This document shows, piece after piece, positions 1 through 64,000 of a DNA stretch of 64,000 nucleotides (its first letter is position 1; the number at the start of each line of letters is the position of its first letter). Position numbers and translations under genes: made by a program. Where the stretch lies: positions 142,258 through 206,257 of the IMG/VR virus record IMGVR_UViG_3300045961_000282; one strand, written 5' to 3'. The notes under the pieces are model-generated. The model worked only from the letters and a program-made list of their open reading frames with translations, made no database searches and was not told the origin of the DNA.

Positions 1-496
1 CGGTCTGGGTGGCAGGAGAAGGGTTCGACAAATAGGGGGTTGATCGACTGTAGAAGGTAAATGCAGTTCCGGGGTACAGGTATTTCTCTACCAATCTCAC
101 GTCGGCTGACTTCTGCTTGTAGTACACGACGATGTATGGGTAGTAGAACTTTCCGTACTGATCCTTGTACAGAATCGAATTTCTTCCTGCCAATGTCGCA
201 GTGATTCCGTTGTCTGAGGTTTTGAGCATCGGGACGGTGCTGTAGCCACCAGTGGAGGCGTTGTACGCGTAGGCGAGCGCTGATGTGATAACTCCACAGG
301 TCGTTGTCACCGACGCGGTGCTGCTCATGGTGGGAGCACTTGTGCCCGCCCCAGCCACGGACCCGCTGGCTGCAGTCACGGTGAGCGTGGGGCTCTGGGT
401 GGCATCACAGTCCGCCGCCGACGCAGGGGGAACCACCACCACCCCCACCATCACCAGAGCAGCGGACAGGGCAAGGGCAAGGCGGCGGCGGATCAT
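1..496 (-). CDS. Secreted protein with Sec-type signal peptide (runs off the left edge)
   Basis: Hand-translated, absent from the ORF track: MIRRRLALALSAALVMVGVVVVPPASA-ADC..., open to position 1. Confidence 0.7.
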   Translation of the reverse strand, partial: MIRRRLALALSAALVMVGVVVVPPASAADCDATQSPTLTVTAASGSVAGAGTSAPTMSSTASVTTTCGVITSALAYAYNASTGGYSTVPMLKTSDNGITATLAGRNSILYKDQYGKFYYPYIVVYYKQKSADVRLVEKYLYPGTAFTFYSRSTPYLSNPSPATQT

Positions 497-552
497 GGAA
501 CTCACGGTAGCCCACGAAGGGCCGTGAACCATACGGTACCGACGAACTTTCT

Positions 553-981
553 TCAGCAGCCGCCCACGGCTCCATCACCCAAGTACCCACTGCTGTACTG
601 CTGGATGTCCGCGACGTCCACGCGCGTCCAGCCGATGGCCGTCACATCCGGTGGCTCTCCGACGATGGGGTAGATCACGAACTCTGTCCCGTCGGGGAAG
701 ACCTCCTGCGTCCCTGCGGCGCGCGACCCGTCGATGGTCAACCACTGCTGAACCGACTCGGAGAAGATCGTCCCAGTCAGACCATCGACGTTCTTCCCGC
801 GAACGGCCCAGACCATGAAGTCAAACGAATGTTCGACAAACTCTCCGGGATGCTCCACGAGGTTGCTGATCATGTAGATGCACCGCAGATCCTCAACCAC
901 TGGTTCCGATGTCGGCTGCGGTGCTACGGGAACCACGGAGCAGCCGGTCAGCAGCAGCACGGCCACCCATGTCTCACGCAT
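553..981 (-). CDS. Putative lipoprotein
   Basis: MRETWVAVLLLTGC lipobox; start overlaps the end of the upstream gene. Confidence 0.65.
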   Translation of the reverse strand: MRETWVAVLLLTGCSVVPVAPQPTSEPVVEDLRCIYMISNLVEHPGEFVEHSFDFMVWAVRGKNVDGLTGTIFSESVQQWLTIDGSRAAGTQEVFPDGTEFVIYPIVGEPPDVTAIGWTRVDVADIQQYSSGYLGDGAVGGC

Positions 982-1342
982 CGCTGTCCATCCTCGGCAG
1001 GACGTAGAACTCCGTGCGCCGCAGCACCTCTTGGGCACGCAGCACCTCGATGGAGATCCGCTGAGCGGTCTCCCGCTTCTCCCACATGAACAATTGCTTT
1101 CGCGCGACCCGGCACAGATCCATTGCCTTCGCCAGCGATTTCAGTGCTACAGCACGTACCTCATCCTCGACGTAGGTCGGACCAGCAATGAACGCCCCGC
1201 GGGAGATGGTGTCGCTGACTTCGGCCAGCATCATCTCCGCCGCCCACACCTGCGCGTCGGAGTCGGCCGTAGTCAGTTCACCGAAACTCAGCAGCCCAGT
1301 AGCCGTGTCCAACTGCGCCACCAGCGCTGCGCTGTCGTTCAC
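974..1342 (-). CDS. Hypothetical protein
   Basis: GTGA coupling with the 1339 gene; operon context. Confidence 0.65.
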   Translation of the reverse strand: MNDSAALVAQLDTATGLLSFGELTTADSDAQVWAAEMMLAEVSDTISRGAFIAGPTYVEDEVRAVALKSLAKAMDLCRVARKQLFMWEKRETAQRISIEVLRAQEVLRRTEFYVLPRMDSDA

Positions 1343-1836
1343 GCTCCACTCCTGAATGCCCGATGCGCTCCGCCGATCCCTGCACCCTTCCACGCCTGCA
1401 CCACTGCAGCGACGGATTCGGAGTCCACCGTCAGTTGCTGGCCAGAGGAGGAGCGATCAAGGGCAGGCATCGGATGGAACTCCACCGAGGAGCAGCGCTC
1501 CAGAGCCATCTCAGTCCACGACGACAGCATCCGAATTCGACTGAACAACATCTCCCCGTTCCGCGGGTAGGTCGCCGCCGCCCGCGGAAGTTGCTCGATC
1601 TGCTCGATGATGGAGGCCAGCAGTTTGTCCATGTGCACCTCCGTCTCCCGCGGTGCTACGTGGTGTTCGGCCTGCCAGATCTGCTGCGCCTTGGAGGAGT
1701 CCACAGCCAGATGCACGGCGTGACGGGAGACCGCAGCGGCGATGATTTCCTCAGCGGCCTGTGGATCATGGATGGTCGCCGACACCACTGCCAGCCGATC
1801 GCGCATGTCGTTCATCGCTCGATAGAAGGCGCTCAC
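1339..1836 (-). CDS. Hypothetical helical protein
   Basis: GTGA-coupled within a minus-strand operon. Confidence 0.7.
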   Translation of the reverse strand: MSAFYRAMNDMRDRLAVVSATIHDPQAAEEIIAAAVSRHAVHLAVDSSKAQQIWQAEHHVAPRETEVHMDKLLASIIEQIEQLPRAAATYPRNGEMLFSRIRMLSSWTEMALERCSSVEFHPMPALDRSSSGQQLTVDSESVAAVVQAWKGAGIGGAHRAFRSGA

Positions 1837-2429
1837 AGGGCCACCTTGTAGACGTGCCGGGTCCCGTCCGGCTCGGTCAGGATGTAGGTGATCGTCCCCG
1901 TTGCGGAAGAGGTCTGCACGTCACACGTGGTCCCGCGCGGCAACTCCCTGCCGTCGAGGTGGTAGATCGGAACCGACGGCGGCAGGACCACAGCAGCCAT
2001 GCCGTCGACGTCGATGACCCGTTCCTCCTCGTCGGAGAACGACACCATCAGCGACGGCGCAGCAGGCATCGGACGAGGCGCGGACTTCGGCGCCTGAGGC
2101 AGGGGGTAGGAATCCACATTCCTCAACAGGGCTTCAAGGGTGGCGATCTGCGCGACGATCGACCACAGCGACCGCCGGGCCACATCTGCGGGGACCACCG
2201 GCAGTTCGCGTGCGCAGGACAGGATCGAGTGCACCGCTGCATCGATGGAGTCGACCACCTCAGGATCGCCGACCATCACCACCCGAGCGCTGACGACCGG
2301 CGAGAGTCGGGCAACCAACGCATCCACCTCGTGGGTGATCGACTCTCCAGAGATGATCCCCTGCACCATTCGTTGCGCATCCAGCGTTGCGCGATGCAGC
2401 ACTGGTTGCCAGTCGATGGCAGCGGTCAT
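1833..2429 (-). CDS. Hypothetical protein, probably leaderless
   Basis: TAGGCT -10 box 6 nt before ATG; first gene of the operon. Confidence 0.65.
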   Translation of the reverse strand: MTAAIDWQPVLHRATLDAQRMVQGIISGESITHEVDALVARLSPVVSARVVMVGDPEVVDSIDAAVHSILSCARELPVVPADVARRSLWSIVAQIATLEALLRNVDSYPLPQAPKSAPRPMPAAPSLMVSFSDEEERVIDVDGMAAVVLPPSVPIYHLDGRELPRGTTCDVQTSSATGTITYILTEPDGTRHVYKVAL

Positions 2430-3093
2430 CGCCAAAGCCTATCAACCTATCCACCCATGCCCCCTCCGGTGCTACGCAGCGTATCGGTGCGGGCACCCCC
2501 GCTAGGGGGTGGGTGGACCCGAGGGTTCGACAGCGACGAGGCGGCACCGCGGGTCCCGCGGGTTCCGCGGGTTCGACAGGCGGGGCGGGACTCTTCCCGG
2601 GGGCGGATACGTGGCAAAGGCGAAATCGCAGATTTCGGCTGATGGTGGAGCCGTTCCGCAGGAACGGATACGTTACGTAGCAGGACTTGAATTTTTTGAT
2701 AGGTGGGGAGGGGGGACCCCCTAGGTATCCCACCGCCCCCCCAAACGTTTCCTGAAAGTGCCGGGGGGGTTCGGTCCAACGGTGCGTTTCGGTCCAACGG
2801 TGGCAACGGTGCAACGGCCCCCACCGACCCCGGTCGCGCGCACGGGAGGCGGGGGGATCGTTTCGGTTCGAGGGTTTCGGACGGTTCCGGTCCCCATCGG
2901 CCCAACGGGACAACCGGACGTCAATCGTGTTCGTCGAATCACGTCGGGGCCAATGGATGCATGGCCCCCAAGCCAAGGGGCAGGCAAGGGGGGCCTCAGG
3001 GGGGCGAGGGAGCCTAGGGGCAGGCACAGGGGCTGGGCAGGACAAGCAAAAGGCCCCTAGGACCTGTGGGGTCCTAGGGGCCTCTGCTGGGGG

Positions 3094-3249
3094 CTACCAG
3101 TCACTCTGGGGGGCGTTGGGGCTGCCCAGAACCCAGAACGTGGCTTCGCGATCACTCATGCCTGCCCTGCGCGCCCTGCGAATCGCGAACAAGTCGCGCC
3201 AGCGCACGTGGGGCCAGACCTCGCCAGTCGCGCTGTTGATGATCTCCAT
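3094..3249 (-). CDS. 51-aa protein (MEIINSATGEVWPH...)
   Basis: Hand-translated; preceded by TATAGT, a hairpin leader and AAAGGAG RBS; followed by a hairpin. Confidence 0.65.
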   Translation of the reverse strand: MEIINSATGEVWPHVRWRDLFAIRRARRAGMSDREATFWVLGSPNAPQSDW

Positions 3250-3472
3250 GGGGGCTATCTCCTTTGCGTGGGGGGTCAGGGGACTCTCCCCTGCTCACCT
3301 AGATAACTATACATGATTGGACTAGCAAAGGCTACCTTGGCAGGGGGCTGGGAGCCTGCGCCCCCACAGGAGTGGTGCTCACCTGAGGCAGGTTTGACAC
3401 GTAACAATATCTAGTGCTAAGGTTGTACCAACAGCCCGGGGAAAGGCCCCGGGGACCTGAAAGGAAACACTC

Positions 3473-3799
3473 ATGGACTTCCTCGTCACCATCCTCGCGA
3501 TCGTCGTTCTGTTCAAGGTTCTGGCGTGGATGTTCGACAAGGTGCTTGGCCCCTTCCTGCTGGCCATTCCGATTGGCATCGTGATCTACCCGTTCGTGCT
3601 GCTCTGGCAGTTCAGCCCCGTGCTGTTCGTGATCCTCGTTGTGGTCGTGCCCGCGCTGGTCGCCAAGCCCGCGTGGAACGCCTACAAGGAGAACCGCGAG
3701 ATCAAGGCGCAGGCCAAGGCCATCGCATGGCGGCGCATGATGGAGAAGCATCAGGAGACCGTCCGCGAACTGGAGAGCAAGGGCATCCAGTTCAAGTGA
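3473..3799 (+). CDS. Small membrane protein
   Basis: Long hydrophobic N-terminus; own TTGACA/TAAGGT promoter and GAAAGGA RBS. Confidence 0.8.
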   Translation: MDFLVTILAIVVLFKVLAWMFDKVLGPFLLAIPIGIVIYPFVLLWQFSPVLFVILVVVVPALVAKPAWNAYKENREIKAQAKAIAWRRMMEKHQETVRELESKGIQFK

Positions 3800-3877
3800 T
3801 GCACCAACAGAACCCCCACCGTCCACGGTCGACGGTGGGGGTTCTGCCGTCTCCACCGCGCTTGCTATGGTTCCCCC

Positions 3878-4378
3878 ATGAGCGACCTTCCCGTGACCCC
3901 GTACCCCGACCCGACCGGCATCAACACGGCGGGGTGGTCGGGAAGCGAGACCTCGCATGAGGCGGCATTGCATGCCGTGGTTTCCGGCGATGACCGTCGG
4001 GTGCAGGCCCGGGCCCTTCGCATGCTGGCCGCGGCCGGGCCCGATGGGCTGACCTCGAAGGAGTTCGGCATCGCCACGGGCATCCATCACGGTCGCTCGT
4101 CCGGCGCGATGAGCGTGCTGCATCAGGCCGGACTGGTCGCCCGGCTCAGGGATCGCCGTGGCCGCTATGAGATCTACGTGCTGCCCGATGAGGTGCGAGG
4201 CCGCAAGGTGTCGACCCGGCGGCACAACAAACCCAAGAGCGCCGCGGACTACAAGCGGGGATGGGATGAAGGTCGCGCCGAACTGCTGTCGATCCTCGCC
4301 GGGATGTCTCAGGAGGAGCGGGACTTCATCATCGAGCGGGCCGCGGCGCTGCATGACTCCCAGCCGCCGCTGTTCTGA
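3878..4378 (+). CDS. Winged-helix-like DNA-binding protein
   Basis: GLTSKEFGIATGIHHGRSSGAMSVLHQAG HTH-like motif; leaderless TATGGT promoter; paralogue of 4620. Confidence 0.7.
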   Translation: MSDLPVTPYPDPTGINTAGWSGSETSHEAALHAVVSGDDRRVQARALRMLAAAGPDGLTSKEFGIATGIHHGRSSGAMSVLHQAGLVARLRDRRGRYEIYVLPDEVRGRKVSTRRHNKPKSAADYKRGWDEGRAELLSILAGMSQEERDFIIERAAALHDSQPPLF

Positions 4379-4459
4379 GCGTTTTGATTCTGCGCACCGC
4401 TAGTGCTATGCTTGATCCATGAGCGAGGGAGAGTCCCCCGCCTAGCGAAAGGGAACCCG

Positions 4460-4549
4460 ATGAACCCGTACACGATGGACCGAAGCCTGATCCGCTGGCT
4501 GGAAGGCCGCGAGGAGCCCGCCGAAGTGGAGCAGGACTGGGAGGACTGA
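4460..4549 (+). CDS. 29-aa acidic peptide (MNPYTMDRSLIRWLEG...)
   Basis: Own promoter, hairpin leader, RBS and terminator. Confidence 0.6.
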   Translation: MNPYTMDRSLIRWLEGREEPAEVEQDWED

Positions 4550-4558
4550 TTCCCCCGG

Positions 4559-4591
4559 AAAGCCCCGGTTCCCGAAAGGGACCGGGGCTTT
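4559..4591 (+). terminator. Intrinsic terminator
   Basis: AAAGCCCCGGT...ACCGGGGCTTT hairpin. Confidence 0.7.
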
Positions 4592-4619
4592 CGTATGCCC
4601 ACCGCCGTATGATTGCCTG

Positions 4620-5537
4620 ATGACCAACGACACCCCCCGCAAGGCGCCCAAGATTGCCGCGGCGCGCGAGATTCTCTGGAACGCGGGATACAGCGGCCTG
4701 ACGTGGCGCGACTACGCCGATGCGACCGGCGCCCACCATGGTGCGGCCTCCGGGATGCTGTCCCGGCTGCATCGCGATGGCGATGCCCTGCGGCTGGCCG
4801 AGAAGCGGGGCGCGGATTCGGTCTACGTCGCGCCGGAGTTCCGAATCAACCGGGATATTGTTCCGCCGAAGAAGCGCGCCGCGGAGCCGATCGCTCCCCT
4901 CCCCGTGGCTTCCGAGACTCCCCCGGCCATCGACATGGACGCCGTGTGGCGCGATGCCTACGCCGAGGGCGTGGCCGCCGGTCGCGCGCACGAGCGGACG
5001 ATGGCCGAGAACGCCCGGGCTGAGCACGATGAGGCGATCCGGCTGGCCGGGTTCGCCGAGGGCGTGGCGCAGGGGGTGGCCGACCTCGAGGCCGCCCGAA
5101 GCGCGGCGTTCGCCGACGGGGTGGCCAAGGGCCGAGCCGACGCCCCGCCAACCGAGGATGCCGAGGCGGCCCGCCGGGAAGGCTTCGAGGCCGGTCGCGC
5201 GCAGGCCGAGGCCGAGTGGCAGGCCGGGTATGACGAGGGCGTCAAGGTCGGCGGCGACATCGCAATCGCGGAGATGAAGCAGCGGATGGTCGACGCCGGG
5301 GGCGAGCCGTACCTCAAGGGCCGCGCCGTGGGGCGCAAGGAGGGCGAGGAGGCGCTTCGGCGCCATGCGACCAAGGTGGCTGCCGAGATCGCCCGGGCCA
5401 TCCGGGCCAACGGGTCTCCGGTCAAGACGCACCACAGCACGTGCTGGATGCAGCACCCGGAGTGCGCCGTGAAGGCCGTGGTGCAGGGCATCGGGGTGAC
5501 GCCGGATCGGTTCCGCTCCGAGGTCAATGTCGCCTGA
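4620..5537 (+). CDS. Winged-helix-like protein with GxxxG/AxxxG repeat stalk
   Basis: GLTWRDYADATGAHHGAASGMLSRLH matches the 3878 gene; FliH-like EGxxxG repeats; C-terminal HxxC..HxxC. Confidence 0.75.
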   Translation: MTNDTPRKAPKIAAAREILWNAGYSGLTWRDYADATGAHHGAASGMLSRLHRDGDALRLAEKRGADSVYVAPEFRINRDIVPPKKRAAEPIAPLPVASETPPAIDMDAVWRDAYAEGVAAGRAHERTMAENARAEHDEAIRLAGFAEGVAQGVADLEAARSAAFADGVAKGRADAPPTEDAEAARREGFEAGRAQAEAEWQAGYDEGVKVGGDIAIAEMKQRMVDAGGEPYLKGRAVGRKEGEEALRRHATKVAAEIARAIRANGSPVKTHHSTCWMQHPECAVKAVVQGIGVTPDRFRSEVNVA

Positions 5538-5597
5538 CTTGACGCCGTTCCAGGAGTCGTGCTAAGGTTGTACCAACACCACGACGAAGGGAACATC

Positions 5598-5726
5598 ATG
5601 AAGACCTGCTACAACTGCGACGAGGCCCTCACCGGCCCGGTCAAGACGATCGGCGACTACGTGTGGGACGAGGTGGACGGCGAGGTGCACGAGGAGTTCC
5701 TCGTGCACGTCACCTGCCCCGCCTAG
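5598..5726 (+). CDS. 42-aa Zn-finger-like peptide (MKTCYNC...HVTC)
   Basis: Hand-translated; TTGACG/TAAGGT promoter, RBS, terminator. Confidence 0.65.
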   Translation: MKTCYNCDEALTGPVKTIGDYVWDEVDGEVHEEFLVHVTCPA

Positions 5727-5732
5727 CGGGCA

Positions 5733-5776
5733 CGCAAAAGGCCCCGGAACCCGAAAGGGAACCGGGGCCTTTTGCG
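5733..5776. terminator. Bidirectional intrinsic terminator
   Basis: CGCAAAAGGCCCCGG...CCGGGGCCTTTTGCG between convergent genes. Confidence 0.75.
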
Positions 5777-5781
5777 TTGCC

Positions 5782-6132
5782 TCAGGCCTCGACGTGCTCC
5801 GGGGCCGGGGGGTTGTTCACGATGTAGGCATCCATGACGTGCTTCGGGATGCGGCCCCGATCCGGGACCGGCAGGCCGTTGGCCCGTGCCCACTGCCGGA
5901 CCTCGCTGCCACCCTTCGAGCGGCGCTTGCCCGTGCGTGCGCGACCGGCGATCGGGGTGCTGGTGGTCGGGCGGCCCGCGGCGATGAACGGGGCCAGCGC
6001 GTTGGCCAGCATCTCGCGGTTCGCCGCGCCGAGGTCGATCTCGTAAGACTTCCCGTCAAGGGCGAACGTCACGAGACGAACGCCGTCCTCGCTTCCATCG
6101 AGGTCGTCGATCTTCACCTGTCGCATTGCCAT
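5782..6132 (-). CDS. lsr2: Lsr2-like nucleoid-associated protein
   Basis: IDDLDGS, VTFALDGKSYEIDL, VRQWARANG..VPDRGRIP (RGR AT-hook). Confidence 0.95.
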   Translation of the reverse strand: MAMRQVKIDDLDGSEDGVRLVTFALDGKSYEIDLGAANREMLANALAPFIAAGRPTTSTPIAGRARTGKRRSKGGSEVRQWARANGLPVPDRGRIPKHVMDAYIVNNPPAPEHVEA

Positions 6133-6207
6133 CGTCATTCTCCTGTCGCTTTTTGGTGGGTGGTGGAGAAACAATATCGGACCCCACTGACATCGCGCGA
6201 GATGACA

Positions 6208-6303
6208 TCACCACTTCAGCAGGATTCCGAGGAACAGGAACACCCCCCATCCGAGCAGGAACACGGTCAGCAGGGCCATGTCGTCCTCGTGGTCGCGCTT
6301 CAT
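6208..6303 (-). CDS. 31-aa membrane peptide
   Basis: Hand-translated MKRDHEDDMALLTVFLLGWGVFLFLGILLKW; TAGGGT just upstream. Confidence 0.5.
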   Translation of the reverse strand: MKRDHEDDMALLTVFLLGWGVFLFLGILLKW

Positions 6304-6627
6304 GGACCGGAACCCTACACGCGCTGCTATGCTGGTGCCTTAATTTGATTGGTTGGGCGAACCGGGACAGGCTTGGCTCCGCGTGTAGGAAGCCGGAGCG
6401 CTTTGCAAGGTCAGAGCATTTGACGTTTGACCTAGATTCCCGCCGCTCCCCGGGGAGCCAAGGCCCCGGCGCCTCATTCGAACGAGGTTGCCGGGGCCGC
6501 CTCATGCGCGCGACCGGCCCCGGTGGGGCAAACAAGCATTGGACACCGATCCCGAACCCTCCCTAGAGTGAGTGCTGCCCGCGCTGGAACGCGGGCAGCA
6601 CGAGCCCACCTAGGCAGAGGTGAACTG

Positions 6628-7329
6628 ATGACCAGTATGACCTGTTCGATCGACGGGTGCGACAAGCAAGCGCAGAAGCGCGGGTGGTGTATGGCGCACT
6701 ACTCTCGATGGCACCGTCACGGGGACCCGCTCAAAGGCGGTCCCTCTAGGCAGTCGAGCGATGCTGTGACCTGTTCGGTCGATGGATGCGAGAAGAAGGT
6801 CCAGAGGCGCGGGTGGTGCGCGGCGCACTACACGCGATGGCGTCGCCATGGTGACCCGCTCAAAGGTGGCCCGACGATGCGTCCCAAGGACGTGCTCATC
6901 GAGGAGTGGTTTTGGACGCAGACCAAACCAAACGGCGACTGCCTTGACTGGACGCTGGAGACGAACAATCAAGGCTACGGACACTTCACATGGGACGGCG
7001 AAAACTGGCGCACCCATGTGTTCTCATGGCTCGTCACCAACGGATCTACCAACGGCCTACAGGTTCTCCATCGCTGTGACCGACCGATGTGCGTGAACCC
7101 CGATCACCTGTGGCTTGGCACCATCTCCGACAACATGCGGGACAAGGTGGAAAAGGGGCTTCAAGCACGAGGTTTCGCCCTGCCTCACACCAAACTATCC
7201 GATGATGATGTGCGCGAACTTCGCCTGCTGTGGGCGACCGGAACGCTGTCGCAACAAGAAATAGCCTCCCAGTTCAGGATAACCGCGCCCTACGTATCTT
7301 TGATCGTGAACATGAAGCGGCGCCGGTAA
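6628..7329 (+). CDS. HNH homing endonuclease with duplicated Cys-rich N-terminal repeat
   Basis: VLHRCDRPMCVNPDHL..GT..DN; two copies of C..DGC.K...RGWC..HY.RW.RHGDPLKGGP. Confidence 0.9.
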   Translation: MTSMTCSIDGCDKQAQKRGWCMAHYSRWHRHGDPLKGGPSRQSSDAVTCSVDGCEKKVQRRGWCAAHYTRWRRHGDPLKGGPTMRPKDVLIEEWFWTQTKPNGDCLDWTLETNNQGYGHFTWDGENWRTHVFSWLVTNGSTNGLQVLHRCDRPMCVNPDHLWLGTISDNMRDKVEKGLQARGFALPHTKLSDDDVRELRLLWATGTLSQQEIASQFRITAPYVSLIVNMKRRR

Positions 7330-7330
7330 G

Positions 7331-9175
7331 TTACCGCCTGCCCTTGTACGGAGAACGTTTTCCGAGGTTCGCTGCCCCTAGTGGCGGCAACCGATAGGCA
7401 GACATTGAGCGGGCACGCAGATTAGAATTGACGGCAAATGAAGCGCCCTTGACCTTGGTGGTGAGGGCCAGCGACGCCCAGACCATCGCGTCGAGACGTC
7501 CCGGAGATACCTTGGATTCCGCGGGGACCCATGAGGTGATCTCGGATTCCAACAGCGGGTGGTAGTTCAGCATATGCAGGCGGCCCTGCTCAGCAAGGGC
7601 CGCCACCGGCTCGGCGCGGGTTGCCTTGCCTGCTCGGGCGTGCACGATGTAGACCGGCACGTTGGCATTCACCTGTCCGATGGCCATGCGGACCAGTTCG
7701 CCGCCCTGATTCCCCTCGGCCACCACTGGGCCGCCCCACTTGATCGCCATGTCCACGACCCGCTTGGCCCAGACCGCCGGGCTGCCCAGCACGGTCGCAT
7801 CCTCCACGACGTAGAGTTGGCGGCGGTAGAAGTCCCGCTCGGCGGTTCCCTTCACCACCACGATGCCCGCCTCGTCCTTGGGGCGCTCAGCAACACTGGG
7901 ATCGACCCCGATCACCGTGTGCATCTTGATCCCGCCCGGCAGTTCGGTCACCCGTGCCGCATCGAGGTCGGACTGCATGAACAGCGCGCCCTCGATGTCG
8001 TGCAGCATCTCGCCCATCAGTTCCTGCTGGCCGATCCGGGTCCCTTCGTACAGGCCGAGGATCGTGGCGCGGAAGGACTGCGCAAGGTTGGCGAGGTTGT
8101 CATATGTCGTTCCACGGGTGATGACGATGCCGAACTCAGGATTCTCGGATTCCTCCAGCAGTTGGAACATCGAGGGAACGCGTCGCGGCGTGGTCGTGGC
8201 AACCATACGCGGCATGTCGCCATCAACCGGAAGTCGTAGACCCAGCCGCAAGTTGGCGAACGCCGTCAGACCATCGGCGCCGGAGACCTGCGGGTAGGAA
8301 GCAAACTCGTCGCAGTTGTGAATCAAGACTCCGGCGGCATAGAACTCCGGCGCTCCGTTGATCGTGAGGTCATAGACATTGGCTCGACCCGCCGGGCGCA
8401 CGGAAGCAACAGGAAACAGGGTGGTGCTCGAGTCTGTGCTGAGGCGGACGTGAACCATATCCCCGGCCTCGAGGTCGGCGGCCTGAACCCACGTGTCCCG
8501 CCTCGATTCGCTCGCCACCAACACGAGGTGATCGGGGGTGCAGCGCAATGTCGTCGGCCCGGCCTCGATCTCCACCACCTCGCGGTCGGTTCCCGTGCGC
8601 TGTGCGCGCGCGACCGGCCAGAAGCCGGAACGGGTGAGCACTTTCATCCCCGGCTGGATCTGTTCGATGGGCAGCGGCCCCAGCGAGGTGAGTACCGGCT
8701 CCCCTTCGGCTACGCACCACGCGGTGTCGAACTGGGGACCACGCAACTGGTCCGGCTCGTCGGCGGAGAAGGCCAATGCATACGCGCCGTTCGGCCACGA
8801 CACCCGGCGCTTGGATGGCTCCCAGACGGGTACCTCGCCGGGTCGGGAGGACTCGATGATCCCCGACGGGCCGTTGACCATGACATCGCGGACGTCAGCA
8901 GCGGTGCGGCCCAGCAGCGCGATTCGCCTGCCGTGGCCATCGCGGACCCGTTCATTGATCCACTCAGCGGCGGTTCTCGTTTTCCCCCAACCCCGCCCTG
9001 CCATCGCCAGCCAAAGCACCCAGTCTCCGGACGGAGGGGTCTGGGAGGGCCTCCTCCAGAAGGCCCAATCGTGTATCAGCGACTCGGCATCAACCCCTTC
9101 AAGGGTCGCCTCGCGCTCCTCAGGGGGAAGCAGGGCGATGCGTTGGGCCATCGAGAGTTCGTGGCCGTAGGTCAT
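7331..9175 (-). CDS. Terminase large subunit containing a mini-intein
   Basis: Walker A AGRGWGKT, LRGPQF..AW[intein]CDE Walker B, ATTTP, nuclease GVDPS and C-terminal SPGRLDA. Confidence 0.93.
   Translation of the reverse strand: MTYGHELSMAQRIALLPPEEREATLEGVDAESLIHDWAFWRRPSQTPPSGDWVLWLAMAGRGWGKTRTAAEWINERVRDGHGRRIALLGRTAADVRDVMVNGPSGIIESSRPGEVPVWEPSKRRVSWPNGAYALAFSADEPDQLRGPQFDTAWCVAEGEPVLTSLGPLPIEQIQPGMKVLTRSGFWPVARAQRTGTDREVVEIEAGPTTLRCTPDHLVLVASESRRDTWVQAADLEAGDMVHVRLSTDSSTTLFPVASVRPAGRANVYDLTINGAPEFYAAGVLIHNCDEFASYPQVSGADGLTAFANLRLGLRLPVDGDMPRMVATTTPRRVPSMFQLLEESENPEFGIVITRGTTYDNLANLAQSFRATILGLYEGTRIGQQELMGEMLHDIEGALFMQSDLDAARVTELPGGIKMHTVIGVDPSVAERPKDEAGIVVVKGTAERDFYRRQLYVVEDATVLGSPAVWAKRVVDMAIKWGGPVVAEGNQGGELVRMAIGQVNANVPVYIVHARAGKATRAEPVAALAEQGRLHMLNYHPLLESEITSWVPAESKVSPGRLDAMVWASLALTTKVKGASFAVNSNLRARSMSAYRLPPLGAANLGKRSPYKGRR
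8315..8716 (-). mobile_element. 134-aa mini-intein (Hint domain only) in the terminase Walker B motif
   Basis: Starts CVAEG, block B TPDH, block F VYDLTI, ends IHN followed by Cys+1; removal restores AW-CDE. Confidence 0.93.
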
Positions 9176-9247
9176 GGGGCGAACCATATCCCGCCGTCTC
9201 GGGTGTCAACCGCGGTTCATGCTCGATTCACGCGCGATGAATCCCGC

Positions 9248-10207
9248 TCACCAGTCCCGCACCGGCACCATCGCTCGCCCGATCAAGTAGGTCCCCGCCT
9301 CGGTGTGGATGTCGACGTACTCCTTGGGTTCGATGTCGGCGCTGGCATGGACGTAGTAGGCCGGGCGCACCTCGTTCGGGCGCTTGTTCGGCGCCGCCGC
9401 GCGGGCCACGGCGAGGTCGATGTCCCGCAGGTACATCCGCACCGGGTCGATCAGCACGCGGGTCAACGACTGGGTTGAGTTGTGCACCGCCGAGGACCGC
9501 CAGCCCAGTGAGGTCGCCACCTCGGCCAGTGCGTTGACGATCTCAGGGCGCCGGGAGCGGATCACGACGTGGCGGCGCAGGCCGCGGTTGAACACACCCT
9601 TGCCATCGAGCGCCCCGGCCATCAAGTCACGGCGCACCTCCACAGGCGCCCGCCGGTACGCGAGCGCGACCGGCTCGGAGAAGGCGTCGATGCGATGCAG
9701 CCGCTCCAGCAGCCCATCGACGTAGAGGTAGGCGTGCTTGCCGTGGGCAGTGCGGCGGCGAACCTTCAGGCCGCGGGCCTCGATCATCTCGGCGGCCCGG
9801 TCGGCGAGATTGGCCGGAACCGACACCGCATCCTCGATGCCGGTGGTCCGCCACAAACCATACGTCCACGGATCGAGCGGCGGCCCGGCCTCGAGCCAGT
9901 CCTCGGGGATCTCCCCGATGAGCGCGATCCGCTCGGTCACCACCGGGTCGCGGCGCTCGGCCTCGCCGGGCCACGCCTTCATCGACACCCACGCAGTTCC
10001 CAGCACGAGGTCGTGGTCGGTCGAGCAGCGGATCGGCGGGCCGGAGATCCGCAGTTCGGTGGCTCGGGGCGGGGTCTCGCGGGCTACGCGCGCGACCGGG
10101 GTCGGCTTGCCGGAGGAGTCATAGAGCAGGTCGCCGGGAGCCGCGCGCCACGCCTCGATCCATCCGGTCGGGGAGACCAGCGGGGTCTCGGGATGGATGC
10201 TCGGCAT
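9248..10207 (-). CDS. Free-standing degenerate intein (Hint + LAGLIDADG-like) without exteins
   Basis: SIHPETPLVSPTGW (block A), STDH (B), LDPWTYGLW (C), LMAGALDGKG (E), YVDI...YLIG..MVPVRD (F/G, no terminal HN). Confidence 0.7.
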   Translation of the reverse strand: MPSIHPETPLVSPTGWIEAWRAAPGDLLYDSSGKPTPVARVARETPPRATELRISGPPIRCSTDHDLVLGTAWVSMKAWPGEAERRDPVVTERIALIGEIPEDWLEAGPPLDPWTYGLWRTTGIEDAVSVPANLADRAAEMIEARGLKVRRRTAHGKHAYLYVDGLLERLHRIDAFSEPVALAYRRAPVEVRRDLMAGALDGKGVFNRGLRRHVVIRSRRPEIVNALAEVATSLGWRSSAVHNSTQSLTRVLIDPVRMYLRDIDLAVARAAAPNKRPNEVRPAYYVHASADIEPKEYVDIHTEAGTYLIGRAMVPVRDW

Positions 10208-10486
10208 GAGCGAACCATAGCAATGTCAGCCCAGCACGGCGTGGATGGTGTGCCTGTCTCCAACTGTCATTCGGCTGATCTTCACCACCTCGATGTCGCG
10301 GCGCGCGTTGAGGGACTCAAGGATGTCGCCCAGCGCGATCTCGGCCTGCGCCTCGGTCCCAGTGATGTCCACGTTGATCTGCATGAGGAAGGAGGCTACC
10401 TGCTCGTGTTGATTCTGTCAGCCCCCTTGTGCTATGCTTATTCCTGTGAGCGAGGGAAAGTCCCTCCCCAACGAAAGGAAACCCCC

Positions 10487-10666
10487 ATGCAGGTGAACGT
10501 CCCGGTCCCCTTCCCCGGCACTGCCGAGGAACGCGCCGCCAACCGCGCGACCCACTTCTTCGGCGGGATCGACGGGCGGTGCTTCGACTGCGACAGCCGC
10601 CCCACTCACGTGGCCGCCGACTACCCGTGCTGTGTCGAGCCGCCACGGATGTGGATCACCCGCTGA
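10487..10666 (+). CDS. 59-aa Cys-containing protein
   Basis: Own promoter, hairpin leader, GAAAGGA RBS and terminator. Confidence 0.7.
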   Translation: MQVNVPVPFPGTAEERAANRATHFFGGIDGRCFDCDSRPTHVAADYPCCVEPPRMWITR

Positions 10667-10741
10667 CCCGATAGAGAACCCCCTCGACCAGATACCGGTC
10701 GGGGGGGTTTTCTGTGCTCGCCTCCGTGAGCCGCCGCCAGC

Positions 10742-11659
10742 CTACCGCCAGAACTCGGGCACGGAGTGGTCGTGGTCCGTGCGGCGACACCACGGCGACG
10801 CCTCGCGCCACTTGTGGGCGTAGGACAGCGGCTCGTCGGTGTAGTCGTCGTAGTCCATCCCTTGGTGCTCGCACCACGCTCGATGCGCCGCCCGCGTGCA
10901 CTCGGGGCGGGTCCACTGGCCCAGCCCCCGCAGCAGCGCCCGCACCTCACGTGCGCGCGACCGGTGGGCTGGGGTGAACGTGCACGCCTCGACCACCAGT
11001 TCGTGGTGCATCGACCCCGGGATGGGCCGGGTGTCGGATTCCTCCCAGTTATAGCAGTCCGGCGGCAGGGCGCCCTTGCGCCACATCGTCACCGCCGTCA
11101 TCCGGCTCGGCCCCCACTCGTGGTGCAGCCGCATGAACAGGGCGTCCACCGCGTCGAACGTGTTGCGGTTGACCCACTTGTTCTCCTTGCGCGGGATGGT
11201 CATGCCCGCCCGCTCCTCGAGGATGTCCTCGGTCCAGCCCAGCGCCATCAGTGCGCGGACCTGCCACAGCGTCCACTCCGCCGGGAACCGCTTGGCGTCG
11301 CGAACCATAAGGGCCGGGTTGGACTTCACCTTCTCGACCGTCAGCAGCAGCGTGCGTTCCGTGCTGCGCGCGACGTTGACCCGGCCCGGCGTGAGCACGC
11401 GGTCCAGCGCCCGGCGCTCCATCCCGGAGATGGCCTCGATCTGGGTCCACCGCAGGCCCTGCCCCCGCAGCCACGTCAGGGCCTCGACCGACGTCGCTGC
11501 CGGAACCCGGTCGTAGTCGCTGGGTATCCCCGCCTTCAGGCGCGCCCGACGCGCTCGCCACGTTTCCGCGTGGGCGTCCTTGCAGGGGCGACAGCGGCAG
11601 CCAAGTGAGTAAGAACTCTGTGACGGTGCGCTACATGTAAAGTCTTCATCTGTGCTCAA
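10742..11659 (-). CDS. Zn-finger (GCRC..C) and HTH-like protein
   Basis: YSLGCRCRPC motif, followed by HTH-like GLRWTQIEAISG; start uncertain. Confidence 0.7.
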   Translation of the reverse strand: MSTDEDFTCSAPSQSSYSLGCRCRPCKDAHAETWRARRARLKAGIPSDYDRVPAATSVEALTWLRGQGLRWTQIEAISGMERRALDRVLTPGRVNVARSTERTLLLTVEKVKSNPALMVRDAKRFPAEWTLWQVRALMALGWTEDILEERAGMTIPRKENKWVNRNTFDAVDALFMRLHHEWGPSRMTAVTMWRKGALPPDCYNWEESDTRPIPGSMHHELVVEACTFTPAHRSRAREVRALLRGLGQWTRPECTRAAHRAWCEHQGMDYDDYTDEPLSYAHKWREASPWCRRTDHDHSVPEFWR

Positions 11660-11739
11660 AGTTCCCCAACCTACTTTCTCTGGTCTGAACTTGTGTACGC
11701 TATCGTTGCCGCTGTTCACAGTGAAACAGGAGGTCGGCC

Positions 11740-12555
11740 ATGAGTTATCCATGCGAGGTCGAAGGTTGCCATCGGGGAGATGCATCCCGCCTCAGGGGAA
11801 CGGAGGGCCCCCGCTTGTGCACCACCCACAAGCGGCAAATCAAGACGCGGGGCGAGGTGTGGCTGGTGGAAAAGTGGGTGAAGCCGCCCACCTGCGAAGG
11901 ACCGGAATGCGACCGGGAGCCGAGGTTGCGCATCAAGGAAAGCGGGATCTGGCTGTGCAACTCCCACCGAATGCAACTGGCGAACGGGAAGCCGCTGACT
12001 CCGATCGGATCGACAGTTCATCGCGCCCCTGCGCGACCGGAACGCCTCGCCCGAGAGTCCGACAAGGATCTGGCCCTGCGGCAGATGGTGGTCACCCCCG
12101 AACTGATCGGGAGGTTCTGGAGCAAGGTGGACGTTCGGGGAAGGGATGAGTGCTGGGAATGGAAGGCGTCGTTGACGGCGAGCGGATATGGGCAGTTCAG
12201 CCTTCGCTTCAAAGGCAAGTCCGTTCCTGTACCCGCCCACCGCGTGGCCAGAAGGTTCACCGAGGACGTGTCGGGGAAATGGGTGCTCCACTCCTGCGAC
12301 AACCCCCCGTGCGTGAATCCTCAACACCTGCGGGTGGGGACGTCGAGCGACAACAACTCGGACATGGTCAAACGTGATCGTCATGTCTACGGCTCACGCA
12401 ATCCCGTGGCCAAGGTGTCCGAAGAGCAGGTCAGCGAGATCAAGGCGCGCATCCGTGCCGGAGAACAGTTCACGGTGATCGCCGAGGACTACCCGATCTC
12501 TGCAGCGGGAATCGGGCACATCGCCGCTGGTCGCTCGTGGCGCCACGTCGAGTGA
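11740..12555 (+). CDS. HNH homing endonuclease
   Basis: FWSKV..CWEW, VLHSCDNPPCVNPQHL..GT..DN, C-terminal HTH. Confidence 0.92.
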   Translation: MSYPCEVEGCHRGDASRLRGTEGPRLCTTHKRQIKTRGEVWLVEKWVKPPTCEGPECDREPRLRIKESGIWLCNSHRMQLANGKPLTPIGSTVHRAPARPERLARESDKDLALRQMVVTPELIGRFWSKVDVRGRDECWEWKASLTASGYGQFSLRFKGKSVPVPAHRVARRFTEDVSGKWVLHSCDNPPCVNPQHLRVGTSSDNNSDMVKRDRHVYGSRNPVAKVSEEQVSEIKARIRAGEQFTVIAEDYPISAAGIGHIAAGRSWRHVE

Positions 12556-12586
12556 CTGGGTTCCACACGCGGGCAACGGCGGCCTC

Positions 12587-13012
12587 CTACTGGGCGAAGG
12601 GCATGAAGTAGACCTCGATGAGTTCGTGCTCCAACAGGTGGAGGACCTGATCGAGAACCGAGAGCGTAGTGGACAGGTGAGCCCGGGCGCGCGACACGTC
12701 CATCGGGTTCGGGTTGCTTCCGTCGCGCATCAGCCGACCGATGGCGTCGTCGGCCTTGATCACCCGGATGCGCGCACGCGAGAAGGTGTCGGCGACGAAC
12801 TGGGGATGGTGGCCCGCGGCGATCTCGAGGCTGTCGTCGCCCGCCTCCTCGAGTTTGGTCATCAGGGTCACCACCCCGGCCAGTCGGTACCCGGCGTCGG
12901 CGAGGATGCGCTCGTTGGCCAGCGCGGCGTAGGTGTCCAGATGCAGCAGGGCGCTGGTGATCCCCTCCACCGCCTCGCGGATCAACGGGAGGAGGATGCG
13001 GTTGTCGGTCAC
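12587..13012 (-). CDS. Hypothetical protein
   Basis: Last gene of a coupled minus-strand operon. Confidence 0.7.
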   Translation of the reverse strand: MTDNRILLPLIREAVEGITSALLHLDTYAALANERILADAGYRLAGVVTLMTKLEEAGDDSLEIAAGHHPQFVADTFSRARIRVIKADDAIGRLMRDGSNPNPMDVSRARAHLSTTLSVLDQVLHLLEHELIEVYFMPFAQ

Positions 13013-13398
13013 CGCAGGGCAGTCCTCGGAAGTGCGTACACCTCGGATCCAGCGAGGAGCGTCCCGGCGTAGGCAACCGAGCGGGCGAGGATGTCGACCT
13101 CGTCGCGCAGCGATCCGACCGGGACGATGCGGTCGGTCAGGTGCCGATGCGCCATGTACGCGCGCGACCGGAGATCGGTGAGCAGCGAGGTCGGGTCGAA
13201 CGGGCTGACCACGACCGCCCCGCCAAGGAGCACCACGACGTTCGACAGGGACTCATGGGCGATCTGTACCTGCTTGTGCGCTTCGGTCCAATCGGCCTCG
13301 TCACCGCGACGGGTGTAGGCGTTCAGCAGCGCTCCTGCCCCGCTCAGCCTGATCTCGGCGCGGGCCACCAGTTGCTCGATCTCGTCGCCGAGCCTCAT
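13009..13398 (-). CDS. Hypothetical protein
   Basis: ATGA/GTGA coupling on both sides. Confidence 0.7.
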   Translation of the reverse strand: MRLGDEIEQLVARAEIRLSGAGALLNAYTRRGDEADWTEAHKQVQIAHESLSNVVVLLGGAVVVSPFDPTSLLTDLRSRAYMAHRHLTDRIVPVGSLRDEVDILARSVAYAGTLLAGSEVYALPRTALR

Positions 13399-13880
13399 CG
13401 CATCGGCCCCCAGACCTCGCGGACCGACCCGTCGGGCAACTCGATGCGCTCGTGGGACATCCAGCGCACCGGGCAGCGCAGCGGGTAGTGCGGGATGGGG
13501 CGCCCCATGCTGTGCACGGCTCCTCGTGCGGTGTCGACGGAGATCCACTCGGTGAACATCCCGTCGGGCATCAAGTGGACCTCGATCCGCTCGGCGGCGT
13601 GGATCGTGCCGTTCAGGTAGTGGCGCATGTCCCCGACGGTGATCCTCCCGTGGATCACCGCGTCGATCTCGATCTTGGCCTGGGACAGGCCGAACCGGAA
13701 AAGCATCAGGTCGTTCGGGTAGCCGATGTAGGTCACACCCTGCGGATCACGCAGCACATCGAGGTCGTCGGCCAGTTGGACAAACTCCTCGTGGCGAGCC
13801 GGTCCGTTGGGCATCCGGAAGATCATGTCCATCCGCTCCAACAGCGGGACTGTGAAGTCCGCGGCGTTCAGCGCGCCCAT
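13395..13880 (-). CDS. Hypothetical protein
   Basis: Operon context, high GC3. Confidence 0.7.
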   Translation of the reverse strand: MGALNAADFTVPLLERMDMIFRMPNGPARHEEFVQLADDLDVLRDPQGVTYIGYPNDLMLFRFGLSQAKIEIDAVIHGRITVGDMRHYLNGTIHAAERIEVHLMPDGMFTEWISVDTARGAVHSMGRPIPHYPLRCPVRWMSHERIELPDGSVREVWGPMR

Positions 13881-14239
13881 ACGGGTCCCCCATCACTCAG
13901 CGTCGGGAACCGCGAATCCGGCGGCATGGCATGACCCTCGACCCGGCGCGCGAGGTTGAGGGCGGCTTGGACGAAGGTGAGCGCCCACACCCCGGTGGTG
14001 GGGTCGAAGCGGTTCTCGAGGATCGCGCGGATCTCCTCCTCGGCCCGGTACAGGTGCGCGCACATCTCCTCCAGCACCTCAGCCGGGGCGACGTAGTGCA
14101 CCCGCCTCCCCTCGCGGACGCGCCGCAGGTCGTCGGCGATGGCGCGAAGTCGAACCGGGTCGTTGGGCAGGGTGTTCAGCGCCGCCTGCAGGTCGTCGGC
14201 CAGCGGCTCGATCTGCCGGTAGACGCTCGTCATGCCCAC
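13868..14239 (-). CDS. Hypothetical protein
   Basis: Operon context. Confidence 0.7.
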   Translation of the reverse strand: MGMTSVYRQIEPLADDLQAALNTLPNDPVRLRAIADDLRRVREGRRVHYVAPAEVLEEMCAHLYRAEEEIRAILENRFDPTTGVWALTFVQAALNLARRVEGHAMPPDSRFPTLSDGGPVWAR

Positions 14240-14613
14240 TCCCGGCCCTTCTGGTCCACGGCGATGATCCAGTTCGTCCTCGGCAGGACATGGACCTCGA
14301 TCTCGGTCGCGGCGGCGTACGCCTCGGTGAGGAAGTGCATCGCCCAGTGCTGGGCCTCCTCGACCTCAGTGCCGTTGCGGGCGGTCATCAGCAGGGAGAT
14401 CTCTCTCTTGGTCCGATCGAGGTTGATCCGCAGGGTCCGCTCCCGACCGAGCGGCCCGACGTAGACGAAGGACGATCCCTGAGCCAGCCGGTAGAGGGTG
14501 TCAACAATGGCATACAGCGGAGTCTTATCGTTGTGGCACACCTTGAAGGCCGAGCGCAGGTCCTCGATGATCGGACCCACCATCGAGTCGGCAGTGGTAG
14601 TAGTGGTGATCAT
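14230..14613 (-). CDS. Hypothetical protein, leaderless
   Basis: TGCTATGCT 6 nt before ATG. Confidence 0.7.
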   Translation of the reverse strand: MITTTTTADSMVGPIIEDLRSAFKVCHNDKTPLYAIVDTLYRLAQGSSFVYVGPLGRERTLRINLDRTKREISLLMTARNGTEVEEAQHWAMHFLTEAYAAATEIEVHVLPRTNWIIAVDQKGREWA

Positions 14614-14724
14614 CCCCAAAGCATAGCAGGCCGGTCGCGCGCACCCGGGGGGCTCGAATCCACGACCCGACATGACAGAGGCCCCGAACCGCTTGACACG
14701 GGTCGGGGCCTCTGAAAAGGTTTG

Positions 14725-15243
14725 GTCCGTCTACGACAACCTCTGGGTCCCATGGTAATCCCGAACCGTGGCGCACGTCAAGCGTATTGACGCCCTGAGC
14801 GCGATGATCTGGGGCAGACCGTGGATATGCAGAGAGACCCTCCTGCATACAGGGAGCCGGGGATAGCAAGGGACCTCCGTCTTTGATCGGGAGGCCCCCC
14901 TACGAAATAGGGGGAGAAGGCCGTCAGAGGGCTAGTCAAGTTGAGCGTCCACCCGAGCGGGTTTCAGGAGCACCATCCCGCCACAGGCACAGAGGTGGGC
15001 GCATTGTTATGGCCCCGCAGGGATGCGGGATCCCAGCAGACCGTGCTGGCAGGGAGTAATCGCCCTGTCTATGGGCGCACCCGAGAGGTGCGTGCGGAAC
15101 ATCCGCCCTTGAGAATCCTCAGTTGCCGTACCCAGTTCAACGATTGCTAATCCGCGAACTGGGTCGGCTCCTTGAGGATCGACCAGAACCCGCAGATCAA
15201 GGCCTCCCATGGGTTCCACAGATACAGGGAACTGCGGGACCCG
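14725..15243 (+). ncRNA. Candidate large structured non-coding RNA (~520 nt)
   Basis: Ten or more hairpins or nested stems, several GNRA-type loops on +, hairpin-type TTGACA promoter upstream, no convincing CDS. Confidence 0.5.
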
Positions 15244-15480
15244 CTAGATCTGCAGGTGCTTCCTGATATTGCTTTCCGTAACAGCCTTCCCACTCATCTC
15301 AAGTTCCATCGCCGCCATCAGCACGGCTCGATCAAGTGGGTCCATGGCGAGGAGCGCGTCCAAGGTTGGTCCTCCGCCCGCTTGAATGTCGGCTAGTAGC
15401 GCTCTGTTCCGCTCCTTGTTCGTCTCCATCCGAACCTCTCGGCTGGGTGGACGCTTGCGCTTCTTGCTCTTTGGACTCAC
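15244..15480 (-). CDS. Small basic hypothetical protein
   Basis: TAAGAT just upstream of GTG (leaderless). Confidence 0.55.
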   Translation of the reverse strand: MSPKSKKRKRPPSREVRMETNKERNRALLADIQAGGGPTLDALLAMDPLDRAVLMAAMELEMSGKAVTESNIRKHLQI

Positions 15481-15726
15481 GTGGAAATCTTATCAACCGA
15501 CCCACCTCGCGTAGGGGCGCGCGACCGGAAAGCGATCGCTCGAGGTCCTCCGTCTTCACTGAACATCGGGATATGGTTCGCCCATGTCTTCTCCGCCGCG
15601 CCTGTCCATCCAGCGCCCCGGCCAGCAGCCGACCTACTGTGCTGGCTGCGGGAAGTGGCCAGCCGATCACAACGGCCCTGATGGCGCCCGCTACTGCGGC
15701 GACTGCCATAAGCGACTGTTCGGGTC

Positions 15727-16380
15727 CTAGGAGGAGAACAACTGCCCCTGCGCCACAGCCTCGCGGGCGGCGGCGTTGACCTGCTTGGCCAGTTTCCGCG
15801 CCTCAGCAGCCGTCAGGTGCAGCGGGCCGTTGGAGGTGTGCACCAGAACCTCACCATCGACAGCAGCGGCGTGGAAGTGCGCCCGCCCCGGCAGCACCTC
15901 GAAGCAGGTGTCGGGGCCGTCGGGCACCACCACCCGCAGGCCGGTCGCGCGCAGGGCGGCGGCGATCTCCTCGGGGTCGCCGATCCAGTGCAGGAACAGC
16001 GAATCCACCAAGTCGTTGTAGACCGTCAGTCGGGCGGTGATGGAGTCGGCAGCAGCCTCCTCGGCGTGGGCCTCCATCCACTCCAGCGCCGCCTCATCGT
16101 CCTCGGGAAGGCGGTCCCAGAAGTCGTCGGTCTGCGGCATCGCATCGGCGTCGCCCAAGAAGGCTCGGGAGTCCGTCTGCTCGTGCCACCAGATCGTCTT
16201 GAGGTCCTCGGGGAACTCGCCGTCGGCGCCGACCTGCCGGGCGATCTCAGTCCATCCGCACGTCGCGCAGCACATCTCCCACGCGGCGGGCATGATCAGG
16301 TAGTCCCGAAGGGCCAGTTCCGCCAGCGCCGCGGCGAGACGCTCGCGGTCGTTCGCATGTTCGCGCGACCGGTTGCTCAT
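15727..16380 (-). CDS. Hypothetical protein with CCxxCG motif (DUF6891-like)
   Basis: EMCCATCGWTEI...WWHEQ...LFLHWIG; family recalled, not searched. Confidence 0.7.
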   Translation of the reverse strand: MSNRSREHANDRERLAAALAELALRDYLIMPAAWEMCCATCGWTEIARQVGADGEFPEDLKTIWWHEQTDSRAFLGDADAMPQTDDFWDRLPEDDEAALEWMEAHAEEAAADSITARLTVYNDLVDSLFLHWIGDPEEIAAALRATGLRVVVPDGPDTCFEVLPGRAHFHAAAVDGEVLVHTSNGPLHLTAAEARKLAKQVNAAAREAVAQGQLFSS

Positions 16381-16497
16381 GGGCAGCACGGTAACCCAGC
16401 GTCGTGACCCAAGGGTTTGCTTTCTTGCAACCAGATTCCGTTGACACGGGCGCGGCGAACTTGCAGTGCTGCACCAATTGGTCCAATCTGGTGTCCC

Positions 16498-16899
16498 ATG
16501 ACGGTGACGGTTATGGTTGTTCAGCAGGATCTGACCCTCTGGCACCTGCACAGTGCGTGCGCCGACCCGGACATCTCCGCCGACATATGGTTTGACGACG
16601 CCGACACCGCGCGCCGGATCTGTGGTCGCTGCCCCGTGCGCAACGCCTGCCTGCAATATGCGATGGACGTCGAGGCTGACGGCGAACGGCTGCATGGAGT
16701 GTGGGGCGGATTGAGTCCCATCCAACGGCAGCGACTGCGCGAGAATCCCGAATCGCTGGATCGAATGCGCCGCGTGAGGTCCAAGACCCGGCTGCGCTCC
16801 CTGCCCTCACCGCGGATCAAAGCCGAGCAGCCACAACCGAAGCACGAACTCCACCCCGTCCAACTGACCCTGATTGATTTGACTCAGCACACCGCCTAG
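16498..16899 (+). CDS. whiB: WhiB-family transcription factor
   Basis: Four Cys (SAC, ICGRC, AC) and GVWGGLS turn; exact start uncertain. Confidence 0.92.
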   Translation: MTVTVMVVQQDLTLWHLHSACADPDISADIWFDDADTARRICGRCPVRNACLQYAMDVEADGERLHGVWGGLSPIQRQRLRENPESLDRMRRVRSKTRLRSLPSPRIKAEQPQPKHELHPVQLTLIDLTQHTA

Positions 16900-16960
16900 C
16901 GTATAGTTGTTCCTGTGAGCGAGGGAAGGACCCTCGCCCGAATGAAAGGGAACAACCACC

Positions 16961-17107
16961 ATGAGCAACAACAACCGCCGCCCGCAGGCCTCCAAGCGCA
17001 ACCGCGACGAGGCCTACCACAAGGCCTACGACCTCTGGGCCGCCGAGCAGGCCTACCAGCAGATGCTGGAGGAGTGGGAGCAGGACCTGCTCTACACCGA
17101 GCACTGA
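16961..17107 (+). CDS. 48-aa protein (MSNNNRRPQ...)
   Basis: Hand-translated; hairpin-leader cassette with terminator. Confidence 0.65.
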   Translation: MSNNNRRPQASKRNRDEAYHKAYDLWAAEQAYQQMLEEWEQDLLYTEH

Positions 17108-17156
17108 GGCAAAAAGCGAACCCCCCGTACCGAACTGGTACGGGGGGTTCGTCGTC

Positions 17157-17552
17157 TCAGCGGTTCGGCGAGAAGTGCGGGTCCTCCGTGAGCAGCACGC
17201 CCGCCATCCACGCGGCCATCGCGCCGGGCTGGGGTTCGATGTATCCCCGCCACGGCCTGTCGAAGATCATGGCATCTCCTTCATCGCGATAGCGGCTTGC
17301 CCCCATCAGCACTTCGCGCCGCCCGTCCGGCAGGCCGGTGCCCACCTTGTCGAGCACGGCCACGACGTAGAAGCGCCCCGACCCCCGCATCGGCGAGCGA
17401 GCGCGCACGCCCACGTGGCCGTCGGAGAAGGTCTCGACCTTGGTGACCTCGGCGCCGGGGACCAGCAGCGGGATCAATCGCTTGAGCAGCCAGTAGGGCG
17501 GCTCCTCAGCATCCACCGGAGCAGCGGCGCGAAGATCGGCGAGAAGGCTCAT
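17157..17552 (-). CDS. Hypothetical protein
   Basis: GAGGA RBS, high GC3. Confidence 0.7.
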   Translation of the reverse strand: MSLLADLRAAAPVDAEEPPYWLLKRLIPLLVPGAEVTKVETFSDGHVGVRARSPMRGSGRFYVVAVLDKVGTGLPDGRREVLMGASRYRDEGDAMIFDRPWRGYIEPQPGAMAAWMAGVLLTEDPHFSPNR

Positions 17553-17713
17553 GGGTCCTCACGGGAAAAGGGGAGAGCCCCAGTCTACGGGGGGGTCGAC
17601 TGGGGCTCTCAGGCCGGACGAACGAAGTGTCCCTGATCGACGGGGGAGCAGATCTGGGTCCTTCATGAGTTCGTGCCGAACAAAAGGAATGCTAACCGAA
17701 CCCCGCGCTGGGG

Positions 17714-17959
17714 TCAAGCCAGCACGTCGCCGGGCAGCACGGGGCCAGCGATCCGCTCGCCGTTGACGTCGAGGATCACGATGGGGTTGGGCGCCTCGGA
17801 GAACATCGCCGGGCGCACAACGGTGACCAGCGTTCCCTCGATGGCGAAGTCGCCGCTGTTCAGCCGGATGTACGAACCGACCATCGTCTGGAGCAGGGCG
17901 AAGCGCGTCGCTGGGTCATGGGGAAGGACCAGCGGAGCCCGGCAAGCCGTGGTGCTCAT
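17714..17959 (-). CDS. Hypothetical protein
   Basis: GAGG RBS before MSTTAC. Confidence 0.6.
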   Translation of the reverse strand: MSTTACRAPLVLPHDPATRFALLQTMVGSYIRLNSGDFAIEGTLVTVVRPAMFSEAPNPIVILDVNGERIAGPVLPGDVLA

Positions 17960-18063
17960 GGTTCCCACCTCTCTCCTTCTCGAGGCTCGAGTCTGATCTC
18001 GTGCCCGACAAACCATACTGTCACACAAGAAAAGACCCATGTCAAGAACAGGCGCGCCAACTT

Positions 18064-18270
18064 TCAACAATCCGATTCCGGCTCCTCGAGCCCCTTCTCA
18101 GGCGCGCGCGACCGGCGCCGATTCCACCAGAGACGGATCGGGACGATGGCGAAAACGCCGATGGCTAGGGCGATCTCGGCCAGCAGCGACCACACAAGGG
18201 TTGCAAACTGATCTGGAGTCAGGGCCAAAGGAAAAGCCCCCTCGACCAGCAGGTCGAGGGGGCTTTCCAT
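18064..18270 (-). CDS. Small membrane protein
   Basis: GGAG RBS, one TM segment. Confidence 0.55.
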   Translation of the reverse strand: MESPLDLLVEGAFPLALTPDQFATLVWSLLAEIALAIGVFAIVPIRLWWNRRRSRAPEKGLEEPESDC

Positions 18271-18282
18271 GCTTGCTCCGGG

Positions 18283-18432
18283 TTATCGCTCTTTCAGGCC
18301 GACGATTGCGAGGACTCCGGCGAACCCAAGGGTGAGCGCGGCGTCCATGTCGTCAATGACATCGAGGATGCCCAGAACGGATGCTCCAACGCCCATCACC
18401 ACCGCGGAGATGGTGACGTAGGCAGGTCTCAC
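18283..18432 (-). CDS. Small membrane protein
   Basis: GTGA-coupled to 18429; two hydrophobic segments. Confidence 0.55.
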   Translation of the reverse strand: MRPAYVTISAVVMGVGASVLGILDVIDDMDAALTLGFAGVLAIVGLKER

Positions 18433-18611
18433 AGTTCTTCGTCCAGCGTCACCGAGACGACGCGCTGGATCGGGACGGCCAGAACGACGACCCCGACCTC
18501 GGGGTCGATGATCTTGGCCCACGCCGGATCAAGGCTGACCTTGCCCGGTGCGGACTCGGCGAGGATCTTTCCATCACCCTGCTCGTACTCGATGGTCCAT
18601 GACTGATTCAT
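18429..18611 (-). CDS. Hypothetical protein
   Basis: A/C-rich leader and GAAGGAG RBS. Confidence 0.7.
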   Translation of the reverse strand: MNQSWTIEYEQGDGKILAESAPGKVSLDPAWAKIIDPEVGVVVLAVPIQRVVSVTLDEEL

Positions 18612-19271
18612 TGGGGTGCTCCTTCGTTGGTAGTGGTTGTTGTTTCACGCAATAGTAGCACCCCGCGCGAGGTCAGGACGAGGAGGCCCTCGCCGCCAAC
18701 CGTGCCGCGCGCTCAGCCAACTGCGCCTCTCGAGCCGCCCGGCGCGTCTCGCGCTCCTTCTGCTCGCGCAGTGCGGCGGACATCGATGGGGACTTGGGAT
18801 CCCACGAACGGACATTGGGAGAGGTGCTGACGGCCATGTTCGACTCCGATGCGTGGAAGGTGGGGCGTCCCTGCGTCAGGTCAAGGATACGGATGTCGGG
18901 GACGCTGCACCCGGCGATTCCCTACCCTGCCGTGCATGAAGCCACAGGATCTGGCCGCCGATGTCCTGTACCTGTCCCTTGCCGTCCCGGTCGCGCTCGC
19001 GATGCACGTGGCCATCGGCGCAGTGGAGGGGATCGAGTGGCTCAAGAGCCTGCGTCCCTGACTGCCGCCGGGGTCGGCGCGCTGGCCGGAGTGATCGCCG
19101 CCGCCCTCGCTGGGTACGTCGTGGCCGAGCGGGTGACGACGTGGATGAGTTCTGTCATGTCCCCGTCGCAGACTGGTTCCAGCACGGATTAGGTGATCCG
19201 CACTAGTTCGTGTAGTCTTATTCCTGTGAGCGAGGGAAGTGCCCCGCTCCTGATCCCTGAGGAGGGACCCC

Positions 19272-19544
19272 ATGTACGAGACCTACGAGGCCGCGATCGA
19301 CGCGATTCAGGCGCTCATCGACGAGCCGTCCGTCCGTGACGACGAGGTTGCCCAGTGCGAGGACTGCCTCCGCTACGGCGACGCTGAGAGCGACGACATG
19401 CGCTACGAGGACGAGCCGGGCGTCTGGCAGTGCGAGGAGTGCGCCGAGGCGTGGCACCGCCAGTGCATCGCGGACGCGCTCTACGACGTGCGCGGTCGCC
19501 TCGACTGGCAGGAGCGCACGGGGCGGCTGACTCTCTCCGTCTGA
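19272..19544 (+). CDS. Acidic Zn-finger protein
   Basis: CEDC...CEEC...H..C; hairpin-leader cassette. Confidence 0.75.
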   Translation: MYETYEAAIDAIQALIDEPSVRDDEVAQCEDCLRYGDAESDDMRYEDEPGVWQCEECAEAWHRQCIADALYDVRGRLDWQERTGRLTLSV

Positions 19545-19629
19545 CCCCCCACGGCCCCCCGCTTCGGCGGGGGGCTTTCCCGTGCCCGCCTCGCGTGTGT
19601 GCGCGACCGGCGTTGCTAGGCTGCCGAGC

Positions 19630-19860
19630 ATGGCGCACCTCGAATACTCCGAGCACTGGGCACGGCTGACTGAGCAGCGGCACGACGCCTACATGGACGC
19701 CCTGTACCAAGCGGCGCAGGACGGCGAGGACATGGAAACCCTGAGCGGCATCCCGTTCTGCGGCGAATGCTCAGAGTGCGAGCGCAGGGAGTCATGGGTG
19801 TTCCTGATGATGGAAGCCGTGAAGGCGCACCGCTGCGGGATATTGAATCTCGTCGAATAG
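19630..19860 (+). CDS. Small Cys-containing protein, leaderless
   Basis: TGCTAGGCT upstream; FCGECSEC. Confidence 0.65.
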   Translation: MAHLEYSEHWARLTEQRHDAYMDALYQAAQDGEDMETLSGIPFCGECSECERRESWVFLMMEAVKAHRCGILNLVE

Positions 19861-19879
19861 GCGTGCTAATATTGTTCCC

Positions 19880-20341
19880 ATGACCACCACCACCATCACC
19901 CTCGTCGACGCACCCGAGGTCACCTTCATCTCCGTCGGGGCGCCCGACGAGGACCTCGTGCAGCCGCTGAAGAACGCCTACTGGCACAAGCCTGAGGGCG
20001 GGATCTGGACCTGCCCCGCTGGCGCCGAGGAGAACTGGGCCAACTGGTGCGCCACCGAGATGCCCGAGTGGATCGAGGGCACGGACACCTACCGCCTGAC
20101 GCCGCGCGCCGGGACGCAGGTGGCGGTCATCGACTCGTTCGATGACCTGCGCGCCCTGATCGAGGCCTACCCGCTGCGCGACGCGCTGAGCGGGACTGGC
20201 CTGAACTTCGAGGCCATGGCCCGCGACTTCGATGGGATCTGGCTGACCGCCCGTGGCCAGTGGGCCACCCGGTTCACGACCCCCGGCCTGTACGGGTGGG
20301 ACGTCGAGACCGTGCTTTTCTTCCGGTGGAGTTTCCAGTGA
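19880..20341 (+). CDS. Hypothetical phage protein (KPxGGIWT / DGIWLT / LYGWDV)
   Basis: Leaderless TAATAT promoter; high GC3. Confidence 0.8.
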   Translation: MTTTTITLVDAPEVTFISVGAPDEDLVQPLKNAYWHKPEGGIWTCPAGAEENWANWCATEMPEWIEGTDTYRLTPRAGTQVAVIDSFDDLRALIEAYPLRDALSGTGLNFEAMARDFDGIWLTARGQWATRFTTPGLYGWDVETVLFFRWSFQ

Positions 20342-20553
20342 TCCGCCCTGAGCAGCCCGAGCCCATCGAGGGGCTCTACGACGCCTTCTACGCCGTTGCC
20401 CTGCGCGGCAGGGAACTGGGCTCCGGCCCCTTCGATGGCGCGCTGTCCACCCTGCCCGATGGAGTGGTGGAGTACCTCGTTGCCATGAACATCCCCGTCG
20501 AGAACGCCAAGGGGATCGCCATGGGCATCGCCATCGGGCGGCTGCTTCCATAG
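20338..20553 (+). CDS. Hypothetical protein
   Basis: GTGA coupling. Confidence 0.6.
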   Translation: MIRPEQPEPIEGLYDAFYAVALRGRELGSGPFDGALSTLPDGVVEYLVAMNIPVENAKGIAMGIAIGRLLP

Positions 20554-20736
20554 GCGCACACACGCGCGCACCACCGTCAAGAGCGCCCGCACCGTCAAGG
20601 TGAAGTGACCCTGAACCTTCCCAAGAAGGCCCCCGCTTCGGCGGGGGCCTTCGTCGTCTCCGAGAGTTGCTGTTCCTGAGGTTCCTGTGCTATGGTTTAC
20701 CTACCAACACAACCACCACCACGAAAGGAGGCCCTC

Positions 20737-21186
20737 ATGAGGGACGCAGTGATCATCGACGTTGATGGCACCCTTGCGAACGTCTCCGGCATTCGACATC
20801 ACGTTCGTAAAACTGCGGATCATCCCTTCAAGGACTTCTCGAAGTTCCATGCCGAGAGCGTCGATTGCCCGCCGAACGAGCAGGCCGTGGCCATCGCCCG
20901 CGAGGCGCACGAGGCCGGGCTGGCCGTGCTGATCGTCACCGCCCGCCGAGCGATGTGGCGCCACCACACCGCGTGGTTCCTCGCCCTGCACGACATCCCC
21001 AGCGACGCGCTGTTCATGCGCGGCAACGACGACCACCGCCGCGATGTCGAGGTCAAACGCGACATCCTCGCCCAGATCCGCACCCGGTGGAACCCGGTGC
21101 ACGCCGTGGACGACAATCCAAGCATTTTGGCGCTCTGGGCCTCCGAGGGGATTCCGACCACCGTGATCCCCGGCTGGGAGGACTGA
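20737..21186 (+). CDS. HAD-family polynucleotide 3'-phosphatase (T4 PNK phosphatase-domain-like)
   Basis: IIDVDGTLA, IVTAR, LFMR..DDHRRD..VK, AVDDN. Confidence 0.88.
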   Translation: MRDAVIIDVDGTLANVSGIRHHVRKTADHPFKDFSKFHAESVDCPPNEQAVAIAREAHEAGLAVLIVTARRAMWRHHTAWFLALHDIPSDALFMRGNDDHRRDVEVKRDILAQIRTRWNPVHAVDDNPSILALWASEGIPTTVIPGWED

Positions 21187-21214
21187 GTACCATATCTTTA
21201 TGGACCGAGTCGTT

Positions 21215-21772
21215 ATGTGTTCCTACTGTGGCGAAAAGCCAATAAAGGCTAATGGTCTGTGCTCTGGACATGCAGAGCAAATGCGATTAGGCAAGGAACT
21301 TAGGCCACTAGGCCGCAGGCGGCTCTGGTGGAATCCTGAATCCGTTCTGATCGACTACTCCAAACGCGATGCAGAAACAGGTTGTCTCATCTGGACCGCT
21401 GTCAAGAATCAGGCTGGATATGGCCTCTGCACCCTCGGCCTCGCTCACCGCGTCTCCTACAGAACATGGGTTGGCCCGATCCCCGAGGGCCTCTACGTCC
21501 TTCATCACTGCGACAACCCGCCATGCATCGAGCCGACTCACCTCTACGCCGGAACGCAGGCCGACAACATGCGGGACATGTACGCGCGCGACCGGCAACG
21601 ACACTCTCCCCGACCCGGCGAAGCGAACCCCGCCGCGAAACTGACCGAGGCGCAGGTGCTTGCCATCCGTGCCGACACCCGACCACAGCGCGCCATCGCG
21701 AAGGACTACAGGATCACGCAAGCGATGGTCAGTCTCATCAAGCGTCGAGAGAAGTGGACACACCTGCCATAG
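21215..21772 (+). CDS. HNH homing endonuclease
   Basis: AHRVSY, VLHHCDNPPCIEPTHL..GT..DN, AKLTE HTH. Confidence 0.9.
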   Translation: MCSYCGEKPIKANGLCSGHAEQMRLGKELRPLGRRRLWWNPESVLIDYSKRDAETGCLIWTAVKNQAGYGLCTLGLAHRVSYRTWVGPIPEGLYVLHHCDNPPCIEPTHLYAGTQADNMRDMYARDRQRHSPRPGEANPAAKLTEAQVLAIRADTRPQRAIAKDYRITQAMVSLIKRREKWTHLP

Positions 21773-21825
21773 ACGTGCTATGGTTTACCTACCAACACAA
21801 CAACCACCAGAAAGAAGGAACTTCA

Positions 21826-21960
21826 ATGAAGTGGACTGGGGCAGATGATGTCCTTGCCGAGATACGCCGCGTCAACATCGCCTACCTCGAACACGAACTG
21901 CTCGACCCCCCGTACCTGCACACGGACCTGTGCAGGATCTGCTTCCCGCGCATCCGCTGA
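21826..21960 (+). CDS. 44-aa protein
   Basis: Promoter/leader TGCTATGGTTTACCTACCAACACAAC identical to the one at ~20688. Confidence 0.6.
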   Translation: MKWTGADDVLAEIRRVNIAYLEHELLDPPYLHTDLCRICFPRIR

Positions 21961-21979
21961 CTCGACTGAGAGGAGTGAC

Positions 21980-22174
21980 ATGAAAACCGGCTTCGAGAAC
22001 TACCACACCGATGCCCTCGCGTGGTGGGTGTGGCACATGGACAACGACGGCTGCGAACGCTGCCCGGACGGCACCTCCCCCGAGGTCGCCGAGCGGGTCC
22101 GCGCCGAGTGGGCCACCCGCTCACAGGTCCTGCCCCGGCACCTGCGGGACGGGCGGTTCGACCGCATCCGCTGA
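21980..22174 (+). CDS. Hypothetical protein
   Basis: GAGGAG RBS. Confidence 0.6.
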   Translation: MKTGFENYHTDALAWWVWHMDNDGCERCPDGTSPEVAERVRAEWATRSQVLPRHLRDGRFDRIR

Positions 22175-22355
22175 CCAGCGCCCCGGCTTCCTCACGGAGG
22201 TCGGGGCGCTCTCGTGTGTACGTGCGCGCGACCGGCTCGTCGATCGCTCGAGCCCCACCTCGACGACTTCGGGGGTCGTATGGTTCGGTTTGCATTAGGG
22301 CACCGCGGTCTGTATAGTTGTAGCCATCACCACCACCACGACGAAAGGAACTGAC

Positions 22356-22586
22356 ATGGTGAAGATTGAGTTCGAGACGAACAACGAGGCGTTCGCCGAC
22401 GCCCCCGGCATCGAGATCGCCCGCATCCTGCGGCGGCTCGCCGACACGCTGGAGCCTGCCATGGGCGGCGACTGGGGACCCCTGCTCATCAAGGACACCC
22501 TCGGCAACACGGTGGGCGCCGCGCGGGTGCAGGTGTGCCGCTCCGACTGCCTGCTGGCCGACGGTCACCCCGGCGAGTGCGTCTGA
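22356..22586 (+). CDS. Small phage protein (N.AF.D...EIARILR...D..GN.VG)
   Basis: Canonical leader and RBS. Confidence 0.75.
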   Translation: MVKIEFETNNEAFADAPGIEIARILRRLADTLEPAMGGDWGPLLIKDTLGNTVGAARVQVCRSDCLLADGHPGECV

Positions 22587-22661
22587 GTTTGACATGGGCA
22601 GGCGATAGGCGTAATGTTAGTCATGTAAGAACAACAACACCACAGAGAGAGCGAGAATGAG

Positions 22662-22889
22662 ATGACGTTCACGATGGACCTGCGCGGTTCGGGGGTCTAC
22701 TCCTACGACGAGGAAGTCGCCATCGAGTGTGAGTGCGGCTCCACGGAGGGCACCCGGTTCGTTGACGACTGGAAGGTCGCAGTAGTCACCTGCGACAACT
22801 GCCAGATGGAGCAGCCCGAGGAGGACGACGAGGACCCCGACTACGCGCGGGACCTTTGGTTGGAGCAGGAGTACGAGGACCGCTACTGA
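22662..22889 (+). CDS. Acidic Zn-ribbon protein
   Basis: CECG...CDNC; own TTGACA/TAATGT promoter. Confidence 0.7.
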   Translation: MTFTMDLRGSGVYSYDEEVAIECECGSTEGTRFVDDWKVAVVTCDNCQMEQPEEDDEDPDYARDLWLEQEYEDRY

Positions 22890-22999
22890 CCCCGAAGGCC
22901 CCCGGGAAACCGGGGGCCTTCGTCATTGCCGCGTTTGACGTTTGACACAACGGGCATACTGGAATGAGCACGACCACCAACAACACGAAAGGACCACCT

Positions 23000-23965
23000 A
23001 TGAGCATCCGCACTGACACCTATGCGCTGGCCACGTCGGCTGGCCGCAAGCCCGGCACGCCGGGCCACGACGACGCGGTGGCCTACCTGCGCTGCCGCTT
23101 CGCCGACCTCGACCTGCTTCCCTACAGGGACACCGACGACTGGGAGCACTCCTACACCGCCAAGGCGCGCGGCAGGCGCGTCACCATGACCAACCTGATC
23201 GGCGTGATCCCCGGCACCGACCGCACGCTGGCGCCCATCGTGATCGGCGCGCACTATGACTCGGTGATCGAGTCCTACTGCGCCGACGACAACGCCTCGT
23301 CCGTGGCAGTCGTCCTCAACGTGGCCGAGCGCCTGAGCGCCGCGCCCCTGCGCCGCGACGTGGTGATCGCCGCGTTCGATGGTGAGGAACCGCCGTTCTT
23401 CCACTCTCCCGCGATGGGATCGACCCGTCTGGTGGAGGACGTGCTGGGCGAGGTCCACCTTGCCATCGTCATGGACCTGATCGGCCACCCGACCACACTA
23501 CCCGGCACCGACCCGCACCTGTCCGTGGTGACCGGCGTCGAGTCGCACCCGAACCTGCGCAGCGCGCTGATCGGGGTTGACCTGCCGCTGCTGGTCGTGG
23601 ACAACAAGCGGGTCGGCGACATGAGCGACCACCACGCCTTCCGGCTGGCGGGCAAGCCGTTCCTGTTCCTGTCCTCCGGCGAGTGGGAGCACTACCACAC
23701 CGAGGACGACCTGCCCGAGTACCTCGACTACACGAAGTTGCAGCGGGTCGCCGATGCTGTCGAGCGGTTCGCCCGCAACGCCGACGTGGTGGAACTGGGC
23801 GCTGCGCAGCCGCACGACATTGAGGACTTGGAGGCGGCGCGCTTCGACACCCACCTGCCCGCCGACCTCATCGAGCCGCTGCGCCACGGGGTGTCCACCC
23901 GCGAGGCCCTGCCGTACATCATCGGCGGACTGCGGGCGTCGATGTGGGGCGAGCGGTTCGCCTAA
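23000..23965 (+). CDS. M28-family zinc peptidase (no signal peptide)
   Basis: GAHYDS, ADDNASSVA, FDGEE, MDLIG, SDH, YHT..D. Confidence 0.92.
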   Translation: MSIRTDTYALATSAGRKPGTPGHDDAVAYLRCRFADLDLLPYRDTDDWEHSYTAKARGRRVTMTNLIGVIPGTDRTLAPIVIGAHYDSVIESYCADDNASSVAVVLNVAERLSAAPLRRDVVIAAFDGEEPPFFHSPAMGSTRLVEDVLGEVHLAIVMDLIGHPTTLPGTDPHLSVVTGVESHPNLRSALIGVDLPLLVVDNKRVGDMSDHHAFRLAGKPFLFLSSGEWEHYHTEDDLPEYLDYTKLQRVADAVERFARNADVVELGAAQPHDIEDLEAARFDTHLPADLIEPLRHGVSTREALPYIIGGLRASMWGERFA

Positions 23966-24044
23966 CTTGCTCTCTGCCACTGGCAGCGGTATAGTTGTCG
24001 GTGTGAGCGAGGGAGAGTCCCCCGCCGAACCGGAAGGAAACCTC

Positions 24045-24209
24045 ATGGCGAAGAACAGGGTGCCCGCGGGCGCCACGGCCAAGACGCCCGCGCAGGTGCA
24101 GGCCACTCTGGCCCTGCGCACCAGCGGAGCCAGCGGGCGGCACGACTCGCGCCCGAAGCGGGCCAGAACCCGCGCCGCCAGCAAGCGTGCGGCCCTGCGG
24201 GAGTTCTAG
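24045..24209 (+). CDS. 54-aa basic peptide
   Basis: Hairpin-leader cassette; LRTSGASGRHDSRPKRARTR. Confidence 0.7.
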   Translation: MAKNRVPAGATAKTPAQVQATLALRTSGASGRHDSRPKRARTRAASKRAALREF

Positions 24210-24322
24210 TCCCCCCAGCCAGAAGCCCCAGCGAAACCCGCTGGGGCTTCTTGACTTTTGGGGCCAGAATCGGTATCGTAGATACGCGATAGAGAACACG
24301 ACCAACACGAAAGGACAACGAC

Positions 24323-25069
24323 ATGACGACGACTGAACGCAACGAGCGGATCGTTCAACTGGCCGCTGACGGCTGGACCCTAGCAGCGATCGGCACCGAG
24401 GTCGGGCTGACTCGCGAACGAGTGCGCCAGATCCTCAACGACCACGGCACGCGCACCCTGCGCCACGACGACCTGCTGGCCAAGGCAGCCGCCGACTGGC
24501 GGGCGAGCGGGCAGGTCAGGCACGCGCACGACGTGCTGCGCGAGCACCGCCTCGCAGCCAACAGCCGCAACATCGCGATGCTGCGCCGGGCCGTGCCGGA
24601 ACTGTGCCTGCCCGCCAGCCGCGAGCAGGCCACGACATGGACCGAGGGCGCCATCGTCTCCGCGGTGCGTGACCTCGCCCGCCAGCACGGGTTCGACTTC
24701 GCGGGCGGCTGGATGCGGCTGAAGGACTACACCCGCCTGCGCGGCCCGCACGACCCCGCCCCGGCGACCATCGGTGCGAACTTCCTGTGGAGCGATATCG
24801 CGGTGAAGGCGGGCTTCAACCCGGCCAACGCCCCGCGGCGCGGGCGGCGCGGCGGCACGCGGCCCCGGCAGATCGCGCAGGCCGACCTCGACAACGCCGT
24901 GCTGGACTACATCGGCAGCGGCGAGCGGCTGAGCGCGGCGGGCTTTGAGCAGTACCTGAAGGACCGCCCCCACCTGCCGTCGATGGCCACGATCCGCAAC
25001 CGCTTCCGCGCGGAGGGGATCAACACCATCGCCGGAATCTTCACCGACGTGCAGGAACGGCTCGGCTGA
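24323..25069 (+). CDS. Sigma70 region-4-like HTH protein
   Basis: TLAAIGTEVGLTRERVRQI; no region 2 seen. Confidence 0.75.
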   Translation: MTTTERNERIVQLAADGWTLAAIGTEVGLTRERVRQILNDHGTRTLRHDDLLAKAAADWRASGQVRHAHDVLREHRLAANSRNIAMLRRAVPELCLPASREQATTWTEGAIVSAVRDLARQHGFDFAGGWMRLKDYTRLRGPHDPAPATIGANFLWSDIAVKAGFNPANAPRRGRRGGTRPRQIAQADLDNAVLDYIGSGERLSAAGFEQYLKDRPHLPSMATIRNRFRAEGINTIAGIFTDVQERLG

Positions 25070-25308
25070 TCCGAACCGAACGCCCCCGACTCCGGTGAGA
25101 AGTCGGGGGCGTTCGCGTATACGCGCGCGACCGGCGCTCGAGGACGTCCGGCCGCCGAAGTCGACGAGTTCGGCGGCCGTATGGTTTGCGGACCCTTCGG
25201 CCCTTCAGGGCCCTTCGGTCCTTTGGGACCCTTTTTGACAGGGCCAGCCGCATCCCGTATTGTTGTAGTCACAACAGCACGACCAACAACACCACAGAGG
25301 AGAACGAC

Positions 25309-25551
25309 ATGGCACGCATCACGTGCGCCCACTGCAAGCAGACCCACGCCACGGTGGCCGAGGTTCGCGAATGCGCCTACGAGCAGTACGAGGGCGAGGC
25401 ACAGGCCCGCGCCGAGCACGAGGCCGAGATGGCCATCGAGCGGTACTTCGAGGATCGCGGGTGGTACGAGGCGGCGTTGCAGGAGGAGATGGAGGCCCGC
25501 ATGGGCGTCATCGGATTCGCCGAAGCAATGGCCTTGGCCGAAGGCCGCTGA
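25309..25551 (+). CDS. Zn-finger protein
   Basis: CAHCKQTH..VAEVREC; own promoter and terminator. Confidence 0.75.
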   Translation: MARITCAHCKQTHATVAEVRECAYEQYEGEAQARAEHEAEMAIERYFEDRGWYEAALQEEMEARMGVIGFAEAMALAEGR

Positions 25552-25646
25552 ACAGCACGGAGCCCCGGTTCCCCATCAAGGGAACCGGGGCTTCGTCGTT
25601 GGTGCAGGAGCCCGGCACTGTCGCTTCAATGCCGGGCTCCTGCGGC

Positions 25647-25973
25647 CTACTTGGCGAACAGCCGCAGGATGTTGGTGCGGCGCATCAGCGCCTTGTCGTC
25701 GCGGTCCATCCGCCCCAAGCCGGTGAAGGTGTAACCCTTCTCGTAGGCGTAGGTGCCAGTCACGATGTAGCCATTGCGATCCAGAATCTGCTTGCGCCGC
25801 GACTCGCACACGGTGCAGACCAGCACGCGCTCAACGTCGCCGCCCGGCAGCCATGCCGCCGAGTCAGGCTTCCAGTTGTGGCCCATGTCCCGACAGGCGA
25901 GGAATGGATCGGGGTAGCGCTTGAGAATGTCAGCGACCTTCTGCGAATGCAGGTTCTTCTTCGGGGAAGCCAT
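25647..25973 (-). CDS. Zn-binding hypothetical protein
   Basis: CRDMGHNW...CTVC; leaderless TAGCAT. Confidence 0.75.
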   Translation of the reverse strand: MASPKKNLHSQKVADILKRYPDPFLACRDMGHNWKPDSAAWLPGGDVERVLVCTVCESRRKQILDRNGYIVTGTYAYEKGYTFTGLGRMDRDDKALMRRTNILRLFAK

Positions 25974-25997
25974 GAGCGTGATGCTATCACAGGCCTA

Positions 25998-26780
25998 TCA
26001 AGGCTCCACGCTGGTCAGCCACGCCCACGACTTGCCGTTCTTGATGTTGCTAACCGTCGCCTGAGATACCTCGAAGTTCCTTGCGATGACGGGTTGTAGG
26101 TCCGTCGAACGATAGATCGCCAGAACCACATCTTCAGTCAGTTTTGCCCGACTGCGCTTCGGCTTCGGTGCACCGGTCGGTCTGGTCAAGTGTGCCCACG
26201 TGTTTCCGTAACGGATGTTTTTGACCGTTGATAATCCAATCCCGTAGGACTGCGCGATGTTTGCATGAGAGTCGGGCGAGTGATAAATCGCCAGCACGAT
26301 CTCATCGGTGAGTTTGGCCCGAGGGCTGCGTCCGCCTCTCAGGATGTTTCCATCAGCCTCTCGGTCCGCCATGTTCTCAAGGACTGTCCCCCACGCGAGA
26401 TGGTTCGGATTGACGCACCAGCGGGTCTCGGACCCGCACTTGTGTAACGCCTGCTTGCCTTCCGGGCAGGGCCCATTGAGGAGAGTGCATGCATACCGGT
26501 GGGCGCGATGCTTCTCGTTCTTATAGGAGAAGGACGAGTACCCATCCTGATCCACCTTGCCGGTCCAAACCCAATGGTCCTCGGGCTCATCACCGGGCTG
26601 CGCGTAGAACCAGAATGCCTCCTCGATGGAGGTAAACGCGGGATGGAGCCGCTCGAAACCATCTCCCTCATGCCATCGCCACCGCTGGTAGTGCTTCTTG
26701 CACATCCCCCGAGCCTCGTGCGGCAGCGCGCAGGGCCGTCCATCTGTAACAACCTCACATGCACGGGATGCTCTCGCCAT
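25998..26780 (-). CDS. HNH homing endonuclease with two C-terminal HTH repeats
   Basis: ALHKCG....CVNPNHL.WGT..EN; AKLT..VLAIY twice; lower GC. Confidence 0.9.
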   Translation of the reverse strand: MARASRACEVVTDGRPCALPHEARGMCKKHYQRWRWHEGDGFERLHPAFTSIEEAFWFYAQPGDEPEDHWVWTGKVDQDGYSSFSYKNEKHRAHRYACTLLNGPCPEGKQALHKCGSETRWCVNPNHLAWGTVLENMADREADGNILRGGRSPRAKLTDEIVLAIYHSPDSHANIAQSYGIGLSTVKNIRYGNTWAHLTRPTGAPKPKRSRAKLTEDVVLAIYRSTDLQPVIARNFEVSQATVSNIKNGKSWAWLTSVEP

Positions 26781-26822
26781 GGGCTCTACCGTACATTACA
26801 GTCCGATGGATCGCCAGAACCA

Positions 26823-27104
26823 CTAAAGCCCAATGATGCCTCCTGCTCCCCGCAGTTCCACTGTCGCGACTCCGACTGCGACTCCTTGGAAGCCCATCTC
26901 ATTCACCACGTCTGCAAGCGATTGGACGACTTGATACGGGTCCACGTCATTGCCGTGGGCCACCGTCATGGTGATGGTGGTGACATACGCCTCGACGTTC
27001 GGGTCGGCAACGAACTCCCCGCCCTCGTACCCGCGCGCGACCGGCTCGTGCTCGTGCGGCTCGCCGCTGTCGTGACTGTGCTCGTGCTGCCAGTTCTTCG
27101 TCAT
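26823..27104 (-). CDS. Hypothetical protein
   Basis: ORF downstream of the 27114 gene. Confidence 0.55.
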   Translation of the reverse strand: MTKNWQHEHSHDSGEPHEHEPVARGYEGGEFVADPNVEAYVTTITMTVAHGNDVDPYQVVQSLADVVNEMGFQGVAVGVATVELRGAGGIIGL

Positions 27105-27113
27105 GGTCGCAGC

Positions 27114-27602
27114 CTAGAACTTCGTGCCCGGCGCCCACGCCGCCGACAGGCGCAAACAGAACTCGACGGCGGGCGACATCGGCCAGACTTCGGAGGGGGC
27201 GAACCATATGTCGGTCGCCAACGGGCTGCGAACGTGGTCGACCGGCACCTCGGGCAGCGCAGGCCCCGGCCCCTCGGGCGCGAAGGCGTGCGGGCGGCCC
27301 CACATGTCGAGCACCGCCTCGACGTTGCGCGGGTCGCCCGTCTGGAAGGTCACGCCGCTCGGCTTGGCGTAGAGCCACGCATAGCGCTCGCCCGGCACCG
27401 CGCAGGTGACGTAGTGCGTCTTGAAGCCCGGCTGGACGTTGAACTTCAGGTCCGGCTCGTACTCGGGCAGCCAGCACAGGAAGTCCCGCACCTCACTGGG
27501 CAGGGACTCGACCCCCTCGACGCGGTTGGCCTCGAAGAACTCGATGGCTTCCTCGGGGGTGTCGAACAGGTGGGGGGTGCGGAACAAACGTGGCTTGCTC
27601 AT
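27114..27602 (-). CDS. Hypothetical protein
   Basis: GAAAGGA RBS, high GC3. Confidence 0.7.
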   Translation of the reverse strand: MSKPRLFRTPHLFDTPEEAIEFFEANRVEGVESLPSEVRDFLCWLPEYEPDLKFNVQPGFKTHYVTCAVPGERYAWLYAKPSGVTFQTGDPRNVEAVLDMWGRPHAFAPEGPGPALPEVPVDHVRSPLATDIWFAPSEVWPMSPAVEFCLRLSAAWAPGTKF

Positions 27603-27709
27603 GGGAAACATCCTTTCTGTCGATGGCAGGACCCCTTTGGTCCCGTCCGTGTGTGAAGGGTACGCGAAAGGCCCGACCCCCCATAGGGAGCCGGGCCGTG
27701 ACGAGGCCG

Positions 27710-28222
27710 TCAGGCGGCTGCGTGCACGCGGCGCAGACGCGCCTCGCACACCGGGCCGATCCCCCGCGCCGCGCTCTGCGTCGCAGTCAGGGACCGCCCG
27801 CAGACCACGCAGAAGCCGTAGCCGTTGGACAGCCGCCCAGCCTCCTCGACCGTCAGGGGCGTGAGGCCCTCGGCGGCGAGGTTGCGCCCGGCACCCGGGG
27901 CGTAGACCCACCGGCCCCGGCGAGCGCCGGACTCGGTGACGTGGGCCTCCAGCCGCTTGGCGTAGGTGGCCGTGCCCGCCTTGTTGGGCACGACGACGAA
28001 CACCTCCTCGCCGCGGACGTAGTAGCCCTCGGTCGCGGCCTGCGCCGGGGCGGCAGCCACGCGCGGCGCGGCCATCAGGCGGTCGATGAACCGGCTCGCG
28101 TTGCGAGCAGTCATGTCGGCACGGGCGTCGAACAGCACCTGAGCCTCGGCGTCGAGCACGCGCTCGGTGGCGAGGCGCTCAAGAAAAGCGAGTTGGCGGG
28201 GGGTGATCATCTTGACGGGCAT
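27710..28222 (-). CDS. DUF6011-like Zn-finger protein
   Basis: C-terminal CVVCGRSLT..S..RGIGPVC; canonical leader. Confidence 0.8.
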   Translation of the reverse strand: MPVKMITPRQLAFLERLATERVLDAEAQVLFDARADMTARNASRFIDRLMAAPRVAAAPAQAATEGYYVRGEEVFVVVPNKAGTATYAKRLEAHVTESGARRGRWVYAPGAGRNLAAEGLTPLTVEEAGRLSNGYGFCVVCGRSLTATQSAARGIGPVCEARLRRVHAAA

Positions 28223-28483
28223 TGTCAGTTCCTTTCGGTTGGTGGTGGTGGTGGCTGACAGACCTAAGCATAGCACCAGAATCAGGGGGAGTTCAAATCG
28301 ACAGACTCGGCGGAGCGGGGTCCCGGGCGGCCCTCGAGGTCGTCGACCGAACCATACGGACCCCCGGCGGCCCTCGAGGGCGGGCCTACGACTTTCCTCG
28401 GCGAGCACTTCGAGCCCGGCCCGCCGGTCGCGCGCACACACGAGAAGGCCCCGACCCCCGAAGGGGCCGGGGCCTCCCCCCGA

Positions 28484-28831
28484 TCAGAACGAGAAGTCGA
28501 AGAACTTGTCCCGGTAACCGATGGCCAGCGTGCCGCCGTTGCCCTCGAAGCGCCCGCTCTTGCGCAGCGCGAAACGCTCGACCGAACGGTTCGGGTTCGG
28601 CAGGAACACGTACTCCTGCGACTCCGACATGCCGTTGCGGTCCACCCGCTGGGTGTCGTCGCGCTGGGCGAGCACGGCCTTGACCTGCCCGGCGCAGGCA
28701 CCGGACTTGAACCGCTCGACCCCGACGATCGTGTACGGGAGACGGTCGGACCACATCAGCAGCGTGGCGCCCATGCCCACCTCGGGCTCGGGGGCGCCGA
28801 TGGTGCTGGCGGCGAGAATGTTGTTGATCAC
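28484..28831 (-). CDS. Small phage protein (VGMGAT..WSDR..YT...DFSF)
   Basis: AGGAGG RBS, own promoter and terminator. Confidence 0.75.
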   Translation of the reverse strand: MINNILAASTIGAPEPEVGMGATLLMWSDRLPYTIVGVERFKSGACAGQVKAVLAQRDDTQRVDRNGMSESQEYVFLPNPNRSVERFALRKSGRFEGNGGTLAIGYRDKFFDFSF

Positions 28832-29110
28832 TTGCTTCCTCCTTGGTGGTCGTCGTTGTGGTACAACCATACCACCGCATTAGTAGTGATGTCCAACTGG
28901 CTGGGTGATCGCAGACCCTCGCGCCTCACGTGTGCGCGCGACCGGCGGGCCGGGCTACGGACTAGCCCGCCGAGTTTGTGTCAGACCCCCGTCGCATGAT
29001 GGAGGCACAACAGAACAGGGAGCACGGATTATGCGATCCGCACTAGGTTGTGTATTGTTATCCATGTGAACAGGGACAGGCCCTGATCCGCTCAGTAGGA
29101 AGGACTCGCC

Positions 29111-29344
29111 ATGAGGCCCCGTCGCACGATCACCTTCTCCACCCACACGCCGATCCGCGTGAACGCCTTGGAGGCGTACATGCCCTTCGTCGTCGAGACC
29201 TCGCCCATCGGCCCGGCCTACGCCGTGACCATGGCGCCGACCGCGACCCTCAACGGACTCGACGATGAGGACACCCGTCGCGGGATCGTCTGCCCGCTCT
29301 GCTTCGTGGAGCAGGGACTCACGGGAGTCTGCGACTCCCACTAG
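29111..29344 (+). CDS. Small Zn-binding protein
   Basis: CPLCF..GVCD; hairpin leader. Confidence 0.7.
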   Translation: MRPRRTITFSTHTPIRVNALEAYMPFVVETSPIGPAYAVTMAPTATLNGLDDEDTRRGIVCPLCFVEQGLTGVCDSH

Positions 29345-29428
29345 GGGGGAGGGGCCGGTTTGACAAAGGCCGGCCCCAACCCTCATACTTGAACTACTAC
29401 CGAACACCACCACTAGGAGGAACCCAGA

Positions 29429-29956
29429 ATGACCGAGAACACCACCACCACCCCCGCCGTCGCTGACGCCCTTGTCGCCGCGGCCACCGCCCCCACGACC
29501 CCCGTGGTCGTCCCCACCGCCCTGTCGCCCGAGGCGCAGGCGTACCTCGACGCGATCAACGCGCCGGGCGTGAACGTCCTGCACGTCGCGTGGGTGTCGC
29601 CCGAGAAGAAGGTCGCTGCCGCGTTCCGTGGGCACGTCCTGACCAAGGAGTCCACCGCGACGGTCATGACCGGCGTGGAGTACCAGAGCCTGTCGGTCAA
29701 CAACGACCGCGAAACGGGGGAACTCCCGTGGGGCGAGTGGGTGCCCGAGCACTACCCGTACCTGATCCAGCACAAGGGATCGTTCTACGCCCGGCTCTAC
29801 ACGGTGGACGGCACGATCCGCACCACCTACAAGATCGACGGGCGGATCGTGAAGCGCGAGGACTACCTCGCCATGCTGGTGCCCAGCGCCCGCGAGCCCA
29901 AGCGCCCGAACGGCGGGTGCATCACGGTTCACGTTGAGGGCTTGACCGTTTTGTAG
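29429..29956 (+). CDS. Hypothetical protein (LPWGEW motif)
   Basis: Own promoter, AGGAGG RBS. Confidence 0.8.
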   Translation: MTENTTTTPAVADALVAAATAPTTPVVVPTALSPEAQAYLDAINAPGVNVLHVAWVSPEKKVAAAFRGHVLTKESTATVMTGVEYQSLSVNNDRETGELPWGEWVPEHYPYLIQHKGSFYARLYTVDGTIRTTYKIDGRIVKREDYLAMLVPSAREPKRPNGGCITVHVEGLTVL

Positions 29957-30042
29957 CGGGATGGCACGGGGGGCCGATTGCCACGGCGTCGGCCCCCCGT
30001 GCTATGATTCACCCATCACCACCACCACGAAGGAGAATGACC

Positions 30043-30390
30043 ATGGGAAACACAACCACGCAAGGACTGGCCGAGGCTGTGGCCGAGGGCATCGCGTCGC
30101 GGCGACAGGCCCTGACGGCCCACGTCACGACCGGCTTCTTTCCACCGCTTCCCCGCGAGTACGTCGCCGTGGCCGAGGCCGTGCTCGACGCGCTGGAGGA
30201 CGCCGGGGTCGTTGAGGACGACGACTTGGGATGGGACGTGATCGACCCGAGCGTCTGGCAGCGCGATATCGACCTGCCCGCGCTGAACCCGATGCCGCGC
30301 GAGGCGCGCGTCTACGACGACGGCACGGGCACCGCCACGGTCGCCGCCCTGTTCCGCGCCCTGCGGCTGGAGTACCTCGTCGGCGTCTGA
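30043..30390 (+). CDS. Hypothetical protein
   Basis: Canonical leader. Confidence 0.75.
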   Translation: MGNTTTQGLAEAVAEGIASRRQALTAHVTTGFFPPLPREYVAVAEAVLDALEDAGVVEDDDLGWDVIDPSVWQRDIDLPALNPMPREARVYDDGTGTATVAALFRALRLEYLVGV

Positions 30391-30444
30391 CCGGCCCAAG
30401 GAACGCCCTCACCACGGTGGGGGCGTTTCTGCATGTCTGGACCC

Positions 30445-30735
30445 ATGACGGCCACTAGCCTGCCGCCTATGGACACCCCCAACGTCGTCAAAACCGTTGT
30501 CGCCGCCGTCATGGCCGCGGGCGGCGCCTTCCTGCTGGCATGGGAGGACGGCGTGATTGAGCCGTCCGAGTGGAGCACGATCCTGCTGGCGGGCTTCTCT
30601 GTGCTCACGGGCGGCGCCGCGCTAGCCGAACGATCCCGCGCCGAGAACGCCGAGGGCGAGGTGCTGCGCCTACGGATGCGCGAGGTGGCAGACTCGCCCA
30701 TGCCCGAGGACACCGAGACGAAGGAAGCCCAATGA
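30445..30735 (+). CDS. Two-TM membrane protein, holin-like
   Basis: KTVVAAV...DGVIEPSEW..ILLA resembles actinophage holin N-termini. Confidence 0.5.
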   Translation: MTATSLPPMDTPNVVKTVVAAVMAAGGAFLLAWEDGVIEPSEWSTILLAGFSVLTGGAALAERSRAENAEGEVLRLRMREVADSPMPEDTETKEAQ

Positions 30736-31079
30736 CCGACGACACGACGACCACTGAGGCCCCCGAGGCCCCCGCAGGCGACTCCTTCGAGGTGTCCATG
30801 CGCGCCGGAGACGACACGCGCACCGTCGCCTTCGCGGGGCGTGCGCTGTTCCGCGACGTGCGCCTGACGTGGGTGGCCGAGGTGCGTTCCGATGGCATCG
30901 CCATCCACCCGACCTATGACGGCGAGGCCCCCGAGGGCGCCGAGGCGCTGCTCGACGGCATGGCCGACATTCTGGGCCGCACCGTGGCGCAGGCCAACGC
31001 AAGCGCCGCCAACGCCTACCGGGCCGCCATCACCGAGTCGCTGGGCGAACTCACGGTGCAGCGGGCGCTGTTCCTGTGA
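30732..31079 (+). CDS. Hypothetical protein
   Basis: ATGA coupling. Confidence 0.65.
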   Translation: MTDDTTTTEAPEAPAGDSFEVSMRAGDDTRTVAFAGRALFRDVRLTWVAEVRSDGIAIHPTYDGEAPEGAEALLDGMADILGRTVAQANASAANAYRAAITESLGELTVQRALFL

Positions 31080-31375
31080 GCCGCTCCATGCTGCTTGCCA
31101 TGCTGATCGGCGCGCTTCTGGCCGTCACGGTCTCCATCGTGCTGGTGCGCGTCCTCGCGTAACGCGCGCGCGACCGGCGGCCCTCGAGGGTCCCGAGGAT
31201 TTGGGGATCCCTAAACTCGACGAGTTCGAGGCTTCGTATGGTTCGCGCCGAGTTGTGTCATGCCCTCGATGCACACTGGTGGAACAACAGAACAGCGGGA
31301 CGGTCGATTGGACTTGCATCACCCCATCCCGTAAACTAGTTGCTACAACAACCACCACAACAGAAAGGCGCTGAC

Positions 31376-31663
31376 ATGAACGAGCCGACCATCACCGGAG
31401 TCATCTCCGAGGGCACCCTGCGCAACTCCGACCTGATCCCGGCGTTCGCCCGTGTGCTGGCCACACTGGACCCCAACCACCCGAGCGGGCCGGAGTTCGT
31501 GGTCCAGATCGAGAAGATCGCCCGCACGGCGGCGTGGGACTCCGAGGAGGCTGACTTCCTCCTCGCTGACCTGCAGGACGGAATCGCCGAGGCGATGCCC
31601 GAGGGCTGGCACTTCGGTACCCACGAGGGCGACGGGGCGTGCTTCGGGATCTTTCAGGACTGA
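31376..31663 (+). CDS. Small phage protein (SEGTLR..DL...FG.HEGDGACFG)
   Basis: Canonical leader. Confidence 0.8.
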   Translation: MNEPTITGVISEGTLRNSDLIPAFARVLATLDPNHPSGPEFVVQIEKIARTAAWDSEEADFLLADLQDGIAEAMPEGWHFGTHEGDGACFGIFQD

Positions 31664-31752
31664 TCCCCACCACAGCGGGCCGATCTGACAAGGGTCGGCC
31701 CGCTGTGGTATGCTTGATCCACAACAACCACCACTACCGAAAGGAATCACTC

Positions 31753-32013
31753 ATGCAGTTCACTGACACCTACTTCGAGGGGCGCATCGGCACCACGCTC
31801 GTCATCTTCGACTCGATCTACGAGGTCGAGTTCGACATCTCCACGGGTGACGTGGAAGGCCTGCGCTTGCAGGGGGAGTCCGTCGACTTCGACCACGCCC
31901 TGCTCGCCATCCTGTCCGAGACGGTCGACTTCGAGCGGATCGGCGACCGGCTGATCGACGCACTGGAAGCAGCCAAGGCCGATATCGAGGCCGCGCTCAA
32001 CGAGGGCGACTGA
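31753..32013 (+). CDS. Acidic hypothetical protein
   Basis: Canonical leader. Confidence 0.75.
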   Translation: MQFTDTYFEGRIGTTLVIFDSIYEVEFDISTGDVEGLRLQGESVDFDHALLAILSETVDFERIGDRLIDALEAAKADIEAALNEGD

Positions 32014-32015
32014 CC

Positions 32016-32378
32016 ATGCTCAACACTCCGAGCGACCGCGCCATCGCGGCCAACGCGATGCTGCACTGCGCCCTGTGGTCATCCACGGACGAGGACAGTG
32101 AGCCGCTGGATGCGTCCTACGACCCGCGCGACATCGCGCCCGCCACGGTGGCGGCGCTGACGGGCGACCTGTTCGACTTCATCGACGCCGAGATTGCCGA
32201 CCTGATCGACCTTGACGCCAGTCAGGTCGGCCATGACTTCTGGCTCACGCGGAACCACCACGGAGCCGGATTCTGGGACCGTGGACTGGGCGAGGTCGGC
32301 AAGCGCCTGACCACGGCCGCGCAGGCGTTCGGCGAGGTCACCCTCTACATCGGCGACGACGGCTGGATCTACGCCTGA
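32016..32378 (+). CDS. Small phage protein (GHDFWLTRNHHGAGFWDR)
   Basis: Conserved-looking motif; operonic. Confidence 0.8.
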   Translation: MLNTPSDRAIAANAMLHCALWSSTDEDSEPLDASYDPRDIAPATVAALTGDLFDFIDAEIADLIDLDASQVGHDFWLTRNHHGAGFWDRGLGEVGKRLTTAAQAFGEVTLYIGDDGWIYA

Positions 32379-32443
32379 CTTGACGAAACTCGGGCTGACA
32401 AGGTAAGGTTGTACCAACACCACAACGACGAAAGGAAACAACA

Positions 32444-32776
32444 GTGATTCTTCCCGAGATCAACAAGAGGCGCCGCGGCCATCGGTTCTACCCGATCTGG
32501 ACCGACGAGGTGCCCGCCCTACGCAGCACCGAGGGTCAGGATGACCCGATGGTCCGCGCCCACTACTTCGTGGGCTCGTGGGACTGGTACGTCGTCGAGT
32601 GGGACCCCGAGACGGGCGAGGCGTTCGGCTTCGTCAAGGGCCTCGATGAGGAACTGGGCTACTTCTCGCTGGTCGAGATGGAGGCCACCCTCGCCCGCGG
32701 CCTGTTCCCCATCGAGCGTGACCTCTACTGGGACCCGGTGCCGCTGAGCACCATCACCCGAACGGTGCGTGCCTGA
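32444..32776 (+). CDS. DUF2958-family protein
   Basis: HYF..SWDWY..E......FG.V...ELGYFSL.E...IERDLY. Confidence 0.85.
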   Translation: MILPEINKRRRGHRFYPIWTDEVPALRSTEGQDDPMVRAHYFVGSWDWYVVEWDPETGEAFGFVKGLDEELGYFSLVEMEATLARGLFPIERDLYWDPVPLSTITRTVRA

Positions 32777-32833
32777 CCCCACGCGCAAAGGCCCCCCGCA
32801 TCCGACATGGGATGCGGGGGGCCTTTGCCGTGC

Positions 32834-33001
32834 CTAACCCTTGGGCAGGATGCGGGTCATCTTCGTGCCGCACGCCGGACAGGTCCCCTTGGCCAAGCGA
32901 GTGGTCCGGTTGCCCTTCACCGACAACTCGATGGCACCCGTGAACTCCCGCTTCGCCTTGCACTTCACGCAGTAGGCCTCGCCTGTGTAGGTGTCGCTCA
33001 T
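32834..33001 (-). CDS. DUF5679-family Zn-ribbon protein
   Basis: EAYCVKCKAKRE...KGTCPACGTKMTRIL. Confidence 0.85.
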   Translation of the reverse strand: MSDTYTGEAYCVKCKAKREFTGAIELSVKGNRTTRLAKGTCPACGTKMTRILPKG

Positions 33002-33156
33002 CAGCATCTCCTTCGTGTGTGCGTGCACACTACACGCGCGCGCGACCGGCTCGAGCCGCCGCCGGAGCCTCACCAGACCTCGATTGGGTGGGTGTCCTAG
33101 CGGCGTGCTATGCTTTGCAGGCAACAACCACCAACACAACCTGAAAGGAGAACAAC

Positions 33157-33348
33157 ATGACTCGACTTCCCGCAGGAGGAGAAACTCCCGCAGAGCGCAT
33201 CGCCGTCCTTGAGGAGTTCATGGCGCTGGAGGAGCAGATTGCTCCCGCCGCGGACCCTGCCGCTCGCATGGAGGCGCTGCTGCTACTCGATGCCATGTCC
33301 GGGGGACTACCCCGGCACCCCAATGCCGCTGGCCCCCTGAACGTCTGA
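33157..33348 (+). CDS. Hypothetical protein
   Basis: Canonical leader GAAAGGAG. Confidence 0.65.
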   Translation: MTRLPAGGETPAERIAVLEEFMALEEQIAPAADPAARMEALLLLDAMSGGLPRHPNAAGPLNV

Positions 33349-33446
33349 GAGCACGACGCAGCGGATTTGCAAGATTTCGCTGCGTCGTGCTAGTGTTATT
33401 CCATAACCACCTAGCAACACCACCACCACCTGAAAGGATCACCACC

Positions 33447-35969
33447 ATGACCACTGCTGCTGACCGCGCCAAGGCGCTCGCCGCGAAGTACGCCGCCACC
33501 ACGAGTGAGCGCCAGCATGACCAGAACTTCATCCGCGACTTCGTGGGCGTGTTCACCGACCGCGACCCCGCGGACATCTTCCGGTTCCAGTACCCCGTCG
33601 AGACCCCGCGCGGCACGACTGGCGCGATCGACGCCCTGTGGGAGAGCCACATCCTGTTCGAGATGAAGTCGGCGGGCAAGGACCTGCACGCAACCCTCAA
33701 GGATCAGGTGCGCCCCTACGTCGCCCATCTGGCCCCGGCGAAGCACCCGCAGATGTACATCATCAGCGACTTCCAGAACTTCCTCGTCGTGGACCCCGAC
33801 GGCACCAAGCACGAGTTCCCACTGGCGGACCTGCACGCCCACGTGTCCCTGTTCACCCCGATCTTCGACGGCCTCCCGGCCTACCTGCGCAGCCACGGCA
33901 CCGTGAACGAGCAGGCGGCATCGCTGCTGAGCGCGGTCCTCAAGGGCCTGCGGAAGAACGGCTACTCCGAGACGGACCTGCCCGCGCTGGCCACCCGGTT
34001 GCTGTTCGCCCTGTACGCCGACGACAACTACGTCTGGAAGAACGGCACGTTCCACGGCGACGTGCTGGGCACCCCGGCTGACGGGGCCACCCTTGGCCGT
34101 GTGATCGACGGCATCTTCCGACTGCTCGACAGCCCGAACGCCGACGCAACAGACTACTGCTACATCAACGGCAGCATGTTCGCCGGGGACATCGCGGTGC
34201 CCGTGTTCGACGCGGATACCCGTGAGGCGCTGCTGGAGGCCTGCGAGTACGACTGGCGCGGCTTGGACCCGATGATCTTCGGGACGATCTACCAGTCAGC
34301 GATGGACGCCGACGAGCGCCACGCGGAGGGCGCGCACTACACCCACGAGCAGGACATCCTCGACGTGCTGGGTCCGGCGTTCCTCGACAACCTGAAGGCG
34401 CAGTATGCCGCCGCACAGGGGAGCGCGACCAAGTTGCGCAACTTCCTCAAGCGCCTGTCGGAGATCGAGGTCCTCGACCCGTCGTGTGGATCGGGCAACT
34501 TCCTCATGGTGGCCTACCGCGAGTTGCGCGCGCTGGAGACCGCCGCGTCGCTCGACCTCGCGGCGGGCGGCGCCAAGACGATCCCGGCGCAGCGCGTGTC
34601 ACTGGCGCAGTTCCACGGCATCGAGTACAACGCCCTGTCGGCATCGGTGGCCCGCACGAGCCTGTGGCTCACGCTGCACGCCGCCGATCAGCGGCACACC
34701 GAGGCAATGGGCGAGTTGATGTGGGACACGTTCCCGCTCAAGGACGTGGCCGACATCCGGCACGCGAACGCGGTCACGACCGACTGGAACGCCGAGTTCC
34801 CGAACCTGACGGCCATCGTCGGCAACCCGCCGTACATCAGCGCGAAGAAGGAGCGCGACGGCGGACAGAATGCCCAGCAGGTCGCGGAACGCAAGGCGCT
34901 GGGCATCAAGGGCGGGATGATGGACTACGCCCACATCTGGATGGTCAAGTCTGCGCAGTACATCGCCGAGTTCCCCGATACCCGGTCAGGTCTCGTGGTG
35001 ACGGATTCCGTCGCACAGGGCACGCAGGCATCGGGCCTGTGGTCACACCCGGCCATGCAGGACGTGTACCCGATCTTCGGGCGGCAGTCCTACGTCTGGC
35101 CCGGCGATGCATCGGTGCGCGTGGTGAACTACGGCCTTGGCTCCAAGCCTGAGGCAGTCGAGTTGCGCGCCGAGGATCGCAGCATGATCCCGGCTGCCTA
35201 CCTGACCCCCTACCTCACGCCGACCGACATCCCCTCGCGGGCCACGGCCAACGTGTCGCGCACGGCCCCGGCGTGGATGGTGAACCTGAAGAACGGTACT
35301 TCGTATGCCGACTTCGGCCACTACGCCAAGTTGGGCGACGACCTCGCGGTCATCCAGCGCGACCATCCCGAGATGCTGGTGAACAAGGTGTCATCCTCGA
35401 ACCTGCTGTCAGGCAAGGATGATCCGGTGCTGTGGTTCGGAAACCGAACCTCGAAGGCTGTGGCTCACAAGGCCATCGCGCCACGGCGCGAGGCTGTGCG
35501 GATCAAGCGTGGCGCCGGGCACCCGAAGGGACCGGAGTGGGTTCCGTCGTCCGTGGTCACCGGGACGTTCATGGTGGTGCCCGCGACGTTCAGCAAGAGT
35601 TACGAGCGCACGCCCGTCGTGATCCTGTCGGGCACGAACTACATGACCCAGAAGGTCTACTACGCCCCGGTGGATTGGTTCATGGCCGGGCTGGTCATGT
35701 CCAAGCGCGCGATGGACGCCCAGATCGCAGGCGGCAGCAAGATGGGCAAGGGCGGCGACGTTCAGTACGGCACCGGCTACCTGTACGGGATGCCTGCCCC
35801 GACCAACGACACCCCCGAGTTGCGGGCCAAGATCGCGGCCAAGGCACAGGAGTGCATCGCCGCCCGGCCCGGCCCGGCAGCCGAGTGCATGAAGGTCACC
35901 AACATGCCCGAGTCGCTGGCGAAGTTGCACCGCGAGTTGGACGCGCTGGTCGATGAGTGGTGGGGCTGA
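33447..35969 (+). CDS. MmeI-like type IIL restriction-modification enzyme (REase-MTase-TRD fusion)
   Basis: IDALW...FEMKS (PD-ExK), RLLF..ADD, GAHYT, LDPSCGSGNFL (motif I), VGNPPY (motif IV). Confidence 0.9.
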   Translation: MTTAADRAKALAAKYAATTSERQHDQNFIRDFVGVFTDRDPADIFRFQYPVETPRGTTGAIDALWESHILFEMKSAGKDLHATLKDQVRPYVAHLAPAKHPQMYIISDFQNFLVVDPDGTKHEFPLADLHAHVSLFTPIFDGLPAYLRSHGTVNEQAASLLSAVLKGLRKNGYSETDLPALATRLLFALYADDNYVWKNGTFHGDVLGTPADGATLGRVIDGIFRLLDSPNADATDYCYINGSMFAGDIAVPVFDADTREALLEACEYDWRGLDPMIFGTIYQSAMDADERHAEGAHYTHEQDILDVLGPAFLDNLKAQYAAAQGSATKLRNFLKRLSEIEVLDPSCGSGNFLMVAYRELRALETAASLDLAAGGAKTIPAQRVSLAQFHGIEYNALSASVARTSLWLTLHAADQRHTEAMGELMWDTFPLKDVADIRHANAVTTDWNAEFPNLTAIVGNPPYISAKKERDGGQNAQQVAERKALGIKGGMMDYAHIWMVKSAQYIAEFPDTRSGLVVTDSVAQGTQASGLWSHPAMQDVYPIFGRQSYVWPGDASVRVVNYGLGSKPEAVELRAEDRSMIPAAYLTPYLTPTDIPSRATANVSRTAPAWMVNLKNGTSYADFGHYAKLGDDLAVIQRDHPEMLVNKVSSSNLLSGKDDPVLWFGNRTSKAVAHKAIAPRREAVRIKRGAGHPKGPEWVPSSVVTGTFMVVPATFSKSYERTPVVILSGTNYMTQKVYYAPVDWFMAGLVMSKRAMDAQIAGGSKMGKGGDVQYGTGYLYGMPAPTNDTPELRAKIAAKAQECIAARPGPAAECMKVTNMPESLAKLHRELDALVDEWWG

Positions 35970-36240
35970 CCTACCCCACGCCCCCGAAACCCCCCGGTTC
36001 CCCTGTGGAGCCGGGGGGTTTTGCGTGCTCGCCTCACGCGTACGCGCGCGCGACCGGCAACCCTCGAGCGTTGATCGAGACTCCTCGAGACTCCTCCGGG
36101 AGGCCGTATGGTTCGCCGCCGGTGTTTGTGTCAGACCCCTGCCGCACACTGCCTGCACCAAACAGGATTTGGCGCAGGCAGGAAACTGCTGCTATGCTTG
36201 ACCCACAACAGCACGACCACCACTACCGAAAGGACACACC

Positions 36241-36636
36241 ATGACCACACATGCCGTTGCCCTCCCCGATGCGACCCTCGACCGGATCGCCGACGACCGC
36301 TCGATTGCCTACCGCTGGGAGCGCCCCGACGTTGACGTGCCCGACAAGATGGACGACCACGGCGTCCGGTACGCGGAGTTGTACGTCTACCACTCCAAGC
36401 ACAGCAAGGAGTACGTCGCGATGCTGCACATCATCGACGTGTTCCCGGGGTGGATCCAGTCGCACATCTCCCCGCGCCACGGCATCACGATCCTCAAGCG
36501 CCCCGTTGCGCGTCACAGCGCCAAGGCGCTGCAGCAGCACGCCAACGAGGCCATGCAGGTGATGATCGACCACATGGACGACAGCCGCGTGGCGACCCTG
36601 TTCAGCGGCCACCCGCTGCCGGACTCCCGCGCCTGA
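36241..36636 (+). CDS. Hypothetical protein
   Basis: Canonical leader. Confidence 0.75.
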   Translation: MTTHAVALPDATLDRIADDRSIAYRWERPDVDVPDKMDDHGVRYAELYVYHSKHSKEYVAMLHIIDVFPGWIQSHISPRHGITILKRPVARHSAKALQQHANEAMQVMIDHMDDSRVATLFSGHPLPDSRA

Positions 36637-36720
36637 TCCCACCACGGAGGGCCGATTCGACAAGGGTCGGCTCCCCGTGGTAAGGTTCTACCAACACCAC
36701 AACGACGAAAGGACACCGAC

Positions 36721-37047
36721 ATGAGCACGACGATCATCACGTTCGGCCCCGACCAGCGCCCCGAGCCCGGCGCCTACTTCGTGATTCGCGGCTGCGACCA
36801 CGAGGCCGCCCGTGCCATCGCGTTCGCCCTGTTCGGCCCCGAGTTCTGCACGTCCTACGACGGCGACTCCGAGCGCGGGGCGAACATCCTCGACAACCCC
36901 GAGCGCACCATGATCGGCGGCGTCGAGGTTCACCTGCCCCCGACCGGCGACCTGCCCGGCGAGTCCTCGCCGCTCATCGACGCCATGCGCCGCGGCGAGG
37001 CCCTGTTCATCGACGAGGCTGTCCTGACTGACGGGGACGACCAGTGA
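36721..37047 (+). CDS. Hypothetical protein
   Basis: Canonical leader. Confidence 0.75.
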   Translation: MSTTIITFGPDQRPEPGAYFVIRGCDHEAARAIAFALFGPEFCTSYDGDSERGANILDNPERTMIGGVEVHLPPTGDLPGESSPLIDAMRRGEALFIDEAVLTDGDDQ

Positions 37048-37610
37048 CCCGCCGCCTGAGCGAGTTCGCCAGCAACGGCGCCAACCGCTCGTGGAAGGTC
37101 GAGGACGACGGGCGGACCACGACGGTCACCCTGTGGACCATCGCGCTGCACGAGCCGACGTGTCGGTTCGCCAAGACCAACAGCCGCGGCGGGCCGTATC
37201 AGGTCCACGACTACCTGCCCAACTACGGGCAGGACAACCTGAACTGGCTCAAGGTGCGCGGCGTGGACGGCCCGGCAGCCAGCGACCGCACCGTCGCGTG
37301 GACCGGCTGCAAGGTGTGCGGCACCGCCTCCATTCCCCGCGCTGAGTGGGGGGCGATGGTCGACGTCATGCGCGACGAGTGGGCCGAGGCCGACCGCCGC
37401 GAGCGGCTCGAGTACGCGGCCAAGCGAGCCGTCGAGGATGCCCGCGACGCCCGCAACCGCTACATCGCTGAGGCCGAGGCCGATGCCTACGACGCGGAGT
37501 TCCGCGACACAGTGGAGGCCCGCATGGCCGTGGTCCGTGCTGCCGCCCGCGCCAAGTGGGAGGCCGACAACGCCGAACTGGCGATGCTGCTGGGGGGCGA
37601 CCATGCGTGA
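37044..37610 (+). CDS. Hypothetical protein (HxxxC...CxxC plus coiled coil)
   Basis: GTGA coupling. Confidence 0.75.
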   Translation: MTRRLSEFASNGANRSWKVEDDGRTTTVTLWTIALHEPTCRFAKTNSRGGPYQVHDYLPNYGQDNLNWLKVRGVDGPAASDRTVAWTGCKVCGTASIPRAEWGAMVDVMRDEWAEADRRERLEYAAKRAVEDARDARNRYIAEAEADAYDAEFRDTVEARMAVVRAAARAKWEADNAELAMLLGGDHA

Positions 37611-37803
37611 GCGCCCCGGCCCGTCGTGGCCGTCGTTCTCCTTCGGCCTGCTGGTGCTGGTCGCCCTGCTCGTCACGGCGATGTACCGCGCTGAGCAGCG
37701 GCACCTGACCGAGACCCGCGACATGTGTCTGGCCGCAGCGGACACCGAGTACCAGAAGGACTCGTGCATCCGCGAGTACGAGATCAACTCCGGCTGGTTC
37801 TGA
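37603..37803 (+). CDS. Small membrane protein
   Basis: One TM segment, overlap coupling. Confidence 0.6.
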   Translation: MRERPGPSWPSFSFGLLVLVALLVTAMYRAEQRHLTETRDMCLAAADTEYQKDSCIREYEINSGWF

Positions 37804-37861
37804 GTCCCGACGGGGATTTGACAGAACCGACGGGGAGCGCATATGCTTTTACTAGAAGCGG

Positions 37862-37933
37862 ATCCGAGAGCGCAGGTTGAGCCGGACGGTCTCCAAAACC
37901 GTCTTCGTGAGAGTTCGAATCTCTCCTCGGGTG
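37862..37933 (+). tRNA. tRNA-Trp(CCA), CCA end not encoded
   Basis: Acceptor ATCCGAG/CTCGGGT, anticodon arm ACGGT-CTCCAAA-ACCGT, T arm GAGAG-TTCGAAT-CTCTC; atypical D arm; TTGACA/TATGCT promoter upstream. Confidence 0.85.
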
Positions 37934-37942
37934 CTGGCGCGA

Positions 37943-38036
37943 GTCAGGCGCGGAATCGGCAGCGAATGAGTCTGCAACGGCGCTGAAAGCCGAGAAAAGG
38001 GTCCCCTCGACCGCAGACCGGGGGGACCTGCCTGAC
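37943..38036 (+). ncRNA. Candidate three-way-junction RNA with loop-loop pseudoknot
   Basis: P1 37943-50/38029-36; P2 37956-64/37981-93; P3 38000-09/38019-28; loops GTCTGC and GCAGAC are complementary. Confidence 0.55.
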
Positions 38037-38068
38037 ACCACCATCACCATCACGACGAAAGGAGCGAC

Positions 38069-38272
38069 ATGATGAAGGTCACGCACGGGATCCCCGTGCT
38101 CAACGGCAGGATCGAACTGAGCATCGACGAGTTCGACGGCACGCCGATCATCAAGATCCGCAGCGATGAGGACTGCTGCGACGACCAGACCATCCTGCAC
38201 CTGAACGACAGTCAGGCTCGAATCCTGCTGGCGAGCCTGCGGATGGCGCTGCGCGACCTGAAGGAGGGCTGA
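38069..38272 (+). CDS. Hypothetical protein
   Basis: Canonical leader. Confidence 0.7.
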   Translation: MMKVTHGIPVLNGRIELSIDEFDGTPIIKIRSDEDCCDDQTILHLNDSQARILLASLRMALRDLKEG

Positions 38273-38275
38273 GCA

Positions 38276-38884
38276 GTGGGTCAGTATTGGACCCCTGTGC
38301 TGAGTTCCGCCGCGTCCGCCGCCGACTTCACCGAGCGCATCGACGGCTGGGCCTACTCCCACGACTGGAAGAACGGCCTCAAACTCATGGAGCACTCATG
38401 GGTCGGCAACAAGTTCGTGGACGCCATCGTGCGCGATCTGGTGTCCCGCCCGCGGCGCCTCGTGTGGGCGGGCGACTACGCAGACCCTGAGCCGGGCGTG
38501 CTCGTCAACGGAGATCTCGCGACCCTGTACCACTACGTCTACGAGACGGTGCACCTCGCGCCGTACCAGATCAAGCCCGCCGACCACGACAGGGTCTACC
38601 CGGCGCGCTATCTGGTCAATCACGACCTGAAGGTGTTCGTGGACATGAAGAACCTGCCCGAGGACCGCGAGGGCTGGCAGATCCACCCGCTGCCGCTGCT
38701 GACCGCCGAAGGCAACGGGCGCGGCGGCGGCGACTTCGGCGGTCATGGCGGGCGGCACTCCAAGGATGCGGTCGGCTCATGGGCGCGCCACGAGATCAGC
38801 GTGCTCCCTGCGTCATCGTGGAAGCGCTTCGAGAGCCTGAAGCGCATGGGGTACGCCGAGGTCGTCCCCGAGTTCATGGAGTAA
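38276..38884 (+). CDS. Phage protein (GLKLMEHSW...HPLPLLT..GNGRGGGD)
   Basis: Conserved-looking motifs, RBS. Confidence 0.8.
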   Translation: MGQYWTPVLSSAASAADFTERIDGWAYSHDWKNGLKLMEHSWVGNKFVDAIVRDLVSRPRRLVWAGDYADPEPGVLVNGDLATLYHYVYETVHLAPYQIKPADHDRVYPARYLVNHDLKVFVDMKNLPEDREGWQIHPLPLLTAEGNGRGGGDFGGHGGRHSKDAVGSWARHEISVLPASSWKRFESLKRMGYAEVVPEFME

Positions 38885-39100
38885 TCCCCCGAACAAGAAC
38901 CCCCGGCGTGCCCCTCGCGTCGGGGGTTCTTCGTGTGTACGCGCGCGCGACCGGCGGCTCGAGGTGAGGCTATGACTTTCTCGAGCCTCCTCCGGTGGGC
39001 CGTATGGTTCGCCCCGTTCCCTCGATTTGTTACGTTCCGAATCCACGTGCTATGCTTGGGGCAACACCGCACCACCACCACTACGACGAAAGGACTTCTC

Positions 39101-39409
39101 ATGGCACTCACCACCCTGCACACCGAGTACGGTCGGATGGACCAGTCGCTCGTGATGACCACCGTGGCCCGCCGCTCGGACGACAAGCGCTTCCGCGTGC
39201 GGATCAGGCGCAACGCCTACGACCACCAGAGCCACGCCATCGCTGAGGTCTGGACGGCCAACGGCTGGACCGAGGTCACCCGGCGGCTGGACTTCGCCTC
39301 CCTGAAGGTGGCGGAGTTCTCCTACGTCCACAAGGGCGAGACGTGGCACTACGCCGCAGACACCGACGCCCGCGCCCTCATGAAACTCGCGATGGAGTTG
39401 GTCCCGTGA
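39101..39409 (+). CDS. Hypothetical protein
   Basis: Canonical leader. Confidence 0.75.
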   Translation: MALTTLHTEYGRMDQSLVMTTVARRSDDKRFRVRIRRNAYDHQSHAIAEVWTANGWTEVTRRLDFASLKVAEFSYVHKGETWHYAADTDARALMKLAMELVP

Positions 39410-39633
39410 CGCCCGATGAACTGTTGCAGCGGATCAACTACCCCCTGCTGCGCCAGCAGCGGGCCACCCTGAGCCAGATCATCGACGTCCTCGACGAGGC
39501 CGACCAGAACCCCGCAGCGATGGAGGCGGCGGTCAACCTGACCGGCCTGCGCTCCCTGATCTACGCGATCATGGACGTGGCCGACGACGCGGGCTACATG
39601 CCCGAGGACGACGATTTGGCGGACTCCGCATAG
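39406..39633 (+). CDS. Hypothetical protein
   Basis: GTGA coupling. Confidence 0.7.
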   Translation: MTPDELLQRINYPLLRQQRATLSQIIDVLDEADQNPAAMEAAVNLTGLRSLIYAIMDVADDAGYMPEDDDLADSA

Positions 39634-39682
39634 CCGTGCTATGCTTCTGCTACCACCACAACAACGACGAAAGGAAGCGACT

Positions 39683-40126
39683 ATGACCTTCACGATCAAG
39701 AATGTCCGCGACACGGCGGGCGGGGCGTACTCGTTCTCGCTCTACGAGGACGGCGAGCGCGTCGCCGTCATCACCAACGACGGGCGCGGCGGGCCTGACA
39801 ACATCGAGCCCGTCCTGACCGAGGGCAAGGTCTGGCGCGATGAGGTCGCCCGCTTGGAGGCCACGCTGACCGCGTGGGCCGAGGCCGTCGTGCCCGAGTG
39901 GTACCTGACCGACCACGGCAACTACCCGCGCCTGACCCCCAGTTGGGAGTTGGCTCTGGGCTACCTGAGCGAGTCGGCGGAGTACGACCGCATGGCCCGC
40001 ACCGCCGGGCCGGGGCGCTACCTGCTCCGCCTGCCCGACGGGCGCATGGGCTACGGCCTGCCCAACCACCCCAGCAACCGCGCTGCGCTGCGCTGGGAGG
40101 CAGGGGATTGGATTCCCGCCGCCTGA
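39683..40126 (+). CDS. Phage protein (NDGRGG motif)
   Basis: Canonical leader. Confidence 0.75.
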   Translation: MTFTIKNVRDTAGGAYSFSLYEDGERVAVITNDGRGGPDNIEPVLTEGKVWRDEVARLEATLTAWAEAVVPEWYLTDHGNYPRLTPSWELALGYLSESAEYDRMARTAGPGRYLLRLPDGRMGYGLPNHPSNRAALRWEAGDWIPAA

Positions 40127-40218
40127 CCATCGTGACCCCCGTCGGGTTGATTTGACAGATTGATCCGACGGGGATTGTGATTCCATCACCACCACAACAA
40201 CGACAGAAAGGAACCGAC

Positions 40219-40683
40219 ATGCTGAACCCCATCGTGCTCGACGAGGCCGCGCTGCGTGCCCGCTTCGAGCAGACCGACGACTACGACGGCTTCTCGGAGT
40301 TCGACCCGATCAACTCGGGGGAGTTCGACTCCATGCTGGTCGCCATCATGACCGCGGTCAACGAGGCGCTGCCGGTGACCAACGCCGACCGGGCAGGCAC
40401 CCGCCAGCACCCGTGGAGCAACTCGCTCGACCCGGTGCTGCCCACCGAGAGCATCGACGTGTGCCTGATCGCTGACCTCGACGGCACGGTCGCTGGGTAC
40501 ATGTGGACCTACGACCTGTACGGCGCGCGACGCCTGTCGCTGGCCACCGGCTTCACGGAGTGGAAGAACATGCAACCCGAGGGCGAGGGCATCGACGCCT
40601 GCGTCGAGATCGCGAAGATCGTGATCGGCCACGTCAACCGCGCCATCGCCGACTTCACCGAGTTCGTCGGGGGTGCCAAGTGA
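40219..40683 (+). CDS. Hypothetical protein
   Basis: Canonical leader. Confidence 0.75.
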   Translation: MLNPIVLDEAALRARFEQTDDYDGFSEFDPINSGEFDSMLVAIMTAVNEALPVTNADRAGTRQHPWSNSLDPVLPTESIDVCLIADLDGTVAGYMWTYDLYGARRLSLATGFTEWKNMQPEGEGIDACVEIAKIVIGHVNRAIADFTEFVGGAK

Positions 40684-41240
40684 CCGAGATCATCGAGCGC
40701 GTGCTCGTGTCCGAGGGCTCGACGCTGACCGTGTGCGACCCCTGCTACCTGATCGACAGGTCCGATCCGAACGACCGGCTGGTCTACGGCCACACCGAGG
40801 CCCTGCCCGACCACGGACCGTTCGCCCTGTCGGCGATCACCGAGGCGCCGCTGCACCCCGGAACGTGGGAGGTCTACGCCCACGAGGCCGTGGAGGGTGG
40901 ATGGGGACCGCGCATCTGGCACGCCGGGCTGCGTATGGTTCGCCCCCCGGCGGCGGACGACGCGACGACCACCGAGCAGGGCGTCGATGCGGGGATGGTT
41001 GGCTTCTTCGTCAACCGCCCCCGCATGACGTACAACGACACGTGGACCACCGACGACGGGGCGACCACGCTGGAACTGACCCGTCTGTTCCAGAAGGGTC
41101 ACACCTTCGCGTGGATCACCGACTCGGGCTACGGCGACGGCGCCTACCCGGTCACGGCCATCTGGTCGCAGGGCCGGATCATTCAGGTCGAAGCCACCTA
41201 CATCGGCTTCGACGGGGATGACGATAACGACGGGATTTGA
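40680..41240 (+). CDS. DUF4241-like protein
   Basis: VCDPCY, GVDAGMVGFF, SGYGDGAYPV. Confidence 0.75.
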   Translation: MTEIIERVLVSEGSTLTVCDPCYLIDRSDPNDRLVYGHTEALPDHGPFALSAITEAPLHPGTWEVYAHEAVEGGWGPRIWHAGLRMVRPPAADDATTTEQGVDAGMVGFFVNRPRMTYNDTWTTDDGATTLELTRLFQKGHTFAWITDSGYGDGAYPVTAIWSQGRIIQVEATYIGFDGDDDNDGI

Positions 41241-41300
41241 CCTAGATCCGACGGGGATGCTAGGCTTCTACCAACACCACCACAACAGGAAGGAACAGCC

Positions 41301-41570
41301 ATGCAGAAGATCATCTACGGGACCGACACGGGTTCCATCGAGGCATACGACCAATGCGTCGTGCTGCTCGTCTCCGACGACGCCGCGATGGACGACCTCA
41401 TGGAGGGGGCCGATCCCGACATGCTGGAGGGCGTCACCGAGCAGAGCCTCGTGACGTGGGAGGACGTGCGCGACGCGCTCGTCCTCGCCATGCGGGCCGA
41501 GGGCATCGACCCCGTGACGCAGGCCAAGGTCGTGCTCACAGTTCTCGACGCAATCGACAACAACGACTGA
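41301..41570 (+). CDS. Acidic hypothetical protein
   Basis: Canonical leader. Confidence 0.7.
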   Translation: MQKIIYGTDTGSIEAYDQCVVLLVSDDAAMDDLMEGADPDMLEGVTEQSLVTWEDVRDALVLAMRAEGIDPVTQAKVVLTVLDAIDNND

Positions 41571-41880
41571 GGGGGAACCATGGCGACATACCTTCGTGAG
41601 GACGACGGCTCGCTGAGCCTGCTGTCGAGGACCTTCCCCATGGGCAAGTCCGAGTTCGTCTGCTGCGTCCGCGAGGACGGCACGGTCATCATCGCCGCGC
41701 CCGAGGATGTGTTGGAGAAGGAGGACGTGGCATGAGCGACAAGATCAAGGTCGAGTACGCGGATGGCACCACGGGCGAGTTGTCCGTGCCGTCCGGTCCG
41801 CCGGACCGCAGCGCGTTCGATGCGGTCATGAGCATGTTCGGCGCGCTCGGCGCGTTCGATGTCATCCGCGAGGAGGAGGA

Positions 41881-42069
41881 GTGAGCGAGTACCGAACCCT
41901 TGGGTTCTACCTGCGGCTCGACTTCGCGCCCGACGGCGTGCTGGCGCGGCTGTTCGACATTGACGACGTGAGCGAGTCCGACCCGCTGGCCGAGGCCACC
42001 GGACCCACCGCTGACGCGGCGGTCGCCGAACTGGTCAGCACCATCACCTTCGACACCACCGACTTGTAG
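41881..42069 (+). CDS. Hypothetical protein
   Basis: GGAGG RBS; follows coupled small ORFs 41580-41735 and 41732-41884. Confidence 0.6.
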   Translation: MSEYRTLGFYLRLDFAPDGVLARLFDIDDVSESDPLAEATGPTADAAVAELVSTITFDTTDL

Positions 42070-42080
42070 AGAGGAACGAC

Positions 42081-42344
42081 ATGACCACCAACGACGACAA
42101 GGGGCCGATCAACCTCGTGTGTCCCCGCTGCTCGAGGTTTGTCCCCAACAACGAGACGCCCGGCGCCTACCCCGGCGCGATGACCCGGTGGGGTGGCCGT
42201 CAGATCGAGATCTGCTCGCAGTGCGGGCAGGACGAGGCGATGGCCCAGTTCACCGTCATCGGCACGAACACCGACCCCATGCTGGTCGTCCACCCGACCA
42301 AGGGCGTGCGCCCGTGGGACAACCCGCCCAAGGGGCTGACGTGA
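42081..42344 (+). CDS. Zn-finger protein
   Basis: CPRC...ICSQCG.DEA. Confidence 0.75.
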   Translation: MTTNDDKGPINLVCPRCSRFVPNNETPGAYPGAMTRWGGRQIEICSQCGQDEAMAQFTVIGTNTDPMLVVHPTKGVRPWDNPPKGLT

Positions 42345-42577
42345 TGCCGTGGACCGTCATCTCCTATGACGACGACACCGGGCAGGTGATGGGCGACTGG
42401 GTGATGGCGCAGGACCAGTGGGAGGCGTTCGCCGTCGCGCGAGGCATGCGCAGCGACGTTCTCACCTTCATCACCTTCGTCGCTGCCGTGCCGGGCCACG
42501 TCACGGTCGACCCGCCCACGGAGACGGGCGTCGTCTGCGCCGCCGTGGACTACCCGGATTGGACAGTACCCGCCTAG
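42344..42577 (+). CDS. Hypothetical protein
   Basis: TGATG coupling. Confidence 0.65.
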   Translation: MPWTVISYDDDTGQVMGDWVMAQDQWEAFAVARGMRSDVLTFITFVAAVPGHVTVDPPTETGVVCAAVDYPDWTVPA

Positions 42578-42627
42578 GTGTTATACACTTGGGCTACCAA
42601 CATCACCACTACGAAAGGAGAACGACG

Positions 42628-43020
42628 ATGCAAGCACGACTCATCGACCACGACGTTCGCGCCCTCGCCGAGTTCGAGGGGGTGCGCGTCGAGACGGTGC
42701 GTACCTCGCGCGGCTACGACAACGGGTTCGAGGTTGATCGCGTCGAGGTGCACGCCTTCTGGTGCGCAGCCAACCCGCAGTGGGACGAGCCCGAGGGCTG
42801 GTCCGTTCGGGTCAACGTCAAGGGCTGGCCCCTGACGGCCAAGGGAACCCGCGACAAGCGGGTCAGCGATCGCACGCTCGTCCACGACGTGCCCTCGTGG
42901 CCCGAGGTCGTCCACGAGGCCGCCCGCGCTGCCTACGATCTGGCGCTGAGCCGGGGCATCGCGTGGCGGGAGGTCCTCGGCGACGACGGCCAGCCCGGCA
43001 CCACCCTGACCCTGCTCTGA
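42628..43020 (+). CDS. Hypothetical protein
   Basis: Canonical leader. Confidence 0.75.
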   Translation: MQARLIDHDVRALAEFEGVRVETVRTSRGYDNGFEVDRVEVHAFWCAANPQWDEPEGWSVRVNVKGWPLTAKGTRDKRVSDRTLVHDVPSWPEVVHEAARAAYDLALSRGIAWREVLGDDGQPGTTLTLL

Positions 43021-43129
43021 CAGCGCAGGGGGCGGATTCGACACGGGTCCGCTCCCTGTGCTAGGCTTCTACCAACACAACCACCACCTCTGCTAGAAAA
43101 ACTGGCAGACCCAAGAAAGGAGCAAGATC

Positions 43130-43861
43130 ATCGGACTCGACATCTACCTGCACAGCCGCGGCTACGCCGCCGCCTCCCGCAAGGAGGCTGCGCTCTGGGA
43201 GGACTGGAAGGAGGGTGACCCCCATCCGGAGGTCGCCTACCCCGAGGAGCCCGCCTCCCGCGCCAGCGCGCTGCACCCGGGCAACATCTGCACGCCGACC
43301 TACCTGCGCTCGTCCTACAACGAGGGCGGGTTCAATCGGGCGGTGCCGCGGTTCCTCAAGGACAACGGCACGTCGCTGTACGGCATCTTCGAGCCGCTGA
43401 TCGGCGGCGAGGATGGCGAGTACCTGTTCGAGGTCACCGACCCCGGCAAGGTGCTCATGGTCCGCGACCGTGCCCGCGACGTGGCCAAGCGACTGCGTGC
43501 GCTGGAAGCGCCGCTGACCACGATGAAGTTCCGCAACTGGCACAACCCGTCCATGTCGGAGTTCGATGCCATCGAGTGGACCGAGAAGAACCTCGACAAG
43601 GCGAAGAAGGGGACCACCGAGTTCGACAAGATGGCCTTCACGGCCAAGGAGGGCTTCTTCGACCCCACCGGGGTCAGGGTCCACGGTGTGACGTTCGACC
43701 CGAGCGGCGAGGTCATCCTCGTGATCCGCGCGGAGACGGACGGAAAGCCGTGGTCCACGTCCTACGCCGACTCCGCAGAGATCCTCGCTGAGGAGTTCTG
43801 CCAGACCATGCTCGACCTCATCGAGTCCGAGGGCGGCGCAACGCTCGTCTGGAGCGCCTAG
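43130..43861 (+). CDS. Hypothetical protein with apparent ATC start ([M]GLDIYL...)
   Basis: AAAGGAG 7 nt before ATC; frame open into ORF 43343..43861. Confidence 0.65.
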   Translation: MGLDIYLHSRGYAAASRKEAALWEDWKEGDPHPEVAYPEEPASRASALHPGNICTPTYLRSSYNEGGFNRAVPRFLKDNGTSLYGIFEPLIGGEDGEYLFEVTDPGKVLMVRDRARDVAKRLRALEAPLTTMKFRNWHNPSMSEFDAIEWTEKNLDKAKKGTTEFDKMAFTAKEGFFDPTGVRVHGVTFDPSGEVILVIRAETDGKPWSTSYADSAEILAEEFCQTMLDLIESEGGATLVWSA

Positions 43862-43864
43862 GTC

Positions 43865-44060
43865 GTCGTGGTCCGCACGGGGCGCGCCTGACCCGGCGTC
43901 CGAGTACGGGAACTTCCATGCCTCGTCATGCCGCGCATGACGTGACGAGGTATCCCGTGCTCAACCTATCCGCCGGGCGAACGACGCCCTCGACGCCTCC
44001 CGTTGGACATGCGGGGCACGGCGGGGAAAGGGTGCATCCGGCCCCCGTGCGGACCACGAC
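43865..44060 (+). other. 196-nt structured element closed by a perfect 18-bp inverted repeat
   Basis: GTCGTGGTCCGCACGGGG / CCCCGTGCGGACCACGAC, nested inner stems, TTTTCTT tail. Confidence 0.6.
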
Positions 44061-44128
44061 TTTTCTTGCACAGGATTCCTGTGCTAGGATTTGAATACAA
44101 CCACCACAACGACACGAAAGGAATCACA

Positions 44129-44335
44129 ATGACCACCATGAATGTGACCCGCGAGCCCCTGCTCACGAAGGCGGACCGCTGCGAGGCCTGTGCTGCCGCT
44201 GCGATGGTGCGCGTGCGCACCGAGAACCTCGGCGTCTGGCTGTTCTGCGGCTCGCACTGGGACCGCAGCAAGGACGCCCTGCCCGGCGTGGTGCACGTCC
44301 ACGACGAGCGCAACCCCTTGGGGGTGCGGTCATGA
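44129..44335 (+). CDS. Small actinobacterial-type Zn-finger protein
   Basis: LTKADRCEAC.A.A.VRV...LFCGSH. Confidence 0.75.
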   Translation: MTTMNVTREPLLTKADRCEACAAAAMVRVRTENLGVWLFCGSHWDRSKDALPGVVHVHDERNPLGVRS

Positions 44336-44685
44336 TCCCGTTCTCGGTCGCCCGCGGGGCGGCCCAGTTCGTCATCGACCTCGTTGTCGTGGCCAACGAA
44401 CTGCGCAAGCAGGACAACGAGCCTGAGCACGTCCACAAGTCCCTGACCCGCCACGAGGCCGGGCGCATCGGGCTGGAGATGGTCATGGTCATGCGGCAGT
44501 CCCGCGAGAACCCGGGCACCTTCCAGCCCATGATGCAGGCCATCATGGACGACCTCGACTGCACCGAGCAGATCGTGGACGTGGCCATGTCGCTGGCGGG
44601 CATGGTCGCGGTTCTGGCCAAGGATGAGGACATGACCCGGTTCGGCGAGTTCATCCTTCGCCACGAAGTGCAGGAGATGCCATGA
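44332..44685 (+). CDS. Hypothetical protein
   Basis: ATGA coupling. Confidence 0.7.
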   Translation: MIPFSVARGAAQFVIDLVVVANELRKQDNEPEHVHKSLTRHEAGRIGLEMVMVMRQSRENPGTFQPMMQAIMDDLDCTEQIVDVAMSLAGMVAVLAKDEDMTRFGEFILRHEVQEMP

Positions 44686-45152
44686 GCGAGCGGCCCACGG
44701 CGGTGCAGATGCTGGAGCCCGCGCGCATCACGCGCGAGCGGGTGGAGCACTTCGTGCCCCAGATCCTGTACGTCCCGCGCAACGGCAGGCCACAGTTCGT
44801 CGCCGCCGATGGTGAGGGCTCTGCGCCCGAGGCTGTCGGCGCGGTGCTGGCCCAAGTGCGTGCGGCGCACGGCCCCGCCGAGTGGATCGCGGTGACTGTC
44901 GATGCCTACGCCAAGAACTTCGCTGAGGACCCCGGCTTCATCGCGCGCGGCGAACTCAGCGAGGCGTTCGCCGAAGGTGACCCCGCGGTGGTCGAGCAGA
45001 TGATCGTCATTCTGGTCGACCGCTATAAGGGGGTCGAGGTCGCCTCGCAGAACTACCGCTACCTGCCCTCCGAGGGCTGGGAGTGGAGTGAGCCGGACAC
45101 GCGGGGCGAGTTCGATGGCGACCTCATGAAGACCATCAAGTTCTACATGTAG
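44682..45152 (+). CDS. Hypothetical protein
   Basis: ATGA coupling. Confidence 0.75.
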   Translation: MSERPTAVQMLEPARITRERVEHFVPQILYVPRNGRPQFVAADGEGSAPEAVGAVLAQVRAAHGPAEWIAVTVDAYAKNFAEDPGFIARGELSEAFAEGDPAVVEQMIVILVDRYKGVEVASQNYRYLPSEGWEWSEPDTRGEFDGDLMKTIKFYM

Positions 45153-45294
45153 ATATCCCGAAACGTCCGCGCCTCGCGCGGAGCGCGCTTGTGGTGGGCG
45201 CGCGAAGGCCCCGAGCCGGGTTGAGTTTTCCTTTCCTCCCCGGCCTCGGGGCCTTCCCATGTCTCACGCGCCTACGCGCGCGCGACCGGTGTAG

Positions 45295-45366
45295 AGGCGG
45301 AAAAGAGAGTCGAACTCTTGTATGCAGATTTGCAGTCTGCCGCCTGTGCCGCTCGGCCATTCCGCC
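45295..45366 (-). tRNA. tRNA-Cys(GCA), CCA end not encoded
   Basis: Acceptor GGCGGAA/TTCCGCC with U73, anticodon arm GCAGA-CTGCAAA-TCTGC, T arm AAGAG-TTCGACT-CTCTT. Confidence 0.93.
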
Positions 45367-45677
45367 GCTGATCATGATAATGCTGCGCTACCACCACGCC
45401 CAAGCCGGTGAACGGTGATTCGTATCACGGAAGGAAAGCCTCGCCTGCGCGCGCGACCGGCCCCGGCGCGCGCGCTATCTCCCGAACCTTTGGCGAACCA
45501 TACGAGATATGGTTTATGACCCTGACACCGGCGAGGCCCCCCCTGCTTCGCCGGACAGACCCCCACCTCGTCAGCGGAGAGACCCCCCTTCGTAACCATA
45601 GATTTGACATGTGTCAGGGCTTGGGCTTACTCTTGTGTCAACAACGCAACACCACCACCAACCGAAAGGGGAACGAC

Positions 45678-46031
45678 ATGAGCACGATGAGCATCGAGTC
45701 CGAGGGCCGCATGTGGGTCCACGCCGAACTGCCCGAGGGCGTCGCGGGACGACCGGGCTACCAACTCGGCTGCCGCTGCGGCGACTGCGTGGAGGCCAAC
45801 CGGGCCTACATGCGGGAGTACCGCGCTCGGATGCAGCACACCAAGCAGCGCTCCGATGGCACGGCTGAGTACCACTCGCACAAGGGCCAGCCCTCCAAGC
45901 GCACGGCCCGCAGGTGGGGCTGCACGCACTCGCAGTGCCTCGCCAAGGCGGGCCTGCGCCTGAACGACGAGGGCGTCGTGGTCGATGCCGTGACCGGCGT
46001 GGTCGATGCCCACTTCGGTGAGGCGGCGTGA
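45678..46031 (+). CDS. Zn-finger protein (GCRCGDC)
   Basis: Motif shared with the 10742 gene; own promoter. Confidence 0.75.
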   Translation: MSTMSIESEGRMWVHAELPEGVAGRPGYQLGCRCGDCVEANRAYMREYRARMQHTKQRSDGTAEYHSHKGQPSKRTARRWGCTHSQCLAKAGLRLNDEGVVVDAVTGVVDAHFGEAA

Positions 46032-46375
46032 TCACGGCGGTCGCGTGGCGGCAGGTGCGCATGGCGCTGGTGGATGACCACATCCTGTTCGGCACGCGGG
46101 TGATCCGTGCGCACTACAAGGGCGGCTCCGCAGTCTGGCGCTTCCTCGTCCACGACTTCGGCACCCCCGAGGAAGCGCGGCGGTACGCAGTCGAGTGCAC
46201 GGCCACCCTCGAACGGGAGGGCGCGACTCTGGTCCCCCCGGTCGCGTTCGGCCTACGCCGCGCAGACGAGGAACGACTGAGCGCCTTGGCCACGGAGGTC
46301 TGGGTCCCTTGCGCGGACGACAGCCCCGAGGTCGCGGCGATCACCCGCGTGCTGAGCAAGGGCAAGAAACTCTGA
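46028..46375 (+). CDS. Divergent WGR-like paralogue 1
   Basis: EEARRYAVECTATLEREG..L.PP aligns with the 46445 gene. Confidence 0.6.
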   Translation: MITAVAWRQVRMALVDDHILFGTRVIRAHYKGGSAVWRFLVHDFGTPEEARRYAVECTATLEREGATLVPPVAFGLRRADEERLSALATEVWVPCADDSPEVAAITRVLSKGKKL

Positions 46376-46444
46376 TTTGACCTGAGCCACGTCTAGGGCT
46401 TATGGTTCTACCAACACCACAACTACGAACGAAGGGAGCACGAC

Positions 46445-46801
46445 ATGAGCACCATCGCTTACGGATGGGAACTGACCGCCCCGAGCACATCGGGTGGCAA
46501 GGTCTACCAGATCACGGTGATCGACAACATCATCGTCACGGGCTGGGGATCGACCAGCACCACCACGCGCCAGTTCATGGTCGAGGCGCACGTCGATTCC
46601 CAGTGGGCCAGCCGCTGGGCTGTGGAGCGCACCGCCGAGAAGGAGTCGCGCGGCTACTCGCTGACCACCCCGCCGCACGCCCATGAGATCGACCCGGCGA
46701 TGCTGGGCGAACTGCGGCGTATGGTTGGCCACCGCGGCGCCAGCGCCCGGCTCCAACAGGCGTTCAACCTGCTGATCCAGCACGGACGCACGGCAGCCTG
46801 A
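46445..46801 (+). CDS. WGR-domain-like protein
   Basis: KVYQI....IVTGWGS...Q......A......EKESRGY. Confidence 0.7.
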   Translation: MSTIAYGWELTAPSTSGGKVYQITVIDNIIVTGWGSTSTTTRQFMVEAHVDSQWASRWAVERTAEKESRGYSLTTPPHAHEIDPAMLGELRRMVGHRGASARLQQAFNLLIQHGRTAA

Positions 46802-46904
46802 GCACGAACCAAACGGATTTGACCCGTGTCAGAGCGGGATGCTATGCTTCTGGCACAACGAACAACCGAACACAATGACCACCACTACGGAAAGGATCAC
46901 CACC

Positions 46905-47861
46905 ATGCCCACCACCACCCCCACCACCCCCGGCGCGCAGACCGTTGCCGATGCCCTGTCCCGCTTCACGGCGGGCACCATGACCCCCCCGGCTGCTGCG
47001 GCTGCCGCGACCCCCACGACCCCCCCGGTCGCCACTGGCTCGCGCATCTCGTTCCCCCGCCCGAACGGCGAGGCGTACTACCCGCGCATCGTGGACGGCT
47101 CCACGCACGACGTGGCGCTGCTGCGCTCGGCGCGCGGCTCGGTGCTGACCGACAACCTGTACGTCCTGCTCTACGGCGAGCCGGGCACGGGCAAGACGGC
47201 TGCCTTTGAGGCGGCGTTCCCCGATGGCCTCACGCTGTCCGGTGACGGCGACACGACCACCGACGACTTCGTGGGGTCGTGGGTCCAGAACCCTGACGGC
47301 ACCTACGAGTGGGTCGACGGCCCGCTCATCATCGCGATGGAGAACGGCCTGCCGTTCCTCATTGACGAGGTTGCCCTGATCGACACGAAGGTCATGGCCC
47401 TCGTCTACTCCGCGATGGACGGGCGCGGCGAGATTCGCATCAAGGCCAACCCGGCGCGCGGCATCATCAAGGCGCAGCCCGGCTTCTACGTCGTCGGTGC
47501 CTGCAACCCGAACGCCCCCGGCGCTCGCATGTCCGAGGCGCTCACGTCGCGGTTCAGCCTGCACATCGAAGCCACCACGGACTACGACCTTGCCAAGGCA
47601 ATCGGCGTCCCGGCCAAGGCGATCACGGTCGCGAAGAACCTCGACTCCAAGCGGTCGTCGGGCGAGGTCGCGTGGGCGCCCCAGATGCGCGAGTTGCTCG
47701 CCTTCAAGCGCACGTCCGAGCGGTTCAGCGTCGGCATGGCCGTGGCGAACCTGATCGGCATTGCCCCCGAGGACGACCGGGCAATCGTGGCCGACGTGGT
47801 GAGCCGTGCCTTCGGCGCGGCAGTCGCTAACCTGCGGCAGGGCGCAGCGGCCACGGCCTGA
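46905..47861 (+). CDS. MoxR/CbbQ-type AAA+ ATPase
   Basis: GEPGTGKT, WVDGPL..AM..G..FLIDE, ACNP, SEALTSRF, MRELL. Confidence 0.92.
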   Translation: MPTTTPTTPGAQTVADALSRFTAGTMTPPAAAAAATPTTPPVATGSRISFPRPNGEAYYPRIVDGSTHDVALLRSARGSVLTDNLYVLLYGEPGTGKTAAFEAAFPDGLTLSGDGDTTTDDFVGSWVQNPDGTYEWVDGPLIIAMENGLPFLIDEVALIDTKVMALVYSAMDGRGEIRIKANPARGIIKAQPGFYVVGACNPNAPGARMSEALTSRFSLHIEATTDYDLAKAIGVPAKAITVAKNLDSKRSSGEVAWAPQMRELLAFKRTSERFSVGMAVANLIGIAPEDDRAIVADVVSRAFGAAVANLRQGAAATA

Positions 47862-47961
47862 CCCTCCCGTGGCCGGGAGCAGATTTGACTCCCGGCCACG
47901 GTGGGGCGTATGCTTTTGACACGAACCAAACACCACTACTACGAACACGAAAGGACACCCC

Positions 47962-48321
47962 ATGACAGACAAGGCAGTGTGCTGGGAACTCCAGTCCAGC
48001 AGCGACTCCATCCACGGCCTGCGCGTGCTGCTCGTCGGCACGTTCGTCGGCACGCAGTTGCTCAGTAGCGAGAACGAGCGGCCCCGCTGGTCGTTCCGCG
48101 AGTACGCAACCGTGACCGGCGCAGGCGAAGCCGCCGTCGAGTTCACGCAGAACTTTGAGCGCGACCACGGGGGCCGACTGGTGATCCCGCCCGGCGAGAT
48201 TCTGGTCCACCCCTCCGAGGTCGCCAACCTGCACAGCCACGGGCCGATCCCGCCCTCGCTGCGCGCTCGGGTGTTCACGTCCTTGCAGCGGCGCGACCCC
48301 CGGGAAGGGGGTGCGTCGTGA
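47962..48321 (+). CDS. Divergent WGR-like paralogue 3
   Basis: AGEAAVEFTQNFER..G.LVIPP. Confidence 0.6.
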   Translation: MTDKAVCWELQSSSDSIHGLRVLLVGTFVGTQLLSSENERPRWSFREYATVTGAGEAAVEFTQNFERDHGGRLVIPPGEILVHPSEVANLHSHGPIPPSLRARVFTSLQRRDPREGGAS

Positions 48322-48668
48322 GCAAGCCCAAGCCCAATCAGGGCCTCGCGTGGAGCATCGCCTGCGACAACGACCTTGAGGTTGTGATCGTCGTGGCGGG
48401 CAAGTGCATCCTGCTCAACTCCAAGGAGTCCTCGGGCACCGCCCCGTGGCGACTCGGGTACTACCCCGACTCCGACGAGGCGCACCTGCGGGCGGTCGAG
48501 ATGACCGGCTCGTATGAGCGCCTTCGGGCGGGCAAGGTGAGCCAGCCCGTCATGGTGACCCTGCCCGAGAAGAAGTGGGTCGCCACCGTCGAGTCGGGCA
48601 CCGTGGACGATCAGGTGATCGAAGCCGTCCTGCGGGCTCTGACCCGTGTGGATTTGACGGACGACTGA
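48318..48668 (+). CDS. Divergent WGR-like paralogue 4
   Basis: EAHLRAVEMTGSYER..G....P. Confidence 0.6.
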   Translation: MSKPKPNQGLAWSIACDNDLEVVIVVAGKCILLNSKESSGTAPWRLGYYPDSDEAHLRAVEMTGSYERLRAGKVSQPVMVTLPEKKWVATVESGTVDDQVIEAVLRALTRVDLTDD

Positions 48669-48803
48669 CACCGTGCCTATACTTGAGGCACAGAACGACG
48701 CAGCAACCTGACTGGGGTCCGATCCCCCGATTTGACCCCAGTCGGGTTCTGTGCCTAAGATAGTCACCACAAGCACCACCACCACCACGAAAGGAGAACG
48801 ACA

Positions 48804-50648
48804 ATGACCTACAACCCCCGCAACCTCGCCTCATGGTGGGCGTCGATGCAGAAGGCCGATGCCCGCGAGTGGGTTCGCGTGTCGGCTGAGACTGGCGACT
48901 TCCTGCGCACCCTGTCGGGCCGCGAGGACCTGCTCGCCGTGGTCGAGCCGGGCATCTGTGCCGACAAGGGCGCGCCCGCCGTCTACCTGCCCGAGAAGGC
49001 CCACGTCGAGGTCAACCCCGACAAGTGCGCCACTGGGATCGCCCCCGCCGATATCTCCATGACCACTGAGGTCGCTCGGCTGCGGCACCCCGCCCTGACC
49101 GGCGCGTCGGTGCATGAGGGCGCTCACGCGATGGTGTCCCAGTGGGAACTCGACCAGACCCCCGCGCGCCGCCGCGTGGTGCAGGCTGCCCTGCTGTTGG
49201 AGGAATCCCGCGCCGAGAAGCACATGGTCGAGTCCAACCCCGAGACTCGGGTGTTCCTGCGGGCCGCGTTCACCGATCTGGTCAACGCTTCGGGCGAGAT
49301 GCCCGAGGACGTGCACGGCGCGGCGCACCTTGCCGCCCTGTCGCTGGGCCGGGCCGACGCAGGCGTGCTCGACCACGCCGAGGTCGCAGACCTTCGGGCC
49401 GACCTTGTGGCCATTCTGGGCGAGGACCTGCTCGACTCCCTGCGGGCCGTGTGGCTCGACGCGCACGCCCTGCGTGACCACCGCGACAAGGAGGCGATGG
49501 AGGCGCTGGGCCAGCGCTGGATCGACCTGCTGCCCGAGCCTGAGGCCGAGAGCGCCGAGGGCGGGATCACCGTGATCGTCTGCGGAATGCCTTCCTCCGG
49601 TGGCTCTGGCGGCGGCGAGGGTTCCGAGGACGAGTCCGAGGGCTCTGGCTCTGGCGACTCCGAGGGTTCCGAGGGGTCCGAGGGCAAGGGGTCCGGTTCG
49701 CTGGGCCGCTTGGCCGAGGCCGTGGCCGCTGCCGCCGAGGCCGAGGCTGAGGCGCAGGTGGACGGGGCCAAGGTCCGCGACGAGGCCGAGCGCCGCGCCG
49801 TGGCTGCCAAGTCCGACCGCGAGGCGTCCAAGGCCGCTGAGAAGGTGTTCAGCGACGAGATTGGCCACGGCCACGGCTACGGCTACGGGGAGGGCGTCAA
49901 GGGGTCCGAGGCTCCGTCTGTCAAGGTTCGCGCGACGGCCAACCGGCTCGCCCGCGCGATCCAGAAGGCGCAGTTCCGCGACCGCTCCAAGACCGTGCTC
50001 TCTGCGTCCGTCCCGCCCGGTCGGCTCAAGTCGTCGGCGGCAGTGAGGCGCAGCGCGCAGCAGTCGCAGGGCATCCCCGTCACGGCTGAGCCGTGGCGCC
50101 AGACCGTGCGCAAGCACGTCGATCAGCCCCCGGTGACGGTCGGCATCATGGTCGATATCAGCGGGTCGATGCGCTGGGCCGAGCAGCCCGTCGCGGAACT
50201 CGCGTGGTCCATCGCCCACGCCGTGAACCGGAACGAGGGCACCACGGCGACGGTGGCCTACGGCGAGCGCGTGCACGCCGTGACCAAGCCGGGCGAGTCC
50301 CCGAAGGCGATGCGCACGTTCGATGCGTCGGGCGGCACCGAGGAAGTCGCCGGGGCGCTCAAGGCCCTCGACGGCGGGCTGCACCTGACCAACGGGCGCG
50401 GCGTGCGGATGCTGGTCAACGTCAGCGACGGCCAGTACACGCACTCGCAGCGCGAGAAGGCAACGGCGATCCTGCGGCGCATGACGGCCAACGGCGTCAA
50501 GGTGCTCTGGATCGACGCTGACGGCGGCGGCTGGGCGGGGACCACCCCCATCACGATGCCCGGCGTGACGACCGTCAAGGTCAAGCGCGGGGCCGATCTG
50601 GCCGACGTGCTCGCCCCCGCGATCACCAAGGCGCTGTCCGAGGCGTGA
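48804..50648 (+). CDS. VWA-domain protein with N-terminal HExxH metallopeptidase-like domain (MoxR partner)
   Basis: HEGAH...LLEESR, G/S/E-rich linker, MIDAS VDISGSM, GGT, VSDG. Confidence 0.88.
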   Translation: MTYNPRNLASWWASMQKADAREWVRVSAETGDFLRTLSGREDLLAVVEPGICADKGAPAVYLPEKAHVEVNPDKCATGIAPADISMTTEVARLRHPALTGASVHEGAHAMVSQWELDQTPARRRVVQAALLLEESRAEKHMVESNPETRVFLRAAFTDLVNASGEMPEDVHGAAHLAALSLGRADAGVLDHAEVADLRADLVAILGEDLLDSLRAVWLDAHALRDHRDKEAMEALGQRWIDLLPEPEAESAEGGITVIVCGMPSSGGSGGGEGSEDESEGSGSGDSEGSEGSEGKGSGSLGRLAEAVAAAAEAEAEAQVDGAKVRDEAERRAVAAKSDREASKAAEKVFSDEIGHGHGYGYGEGVKGSEAPSVKVRATANRLARAIQKAQFRDRSKTVLSASVPPGRLKSSAAVRRSAQQSQGIPVTAEPWRQTVRKHVDQPPVTVGIMVDISGSMRWAEQPVAELAWSIAHAVNRNEGTTATVAYGERVHAVTKPGESPKAMRTFDASGGTEEVAGALKALDGGLHLTNGRGVRMLVNVSDGQYTHSQREKATAILRRMTANGVKVLWIDADGGGWAGTTPITMPGVTTVKVKRGADLADVLAPAITKALSEA

Positions 50649-50732
50649 CCCGCACGGGGGCCGGATTCGACAAGAGTCCGGCCCCCGTGCTAACCTTCTA
50701 CTACCACCAACACCAACGAAGGGAGAACCACC

Positions 50733-51140
50733 ATGGGCGTCTATGCCACCAACACCTACAACCTGACCATCCCCATGACCGAGGTCGGCAAGATCACCAG
50801 CGAGTTCCGCGACAAGGTGCGCGGCACGTGGTACGAACTGCCCGCCGAGTGGGAGGCCGACACCCCCGAGGCGCTGGTCGACATCATCACGCAGACCTTC
50901 GGGTGCGACGACAAGGCCGAGGGGCCGCGCATCGAAGGCGACAGCCTGATCCTGTGCGACTCCACCTTCGGCAAGGTCGGCGACACCGAGGCCCTGTGCG
51001 CGACCCTCGCCGAGCACGGCGTGACCGGCACCATCGAGTCCGAGGTCGATGGTGAGTTCTGGCTGACCTCCATCAGGGACGGCGGCTGGAACGACCACAA
51101 GGGCGTCGTGACCTACCCCACCTACGAGGCGTCGTCATGA
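50733..51140 (+). CDS. Hypothetical protein
   Basis: Canonical leader. Confidence 0.75.
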   Translation: MGVYATNTYNLTIPMTEVGKITSEFRDKVRGTWYELPAEWEADTPEALVDIITQTFGCDDKAEGPRIEGDSLILCDSTFGKVGDTEALCATLAEHGVTGTIESEVDGEFWLTSIRDGGWNDHKGVVTYPTYEASS

Positions 51141-51301
51141 TCTTGGTTGGTTTTTGCCAGACATGTCAGAAGGTCAAGAACGTTCGGGTCTCCAACGCCG
51201 GTATGGTTTCACTGGCCCGAGGCGGCGTCGCCGTCGGCCAGTGTCCTGCCTGTGCGGACGCCGAGCAACAGGCGCGCCGAGGGGGCCGACGTGCCCGCTG
51301 A
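51137..51301 (+). CDS. 54-aa Zn-ribbon protein
   Basis: Hand-translated MILVGFCQTC...QCPAC; ATGA coupling. Confidence 0.55.
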   Translation: MILVGFCQTCQKVKNVRVSNAGMVSLARGGVAVGQCPACADAEQQARRGGRRAR

Positions 51302-51509
51302 CAACCTGCGGGGCATCAACCCCAAGTCCAAGCGCGACATCCTCCGTAGGGCGCGCAGGGCAGGCGCCGAGGTCGTCCTGCGGCCCGGTGGCCACGTCAA
51401 GATCACCGGCCCCAACGGCATCGTCTTCACGGGCGGCACCAGTAGTTCGTGGGGCAAGGCCGAGCGGAATCTGGAGAACCAGATCCGAGCGGCTGGCATC
51501 GAGATTTGA
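51291..51509 (+). CDS. HicA-like small protein
   Basis: G..V.....GGHVKI..P.G......T.S....RN....IR.AG pattern. Confidence 0.6.
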   Translation: MPADNLRGINPKSKRDILRRARRAGAEVVLRPGGHVKITGPNGIVFTGGTSSSWGKAERNLENQIRAAGIEI

Positions 51510-51539
51510 CCGTTGCCCAGAGGCCTGATACGCTGAGCA

Positions 51540-51767
51540 CAGCACGACAACAACTGACATCTCGACAGCGCGGTCGGCGGGCGGAGAAAGTCTGTTACGC
51601 TGCGTGGCACGGATCAGATCTGTGCACTAGTGGGGCGCGAGTCCCATAGGAAGACCAAGGGCAGTACACCTTAGAGGGAGCCAAGTCTCCGCTCCGAAAG
51701 GCCTGCGGAAATCCGAAATCAGTCAGAGACACCCGTTTCTGATAGAGACCGAAAGGTTTACATCATC
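51540..51767 (+). promoter_or_regulatory. Long structured 5' leader of the GHKL-like gene
   Basis: TTGACC(51506)-17-TACGCT promoter; several hairpins with GCGA/GAAA loops; SD lies in the last hairpin. Confidence 0.5.
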
Positions 51768-54044
51768 ATGAGCATTTCCGCAGCACTCCGCGATGCGGAG
51801 CCCTTCCTCTCTCCTAGCGAGGAAGACGACCTTGACGGCGGCGCCACTGCGACGTCATTCGCCCTGAACCGCACCTATGTGGACGGCGGCACCTTCCAGT
51901 GGGCCTATGAGTTGCTCCGCAACGTCGAGCAGTTGTTCGACCGCATGGTCGCTGCTGGCGAGGACACCTCCAAGGTCGGAATGTGGTTTGACCACGTGCA
52001 GATCGAGGTGCTGAACACCGAGGGCGACGTCATCGCCAAGCCGCTCCTGCGTCGCGTCTGGAACATCGGAACTCCGATGGACCCTGAGACAGAGTTGCTG
52101 AGGTACTACACGCGACTCAACCTCGGCGGCGGAACCAAACGCTGGAGCCCCGTCAACCTGAATGCCCCCTATGGCATGGGTTCCCGCGCGGCACTTCTGG
52201 GCTGGACCGACACCATGTTCGTCACCAGCGTGCCGGGCAAGGGATCCTTCGGCATCACCCTGCGTGGCGTGACCGACGAGAATGGCAACATCACCTACTC
52301 CCAGACTCGTCCCGTTCTCTACGACGAGGACGGCGGCTTCACCGTCTCGCTCTCTCCGATGGTCAAGTTGGCCCACGAGGATGATGACGTGTACTACCTG
52401 CGCTCCCATGGCGGTACGTCCATCGCCCTGACTGAGGACCTTCTCGACGAGCAAGTCCGGGAGCACGGTGGATTCACGCAGATCATGTTGGGCCGCGGGG
52501 ACTACACCAAGGACGTGTTTGTCGACACGACCCCTGCCAAGAAAGAGACCTCGGCGGGCATCATCCCTGCTATCTCTGACCGCTTCAGGATGGGCAAGTT
52601 CCCCGTCGTGGCGGAGACCATCTTTGAGCCTAAGGAGGGCCACAAGGGCGTCGCTCGCGAGTGGACCCTGTCCGACGGCACGAAGGTCCGCGGCAACCGC
52701 CGGGCGCTCAAGAAGTTTTCCGACTGGACTGACCGTGCGGAGCGGCTCAAGGATGTCCCGGTCGATGGCTACGGGACCAAGGTGACTCCGTACCTGCTGC
52801 CTGAGGACTATTGGCACACGGGTTCCTACACCAAGGAAGAGCGCGACGCGGAGGCGGCCAAGGACCCGAAGGCGGTGTTCGAGTACCGCTCGGACGGCAC
52901 CTACGGCAAGTTGAACGTGAAGGACATCGACACGATGCATCCGTTCAAGGGGCAGGGTCAGGTCGTTGTTGCCTTCAACTCCGAGTTGTACGCTGTCAAA
53001 GAGCCCGGCCTGCGTGGCCGTGCGAGCATCCTTTCTGCGTGGGGCATCCCGCAGGAGCGTGTCGCCCGCAGTGTGCTGCTGGTCATCACTCCGCCCGTGC
53101 TGGACAGCATCGAATCCGAGGATTGGGGCATCACTCAAAACGGGGCGCGGTCCAACATCACAGCGAAGAATGGCGAGAGCCTGCCGTTCAACTCATGGCA
53201 GGCTGAGTTCATCGAGTACTTCCCGAAGGAGATCGGCGATCGGCTGGCCGTGCGCCCACCATCGACGTCCAAGTTGATCGCCGAGGAGGACATCGCGAAG
53301 ATGGAGCAGCGCGTCTTTGGTGAGTCGACGTCCACGCCAAAGACCCCTGCTCGGATTGTCATCGACGAGAAGGGCAAGGTCGACGGGGAGCCCACCGATG
53401 GCACCATCGCGACCTCACAGGGCCACGGCAAGGGCAAGGGCAACGGGGGTGGGCCGTCCAGCGGTCCGAGCCAGACGGCAGTCGAGAAGACTGGTGGCGG
53501 GTTCAAGACGGCGCGCCGCCGCCCCAAGCGCCCCACCCCCCCGCAACCCGAGTTCCTGACTGGGCAGCAGTGGCGGGATGCGGGTTATGACGCCGACCTG
53601 TTCTGCGTGGTTTCCGAGGCGGGCCAGATGTTCACCATCGAGTTGAACGGCGCCCACCGCGTCATGGAGCGTCAGGTGAAGTACTTCTGGGACGACACTG
53701 TCCACGGACACTGGTCTGACGCGAAGCGCGCCAAGACCCGCGCGAAGATTCTTGTCGCTGCTGGCGGGAAGAGCACTCCCGGTGCGGACGAGAAGGCCAA
53801 GTTGGCGGCCATCGAGGAGATCGAGTACGTGTACCGCTTCGACGCTCTGGCCACCTTCATCGGCGCTCAGAGCGGCTACCTGAACGCAGATGGATCGGTC
53901 GATACGGTCGGGTTCATGAAGTTGTTCAGGGACGAGGAGGGTGACCCGACCAAGACCATGACGGTCAGCCTCGCCGCTATCCACCCGCAGGAAGAGGCCA
54001 TCAAGTCGCGCCTCAACTCGCTGGCCGGACGGTCCAGCATCTAG
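51768..54044 (+). CDS. Large protein with a divergent GHKL (HATPase/MORC-like) N-terminal domain
   Basis: ELLRN (motif I), NIGTPM (degenerate DxGxGM), YGMGSRAA (motif III); 758 aa. Confidence 0.6.
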   Translation: MSISAALRDAEPFLSPSEEDDLDGGATATSFALNRTYVDGGTFQWAYELLRNVEQLFDRMVAAGEDTSKVGMWFDHVQIEVLNTEGDVIAKPLLRRVWNIGTPMDPETELLRYYTRLNLGGGTKRWSPVNLNAPYGMGSRAALLGWTDTMFVTSVPGKGSFGITLRGVTDENGNITYSQTRPVLYDEDGGFTVSLSPMVKLAHEDDDVYYLRSHGGTSIALTEDLLDEQVREHGGFTQIMLGRGDYTKDVFVDTTPAKKETSAGIIPAISDRFRMGKFPVVAETIFEPKEGHKGVAREWTLSDGTKVRGNRRALKKFSDWTDRAERLKDVPVDGYGTKVTPYLLPEDYWHTGSYTKEERDAEAAKDPKAVFEYRSDGTYGKLNVKDIDTMHPFKGQGQVVVAFNSELYAVKEPGLRGRASILSAWGIPQERVARSVLLVITPPVLDSIESEDWGITQNGARSNITAKNGESLPFNSWQAEFIEYFPKEIGDRLAVRPPSTSKLIAEEDIAKMEQRVFGESTSTPKTPARIVIDEKGKVDGEPTDGTIATSQGHGKGKGNGGGPSSGPSQTAVEKTGGGFKTARRRPKRPTPPQPEFLTGQQWRDAGYDADLFCVVSEAGQMFTIELNGAHRVMERQVKYFWDDTVHGHWSDAKRAKTRAKILVAAGGKSTPGADEKAKLAAIEEIEYVYRFDALATFIGAQSGYLNADGSVDTVGFMKLFRDEEGDPTKTMTVSLAAIHPQEEAIKSRLNSLAGRSSI

Positions 54045-54060
54045 CAGTAGATGAGACAAT

Positions 54061-54088
54061 AGCCCCAGCCCTGTGATGGGCTGGGGCT
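54061..54088 (+). terminator. Intrinsic terminator-like hairpin
   Basis: AGCCCCAGCCC-TGTGAT-GGGCTGGGGCT. Confidence 0.6.
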
Positions 54089-54111
54089 ATTGTCCTTCCC
54101 GAGGAGCCACG

Positions 54112-55032
54112 TTGACAGGCGAGATCACTGCACCGTTCCCATATACCGGCGGAAAGAGACGCATTGCAGCGACAGTGTGGGAGGCTCTCGGAAATCCATA
54201 CTCCTACATCGAACCATTTGGCGGATCACTGGCAGTTCTTCTTGCGGCACCACGACCTGCTGGGTTCGAGGTCGTCAACGATTCCAATCACTTCGTCACC
54301 AACTTCTGGCGCGCAATCCGAGACGACTGGAGAGATGTTCTAGACGTAGCACAGGATCCTGTGACCGAGGCGGATTTCAAGGCTCGACACCTGTGGCTGA
54401 TGACCGAAGGAACTGCTCGTCTTCAGGAACTGGATATGGTTCGCAACCCATTTGCTTACGATCCCCTCGTTGCGGGATGGTGGGCATGGGGACAGAGTCT
54501 GGCGATCTGGCAATGGTGCCTTCCGGGGGCTGATGGAACTCCGGGAGCCATGGGTGGATTGAATCAACGCCCCGATGTACGAATCGGAAAGGGAATCCTC
54601 ACTTCGACCCCTCAGGAAATCCAGCGTCTAGCGGCTCGGCTTCGCCACGTTCGAGTCCTCTGCGGAGACTGGAAAAGGGCGCTGGGCAACGGCGTTCTCC
54701 TGCTCGAACAAAGGCGGGAAGACAAGGTCACTGCTGTCTTCTTGGATCCCCCGTATCGACCTCACATGCGTGATCCGAACGCATACGGAGCCGTGGACGA
54801 GACGAAGGCTCCGCTTGTCGACAACGACACCGTAGAAGCATGGTGCCGGGGAAATGGATCAGATCCCCGACTGCGCATCGTTCTCGCCGGGCTAGAGGGG
54901 GAGTATGAACTTCCAGGCTGGCGACAGGTGGCGTGGAAAGCCCCTCAGGCAAATCCAGAGAACCGCGACGCTGAGCGACTTTGGCTGTCGCCGCACTGTC
55001 TCACATCAACCACGCAAGAAGCCTTGTTCTAA
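54112..55032 (+). CDS. D12-class DNA adenine methyltransferase
   Basis: PFPYTGGK, YIEPFGGS, EVVND, FLDPPY; GAGGAG RBS before TTG; lower GC. Confidence 0.88.
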   Translation: MTGEITAPFPYTGGKRRIAATVWEALGNPYSYIEPFGGSLAVLLAAPRPAGFEVVNDSNHFVTNFWRAIRDDWRDVLDVAQDPVTEADFKARHLWLMTEGTARLQELDMVRNPFAYDPLVAGWWAWGQSLAIWQWCLPGADGTPGAMGGLNQRPDVRIGKGILTSTPQEIQRLAARLRHVRVLCGDWKRALGNGVLLLEQRREDKVTAVFLDPPYRPHMRDPNAYGAVDETKAPLVDNDTVEAWCRGNGSDPRLRIVLAGLEGEYELPGWRQVAWKAPQANPENRDAERLWLSPHCLTSTTQEALF

Positions 55033-55412
55033 ATCCTAGGCGCACGCTCGAGCGCGTGTACGACGAGAGCGAACCATATCTCCCCACCCTCGAGGAGACC
55101 GTCTCCCGGCCGCCGCGGCCGTGTCTGAAACTGCAGGAACTCTGCAGTTTCGCCGCCGCCATCAACACGGGTCCCTCACGACGCAGGTCCGCGGAGCGTG
55201 CTGAAACTGCATCGACCCTGCAGTTTCAGCACAGTTCGAGGAGATGATCGAGACGGTCTCCTCGAGATCTCGCGAACCATATCTCTGCCGATGTCGTCGA
55301 CTCCGCCGGGGCCCGGGCACCTCGGGCCGCCTGCACCCGGATTTGACCCATGTCATGACGAGGGTGTACGATTCATACATCGCACAACCACTACCACCAG
55401 AGAGGAAGACCG

Positions 55413-55991
55413 ATGACCACCTACATCCAGACCGTCCCCACCGGCGGCGTCTCCGTGCTGCATGTCGAGGGCTGCCGCAAGATCCACCACAAGGTCACGC
55501 TGGCCTCCATGGAGTCCTTCACGGGCCCGTGGGACCGCGTGTGCGACGTCTGCATCTCCGACCCCGTGCTCGCTGAGTCCGATGCCAACAACGCCCGCGA
55601 GTTCTGGAAGGCCGCCCAGTTCGCCGAGGCCGACCGCCGCAAGGCGGAGATCGACGAGATGATGCTGCGGGATCAGGCCGATCGCTACGAGATCATGCAC
55701 GGCTGGCTGCCCATCCGCGACTGGCTGGCCGCCCGCTTCGACACCGCCTCCGTGCGCCTGTACCGCGACGCCAGCACGAACTGGGGCTACGCCCCCATCT
55801 TCGAGTTCTACTCGAACTGGCCCGTGAAGACCGCGGGCGCCGACGTGAGGCTGACCTTCACCGACGGGCGCTGGACCATCGGTCGGGTCTCGAACACCTA
55901 CGTCGCGTCGTCTGCCGACGCCCGGCTGCTCGCCGAGGCGCTGCTCATGCTGGAGGCCCCTGAGGCCGTCCTGAAGGGAGCCGCCCGATGA
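55413..55991 (+). CDS. Hypothetical protein (HxxxC...CxxC)
   Basis: Canonical leader. Confidence 0.75.
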   Translation: MTTYIQTVPTGGVSVLHVEGCRKIHHKVTLASMESFTGPWDRVCDVCISDPVLAESDANNAREFWKAAQFAEADRRKAEIDEMMLRDQADRYEIMHGWLPIRDWLAARFDTASVRLYRDASTNWGYAPIFEFYSNWPVKTAGADVRLTFTDGRWTIGRVSNTYVASSADARLLAEALLMLEAPEAVLKGAAR

Positions 55992-56419
55992 GCGCCTACG
56001 CCCTGCCCTGCCTCGTCTGTGGGGCCGTCCTGCGCAACGTCCTCGACGAGGTCGACAACCAGCCCGACGGCGGCACCGCGTGCACCACCGAGGGCCACTA
56101 CGGCTCGACGGTGTGGGACCCCATGAACGGGGAGTTCCTCGAGTTCAACGTCTGCGACGAGTGCCTCACGCGCGCCGGGGAGCAGGGCCGCGTGTACGCC
56201 GCCCGGACCAAGCGCCCCGTGTACGTGGTCGACGACAAGGGCCGCGAGTTCATGGTCGGCTGGGAGAAGGCCGCCTACCGCCCCGTGCGCTGGCAGGTGG
56301 GCATGGCCAACTACGACGACGACGGCCTGCGCCTCGACATGGAGGAACTCGACGAGCCCCCCGCCGGAGTGCATCTGGAGGCCGAGGCCGTGGCCATGGT
56401 CAAGCAGGTGAACCGATGA
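55988..56419 (+). CDS. Zn-binding hypothetical protein
   Basis: CLVC...GHYGST..D...VCDEC. Confidence 0.75.
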   Translation: MSAYALPCLVCGAVLRNVLDEVDNQPDGGTACTTEGHYGSTVWDPMNGEFLEFNVCDECLTRAGEQGRVYAARTKRPVYVVDDKGREFMVGWEKAAYRPVRWQVGMANYDDDGLRLDMEELDEPPAGVHLEAEAVAMVKQVNR

Positions 56420-56946
56420 GGCCCATCACCCTGAACTCGATGGCGCTAGCCGACTCCTACACGCTGCGGCGGCTGTCGGCCAACGCCGTGCGCTACCGGT
56501 TGGGCCAGCAACTGGACTGGCGGCTGGACCTCATGCTCGATGCCACCGGCCTGCACATCCTCAGCCTGCGTGGGCTGTACATGCTGGGCCCCGACCGGCA
56601 GATCGAGGAACTGTTCACCATCACCTTCGACGAGCAGGGCAACAAGCACCCCTCGGAGATGAAGGCCCCCACGATCGACGGGGAGATGGTCGTGCGCACC
56701 GAGGCGCTGCTGAAGTTGCCCGGCACCGACAAGCCTCTGGAGGTCGGGCTCGACCTGCGCATGCGCGACTTCGTGGCGCTGCCCGCGCCTGACATCACTC
56801 GCCGCGGGGAGACCTCGAAGGTCTTCGAGATGGATATCCGCGGCGGCCAGTTCATCCCCGACGGGGACACCCCCCGCCCCACCAGCACGACGATGGAGCG
56901 GCTGTCCGCCCGCACCAACGACATCATCGAGAGGAGCCTGCTGTGA
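56416..56946 (+). CDS. Hypothetical protein
   Basis: ATGA coupling. Confidence 0.7.
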   Translation: MRPITLNSMALADSYTLRRLSANAVRYRLGQQLDWRLDLMLDATGLHILSLRGLYMLGPDRQIEELFTITFDEQGNKHPSEMKAPTIDGEMVVRTEALLKLPGTDKPLEVGLDLRMRDFVALPAPDITRRGETSKVFEMDIRGGQFIPDGDTPRPTSTTMERLSARTNDIIERSLL

Positions 56947-57926
56947 GCGCCATGGATGTTTTGCATGGAAAAATCAGGCTCAAGGAGTTCTACACGACCG
57001 ACGCCGGGGCCATGCTGTGCCTCGCGATGGCCGACGTGGCCACGCTGCGCCTCGACCCCCACCGCGTCGACCGGACGTGGCAGCAGGTCATCGACCGAGC
57101 CGACCCGGAGAACACCGACCCCGACCACGACCTCAAGATCGCCGCCGGGTTCCGGGACAACTTCGTGCGGCACATCGACTTCGCGACGCCCTTCTGGGTC
57201 TCCGAGCAGATGGCCAACCTCACGATGCACGCTGCGTCGAGCCGGGAGTCGGGGATCGTCTCGATCGAAGACTTCCCCACCCAGCACGGGTTCGTATGGT
57301 TCGACAAGCCCCTCGTGCTGGAACTGCTCGATCCCGACGGGAAGACCGAGACGCTGAGCATCAAGATCTTCACGTGGCGGCTGGGCACCAACGTCTACGG
57401 ACAGCCCGGGATGGCACTGACCTACTGGAGCCAGACCGGCCAGCACATCGACACCCTCGGGCAGTACCTGCGCGCGACCGGGCAGCGCCCGTTCGTCAAG
57501 GCCGGTCCGTACGTCGTGGCCCAGCAGGGGTTCCTCACCTTCGGCACCGAGCAGGAGAACCCCACGTGGTGGGAGCAGTTCGCCGCGACGTTCGTGCACC
57601 TGATCGATCAGGAGATCCCCAACCTGTCCGAGGCGAAGCCCGACAAGAAGATGACCCGGTTGGTCAACCGTTCCAAGATCAACCTCAACCCCGTCATCGT
57701 CGTGACGCTGCGGCACCAGAAGGCGGACCCGACGCGGATCGGGACGGGGACATCCCCCGGCGTCCGGGTACTAGTGGGTGCCACTACCGGCGGCTTCTGG
57801 CGGAGCCAGCCCTGCGGACCCGGCGGAACCCAGCGGAAGAAGATCTGGATCATGCCCTTTTGGAGGGGTGCGGAGGATGCTCCCATCGTCTGGCGGCATG
57901 ACGTGATCTACCGGTGGGCACGCTGA
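56943..57926 (+). CDS. Phage protein with C-terminal G(F/H)WRxQxxG..RK.IWI.P..RG motif
   Basis: Motif recalled from phage proteins; GTGA coupling. Confidence 0.75.
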   Translation: MSAMDVLHGKIRLKEFYTTDAGAMLCLAMADVATLRLDPHRVDRTWQQVIDRADPENTDPDHDLKIAAGFRDNFVRHIDFATPFWVSEQMANLTMHAASSRESGIVSIEDFPTQHGFVWFDKPLVLELLDPDGKTETLSIKIFTWRLGTNVYGQPGMALTYWSQTGQHIDTLGQYLRATGQRPFVKAGPYVVAQQGFLTFGTEQENPTWWEQFAATFVHLIDQEIPNLSEAKPDKKMTRLVNRSKINLNPVIVVTLRHQKADPTRIGTGTSPGVRVLVGATTGGFWRSQPCGPGGTQRKKIWIMPFWRGAEDAPIVWRHDVIYRWAR

Positions 57927-58032
57927 TGAAACTAACCTTCGACGCTTACAGGAAGACGCTCGGAACCTCGCGGTACACAGCCGAACGCATCATCGACGAG
58001 CACCTCGCTAGGCTCGGTAGGATAGGCCTATC

Positions 58033-60012
58033 ATGACCATCTACCCAGACCCCCCAGTGTGGTGGTCCGACGCGGAGAGTCTCGTCGCCGCGTCGGACCC
58101 CTCATTCGCCTCCCGCGCCCCGCAGGCCGAGGCCGCCCGGCTGATCGGTGAGGCCTTCACGACGAAGACGCACGCCGCCATCGACGCGCCCGTCGGGCTC
58201 GGAAAGTCGATGGCCTGCCTCGTTGCCGCGGAGAACGCCAAGGGCCGGACCGTGATCTCCACGGCCACCCGTGCCCTGCAGGAGCAGTTGCGCAGCATCG
58301 ACATCCCGGCGCTGCAGGACGCGGGCGTGCTGACCCGCAGCGTCGTCGTGCTCGATGGCCGCAGCCGGTGGGCCTGCCAAGCCCGCGCCGTCCATGAGTT
58401 GGACCGGATCAGCAAGCCCGGGCAGAAGGTCATCCGTGAGGTGCTCAAGCACCTGCGGGCCAACCCGGAGGAGGCCCGACGGGAAGACATCCCGGTGGCC
58501 ATCCCGGACTGGGTATGGTCACGGATCTGCTCGGACACCGACGCCTGTGGCGTGTTGGGCTGCAAGGACGGCGGCACCGCATGTGCGTACACCCGCCAGC
58601 GCAACGCCGCCCGCGCGGCGGACATCGTCATCGTCAACCACCACGTGCTGCTGGCCGACGCGGCGATCAAGGCGGGGGACCCCGTGTCGTGGGGCCTGCG
58701 CCCGGCGGAAGAGGACGACCGGCCGCGCGCGGGTGTGCTGGGCGCGTTCGCCAACCTCATCATCGACGAGGCCCACGCACTGGAGTCCGCCTGTGAGTCC
58801 TTCGGCGAGCACCGGGTGACCATCCGAGGAATCCAAGCACTGGCCACCCGAGTCTCGCGGTTGGAGATGTCCGGGGCAGCGACGCGGAGTCTCGGTGAGT
58901 GCCTCGACGAACTGCGGATCGGCATGATGGGCCTGCCGCAGAACTGCCTGATCATGCCCGCCGGGGACACGAAGCCGATCTTCGCCCAAGCCGCCGAGGC
59001 CGCCAAGCGCGCCGGGGAGCAACTGCGCCACAGCGGAGCGGCGTCCTTCGAGAGCAACGTCAGCGTGGAGATCGTGGTCAAGGCCTGCTTCTCACTGGCC
59101 CGCAAGTTGGAGGCCATCGACGAGGCGGTGCGCACCGGCAAGGACGAGTTCGGCCCGCGGGCGCCGTCCGCCGACGACACGGGGATCATCTCCCAGTTGG
59201 TCGACGCCTCCGGGTGGTTGCAGCGCAACCTGTTCTCCTGCGTCACCACCGTCGCGATGAGCGGGACGCTGGCCGTGCCGAGCAACCGGGACTGGGTGAC
59301 CCACCGGATCGGACTGTCGGCGCCGGTCGCCATGCTGCCCACCGTCTTCGACCTCGAGAACCAGCGGCTGGTGTACGTCACCCCGCGGGTCGAGGTCCCC
59401 GCGGCGGCCTCGGCGCGCAGCACCGACGCGGATGTCGCCGAGATCAAGGACCTCATCGACGCCTCCTCCGGGCGGGCGCTCGTATTGTTCCCGGCGATGA
59501 CCGACCTGAAGTACGTCCACGAGCGGCTGAAGATCGAGCACACCCTGCTGGCGCAGGGGATCACGATGGACCCGCACGCCGACACCAAGTCCGGCGACCC
59601 GGTGCGGATGAGCAACGCCGAACTGGCCCGCCGGTTCCGTGAAGACACCTCCTCCGTGCTGCTGGCGACGCGGAGTTTCTTCGAGGGGGTCGACTTCCCC
59701 GGCGACACCTGCTCGATGGTGATCGTCGTTCGGTTCCCCAACCTGCGACCCGATGAGCCGCTGACCCTCGCGCGACGCAAGCACATCGAGGCCAAGGGCG
59801 GCAACGCATGGCGGGACTATCAGGAGCCCGCCATGCAGTTGGTGTTCCGACAGGCCTGTGGCCGCGCCATCCGACGCACCACCGACCGCGGCGTGGTGGC
59901 CGTGCTGGACCCCCGCTGCAAGACCAAGGGCTATGCCGTCACCGCACTGCGGGCACTGCAGCCCTCCGACTTCACCCACGACATGGATCGGGTGCGGGCT
60001 TTCCTGTCCTGA
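58033..60012 (+). CDS. dinG: DinG/YoaA-family Fe-S ATP-dependent helicase
   Basis: Q motif RAPQ, APVGLGKS, TRALQEQL, Cys cluster, IIDEAH, SGT, FEGVDFPG, QACGRAIR. Confidence 0.92.
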   Translation: MTIYPDPPVWWSDAESLVAASDPSFASRAPQAEAARLIGEAFTTKTHAAIDAPVGLGKSMACLVAAENAKGRTVISTATRALQEQLRSIDIPALQDAGVLTRSVVVLDGRSRWACQARAVHELDRISKPGQKVIREVLKHLRANPEEARREDIPVAIPDWVWSRICSDTDACGVLGCKDGGTACAYTRQRNAARAADIVIVNHHVLLADAAIKAGDPVSWGLRPAEEDDRPRAGVLGAFANLIIDEAHALESACESFGEHRVTIRGIQALATRVSRLEMSGAATRSLGECLDELRIGMMGLPQNCLIMPAGDTKPIFAQAAEAAKRAGEQLRHSGAASFESNVSVEIVVKACFSLARKLEAIDEAVRTGKDEFGPRAPSADDTGIISQLVDASGWLQRNLFSCVTTVAMSGTLAVPSNRDWVTHRIGLSAPVAMLPTVFDLENQRLVYVTPRVEVPAAASARSTDADVAEIKDLIDASSGRALVLFPAMTDLKYVHERLKIEHTLLAQGITMDPHADTKSGDPVRMSNAELARRFREDTSSVLLATRSFFEGVDFPGDTCSMVIVVRFPNLRPDEPLTLARRKHIEAKGGNAWRDYQEPAMQLVFRQACGRAIRRTTDRGVVAVLDPRCKTKGYAVTALRALQPSDFTHDMDRVRAFLS

Positions 60013-60188
60013 TCCCCCTATCCTCATAGCCGCAGCCCCGACGGGAACTCGACCCCCCGTCGGGGCTGTTTGCTGTGCACCGACGGGGAGCCCGGAGCCC
60101 CGGGAGCCTCAGGAAGTTTATTTATAAGCCGATCCCCAAAAGCATACTAATATGCTTTTGGAGGGAGATCAGGATCCTGATATCCATC

Positions 60189-60237
60189 CATGTCACCGCA
60201 TGTCCGTCCCATGTCACCTCCATGTCACTGCCATGTC
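60189..60237. repeat. Five phased CATGTC direct repeats
   Basis: Starts at 60189, 60199, 60210, 60221, 60232. Confidence 0.8.
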
Positions 60238-60413
60238 AGCGGCACTGCTGAGCACAAGACCCGGACAACTCGGACATCTGATGTAAGAGAAGTTATGGAG
60301 TACGTATGTGTATGCCCGGGCTGGGACGTCCTGTGTCCCCCAAAACCATACGAACCCGTGAGGAGACCCGAGAAGTTTTAGAAGTTTTTAGATCCGGCCC
60401 GGCACAGCCAGTC

Positions 60414-60803
60414 CTATGTAGCCGACTCGTCGAAACGGGTCGCAGAACTTTCCCGGTACACCACCGAGGCGTTGCGGGCCCGGGACTGCTCGGCCAGATG
60501 CCGAGGATTGACGCAGCGCCGATGGGCGCAGCCGGGCCCGCCGGAACAGGTGCCGCGGGCAAGGGCCGCCTCGTGGCACAGGTGCCCGACGGTCATCCCC
60601 TCGGCGAGGTCGCGGCCCAGCCACGCCACCAGTGCGACGCGGTGCGCAGGAACGGGGCGGCCGTGGGCGGTGACCGAACCATATCCGTCCGAGTCCCGGC
60701 GGCCCATCCACCAGTGGCACCCACCTGCTGAGTCCGGCAGAACCCGAACATTCCATCGGTTCGCCACCACCCATTGGGCCTCGAGCAAGAGGAGGGATGG
60801 CAT
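60414..60803 (-). CDS. HNH-like (His-Cys) endonuclease
   Basis: GCHWW.G..DGYG, AHRVA, VGHLC...CVNPRHL....N. Confidence 0.8.
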   Translation of the reverse strand: MPSLLLLEAQWVVANRWNVRVLPDSAGGCHWWMGRRDSDGYGSVTAHGRPVPAHRVALVAWLGRDLAEGMTVGHLCHEAALARGTCSGGPGCAHRRCVNPRHLAEQSRARNASVVYRESSATRFDESAT

Positions 60804-60993
60804 GCGAACCATACTATCAGATGTCTGGGATGTCTGTCAGATCTGATGACCTGCTCGGGCCCGGGAGAACCAAACCGAACCCTCAACGAAACTCTAAACG
60901 TCTAGTTGACAGTTAGACTTTTTCCACATACAATTTCATGTAACAAGGACACACTTGTCCAATGACCATCAACACGAAAGAAGGAACGATGTC

Positions 60994-61596
60994 ATGAAGC
61001 CGACACCGACCCTGTCTGCCGCCACGACCGCGCGCCTGAAGGCCGCCCACGAGGCACGACGGGAGTACGAGCCGGGCCTGCTGGCCATCGTGGTCGCCCT
61101 GCGCGAGGCCGGGTGGCCCCTGCAGTCCATCGCCGAGCCGCTGGGCGTCAGCCGCGAGATCGTGCGCGTCTGGCAGCGCAAGGCCGCCGACCTCACCGAC
61201 CTGCCGCGGGTCTCCGTGGAGTCCCCGCCGGACTACGTGACCAAGGAGGAGATCTACTCCGAAGAGGTCGAGATGCGCCGCCGGGCCCGCGACGAGCGGG
61301 AGCGCCGGGCCCTCGAGGCCGCCCTGCCCAAACTGAAGGCACTGAAAGCCGATGCCGAGGCCCTGCGCGGCCCCAGCCGCCACGACCCGGTGAAGTCCTC
61401 CGCCAGCCGCGAGTACACCGACCTGCTCAACGCCACGCTGGCCAAGGGCGTACGAACCCGGGTGCTCGCCGAGGCACTGGGCATCAAGGAGATCACCATC
61501 CACGCCCGCCTGCGCCGCGGCGGCTACCGCAAGATGGCGCCCTCCGAGAGCCGCCCGGCATGGGCCCACCACGTGTATGTCAAGGAATCTGCGTGA
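60994..61596 (+). CDS. Double-HTH DNA-binding protein
   Basis: GWPLQSIAEPLGVSREIVR and LAEALGIKEITIHARL. Confidence 0.75.
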   Translation: MKPTPTLSAATTARLKAAHEARREYEPGLLAIVVALREAGWPLQSIAEPLGVSREIVRVWQRKAADLTDLPRVSVESPPDYVTKEEIYSEEVEMRRRARDERERRALEAALPKLKALKADAEALRGPSRHDPVKSSASREYTDLLNATLAKGVRTRVLAEALGIKEITIHARLRRGGYRKMAPSESRPAWAHHVYVKESA

Positions 61597-61747
61597 GCAC
61601 CGAACCTGAGGTGCTCGAATGCAACATCTGCTTCACGCTCATCCAGCGCGAGAGCATCGAGAAGCACCGGTACTGGCACCGGATGAGCGGCTCACCGATG
61701 GGGCTGCAGTTGTACCTGTCCCAGTTCAACATCGACGGGGAGCCGTG

Positions 61748-62023
61748 ATGACCCCGGACGAAGCCCGACGGGAACTGGGCCTCGCCCTCACCCGCGCCCG
61801 CCGCGCCCGGACGAAGACCACGGGCGGGTTCGGCGATCAGTTCGACCCGGGGCTGGTGGTGATGATCACCGAAGAGGTGGCCCTCGCCCTACTGGCCGAC
61901 GGGAAGCACCGCGCCATACCGATGCCGGTGGACACCTACAAGCCCGGCCCGGTGGGGGTCTGCGCCAAGTGCGGCGCGGCGCTGAAGGACTGGACGGTCC
62001 ATCTGCGGTGGTGGCAGCGGTGA
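61748..62023 (+). CDS. Hypothetical protein with C-terminal C2H-type motif
   Basis: Coupled to small ORF 61593-61748. Confidence 0.6.
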   Translation: MTPDEARRELGLALTRARRARTKTTGGFGDQFDPGLVVMITEEVALALLADGKHRAIPMPVDTYKPGPVGVCAKCGAALKDWTVHLRWWQR

Positions 62024-62337
62024 GCCGGTTCACGATGACCGATGCCGACGGGGAGATCATCGCGCTGGTCACCGTCACCGACTCCGGCTGGCCGCGGCGC
62101 TGGTACGCCACCGACGGGGATTCCGAGTGGGCCGGACGGGCGCCGACGAGGATGGTCGGGCTCGTCGTCGCGCTGCGCCATCTACGGCACCGGTCGCGCA
62201 CGTGGGCATTCGGGCAATACCTGCGCACCATAGGAATAGTGCTCGGTGTCGGAGTCAGGCAGTGGCACCGGGAGAACCAGCGGATGTTCACCCTTGAGCC
62301 CGGATCAGCCACCGACGGGGATAGGTTGATCCGGTGA
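62020..62337 (+). CDS. Hypothetical protein
   Basis: GTGA coupling. Confidence 0.6.
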   Translation: MSRFTMTDADGEIIALVTVTDSGWPRRWYATDGDSEWAGRAPTRMVGLVVALRHLRHRSRTWAFGQYLRTIGIVLGVGVRQWHRENQRMFTLEPGSATDGDRLIR

Positions 62338-63395
62338 GCATCGACCGAGACCGCATCGAGCGGATCTGCGCCGCGCGCTTCCCGATGTGGGCGACGATGG
62401 GGGAGAAGACCAAGGATCAGTACCGACGGCAGGCGGAGTTCTGGACCGAAGCCGTCGATCAGGCCGACGCGGATACCGCAGACCAGTGACCCCCCAGCCC
62501 GCCCCGGTGTACGTCCGCTGCCCGGCATGTGCCGTCATCGCCGTGTGTCCTGTCACCTTCACCGGCAAGGGCCCCCAGATCACCGTCACCGTCGACACCG
62601 AACCGTGGCGCACCCACGCCGAGGCATGCCGCGGGCTCGCCAACGGGCTCCCTGACACCCCCTGAACACCTCCAAACAACGAAATACCCGTTACCCGCCC
62701 GTGGCCGTATGCCACTTTTCGTCGTTTGCCCCCGGCTGGAACAACGGAAACTGTAGCCCCAGCAACGGAAACCGTAGGCCCTCCCACCACTCCACCACCC
62801 CCATCACCGCCCCCATCCGACGCGGATTGACCCCCGATCTGTGCTCCACAGCCCCTGTTCTGCGGGTTCCGCTTGACATTTGACAAGTGGCCGATAGGCT
62901 CGGCACCAACGCCCCCGGGTGCCGAGGGGATCGGGAAGTAATAGGATTGCCGCTCCCTCTACATCTGAGCCCCCACTGCACCGGCTGCACCCACTGGTGC
63001 TAGGAACCCATAGCCCCTAGGACCAACTGCACCCATTGAACCAACAGCCCCTCAGATCTTAGATCTGGGGGGCTTAGATCTATGGGTGCAGTTGGTGCAG
63101 TAGGTCCTACGGTGCAGTTGGTGCTGTTGTTCCTGTTGGTCCCGTGGGTACTAGGTACCTAGATCCTATGGGGGGTGTCAAGCGATGTCAACCAACCGAC
63201 GCGGATTGAGTTTCCGCGGTACCCAAGTACCTGAGTGGCGGGGATGTCCCGGGAGATCTCCGGGTGTGCATCTCGACCGAACCATACGGGATATGGTTCA
63301 CATTACGGGCCCCAGTAAATACCCACCCGCCCCGGCCGACGCCGACATTTCCCGGCACCCCCGCACCCGGGGTCCAGCATTTCTGGGATCGGCCG

Positions 63396-63668
63396 TCAGC
63401 CGGGATTCTGGATTCCCGCTTCCAATACGGCCATCAACACTTCCTCCACCGGCACATTCAGGGCATCGGCTGCTATTTCCGCCAGCGCTGCGGCGACAAA
63501 TGCCTGCGTCACCACGAATTCCGCCGCACTGTTGCCCACGATGGCCTCCCCCGCCTTGGTCCCCAGTGCCCGCAGGCGCTCCAGCGGGGCCCCCTCCTTG
63601 TGGTCGATCACCCCCGCCACCAGCGCCACCGCAGGGCCCACCAGCGGCAGATTGGGCATCTGAGCCAC
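63396..63668 (-). CDS. Hypothetical protein
   Basis: Plausible ORF downstream of the HNH gene. Confidence 0.55.
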   Translation of the reverse strand: MAQMPNLPLVGPAVALVAGVIDHKEGAPLERLRALGTKAGEAIVGNSAAEFVVTQAFVAAALAEIAADALNVPVEEVLMAVLEAGIQNPG

Positions 63669-63746
63669 GTTTCCCGCCTCTCAGGCCCCCACAGGGCCCC
63701 TCACGGCCCCTCTGGGCCCCTTCCGTCCCCCTCCTGCCCCCCGTTC

Positions 63747-64000
63747 CTACTGCCCCAGCCGCTGCGCCCTGCCCCGTCCCTGCTCCTCCTTCTGGGTGGC
63801 CCGGATCACCATCCCCCCCGCCGTCAGCCAGCACCACTGCCCCCGATACGCCACCATCACGCTTTCCGGTTCCTCGCTTTGTTTCACCAGCCACCCCATT
63901 TCCATGGCCTTCCCCCTATTCCCCTCGATCCACCCATGGCACCCCGTCGTCCCACTGCCGCACAGCATCAACAGATTCTCCGGCACATCCTCCTTCTCCG
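63747..64000 (-). CDS. HNH-like endonuclease (5' end outside the window)
   Basis: PENLLMLCGSGTTGCHGWIE...GWLV. Confidence 0.75.
   Translation of the reverse strand, partial: EKEDVPENLLMLCGSGTTGCHGWIEGNRGKAMEMGWLVKQSEEPESVMVAYRGQWCWLTAGGMVIRATQKEEQGRGRAQRLGQ

Follow-up and report, generated by a model that had tools for sequence, protein, structure and literature searches.

Domesticated inteins are very rare. The textbook case is the HO endonuclease of budding yeasts together with its WHO relatives (PMC7282813), which are free-standing genes encoding a Hint plus LAGLIDADG intein body with no exteins and no protein splicing. HO and WHO proteins derive from VMA1-type class-1 inteins, are active endonucleases and carry an added C-terminal zinc-finger domain; the WHO genes sit directly beside the essential gene that they relate to. 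PI-SceI, the VMA1 intein endonuclease, both splices and cleaves DNA. Class-3 inteins with LAGLIDADG domains are found in phage TerL, RecT, Rad52 and DnaB, for example in the TerL of cluster-J mycobacteriophages (PMC5050341). These embedded inteins sit in frame in a host protein and keep the Trp-Cys-Thr triad, the terminal His-Asn, a Ser/Thr at +1 and the endonuclease acids. Catalytically dead LAGLIDADG derivatives also exist: WhiA, a cellular protein without a Hint domain and with a C-terminal HTH domain, has lost its metal-binding acids and is kept as a binding module.

Here, we describe a phage gene located just upstream of the large terminase gene (terL) that encodes a whole intein without a host protein. 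Like HO and WHO it is free-standing and needs no splicing, but it has neither LAGLIDADG acid and no added domain, it descends from phage and bacterial class-3 inteins, it lies upstream of its neighbour rather than downstream, and it shows no clusters of pseudogene copies. We found no published description of such a protein and, as far as the literature that we could search shows, it is the first domesticated intein in a virus of bacteria.

RESULTS

A free-standing intein upstream of terL

We analysed a 64,000-nucleotide stretch (the window) of a 206-kb virus genome (IMGVR_UViG_3300045961_000282). The features of the locus are as follows.

6523..7329 (+), HNH homing-endonuclease gene, convergent with terL; absent from the same position in contigs L004, L014 and L018, and hence a separate mobile insertion
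7331..9187 (-), terL (Terminase_6N/6C); the likely true start is the ATG at 9175, giving 614 aa, as in homologues
8315..8716 (-), class-1 mini-intein of 134 aa in the TerL Walker B motif (Cys1, TxxH, His-Asn, Cys+1), without endonuclease domain
9180..9188 (-), second copy of the promoter-like motif TATGGTTCG, TATGGT lying 7 nt before the terL ATG at 9175
9248..10207 (-), free-standing intein-derived gene, 319 aa plus stop
9254..9397 (-), its C-terminal Hint lobe (residues 271-318; blocks F and G)
9398..9892 (-), its LAGLIDADG domain (residues 106-270)
9893..9997 (-), its variable linker (residues 71-105), with pLDDT below 50 at residues 72-87 and indels between family members
9998..10201 (-), its N-terminal Hint lobe (residues 3-70; blocks A and B), the most constrained part (86% identity and dN/dS of 0.14 against L004)
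10211..10219 (-), TATGGTTCG promoter-like motif, TATGGT lying 6 nt before the ATG at 10207
10742..11785 (-), 347-aa upstream neighbour (phrog_1590; HTH-like by language-model features), conserved upstream of the intein-like gene in L004 and L010 and replaced by another protein in the P0004-type subgroup

The preliminary description of this locus, an intein gene without exteins next to a terminase carrying an endonuclease-free mini-intein, was confirmed. The gene lies 60 nt upstream of terL. A profile of its family hits embedded inteins at E-values down to 6.5e-38 over profile positions 4-310 of 312, and tblastn gave 24% identity over 98% of the ORF to the TerL inteins of cluster-J mycobacteriophages. 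The length and the block order A-B-C-E-F-G are those of the embedded inteins, and the DnaB mini-inteins 6rix and 6bs8 match in blocks A and F/G. Only Met-Pro precede intein position 1 (Ser3) and only Trp319 follows the last intein residue; there are stops on both sides, and the same limits hold in nearly all family members. An independent Logan contig, from what is probably the source sample, covers 7000-10700 with no differences.

Absence of a Hint/LAGLIDADG fold had been put forward in advance as an outcome that would overturn this assignment. We predicted the structure. AlphaFold2 with a 65-sequence alignment gave a pLDDT of 88.7 and a pTM of 0.88, whereas an alignment of only 4 sequences gave an unusable model (pLDDT 48). 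The larger alignment was dominated by true inteins; however, the single-sequence model from the ESM Atlas (pTM 0.78) finds the same fold independently. The top PDB hits in Foldseek are PI-SceI (E 2e-15, TM 0.71-0.73), followed by the Tli and Pho VMA inteins, PI-PfuI and I-DmoI. PI-SceI shares the Hint domain with an inserted LAGLIDADG domain, although the sequence identity is 13-15% and PI-SceI is about 130 residues larger. The model has LAGLIDADG helices at 113-122 and 189-203 with the strands expected of an alpha-beta-beta-alpha-beta-beta-alpha fold.

Splicing and endonuclease residues are replaced

The preliminary description had taken Ser3 as a replacement for Cys1. This needs correction, as the relatives are class-3 inteins, which have no nucleophile at position 1 (Ala or Gly in 38 of 59). 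The real losses are Trp-B12 to Leu67, Cys-F4 to Tyr297 and Thr-G5 to Val316 (triad as defined in PMC5050341), so the lost nucleophile is Cys-F4. The terminal His-Asn, reported as lacking, is Arg317-Asp318. The LAGLIDADG acids, reported as degenerate, are both replaced: helix 1 ends in Thr122-Gly123 instead of Asp-Gly, and helix 2 ends in Asp201-Gly-Lys203-Gly instead of Asp-x-Asp-Gly.

Among 59 embedded relatives, Trp-B12 is kept in 58, Cys-F4 in 59, Thr-G5 in 58, the His in 56, the Asn in 58, the LAGLIDADG-1 Asp in 45 (Asn in the other 14) and the LAGLIDADG-2 Asp in 58. All 18 free-standing members have none of these. Their triad positions hold L/V/A/G/C, F/Y and V/A/S, and their LAGLIDADG positions T/Q/S/A/L and K/R. 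The +1 residue varies among W, C, Y, H, F, S and A, followed by the stop in all but one member. They share new conserved residues instead, namely Ser1 (Ser3 here), Ser-B7, Phe/Tyr-F4, the terminal Arg-Asp, Arg/Lys in LAGLIDADG-2 and the family-specific invariant Asp126. In the N-terminal Hint lobe, Ser3, Ser62 and Asp64-His65-Asp66 are conserved. Cleavage of DNA was not assayed, and Asp126 leaves a small chance of a non-canonical active site. The beta-saddle strands keep their basic residues (6.3 Lys+Arg against 5.9 in active inteins), but the protein is near-neutral or acidic overall (mean net charge of -2 against +6 for active relatives).

The gene is conserved and co-diverges with terL

We found 17 further members (309-314 aa) in metagenomes, making a family of 18 that are 32-64% identical to the protein of the window. 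Contigs carrying the gene are denoted L004 to L019 below. The family forms one clade (100/100 support) on a stem of 1.69 changes per site. The tree roots between free-standing and embedded inteins, and neither a sister intein nor an ancestral insertion site was identified from it. There is no other class-3 intein in the genome. A megablast search of 7000-10700 against cultured phages, a pattern scan of IMG/VR with the protein and a tblastn search of P0004 against phages gave no match.

Neutral decay in homologues and dN/dS had both been named beforehand as tests of domestication. The dN/dS values are 0.42-0.63, with bootstrap intervals below 1 in 9 of 10 pairs, which means only moderate constraint. 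All 18 reading frames are open, with the same start (Met-x-Ser) and almost the same end (Arg-Asp plus one residue; one member differs). All indels are in frame and 29 columns are invariant, whereas fewer than 1% of simulated neutral copies stay open at the observed divergence.

Linkage to terL in relatives with and without the mini-intein, likewise proposed earlier as a check, was examined in 12 contigs. The gene lies directly upstream of and co-oriented with terL in 11 of them (the window, L004, L006, L010, L012, L014, L015, L017, L018 and L019, and apparently L005). In L010 its stop overlaps the start of a terL that has no mini-intein. The exception is L016, where the gene is followed by lsr2 with no terL in 11.5 kb. 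The identity between copies tracks TerL identity (r = 0.89), although the protein evolves two to three times faster than TerL.

The mini-intein, promoter-like motifs and small terminase

The terL mini-intein spans Cys158 to Asn291 of the ORF with Cys at +1, in ...QFDTAW|...|CDEFAS; an intein-less relative reads QFDTGWADEFSS at the same place. We considered whether the free-standing gene is the lost endonuclease half or a copy of this mini-intein. This was rejected, as the two belong to different intein classes and have no specific similarity (E 0.008-0.017).

The motif TATGGTTCG precedes both genes, but it is not a duplication of the terL start: it occurs 19 times in the window against 0.22 expected, and is a general promoter-like element of this phage. 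The TATGGT 6 nt before the ATG at 10207 suggests a leaderless transcript, which is an inference. The sequencing data comprised only the source DNA metagenome, kept as contigs, with no RNA or read-end evidence for expression or genome termini; a consensus promoter and terminator scan was uninformative. Read-through or fusion with terL or with the in-frame upstream 52-aa ORF was also rejected. The frames coincide in the window and L004 but not in L006 or L010, and the shared 'CYGS' upstream is just the promoter motif read as protein. A maturase role for a nearby group I intron was rejected as well, as Rfam finds nothing in 5000-13000.

Five Pfam small-terminase families give no hit over their cut-off anywhere in the 206-kb genome, and no recognisable small-terminase family was found among the neighbours. 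The intein-like protein itself has no similarity to a small-terminase family in Pfam, PHROGs or NCBIfam, and its predicted fold is that of an intein. Small terminases are often unrecognisable, so this absence is weak evidence, and in part of the clade the 347-aa HTH-like neighbour is an alternative candidate.

DISCUSSION

The earlier interpretation was partly borne out: domestication is supported, a trans-acting homing helper is not, and a packaging partner is plausible but untested. Against the helper, both canonical LAGLIDADG acids are gone in all members, the protein and the mini-intein are of different classes, and the gene is present next to a terL without the mini-intein.

We conclude that the gene is an exapted class-3 intein. 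The data show that an intein of the kind that populates phage terminase, RecT, Rad52 and helicase genes became a free-standing gene once, in the ancestor of this phage clade, and lost its exteins, its splicing triad, its terminal His-Asn and both endonuclease acids; that it came from terL itself is only inferred. They also show that it then went through a burst of change and has since been kept by purifying selection as a separate protein inherited together with terL. The mechanism is inferred throughout. We propose, with moderate confidence, that the intact Hint plus LAGLIDADG scaffold now works as a non-cleaving, sequence-reading DNA-binding module, made together with TerL from its own promoter in this genome or by translational coupling in relatives. 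It would act on phage DNA in the packaging step, most likely by marking or recognising a site for the terminase, as a small-terminase-like specificity factor does; control of terL is the alternative. Position is the only evidence for this role; DNA binding, interaction with TerL, stimulation of TerL and genome termini were not measured. The location immediately upstream of terL, the likely co-expression and the fast evolution resemble a small terminase. On the other hand, the protein is monomer-sized, nothing suggests ring oligomers as in the ring-forming small terminases, and L016 lacks the adjacency. A bolder version, that this protein has taken over the DNA-recognition role of the small terminase in a clade of large actinophage-like viruses, is not excluded but appears unlikely; a selfish element that once parasitised terL would then have been recruited as a subunit or specificity factor of the packaging machine itself.

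Among the other explanations, a WhiA-like transcription regulator, binding promoter or operator DNA to time late genes including terL, is possible but unlikely; the resemblance to WhiA was not tested here. The intact fold, the lost catalytic residues, the retained basic saddle and the repeated TATGGTTCG motif that such a factor could read are consistent with it, and the L016 context fits a role not tied to packaging. However, the protein has no HTH or other added DNA-binding domain, there is no binding-site evidence, and the near-constant adjacency to terL is not explained.

A still selfish free-standing homing endonuclease, which like the WHO elements or phage intronless-homing genes would sit next to the essential gene that it cuts in phages lacking it and use a non-canonical active site, is slightly less likely. 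Adjacency to a conserved essential gene is typical of free-standing homing genes, WHO elements being located beside their target FBA1 (PMC7282813). Moreover, terL of this clade is an intein hotspot carrying 0, 1 or 2 inteins, class-3 relatives are inserted at several sites of homologous TerLs, the protein evolves fast, and the derived Asp126 lies four residues after the lost LAGLIDADG-1 acid. Against this, one of the two replaced acids is Lys or Arg, the gene is present in every contig of the clade with no pseudogenes, it co-diverges with terL rather than showing patchy, recently transferred copies, and no duplicated terL fragments flank it.

It is doubtful that the protein is a homing-site shield, a dead endonuclease still binding its ancestral target inside terL and protecting it from the active intein endonucleases of co-infecting phages. 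Close TerL homologues carry class-3 inteins at ...DVRDVMxxGE|SG..., at Walker A and at ...AF|SADEPDQ, the first and third sites being empty in this terL, and the varying intein load shows ongoing invasion pressure. However, the ancestral insertion site is not resolved by the tree, L012 has the gene and still acquired a full intein at AF|SADE, and we found no precedent. A functionless, neutrally decaying remnant of an intein or of a larger gene is very unlikely, since the loss of all catalytic residues, the weak Pfam matches and the fast evolution are outweighed by the open frames, in-frame indels, invariant columns and dN/dS below 1.

This is a second, independent domestication of an intein, which occurred in viruses of bacteria and from a different intein class, and which discarded both the splicing and the cleavage chemistry while keeping the scaffold, whereas HO and WHO are still nucleases. 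It shows that phage inteins can be raw material for new proteins, not only parasites. The near-constant place beside terL makes the protein a concrete candidate for an unrecognised packaging or regulatory factor, and a naturally non-cleaving, long-site DNA reader could also be useful as a binding module. Most members escape Pfam (only 5 of 18 give a weak Hom_end hit), and are therefore annotated as hypothetical proteins. The ESM Atlas lists further clusters of roughly 310-350-aa viral proteins that look alike, so the phenomenon may be wider.

Genomic setting of the locus

The 206-kb virus record, of which the window forms the last 64 kb, is about 99% complete, and the only sequencing run holding it is a freshwater-sediment metagenome. 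An independent assembly of what is probably the same sample covers 7000-10700 without a single difference. The TerL of this virus is 40–52% identical to those of Actinomycetia phage DSL-LC01 and of large Microbacterium, Gordonia and Arthrobacter phages. The neighbourhood carries Lsr2-like genes, and a relative also carries a WhiB-like gene. An actinobacterial host is therefore likely. The features of the locus are as follows.

5782-6174, minus strand: gene for an Lsr2-like nucleoid-associated protein, downstream of terL
6523-7329, plus strand: HNH / His-Me homing-endonuclease gene
7331-9187, minus strand: terL
9248-10207, minus strand: intein-derived ORF, 319 aa, followed after 60 nt by terL
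10208-10741: spacer between the intein-derived gene and the 347-aa gene
10226-10384, minus strand: 52-aa ORF within this spacer
10742-11785, minus strand: 347-aa neighbour (phrog_1590, function unknown)
11740-12555, plus strand: HNH / His-Me homing-endonuclease gene

terL matches Terminase_6N and Terminase_6C, and contains Hint and intein-splicing matches. The insert runs from Cys158 to Asn291 (134 aa) and is followed by Cys. It has TxxH and His-Asn but no endonuclease domain, and its nearest solved relatives are RecA and other class-1 mini-inteins. It sits in ...QFDTAW|intein|CDEFAS, which is the Walker B motif, and a relative without the insert reads QFDTGWADEFSS.

The two homing-endonuclease genes bracket the locus on the opposite strand, and the one convergent with terL is absent from L004, L014 and L018 (contigs carrying relatives of the intein-derived gene). 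The terL region is therefore a landing zone for several kinds of mobile nuclease genes. The Lsr2-like gene lies in the same synteny in L004, L014 and a further such contig, L016. The spacer at 10208-10741 is about 360 nt longer than in L004. Its 52-aa ORF is in frame with the intein-derived gene, is separated from it by one stop and six codons and has no family hits; the spacer also holds a Cys-rich small ORF on the plus strand ending at 10666.

The ORF upstream of terL corresponds to a whole intein

We first asked whether the ORF at 9248-10207 is related to inteins over its whole length. tblastn aligned 98% of it to the inteins inside TerL of cluster-J mycobacteriophages, at 24% identity. A profile of the family found thousands of embedded inteins, the best at E 6.5e-38 over profile positions 4-310 of 312. 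By sequence, the PDB matches are DnaB mini-inteins in blocks A and F/G and PI-SceI in block E. Only Met-Pro precede intein position 1, and only Trp follows the last intein residue.

Absence of a Hint/LAGLIDADG fold would have counted against the preliminary interpretation, and we modeled the protein. AlphaFold2 with a 65-sequence alignment gave pLDDT 88.7 and pTM 0.88, and Foldseek placed PI-SceI first (E 2e-15, TM 0.71-0.73), followed by the Tli and Pho VMA inteins, PI-PfuI and I-DmoI. Although that alignment consisted mostly of true inteins, the single-sequence model in the ESM Atlas (pTM 0.78) shows the same fold. The preliminary observation of an extein-less intein gene directly upstream of terL is real and well supported.

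Class-3 origin and loss of the catalytic residues

The 59 nearest embedded inteins are class 3 as defined in PMC5050341, that is, they have no nucleophile at position 1 and have a Trp-B12, Cys-F4, Thr-G5 triad. We compared the residues at the catalytic positions in these inteins, in this ORF and in the rest of the family.

Table. Residues at former catalytic positions (position; 59 embedded relatives; this ORF; rest of the family)
B12; Trp in 58; Leu67; L/V/A/G/C
F4; Cys in 59; Tyr297; F/Y
G5; Thr in 58; Val316; V/A/S
G6; His in 56; Arg317; R (W in one)
G7; Asn in 58; Asp318; D
LAGLIDADG-1 acid; Asp in 45 (Asn in 14); Thr122; T/Q/S/A/L
LAGLIDADG-2 acid; Asp in 58; Lys203; K/R

The preliminary description had read the ORF as having Ser in place of Cys1. 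This needs correcting, because this intein class never had Cys1. Ser3 is instead a derived residue, found in every member whose N-terminus is known. Other derived, conserved residues are Ser62, Phe/Tyr297, Arg/Lys203 and Asp126.

A conserved family under selection

Next, we searched for relatives by word-indexed and exhaustive searches and found 17 further members of 309–314 aa, 32–64% identical, all from metagenomes. All start with Met-x-Ser. All but one end with Arg-Asp plus one variable residue and then the stop; the exception ends with Trp-Asp followed by four residues. They form a single clade with 100/100 support on a stem of 1.69 changes per site, compared to a median terminal branch of 0.56.

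The dN/dS ratio had been named in advance as a test of domestication. Pairwise dN/dS was found to be 0.42-0.63, with bootstrap intervals below 1 in 9 of 10 pairs, compared to 0.13 for the TerL exteins and 0.29 for the mini-intein. In simulations, neutral substitution at the observed divergence kept the frame open in fewer than 1% of trials, whereas all copies are open and their indels are in frame. The N-terminal Hint lobe is the most constrained part. Most members escape Pfam, and NCBIfam and PHROGs find nothing, which explains why the family is unannotated.

The ESM Atlas lists many clusters of viral 'hypothetical proteins' of roughly 310–350 aa, without Pfam families, that resemble the protein encoded at 9251-10207 (minus strand), with feature scores of 0.94-0.97. 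One has TM 0.78/0.76 over the whole length of both, and one of the listed clusters is mainly from giant viruses (Nucleocytoviricota). The family may therefore be wider, and extein-less degenerate inteins may be more widespread than the 18 sequences recovered here, but the sequences of these clusters were not part of our analysis.

Linkage to terL

We then examined what follows the gene in each contig, since linkage to terL in relatives with and without the mini-intein had likewise been proposed as a check.

Table. Context of the gene and intein state of terL (contig; what follows the gene; terL intein state)
Window, L004, L014, L015, L018, L019; terL; mini-intein in Walker B
L010; terL, the gene's stop overlapping the terL start; no mini-intein
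L012; terL; a further full-length intein at ...ALAF/SADEPDQ..., plus the start of the Walker B one
L006, L017; terL; contig ends too early to tell
L005; contig ends inside the terL promoter-like motif; unknown
L016; lsr2, no terL in 11.5 kb; exception

The extra intein of L012 (metagenome contig Ga0114942_1013810, 1027-2268) lies between ...ALAF and SADEPDQ..., starts with Cys and ends ...TGN before Ser; the contig ends at the Cys-Val that begins the Walker B mini-intein. Across the clade, terL carries 0 (L010), 1 or 2 inteins. In L016 (Logan contig from SRR30863582, 8547-9879), the intein-derived gene is followed 77 nt later by lsr2, and the roughly 2.8 kb that hold terL and two small genes in L014 are missing. 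terL may have moved, or this may be a deletion variant or a chimeric assembly.

Phages whose TerL is only 41–53% identical lack the gene. Identity between copies of the gene tracks identity between the TerL N-termini (r = 0.89 over 28 non-independent pairs), and the gene diverges two to three times faster than TerL. No other class-3 intein exists in this genome. The genome also has only one terL, while a distant relative, Microbacterium phage Big4 (ON637770.1:24020-28860), has an intein-containing terminase gene (766 aa) plus two further adjacent genes annotated as terminase large subunit, which suggests a second, split TerL paralogue.

Interpretation of the intein-derived gene

The preliminary interpretation is partly supported: domestication is supported by these data, the homing-helper idea is not, and the packaging role is a reasonable but untested hypothesis. 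What the analysis demonstrates is an intact intein scaffold, the absence of catalytic residues, selection, a single origin and inheritance together with terL. That the protein is a non-cleaving DNA-binding module acting with the packaging gene is our inference, and we consider it the most likely function.

Consistent with this, the basic residues of the LAGLIDADG beta-saddle are retained, and the gene occupies the place usually held by the small terminase. Five Pfam small-terminase models found nothing over their cut-off in the genome. On the other hand, there is no functional data, the overall charge has dropped to about -2, and L016 breaks the adjacency. In part of the clade, the HTH-like 347-aa neighbour could be the small terminase. 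This protein has a Cys-x-Cys-x-x-Cys motif and by language-model features resembles HTH_23/HTH_3 proteins of actinobacteria and their phages, and one look-alike cluster partly carries Terminase_5. It is a possible DNA-binding or small-terminase candidate in the window, L004 and L010, whereas in one subgroup of the family (the P0004-type subgroup) an unrelated 344–349-aa protein takes its place.

Alternatively, the protein could be a late-gene regulator, a shield for terL homing sites, or a still-selfish WHO-like element with an unusual active site, for which Asp126 is a loose end. A role as a trans-acting homing helper for the mini-intein, suggested in the preliminary description, is not supported, as the endonuclease acids are gone, the two elements belong to different intein classes with only trivial similarity, and the gene persists where the mini-intein is absent. 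A read-through fusion with terL or with the upstream 52-aa ORF is not supported either, because the frames differ among relatives. An RNA maturase has no intron to act on; Rfam finds nothing in 5000-13000. A neutral remnant, which would have refuted the preliminary interpretation, is excluded by the open frames and by selection.

The closest precedents in kind are yeast HO and the WHO elements, which are free-standing intein-like genes, the latter sitting beside their target gene (PMC7282813). However, these are active nucleases with an added zinc finger and descend from a different intein class. A 2025 survey of actinobacteriophage inteins (10.1101/2025.01.02.630785) and the 2016 mycobacteriophage survey (PMC5050341) do not describe extein-less inteins, and full-text searches for such terms found nothing relevant.

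Expression signals

TATGGTTCG precedes both the intein-derived gene and terL. It occurs 19 times in the window, on both strands, against 0.22 expected (e.g. 3866+, 9188-, 10219-, 15572+ and 60813-). The sites are mostly intergenic and are often followed by ATG 4–7 nt after the TATGGT hexamer. We infer that it is a phage-specific -10 element driving leaderless transcripts. It places the terL start at 9175. In the P0004-type subgroup, the gene instead overlaps the stop of its upstream neighbour and lies 8–19 nt from terL, which points to co-translation. The motif also occurs in the relative L004 and at the end of L005. Two sites in the window are head-to-head palindromes (pairs at 45502/45508 and 63286/63292), possibly divergent promoters.

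What the first reader, a model, noticed from the sequence alone, without database searches (positions are those of the whole stretch)
9180..63300. Second enriched motif TATGGTTCG (19 exact copies), a possible phage-specific promoter or operator
Seen on either strand at 9180, 10211, 11301, 15572, 22279, 27200, 28348, 31237, 36107, 39003, 40934, 45494, 54435, 55070, 55273, 57295, 60675, 60805, 63278; a rough estimate predicts fewer than 1. At 9180 and 10211 its TATGGT lies 6-7 nt before the ATG of the terminase and of the free-standing intein, like a leaderless -10 box. Other copies are inside genes or form inverted pairs (45494-45515, 63278-63300). Inference: a late-promoter-type element or the half-site of a dimeric regulator.
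Basis: partly seen in the sequence, partly recalled or inferred. Interest (0 to 1): 0.7.

Follow-up and report, generated by a model that had tools for sequence, protein, structure and literature searches.

The report
Coding-strand promoter box seeded through phage genome
A 206-kb uncultured phage of a high-GC Gram-positive bacterium has removed nearly all promoter-like "-10 boxes" from its genes except one, TATGGTT(CG), which it has written about 85 times on the transcribed-sense strand, so this box most likely marks a phage-specific class of start sites for the host RNA polymerase.

Summary
TATGGTTCG occurs 19 times at the stated coordinates, against 0.13 expected, and 37 times in the whole 206,257-bp phage record.

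The real core is TATGGTT, with consensus c-CG/GA-TATGGTT-CG-c. It has 38 copies in the window and 85 in the genome.

- **Intergenic copies.** 24 of 30 point at the 5' end of the next gene or tRNA. Five sit 6-7 nt before an ATG, the leaderless layout typical of actinobacteria. Several lie 18 bp after a -35-like hexamer.
- **Genic copies.** 45 are on the sense strand against 3.5 expected from synonymous-codon shuffling. About a quarter of all codon contexts that could encode the motif do so. These copies follow local gene direction and show no pull towards gene starts.
- **Other TANNNT hexamers.** They are depleted about 3-4-fold on both strands of genes.
- **Relatives.** The five short contigs with terminase at least 73% identical share the enrichment.

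No phage RNA polymerase, sigma region 2 or integrase was found.

Best reading: the -10 plus discriminator of a -35-independent promoter class, distinct from the phage's canonical TTGAC-N17-TGnTAnnnTT promoters. "Late" timing and the recognising factor remain untested. A stoperator-like regulator site is the main rival.

The parts
9180..9188 (-). TATGGTTCG. Intergenic, in a leaderless promoter layout in front of the terminase gene: TTGACA, 15 bp, TATGGT, 7 nt, ATG at 9175.
   Evidence: Relative L032 has the same 9-mer 37 nt before its terminase ATG. L016 has TAGGGT-6 nt-ATG there.
10211..10219 (-). TATGGTTCG. Intergenic, 6 nt before the ATG (10207) of the 319-aa ORF, directly after the stop of the upstream 52-aa gene.
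   Evidence: The element is absent at this spot in L016 and L033, where the two genes overlap.
11301..11309 (-). TATGGTTCG inside a gene (10742-11422, -), sense strand, read as ..T ATG GTT CG. (Met-Val-Arg).
15572..15580 (+). TATGGTTCG. 6 nt before the ATG (15584) of an uncalled 48-aa CxxC...CxxC ORF, and 43 bp downstream of GCGCGACCGG (15519).
22279..22287 (+). TATGGTTCG. The distal element of an intergenic module: GCGCGACCGG at 22226, then CTCGAG, then TCGACG, then 13 bp, then the motif. A canonical promoter TTTGCA-18-TATAGT (22289-22318) and the gene start at 22356 follow.
27200..27208 (-). TATGGTTCG inside a 165-aa gene (27114-27611, -), sense strand, 95 nt before the next gene's start.
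28348..28356 (-). TATGGTTCG. Intergenic module element, 67 bp after GCGCGACCGG (28424-28433, -). CTCGAG lies 16 bp upstream. TGCTATGCTT (28266), a CA-rich leader and the gene start (28222) follow.
31237..31245 (+). TATGGTTCG. Intergenic module element, 59 bp after GCGCGACCGG (31168). TCGACG lies 14 bp upstream. The gene starts at 31376.
36107..36115 (+). TATGGTTCG. Intergenic module: terminator-like hairpin 35999-36018, GCGCGACCGG at 36048, CTCGAG 17 bp upstream of the motif, then TGCTATGCTT (36193) and the gene start at 36241.
39003..39011 (+). TATGGTTCG. Intergenic module: terminator-like hairpin 38912-38926, GCGCGACCGG at 38945, CTCGAG 17 bp upstream of the motif, then TTTGTT-18-TGCTATGCTT (39051) and the gene start at 39101.
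40934..40942 (+). TATGGTTCG inside a 186-aa gene (40680-41240, +), sense strand.
45494..45514 (.). Inverted pair CGAACCATA-cgaga-TATGGTT. The minus arm (45494-45502) lies 127 nt upstream of minus-strand tRNA-Cys (45294-45366). The plus arm (45508-45514) faces the next plus-strand gene.
45594..45600 (-). TATGGTT abutting the -35 (TTGACA) of a plus-strand promoter. It points leftwards, towards tRNA-Cys.
54435..54443 (+). TATGGTTCG inside the D12-class adenine methyltransferase gene (54076-55032, +), sense strand.
55070..55078 (-). TATGGTTCG in the 380-bp spacer after the methyltransferase gene, pointing against the flanking plus-strand genes. No convincing minus-strand ORF lies downstream.
55273..55281 (-). 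TATGGTTCG in the same spacer with the same opposing orientation. It remains unexplained and may drive an antisense or non-coding transcript.
57295..57303 (+). TATGGTTCG inside a 327-aa gene (56943-57926, +), sense strand.
60675..60683 (-). TATGGTTCG inside a 97-aa gene (60414-60707, -), sense strand, read as TAT GGT TCG (Tyr-Gly-Ser).
60805..60813 (-). TATGGTTCG. Intergenic, 97 nt upstream of that 97-aa gene. It is divergent from the two-HTH 200-aa gene, which has its own TTGACA-17-TACAAT promoter.
63278..63298 (.). Inverted pair CGAACCATA-cggga-TATGGTT inside a ~740-bp non-coding stretch (about 62660-63395) rich in palindromes, between the 3' ends of convergent genes.
3866..3872 (+). TATGGTT followed by 5 nt and then the ATG at 3878 of a MarR-like 166-aa gene, so ATG lies 6 nt after TATGGT (leaderless layout).
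20691..20697 (+). TATGGTT as the -10 of a leadered promoter: TTGCTG, 18 bp ending in TGC, TATGGTT, CA-rich leader, GAAAGGAGG, ATG.
21779..21785 (+). TATGGTT as the -10 of a canonical promoter: TGGACA, 18 bp, TG, TATGGT, with the same leader as the promoter at 20691.
28865..28871 (-). TATGGTT as the -10 of a canonical promoter: TGGACA, 18 bp, TG, TATGGT, then leader, AAGGAGG and GTG.
46401..46407 (+). TATGGTT as the -10 of a canonical promoter: TTGACC, 18 bp, TATGGT, then leader, AAGGGAG and ATG.
8201..8207 (-). TATGGTT inside the terminase gene (CGT ATG GTT). It is conserved in L016 and replaced by synonymous CGC/CGG ATG GTC in L032, L033 and L017.
8453..8459 (-). TATGGTT inside the terminase gene (GAT ATG GTT C), conserved in L016, L032 and L033.
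9856..9862 (-). TATGGTT inside the 319-aa ORF (TAT GGT T). It is conserved in L016 and L033 and is the synonymous TAC GGC T in L032.

Best explanation
TATGGTT(CG) is most likely the -10 heptamer plus discriminator of a promoter class that needs no -35 box. It would be read on the non-template strand by the host's sigma-A-type RNA polymerase, probably with help or retargeting from a phage factor that I could not identify.

The phage appears to use the box in three ways.
- **Leaderless promoters.** The transcript would start at the A of an ATG 6-7 nt downstream. Examples are the terminase, the 319-aa ORF, a MarR-like regulator, a 48-aa zinc-ribbon ORF and an ORF at genome 50482.
- **Upstream member of tandem promoters.** In the intergenic modules of the small-gene arm the order is: terminator hairpin, GCGCGCGACCGG, CTCGAG, TATGGTTCG, a canonical TTGAC-N17-TGnTAnnnTT promoter, a CA-rich leader, then the gene.
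- **Internal sense-strand start sites.** These are written into coding sequence with rare synonymous codons wherever the protein allows. RNA polymerase could then load in the right direction all along the tightly packed arms.

At the same time, other TANNNT hexamers have been purged from both strands of genes.

Shown: the enrichment, the geometry, the orientation, the codon evidence and the sharing with close relatives. Inferred: that transcription starts there, which polymerase form reads the box, and when in infection it acts.
For: **Enrichment**
- 19 copies against 0.13 expected in the window.
- 85 TATGGTT in the genome. 30 lie in 23.7 kb of intergenic DNA and 55 in about 182 kb of genes.

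**Promoter geometry**
- ATG lies 6-7 nt after TATGGT at five copies, each opening a real ORF.
- TTGACC or TGGACA sits at an 18-bp spacing, followed by a leader and a Shine-Dalgarno sequence, at window 21779, 28865 and 46401.
- 24 of 30 intergenic copies face the 5' end of the next gene or tRNA at 5-230 nt. With the 48-aa ORF counted, this becomes 25.
- The phage's canonical promoters use the same TAnnnTT heptamer frame: TATGCTT 12 times, plus TAAGGTT, TATAGTT and TAGGGTT.

**Comparative evidence**
- L032 keeps the exact TATGGTTCG directly after the upstream stop codon, 37 nt before its terminase ATG, with a GGGAGG Shine-Dalgarno sequence.
- L016 has TAGGGT-6 nt-ATG at that position.
- Five contigs with terminase at least 73% identical hold 10 copies against 0.82 expected, 9 of them on the gene strand. 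Six contigs at 71% or less hold 2 against 3.6 expected.

**Selection inside genes**
- Sense strand 45 against 3.5 expected, the top 7-mer of the genome. Antisense 8 against 2.3.
- 20 of 50 Tyr-Gly-[T..] sites, 18 of 93 [..T]-Met-Val sites and 7 of 34 frame-1 sites carry the motif. Codon usage predicts 0.6, 1.1 and 0.24.
- TATGGT followed by A, C or G is depleted: 4 observed against about 12 expected.

**Link to transcription, not replication**
- Genes whose direction opposes their arm hold 6 sense and 0 antisense copies.

**Purge of rival -10 boxes**
- TANNNT observed/expected is 0.26-0.45 in genes. The same ratio is 0.72 for TA overall and 0.8-0.9 for TANNNC and TANNNG.

**Dependence on host polymerase**
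- No DFDGD catalytic motif was found.
- PF00940 gave no match, although that search's control did not ring.
- No sigma region 2 was found.

**Against a global silencer**
- The motif lies after terminator-like hairpins and upstream of unrelated canonical promoters.
- No tyrosine or serine integrase was found.
Against: - No transcription start site data exist. No RNA run was listed.
- Genic copies show no bias towards the next gene start. That is unusual for promoters and equally compatible with a density-type signal.
- The equally good -10 variant TATGCTT is not enriched in genes: 1 observed against 1.1 expected. Something recognises the GG and the flanking CG specifically, and no reader was identified.
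- Six intergenic copies, five once the 48-aa ORF is counted, face the 3' end of a gene.
- Two identical AACCATA-N5-TATGGTT palindromes look like a dimer operator.
- Upstream partners (CTCGAG, TCGACG) sit at variable distances of 10-17 bp.
- Genome-wide gene calls are my own codon-model predictions. They were checked against public calls for only three stretches.
Confidence: 0.55

Rival explanations
1. Stoperator-like sites. A phage-encoded DNA-binding protein recognises the asymmetric c-CG-TATGGTT-CG-c sequence. It would act as an operator where the site coincides with a -10 box, and as an orientation-dependent block to elongating polymerase where the site lies in transcribed DNA. This is how the cluster A mycobacteriophage repressors work.
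For: - The site is asymmetric and dispersed, at 0.41 sites per kb, and its orientation tracks transcription. This is the published signature of stoperators (PMC9283540, read).
- Two palindromic arrangements share the same 5-bp spacer.
- The phage encodes several candidate readers: a MarR-like protein whose own gene sits behind a copy, a 200-aa protein with two HTH regions, and a 248-aa protein with an N-terminal HTH.
Against: - No tyrosine or serine integrase was found, so there is no sign of a prophage state to silence.
- About 40 canonical promoters carry other -10 boxes and would escape such a repressor.
- In the intergenic modules the motif lies just after terminator-like hairpins and upstream of the canonical promoter, where a roadblock adds nothing.
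- The exact 6-7-nt spacing to ATG at five genes is what a -10 box needs, not what an operator needs.
- The two HTH proteins show no sequence match to the solved repressor.
Confidence: 0.2
2. Elongation signal rather than start site. The genic copies would be -10-like sequences on the non-template strand. They would be recaptured by sigma still bound to elongating polymerase, or by a phage factor loaded there as RfaH is at ops. The result would be programmed pauses that couple transcription to translation or make the complex resistant to termination.
For: - Sense-strand specificity, no positional bias relative to gene starts, and near-uniform density of 5-12 copies per 20 kb.
- The sequence is a TANNNT hexamer. 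From general knowledge, this is what sigma-dependent pause sites look like.
Against: - It does not explain the intergenic copies with a -35 box or with leaderless spacing, which look like true start sites.
- Sigma-dependent pauses are known close to promoters, not kilobases inside operons.
- No NusG/RfaH-like factor was looked for or found.
Confidence: 0.1
3. RNA-level motif. UAUGGUU(CG) in phage messages would be bound or cut by a phage or host RNA-binding protein or nuclease, for example to mark phage transcripts.
For: - A strong sense-strand bias means the motif is present in the mRNAs.
- Use of all three reading frames rules out a codon-level effect but not an RNA-level one.
Against: - In the leaderless copies and those with a -35 box, the motif lies upstream of the predicted transcript start. 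It would not be in that RNA.
- 30 copies are intergenic, and many lie after terminator-like hairpins.
- Antisense copies are also somewhat enriched: 8 observed against 2.3 expected.
Confidence: 0.07
4. Polar genome signal of the Chi or KOPS kind. The motif would be read by a DNA translocase or nuclease and oriented relative to replication, packaging or DNA ends rather than to genes.
For: - Overall the copies point leftwards in the left arm and rightwards in the right arm, like a replichore-type skew.
- Copies are created by synonymous codon choice, as expected for a motif selected for density.
Against: - In the 13 kb of genes that run against their arm, all 6 copies follow the gene and none follows the arm. 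The chance of this is about 5e-5 given the 33:8 ratio elsewhere.
- Orientation flips with every small gene block between 142 and 172 kb.
- Copies are enriched four-fold per kb in intergenic DNA, in promoter positions.
Confidence: 0.03

Closest known systems
Actinobacterial sigma-A promoters with only a -10 box (TANNNT), including leaderless genes whose transcript starts at the A of ATG (general knowledge of Mycobacterium, Streptomyces and Corynebacterium transcription)
   Same: - A TANNNT hexamer on the non-template strand.
- ATG 6-7 nt downstream at five genes.
- A -35 box that is optional.
- Co-orientation with the downstream gene.
- A WhiB-family gene in the phage points to an actinobacterial host.
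   Different: - One single heptamer with fixed flanks is used 85 times.
- It is seeded into coding sequence on the sense strand.
- All other TANNNT hexamers are purged.
- Host promoters show no such uniformity.
Phage T4 late promoters (TATAAATA, read by gp55 with gp33 and the sliding clamp; general knowledge)
   Same: - A short -10-only box of 8-9 bp serves as the whole promoter.
- There are dozens of copies, all co-oriented with genes, some inside upstream coding sequence.
- They coexist with canonical early promoters, sometimes in tandem.
   Different: - No gp55-like or other sigma was detected, although the sigma region 2 search is weak for such divergent proteins.
- The host, the sequence and the GC-rich context are all different.
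- Copies here are spread at random within genes rather than placed before late genes.
- Timing is unknown.
Stoperators of cluster A mycobacteriophages (L5 gp71 family; PMC9283540)
   Same: - Asymmetric sites, more than 20 per genome.
- Orientation strictly tied to the direction of transcription.
- The same sequence overlaps a core promoter element at some sites.
   Different: - Stoperators are 13-mers, lie mainly in short intergenic spaces, and belong to temperate phages with a known two-domain repressor.
- Here the core is 7-9 bp and most copies are inside genes.
- No integrase or recognisable repressor was found.
phiKZ-type late promoters (TATG at the start site, read by a phage multisubunit polymerase; PMC4666361, listed but not read here)
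   Same: Both are jumbo phages, and in both a short motif containing TATG serves as the promoter.
   Different: This phage shows no polymerase catalytic motif DFDGD in any frame. The context is GC-rich, and the motif sits at the -10 position rather than at the start site.

Membership tests
Sigma-70/sigma-A type promoter (-10 element) | TANNNT hexamer on the non-template strand, co-oriented with the gene it serves | tested here: met
   TATGGT fits TANNNT. 24 of 30 intergenic copies face the next gene or tRNA at 5-230 nt.
Sigma-70/sigma-A type promoter (-10 element) | -35 hexamer 16-19 bp upstream | tested here: inconclusive
   Present at a few copies: TTGACC-18, TGGACA-18 twice, and TTGACA-15 before the terminase. 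Absent at most copies. Many actinobacterial promoters also lack a -35 box (general knowledge).
Sigma-70/sigma-A type promoter (-10 element) | Transcription start 6-8 nt downstream of the hexamer | not testable with these tools
   No RNA run was listed. Indirect support: ATG lies 6-7 nt downstream at five copies, each opening a real ORF.
T4-type late promoter system | Short -10-only consensus without a -35 box, present in many co-oriented copies | tested here: met
T4-type late promoter system | Phage-encoded late sigma (gp55-like) and co-activator | tested here: inconclusive
   No Sigma70_r2 match in six frames, and only HTH-type region 4 matches in non-sigma proteins. gp55-like proteins are too divergent for this test.
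T4-type late promoter system | Activity confined to late genes and late times | not testable with these tools
   No expression data. Copies occur in all genome regions at 5-12 per 20 kb.
Cluster A mycobacteriophage stoperators | Asymmetric repeated site whose orientation follows transcription | tested here: met
   Sense 45 against antisense 8. In minority-orientation genes, 6 sense and 0 antisense.
Cluster A mycobacteriophage stoperators | Cognate immunity repressor (N-terminal HTH plus stoperator domain) | tested here: inconclusive
   The two HTH proteins tested have no sequence match to solved structures of that repressor. Not all proteins were tested and no fold comparison was done.
Cluster A mycobacteriophage stoperators | Temperate life style (integrase or partition system) | tested here: not met
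   No Phage_integrase or Resolvase match, with positive controls ringing. Partition genes were not searched.
Chi / KOPS-like polar motifs | Orientation set by replication arm or DNA ends, independent of local gene direction | tested here: not met
   All 6 copies in genes that oppose their arm follow the gene.
Promoters of phage-encoded RNA polymerases (phiKZ, AR9, T7, N4 types) | A phage RNA polymerase gene | tested here: not met
   No [FY]DGD-type catalytic motif in predicted proteins or in six frames. No PF00940 match, although that search's control did not ring. An N4-like divergent enzyme is not strictly excluded.

The most novel reading that the evidence does not exclude
The phage runs a private promoter code. 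Its genome has been cleared of generic -10-like hexamers. A single box, TATGGTTCG, has been written into about a quarter of all codon contexts that can hold it, always on the coding strand. This implies an unrecognised phage factor that makes host RNA polymerase read only this box without a -35 element. That would be a late or global transcription system of actinobacterial jumbo phages, analogous to T4 gp55/gp33 but evolutionarily unrelated. It would initiate from a carpet of internal promoters rather than from a few operon promoters.
Probability: 0.25. Interest if true: 0.8.

Novelty: new variant of a known kind. Interest (0 to 1): 0.6.

Why it matters
Late and middle promoters of actinobacterial phages are poorly defined. 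Here the sequence alone points to a candidate.

If TATGGTTCG is a -35-independent promoter, it supplies a ready-made, testable promoter and a handle for finding the factor that retargets actinobacterial RNA polymerase.

The codon-level result is also unusual. Rare synonymous codons fill 14-37% of permissive sites, depending on genome region, while other -10 boxes are purged. This is a clear example of regulatory DNA shaping coding sequence in a virus. It could be used as a search signature for similar systems in other uncultured phages.

Tried and rejected
- **Cultured and IMG/VR relatives.**
  - megablast of 5 kb against phage genomes found nothing.
  - The palindrome pattern and two further proteins found no IMG/VR relatives.
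  - The nearest IMG/VR relative, at 53% terminase identity, shows no enrichment: 11 copies against 13 for the reversed control.
- **Literature.** Searches for TATGGT with phage promoters, and for actinobacteriophage late promoters, gave nothing relevant.
- **RNA evidence.** One DNA run holds the sequence and is probably the source sample. No RNA run was listed.
- **Protein-DNA complex.** The prediction for the MarR-like protein on the palindrome was not folded by the tool. It is not evidence either way.
- **First gene caller.** A caller based only on third-position GC gave many shadow ORFs. I replaced it with a codon-model caller.
- **Fixed -35-like partner.** I considered one for the 9-mer, but CTCGAG and TCGACG lie at variable distances of 10-17 bp. 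CTCGAG is four times denser in intergenic DNA. I treat it as a module component, not a -35 box.
- **tRNA T-loop resemblance (GGTTCG).** Rejected, because no A follows the motif consistently.
- **General property of related jumbo phages.** Rejected. 47 kb of annotated genes of Microbacterium phage Big4 show no outlier 7-mer and only mild TANNNT depletion of 0.75.
- **Two larger relative contigs.** Their DNA could not be fetched.

Full report
**Setting**

The window is the last 64 kb of a 206,257-bp IMG/VR virus record with 65.7% GC, estimated 99% complete.
- The terminase is T4-like and carries an intein. Its nearest cultured relatives are Microbacterium and Gordonia phages at 42-52% identity.
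- The phage encodes WhiB-family and Lsr2-family proteins, which point to an actinobacterial host.
- It has no tyrosine or serine integrase and no sigma region 2.
- It has no DFDGD polymerase motif and no PF00940 match, although the control for that last search did not ring.
- It therefore most likely depends on host RNA polymerase and shows no sign of lysogeny.

**The observation**

The genome has 37 copies.

The conserved unit is the heptamer TATGGTT.
- 85 of the 92 TATGGT in the genome are followed by T.
- C follows in 57 of 85 and G in 45 of 85. CG or GA precedes the heptamer.
- The window holds 38 heptamers.

The 6- and 7-nt spacings to the ATGs at 10207 and 9175 are correct. The public gene call starts the terminase at that ATG. 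Both inverted pairs are real, but the second arm is only the heptamer.

**Gene map**

I trained a codon model on long ORFs and called 296 genes covering 88.5% of the genome. Public calls for three stretches agreed on the points that matter. Genes run mostly leftwards from 1 to 131 kb and mostly rightwards from 161 to 202 kb. Small blocks of opposite direction are interspersed.

**Intergenic copies behave like promoters**

Thirty heptamers lie in 23.7 kb of intergenic DNA, about four times the genic density.
- Twenty-four face the 5' end of the next gene or tRNA at 5-230 nt. A 25th faces a 48-aa zinc-ribbon ORF that the public annotation missed.
- Five have an ATG 6-7 nt after TATGGT: the MarR-like gene, the terminase, the 319-aa ORF, the zinc-ribbon ORF and an ORF at genome 50482. 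This is the standard leaderless layout of actinobacteria (general knowledge).
- Others are the -10 box of promoters with TTGACC or TGGACA at 18 bp, a CA-rich leader and a GAAAGG-type Shine-Dalgarno sequence.
- The minus arm of the pair at 45494 lies 127 nt upstream of the only minus-strand gene nearby, tRNA-Cys. That pair therefore reads as divergent promoters.

**Two promoter classes**

The small-gene arm holds about 40 canonical promoters of the form gATTTGAC, 17-18 bp often ending in TGc, TAnnnTT, leader, gene. Their -10 boxes vary: TATGCTT 12 times, plus TAAGGTT, TATAGTT, TAGGGTT, TATTGTT and TATGGTT.

The exact 9-mer is different. It has CG or GA upstream instead of TGn, CG downstream, and usually no -35 box.

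In at least eight intergenic regions the 9-mer or heptamer sits in a recurring module:
1. a terminator-like hairpin;
2. tcgtgtgtacGCGCGCGCGACCGG;
3. CTCGAG;
4. often a second CTCGAG or TCGACG;
5. the motif, 43-49 bp after GCGCGACCGG in six modules and 59 and 67 bp in two more;
6. a canonical promoter.

This looks like tandem promoters of two classes.

**Genic copies**

Forty-five heptamers lie on the sense strand of genes and eight on the antisense strand.
- A shuffle that keeps each protein and its codon usage expects 3.5 and 2.3. TATGGTT is the most enriched sense 7-mer of the genome.
- All three reading frames are used.
- The motif occupies 20 of 50 Tyr-Gly-[T..] sites, 18 of 93 [..T]-Met-Val sites and 7 of 34 frame-1 sites. 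Codon usage predicts 0.6, 1.1 and 0.24.
- Occupancy is 14-37% in every genome region.
- TATGGT followed by A, C or G is depleted.
- TATGCTT, a common -10 box of the canonical promoters, is not enriched in genes.
- Genic copies are no closer to the next gene start than random positions. They are spread fairly evenly along the genome.
- In the 13 kb of genes that run against their arm, all six copies follow the gene. The signal is therefore tied to transcription or the coding strand, not to replication or packaging.

**Purge of other -10-like hexamers**

Within genes, TANNNT is at 0.45 of expectation on the sense strand, or about 0.35 without TATGGT and TATTGT, and 0.26 on the antisense strand. 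TA overall is at 0.72 and TANNNC and TANNNG are at 0.8-0.9. The genome avoids stray -10 boxes on both strands while multiplying one chosen box on one strand.

**Relatives**

Five short contigs with terminase 73-85% identical total 22 kb. They hold 10 heptamers against 0.82 expected, nine of them on the gene strand. Six contigs at 71% identity or less hold 2 against 3.6 expected.

Three genic copies in the window are shared with some of these relatives at orthologous codons. Where a copy is absent, the protein is unchanged and the codons are synonymous, for example CGT ATG GTT against CGC ATG GTC.

Upstream of the terminase gene the three relatives differ.
- L032 keeps the exact 9-mer with a 37-nt leader and a Shine-Dalgarno sequence.
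- L016 has TAGGGT-6 nt-ATG.
- L033 has overlapping genes at that position.

The distant cultured relative Big4 shows no such outlier and only mild TANNNT depletion.

**Interpretation**

The simplest account that covers both intergenic and genic copies is a -35-independent promoter box read by host polymerase. Because GG and the flanks matter, and because other equally good -10 boxes are not multiplied, a phage factor probably confers the specificity. Candidates are WhiB, a MarR-like protein and two HTH proteins. None could be tested.

The main rival is a stoperator-like regulator site (PMC9283540). It shares the orientation rule and the dispersal. It fits poorly with the absence of an integrase, with the many canonical promoters that would escape repression, with the position of the motif behind terminators, and with the exact leaderless spacing.

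Sigma-dependent pausing and an RNA-level role remain possible for the genic copies. A Chi or KOPS-type role is contradicted.

**Limits**

There are no transcript data. Genome-wide gene calls are my own. Relatives are few and short. 'Late' timing is untested. Five or six intergenic copies, notably 55070, 55273 and the pair at 63278, have no obvious gene to serve.

Noticed in passing
window 2830-62190 (32 copies); for example 15519, 22226, 25125, 28424(-), 31168, 36048, 38945, 45451: The motif GCGCGACCGG, often extended to cgtgtgtacGCGCGCGCGACCGG, has 35 copies in the genome, 32 of them in the window. Eight copies lie 43-67 bp upstream of a TATGGTT. Between 148 and 200 kb most copies are on the plus strand, even inside minus-strand genes. 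Unlike TATGGTT, it therefore does not follow gene direction. It also occurs in relative L016.
   Followed up: partly
whole genome (G000:C1:1-206257): GAGCTC is completely absent from 206 kb, whereas CTCGAG has 54 copies. GAACTG is three-fold over-represented on the sense strand of genes (166 observed against 53 expected). This suggests avoidance of a SacI-type restriction site through Glu-Leu codon choice.
   Followed up: no
window 28976, 31253, 36126: A conserved element, (T)TTGTGTCAgaCCCc.g.CGCA..., then CAACAGAACAG.GGGA, recurs in three intergenic regions downstream of the TATGGTTCG or GCGCGACCGG modules. It could be a further promoter, an operator or a structured leader.
   Followed up: no
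window 15584-15730 (+): An uncalled 48-aa ORF with two CxxC pairs (zinc-ribbon type) starts 6 nt after the TATGGT of the copy at 15572. Its end overlaps the 3' end of a convergent gene.
   Followed up: partly
window about 62660-63395: A stretch of about 740 bp without convincing genes lies between convergent genes. It is rich in palindromes (CCCGGGAGATCTCCGGG, AGATCT, GGTACC) and short repeats and contains the second TATGGTT inverted pair. It may be an origin or another cis-acting region.
   Followed up: no
window 55033-55412: The spacer after the D12-class methyltransferase gene holds two minus-strand TATGGTTCG copies that point back into that gene, together with repeated CTGCAGTTTCAG-like segments. 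GC content is lower here, at 62.5% over 52-56 kb. An antisense transcript is possible.
   Followed up: partly
window 5782-6138 (-), 16498-16899 (+), 3878-4378 (+), 33447-35969 (+), 54076-55032 (+); genome 433-1749 (-): The phage encodes an Lsr2-like nucleoid protein, a WhiB-like factor, a MarR-like protein and three DNA methyltransferases (MmeI-like, D12 class, and N6/N4 type).
   Followed up: partly
window 37862-37934 (+) and 45294-45366 (-): Two tRNA genes, Trp (CCA) and Cys (GCA). The Trp gene sits directly behind a canonical TTGACA-18-TATGCT promoter.
   Followed up: partly
L016:12500-13000: The end of the relative's contig is a low-complexity block. It holds about 14 copies of TCAATGC(AT) interleaved with CTCCTC runs, possibly an origin or a terminal region.
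   Followed up: no
genome 108008-119938 (-): A 3,976-aa ORF whose only Pfam match is an RNase_T-type exonuclease domain (residues 790-991). It carries five sense TATGGTT copies and one antisense copy.
   Followed up: no
window 58033-64000: A 17,158-bp contig assembled from another public run encodes the identical helicase. Its gene list runs slightly past the end of this record, so the record may not end at a physical genome end.
   Followed up: no

What the first reader, a model, noticed from the sequence alone, without database searches (positions are those of the whole stretch)
14725..15243. Candidate ~520-nt highly structured non-coding RNA with its own promoter
Seen: almost continuous pairing, including CGTCAA/TTGACG, TATGCAG/CTGCATA, CCCCCTA/TAGGGGG, long-range CCTCTG/CAGAGG, GCGTCCACC/GGTGGGCGC, CCCGCA-GGGA-TGCGGG, CCAGCA/TGCTGG, CAGGG/CCCTG, GCGCACC/GGTGCGT, ATCCTCA..ACCCAGTTC/GAACTGGGT..TGAGGAT and CCCGCAG/CTGCGGG. 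GNRA-type loops favour the + strand. It follows a hairpin-type TTGACA promoter (14693, imperfect -10 AAAGGT) but lacks the usual RBS leader. I see no tmRNA, RNase P or group I/II intron hallmarks. Phages are known to carry large RNAs (GOLLD, ROOL); a new class here is inference.
Basis: partly seen in the sequence, partly recalled or inferred. Interest (0 to 1): 0.8.

Follow-up and report, generated by a model that had tools for sequence, protein, structure and literature searches.

The report
Conserved large structured phage RNA
A roughly 500-base gene-free stretch of a giant high-GC phage genome is kept almost unchanged in unrelated sediment and soil samples, with mutations that preserve its hairpins, so it is very probably a new large folded RNA of unknown job.

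Summary
Folding energy alone is only mildly unusual (z about -2.7 to -3.4). The real evidence is comparative. DNA contigs from three other sediment and soil metagenomes carry window 14676/14786-15180 at about 87-95% identity. Both flanking proteins have no relatives among 5.8 billion proteins. An 89-nt core (14894-14982) is invariant in all four copies.

Seven hairpins are kept through compensatory substitutions and paired indels: 3 compensatory pairs per relative against 0.07 and 0.28 expected. Relatives carry frame-breaking 1-nt indels, codon-position GC periodicity collapses, and no gene was called here, so it is not coding. No Rfam 15 family matches, and ARAGORN finds no tmRNA.

I read it as a new family of large structured non-coding RNA. 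The + strand is favoured by retained GNRA loops, A-rich loops, G·U pairs and the consensus fold, but this is unproven. The upstream GC hairpin looks like the genome's terminators and belongs to the conserved block. No RNA run was listed, so no transcript data exist, and function is unknown.

The parts
14676..14714 (.). GC-rich 12+3 bp hairpin (CAGAGGCCCCGA...TCGGGGCCTCTG) with TTGACA in the loop. It is terminator-like and forms the left edge of the conserved block.
   Evidence: Local fold -30.8 kcal/mol, z -5.5. It is the same type as other post-gene hairpins in the window. The X2 contig aligns from exactly 14676. No U-tract follows, and it is not listed by the terminator scan.
14716..14722 (+).
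   Evidence: It is two mismatches from the phage's TATGGTT element and is not among the one-mismatch sites near the region. Function untested.
14741..14862 (+). 5' domain: a long stem enclosing hairpin CGTCAA/TTGACG (14776-14792) and hairpin TATGCAG/CTGCATA (14826-14849).
   Evidence: Local fold -54 kcal/mol, z -2.5. The pair 14827/14848 changes A-T to G-C in X4.
14870..14897 (+). Hairpin GGG.CCTCC / GGAGGCCC.
   Evidence: Predicted by the local fold. Two compensatory pairs: 14875/14893 C-G to T-A in X2 and X4, and 14876/14892 T-A to C-G in X2.
14894..14982 (+). Invariant 89-nt core. It holds hairpin CCCCCTA-CGAAA-TAGGGGG (14896-14914), hairpin GGCC-GTCAGAG-GGCT (14919-14933), the 5' strand of helix GCGTCCACC (14945-14953) and a 15-nt loop TTTCAGGAGCACCAT.
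   Evidence: No substitution or indel is listed here for X2, X3 or X4, while the surrounding sequence differs by about 10%. The X3 contig covers 14889-14982 with a single difference, at 14893.
14994..15002 (+). 3' strand GGTGGGCGC of the long helix with 14945-14953.
   Evidence: Present in the MFE and centroid folds. T14948·G14999 becomes T-A in X2, and X2 also gives a C·A at 14949/14998.
15014..15029 (+). Hairpin CCCGCA-GGGA-TGCGGG with a GNRA tetraloop.
   Evidence: 15017/15026 changes G-C to A-T in X2. In X4, C15018T gives a U·G pair and the loop changes GGGA to GAGA, which is still GNRA.
15033..15049 (+). Hairpin CCAGCA-GACCG-TGCTGG.
   Evidence: Present in the MFE and local folds. It is invariant in the relatives, so covariation cannot be tested.
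15048..15069 (+). Hairpin GGCAGGG / CCCTGTC with a GUAA-containing loop.
   Evidence: X4 deletes one G and one C on opposite strands. X2 deletes the G and turns its partner C63 into a loop A. G15049·T15068 becomes G-C in X4. The hairpin refolds in both relatives.
15075..15093 (+). Hairpin GCGCACC-(C)GAGA-GGTGCGT.
   Evidence: 15077/15091 changes G-C to A-T in X4. The X4 deletion at 15079 plus C15080G and T15089C give a perfect 7-bp stem capped by a GAGA tetraloop.
15094..15106 (+). Hairpin GCGGA-ACA-TCCGC.
   Evidence: The X4 version GCGGC-AGCA-GTCGC keeps 5 bp through an insertion plus T15102G and C15103T, with one G·U pair.
15115..15179 (+). Long 3' hairpin: ATCCTCA/TGAGGAT, GCCG/CGGC and ACCCAGTTC/GAACTGGGT.
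   Evidence: Local fold z -3.3. The stems are unchanged in the relatives. Substitutions fall in the terminal loop (15144-15148), and a 13-nt insertion in X4 falls in the internal loop (15117-15125).
15180..15243 (+). Less conserved 3' tail with hairpin CCCGCAG...CTGCGGG / GGGTTCC...GGGACCC. It ends at the stop codon of the 78-aa ORF.
   Evidence: Relatives drop below 80% likeness after about 15180, although their loose ends remain recognisably similar. Fold.
14619..14642 (-). Flank, not part of the element: GCGCGCGACCGG followed by TATGCTT, 5 nt before ATG 14613 of the 127-aa gene. This is the promoter of the next minus-strand operon.
15244..15493 (-). Flank: the 78-aa ORF (GVG start GTG 15480) preceded by TAAGATT (15493-15487) at the 5-nt spacing typical of this phage's leaderless genes. 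JGI called a 61-aa version.
   Evidence: The protein is an ORFan.

Best explanation
Window about 14676-15243 is the gene for a previously undescribed large (about 500-570 nt), multi-domain structured non-coding RNA carried by a 206-kb high-GC (actinobacterial-type) jumbo phage. It is most likely transcribed from the + strand, antisense to its neighbours.

Shown:
- It does not code for protein.
- It is conserved in sequence far beyond its flanks, across unrelated environmental samples.
- At least seven of its hairpins are maintained by compensatory substitutions and indels.

Inferred:
- It acts as a free-standing, trans-acting folded RNA.
- The invariant 89-nt core (14894-14982), together with helix 14945-53/14994-15002, is the functional centre, either a binding or a catalytic surface.
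- The peripheral hairpins capped by GNRA-type loops (GGGA/GAGA, GAGA, GUAA, CGAAA) brace the fold through tertiary contacts. This is how the other large phage-borne RNAs (GOLLD, ROOL) build compact particles.

Its molecular target is unknown.
For: Conservation:
- 20 public runs from 16 studies (sediment, soil, lake, marine sediment) hold 5-100% of the 31-mers of 14600-15300.
- When three of them were laid on the window, contigs aligned only to 14676-15180, at about 87-95% identity. Nothing aligned to 14600-14671 or 15200-15300.
- The two flanking proteins have no relative among 5.8 billion proteins.
- 14894-14982 is invariant in all copies.

Covariation:
- Compensatory pairs number 3 in X2 (0.07 expected, 0 of 20000 permutations) and 3 in X4 (0.28 expected, P = 0.0016). 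They make 5 distinct pairs in 4 hairpins.
- After the listed indels are applied, 7 hairpins refold in both relatives, including a paired G/C deletion.

Not coding:
- Relatives carry 1-nt indels inside conserved sequence.
- No gene was called here.
- Codon periodicity is lost.
- The only frame open across the core has no protein homologue in two searches.

Not a known family:
- Rfam 15 gives nothing at gathering score or at E <= 10, apart from chance hairpin hits.
- ARAGORN finds no tmRNA.
- No similar DNA occurs in 50,697 phage or 72,556 plasmid records.

+ strand:
- The GGGA loop changes to GAGA in X4, at the free N position of GNRA. The neighbouring hairpin resolves to a GAGA tetraloop in X4.
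- Unpaired A outnumbers unpaired T, 88 to 53.
- Four G·U pairs are compatible only with +, against one A·C.
- The consensus fold of window plus X4 is -152.0 kcal/mol on + and -137.6 on -.
Against: - There is no transcript evidence: no RNA run was listed.
- Only three relatives could be examined. They were seen through a difference table, not as sequences. The X2 list is incomplete (14 substitutions and 10 indels not shown).
- Five to seven listed substitutions per relative break a predicted pair in my composite structure.
- The core is invariant, so its structure is untested.
- No recognisable promoter lies on +.
- Transcription-unit logic fits the - strand: leaderless 78-aa gene, then the element, then a GC hairpin, then the promoter of the next operon.
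- The single-sequence MFE is 10 kcal/mol lower on -. Summed hairpin energies are equal on the two strands.
- The mechanism (free-standing particle, functional core) is argued from analogy, not tested.
Confidence: 0.6

Rival explanations
1. The functional RNA is the minus strand. It would be either a long structured 3' UTR of the leaderless 78-aa gene, or an RNA processed from that transcript. It would end at the GC hairpin 14714-14676, which acts as an intrinsic terminator just before the promoter of the 127-aa operon. Its loops would then be pyrimidine-rich (UCCC/UCUC, UCUCG, UUUCG). Loops of that kind could pair with purine-rich ribosome-binding sites, as C-rich loops of Gram-positive small RNAs do.
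For: - TAAGATT lies 5 nt before GTG 15480, and TATGCTT lies 5 nt before ATG 14613. Both match this phage's promoter-to-start spacing.
- The hairpin is of the same type as hairpins that follow stop codons elsewhere in the window.
- It is conserved with the element in X2.
- The single-sequence MFE is -233.6 on - against -223.6 on +.
- One X2 change (G14998A) is tolerated only on -.
Against: - The 78-aa protein has no relatives while the element is widespread, so the two are not a conserved unit.
- GNRA-type loops, and their pattern of variation, occur only on +.
- Loops are A-rich on +.
- The consensus fold favours + by 14 kcal/mol.
- No U-tract follows the hairpin on -.
Confidence: 0.25
2. It is a DNA-level element. 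Candidates are a single-strand origin or priming signal, a recombination or packaging site, or a small non-autonomous mobile element. Its hairpins would form in single-stranded DNA.
For: - The same about 400-500 nt block occurs in contigs whose flanks are not alignable, as a mobile or cassette-like element would.
- Compensatory changes would also preserve DNA hairpins.
Against: - There are no terminal inverted or direct repeats, and no second copy in the window.
- Exact core words occur once in the 206-kb contig.
- No transposase or recombinase gene is adjacent.
- Many separate short hairpins with GNRA loops and G·U pairs are typical of RNA, not of DNA sites.
- An invariant 89-nt core flanked by variable hairpins is unlike a MITE.
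Confidence: 0.08
3. It is an ordinary non-functional spacer in a GC-rich genome that merely looks structured, or a decayed or short protein-coding region.
For: Other 519-nt windows of this genome reach z -2.9. High-GC DNA always offers many pairings.
Against: - It shows 87-95% identity in other metagenomes, with an invariant 89-nt core, while its flanks are unique.
- Compensatory changes are far above permutation expectation.
- Relatives carry frame-breaking indels.
- There are no protein homologues.
Confidence: 0.04

Closest known systems
ROOL RNA (Rfam RF03087) and GOLLD RNA (RF01998), large ornate RNAs often carried by phages and prophages
   Same: - Size class: about 500-800 nt.
- Many-hairpin, multi-domain architecture with GNRA-type loops.
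- Location in a phage genome, in a gene-free gap.
- No known function.
- Found mainly through metagenomes.
   Different: - There is no sequence or structure match to either covariance model, even at E <= 10.
- The host range differs: a high-GC, actinobacterial-type phage (WhiB, Lsr2), against Firmicutes, rumen and lake sources.
- It is not next to tRNA genes; the nearest is 23 kb away.
- Multimer or cage formation is untested.
Candidate structured RNAs predicted en masse in IMG/VR (Fremin et al. 2023, PMC10690425)
   Same: The kind of evidence is the same: an intergenic region of a viral contig, with conservation and covariation.
   Different: - That study clustered intergenic regions of 2.38 million IMG/VR contigs.
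- In the viral collection searched here, exact core words occur only in the source contig, so this RNA would not have formed a cluster there.
- I could not compare sequences with their supplement. No paper in the library holds the core words.
Intrinsic terminator followed by a promoter (for the 14676-14722 part only)
   Same: It is a GC-rich stem of the GGCCCC/GGGGCC type seen after many genes in this window. A promoter for the next operon follows it on the minus strand.
   Different: - No U-tract follows on either strand.
- It is conserved as part of the RNA block in another metagenome.

Membership tests
Structured non-coding RNA (generic criteria) | Sequence conserved beyond its flanks in independent genomes | tested here: met
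   Contigs of X2, X3 and X4 align to 14676-15180 only, at 87-95% identity. The flanking proteins are ORFans.
Structured non-coding RNA (generic criteria) | Base pairs maintained by compensatory change | tested here: met
   There are 5 distinct compensatory pairs. Permutation gives P < 5e-5 for X2 and P = 0.0016 for X4. Seven hairpins refold in the relatives. Only 2-3 relatives were available, and no R-scape test was possible.
Structured non-coding RNA (generic criteria) | No protein-coding signature | tested here: met
   Relatives carry 1-nt indels, no gene was called, periodicity is lost and there are no protein homologues.
Structured non-coding RNA (generic criteria) | Discrete transcript with defined ends and strand | not testable with these tools
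   No RNA run was listed.
GOLLD (RF01998) / ROOL (RF03087) | Match to the family covariance model | tested here: not met
   cmscan of the window at gathering score, and of 14400-15600 at E <= 10, gave no hit.
GOLLD / ROOL | Frequent adjacency to tRNA genes in phage or prophage | tested here: not met
   The only tRNAs lie at 37862 and 45294.
tmRNA | tRNA-like domain plus tag reading frame (ARAGORN, Rfam tmRNA clan) | tested here: not met
RNase P RNA | Match to the Rfam RNase P models | tested here: not met
Group I / group II intron | Match to the intron models and interruption of a host gene | tested here: not met
   There is no Rfam hit. The element lies between a stop codon and a promoter, not inside a gene.
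Riboswitch or 5' leader | Lies directly upstream of, and on the same strand as, the gene it controls, within one transcript | tested here: not met
   On + the next gene (15584) has its own TATGGTT promoter at 15572, and an opposite-strand gene lies between. On - a terminator-like hairpin and a promoter separate it from the 127-aa gene.
IscB/TnpB omega RNA (HEARO) | Adjacent IscB/TnpB nuclease gene and a match to the HEARO model | tested here: not met
   The neighbours have no such domains. The HNH gene at 11740 is 2 kb away and phage-type. There is no Rfam hit.
This phage's own promoters | TATGGTT-type -10 element (at most one mismatch) upstream of the RNA start | tested here: not met
   AAAGGTT has two mismatches. 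No site within one mismatch lies in 14630-15570 on either strand, apart from those serving the flanking genes.
Intrinsic terminator (hairpin 14676-14714) | GC-rich stem-loop followed by a U-tract | tested here: inconclusive
   The stem is strong and of the genome's terminator type. There is no U-tract, and the scan does not report it.

The most novel reading that the evidence does not exclude
This is the founding member of a new class of large (about 0.5 kb) ornate phage RNAs, found in phages of high-GC bacteria from sediments and soils. Its 89-nt core is held invariant because it is a catalytic centre, or a precise docking surface for a conserved host machine. Like GOLLD and ROOL, it may assemble into a higher-order RNA-only particle.
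Probability: 0.4. Interest if true: 0.8.

Novelty: new variant of a known kind. Interest (0 to 1): 0.6.

Why it matters
Bacterial and phage RNAs of 400 nt or more with complex conserved folds are few: rRNA, RNase P, tmRNA, introns, OLE, GOLLD, ROOL, raiA and HEARO. Each has led either to new biochemistry or to a lasting puzzle.

This candidate has three useful properties:
- It comes from a part of the virosphere, high-GC jumbo phages of sediments, where no such RNA is catalogued.
- It has an unusually invariant core that gives a clear handle for mutagenesis and structure work.
- It appears in many public metagenomes, so a deep alignment, and from it a reliable structure, should be obtainable from existing data.

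Tried and rejected
Homologue retrieval failed in every collection I could read:
- Exact core words (20-, 19- and 22-mers) hit only the source contig in viral contigs.
- One viral scan was wasted on a mis-registered pattern.
- A loop-based pattern hit three identical 37%-GC contigs. The match lies inside a 1513-aa ORF and is a chance match.
- In genome contigs the 20-mer found nothing. The 19-mer found 27 loci that share only the word.
- In metagenome contigs the 18-mer found nothing. A stem-degenerate pattern found 25 loci with no further similarity.
- blastn against phage and plasmid records found nothing.

Reaching relatives through proteins also failed:
- Both flanking proteins are ORFans.
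- I tried translating the only frame open across the core, to catch spurious ORF calls on relatives' contigs. It found nothing.
- The nearest terminase relative (53% aa, L058) has no similar sequence within 10 kb either side.

Other negative results:
- No paralogue in the window.
- Thermodynamics does not decide the strand.
- The F6 sRNA and miRNA 'hits' at 14675-14715 are generic hairpin matches far below gathering score.
- The sigma-70 scan's minus-strand site, TTGACG-18-TACCAT at 14781-14752, does not resemble this phage's own promoters.
- A literature search for the core words and for large phage RNAs found no description.

Full report
**Where it is.** The window is the last 64 kb of IMGVR_UViG_3300045961_000282, a 206,257-bp viral contig from a freshwater sediment metagenome. 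It is a high-GC tailed phage. It carries a large terminase (7331-9187), WhiB, Lsr2, two sigma-70 region-4 proteins, an MmeI-type methyltransferase, a polynucleotide kinase-phosphatase domain and two tRNAs. It has no nucleotide-level relative among 50,697 phage records. The finding lies in a 570-nt gap. On one side is the start of a minus-strand 127-aa gene (ATG 14613). On the other is the stop of a minus-strand 61/78-aa gene (15244). JGI's gene caller placed no gene in the gap.

- All the listed pairings exist, and most are in the predicted folds.
- The stretch folds better than its dinucleotide shuffles on both strands, with z -2.69 on + and -3.11 on -.
- It had the lowest z of 20 equally long windows that I sampled across the window (-3.38).
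- Ordinary coding windows reached -2.95, so in this GC-rich genome stability alone would not carry the claim.
- The region is non-coding by three tests. No frame is open for more than 100 codons. Codon-position GC periodicity collapses from 0.3-0.58 to 0.15-0.23. The only frame open across the conserved core has no homologue in either of two very large protein searches.

**Comparative evidence.**
- A k-mer index of public runs lists 20 runs from 16 studies that hold part of 14600-15300. The environments are sediment, soil, lake, runoff and marine sediment. One run is the probable source.
- I laid the contigs of four of them on the stretch. X2 gave two contigs covering 14676-15173. X3 gave short contigs over 14889-14982 and 15129-15180. 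X4 gave a 3,340-nt contig that aligns from 14786 to 15180, with 35 mismatches and 17 gap positions. X7 gave nothing.
- Nothing aligned to the 75 nt left or the 100 nt right of the element. Both flanking proteins have no relative among 5.8 billion proteins. The non-coding stretch is therefore far better conserved than the genes around it.
- Within it, 14894-14982 shows no listed difference in any copy, while the rest differs by about 10%.
- Relatives carry many single-base indels (14985, 15054, 15063, 15079, 15097, 15117 and others). Conserved coding is therefore excluded.

**Covariation.**
- I used helices predicted from the window sequence alone. Against these, the listed substitutions give five distinct compensatory pairs in four hairpins: 14827/14848, 14875/14893, 14876/14892, 15017/15026 and 15077/15091.
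- I permuted substitution positions among like bases. Each relative has three compensatory pairs, against 0.07 expected for X2 and 0.28 for X4, giving P < 5e-5 and P = 0.0016.
- After the listed indels are applied, seven hairpins refold in both relatives.
- One hairpin loses a G and a C from opposite strands. A second loses a bulged base and becomes a perfect 7-bp stem with a GAGA loop. A third swaps A-U for C-G through an insertion.

Limits:
- Only two to three relatives were available.
- They were read from a difference table. The table omits 14 X2 substitutions and 10 indels.
- Five to seven substitutions per relative break a pair in my composite model.
- The invariant core cannot be tested.

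**Which strand?** The + strand is favoured.
- The GGGA tetraloop becomes GAGA in X4, a change at the free position of GNRA.
- A second hairpin carries GAGA, a third keeps GUAA, and a fourth has CGAAA. The complements are unremarkable pyrimidine loops.
- Unpaired positions hold 88 A against 53 T.
- Four G·U pairs exist only on +, against one A·C.
- The two-sequence consensus fold is 14 kcal/mol better on +.

Evidence against +:
- The single-sequence MFE is 10 kcal/mol better on -.
- Hairpin energies summed over the variants are equal on the two strands.
- The local transcription logic fits -.

I put + at about 65-70%.

**The promoter claim.** While looking for repeated words near the ends I found two motifs that define this phage's transcription signals.
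- TATGGTT occurs 38 times against 1.1 expected. It usually appears as sgTATGGTTcgcc, five bases before a start codon, which suggests leaderless genes.
- GCGCGCGACCGG occurs 25 times against 0.14 expected. In eight places it lies 55-71 nt upstream of a TATGGTT.
- The 127-aa gene has GCGCGCGACCGG followed by TATGCTT, five bases before its ATG. The 78-aa ORF has TAAGATT five bases before GTG 15480.
However, it differs from TATGGTT at two positions. No site within one mismatch serves the element on either strand.
- The hairpin holding TTGACA (14676-14714, -30.8 kcal/mol, z -5.5) is of the same GGCCCC/GGGGCC type as the hairpins that follow many genes here. It is conserved with the element in X2 from exactly its first base.

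The hairpin is therefore either the 5' stem of a + RNA or the terminator of a - transcript. The 'own promoter' is not supported.

**What it is not.**
- Rfam 15 (4,227 families) gives only two tRNAs at gathering score. At E <= 10 the region gives nothing but generic hairpin hits.
- ARAGORN finds no tmRNA.
- It does not interrupt a gene, and it is not next to a nuclease, a reverse transcriptase or tRNAs.
- It is not positioned as a leader of any gene.
- It has no second copy in the window.
- No relative turned up in the viral, genome or metagenome collections, or in phage and plasmid records, despite ten scans. The nearest terminase relative lacks it nearby.
- No paper in the library contains its core words.

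**Interpretation.** The best reading is a new family of large structured non-coding RNA carried by phages of high-GC bacteria in sediments and soils. By analogy with GOLLD and ROOL, I infer a free-standing folded RNA. Its invariant core would be the working surface, and its GNRA-capped hairpins would brace the fold. This mechanism is inference and its target is unknown.

The main rival is a minus-strand RNA: a long 3' UTR, or an RNA processed from one, ending at the GC hairpin. A DNA-level element and a chance spacer are much less likely.

Noticed in passing
window, 38 sites, e.g. 3866, 9188(-), 10219(-), 15572, 22279, 25180, 36107, 39003: TATGGTT occurs 38 times against 1.1 expected. It usually appears as sgTATGGTTcgcc, about 5 nt before an ATG or GTG. 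It looks like the -10 element of phage promoters for leaderless genes. The variant TATGCTT occurs 14 times.
   Followed up: partly
window, 25 exact sites, e.g. 6506, 8606, 10088, 13160, 14642(-), 15517, 22224, 25123, 36046, 45449: The 12-mer GCGCGCGACCGG occurs 25 times against 0.14 expected. Nineteen copies are on the + strand regardless of gene direction, many of them inside genes. In 8 places it lies 55-71 nt upstream of a TATGGTT, with CTCGAG palindromes between. It resembles operator or stoperator-type sites. The binding protein is unknown.
   Followed up: partly
window 12587-14613 (-): A tandem array of five small ORFan genes (121-161 aa) lies directly left of the element. The first three are clear paralogues (26-28% identity, with a shared ...IEVH.MP motif) and the last two are weaker. 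There are no Pfam or PHROG hits and no relatives in the protein database.
   Followed up: partly
window 15244-15493 (-): The ORF right of the element was called as 61 aa by JGI. TAAGATT lies 5 nt before GTG 15480, which fits the phage's leaderless-gene pattern, so the 78-aa form is more likely.
   Followed up: partly
window 3051-3083, 17117-17151, 18233-18266, 22893-22922, 24221-24251, 25557-25596, 32785-32828, 54055-54094: A family of perfect 13-19 bp GC-rich hairpins of the type (A)AGGCCCC...GGGGCCT(T) follows genes. They are probable bidirectional intrinsic terminators, mostly without long U-tracts.
   Followed up: no
window 14640-14661: GGGGGGCTCGAATCCACGACCCG resembles a tRNA T-arm and T-loop (GGNTCGAATCC), between the hairpin and the 127-aa gene promoter. 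ARAGORN calls no tRNA here. It could be a remnant or chance.
   Followed up: no
window 11740-12555 (+) and the window's larger ORFs generally: A free-standing HNH homing-type endonuclease lies 2 kb left of the element. Elsewhere the window encodes an intein-containing protein, an MmeI-like methyltransferase, Lsr2, a PNKP-type phosphatase and two sigma-70 region-4 proteins.
   Followed up: no
L060:2512-2534, L061:4943-4965, L062:4857-4879: Three 37%-GC IMG/VR contigs share an identical stretch that contains the element's 16-nt loop word GTTTCAGGAGCACCAT. It lies inside a 1513-aa ORF and has no further similarity, so it is a chance match.
   Followed up: yes
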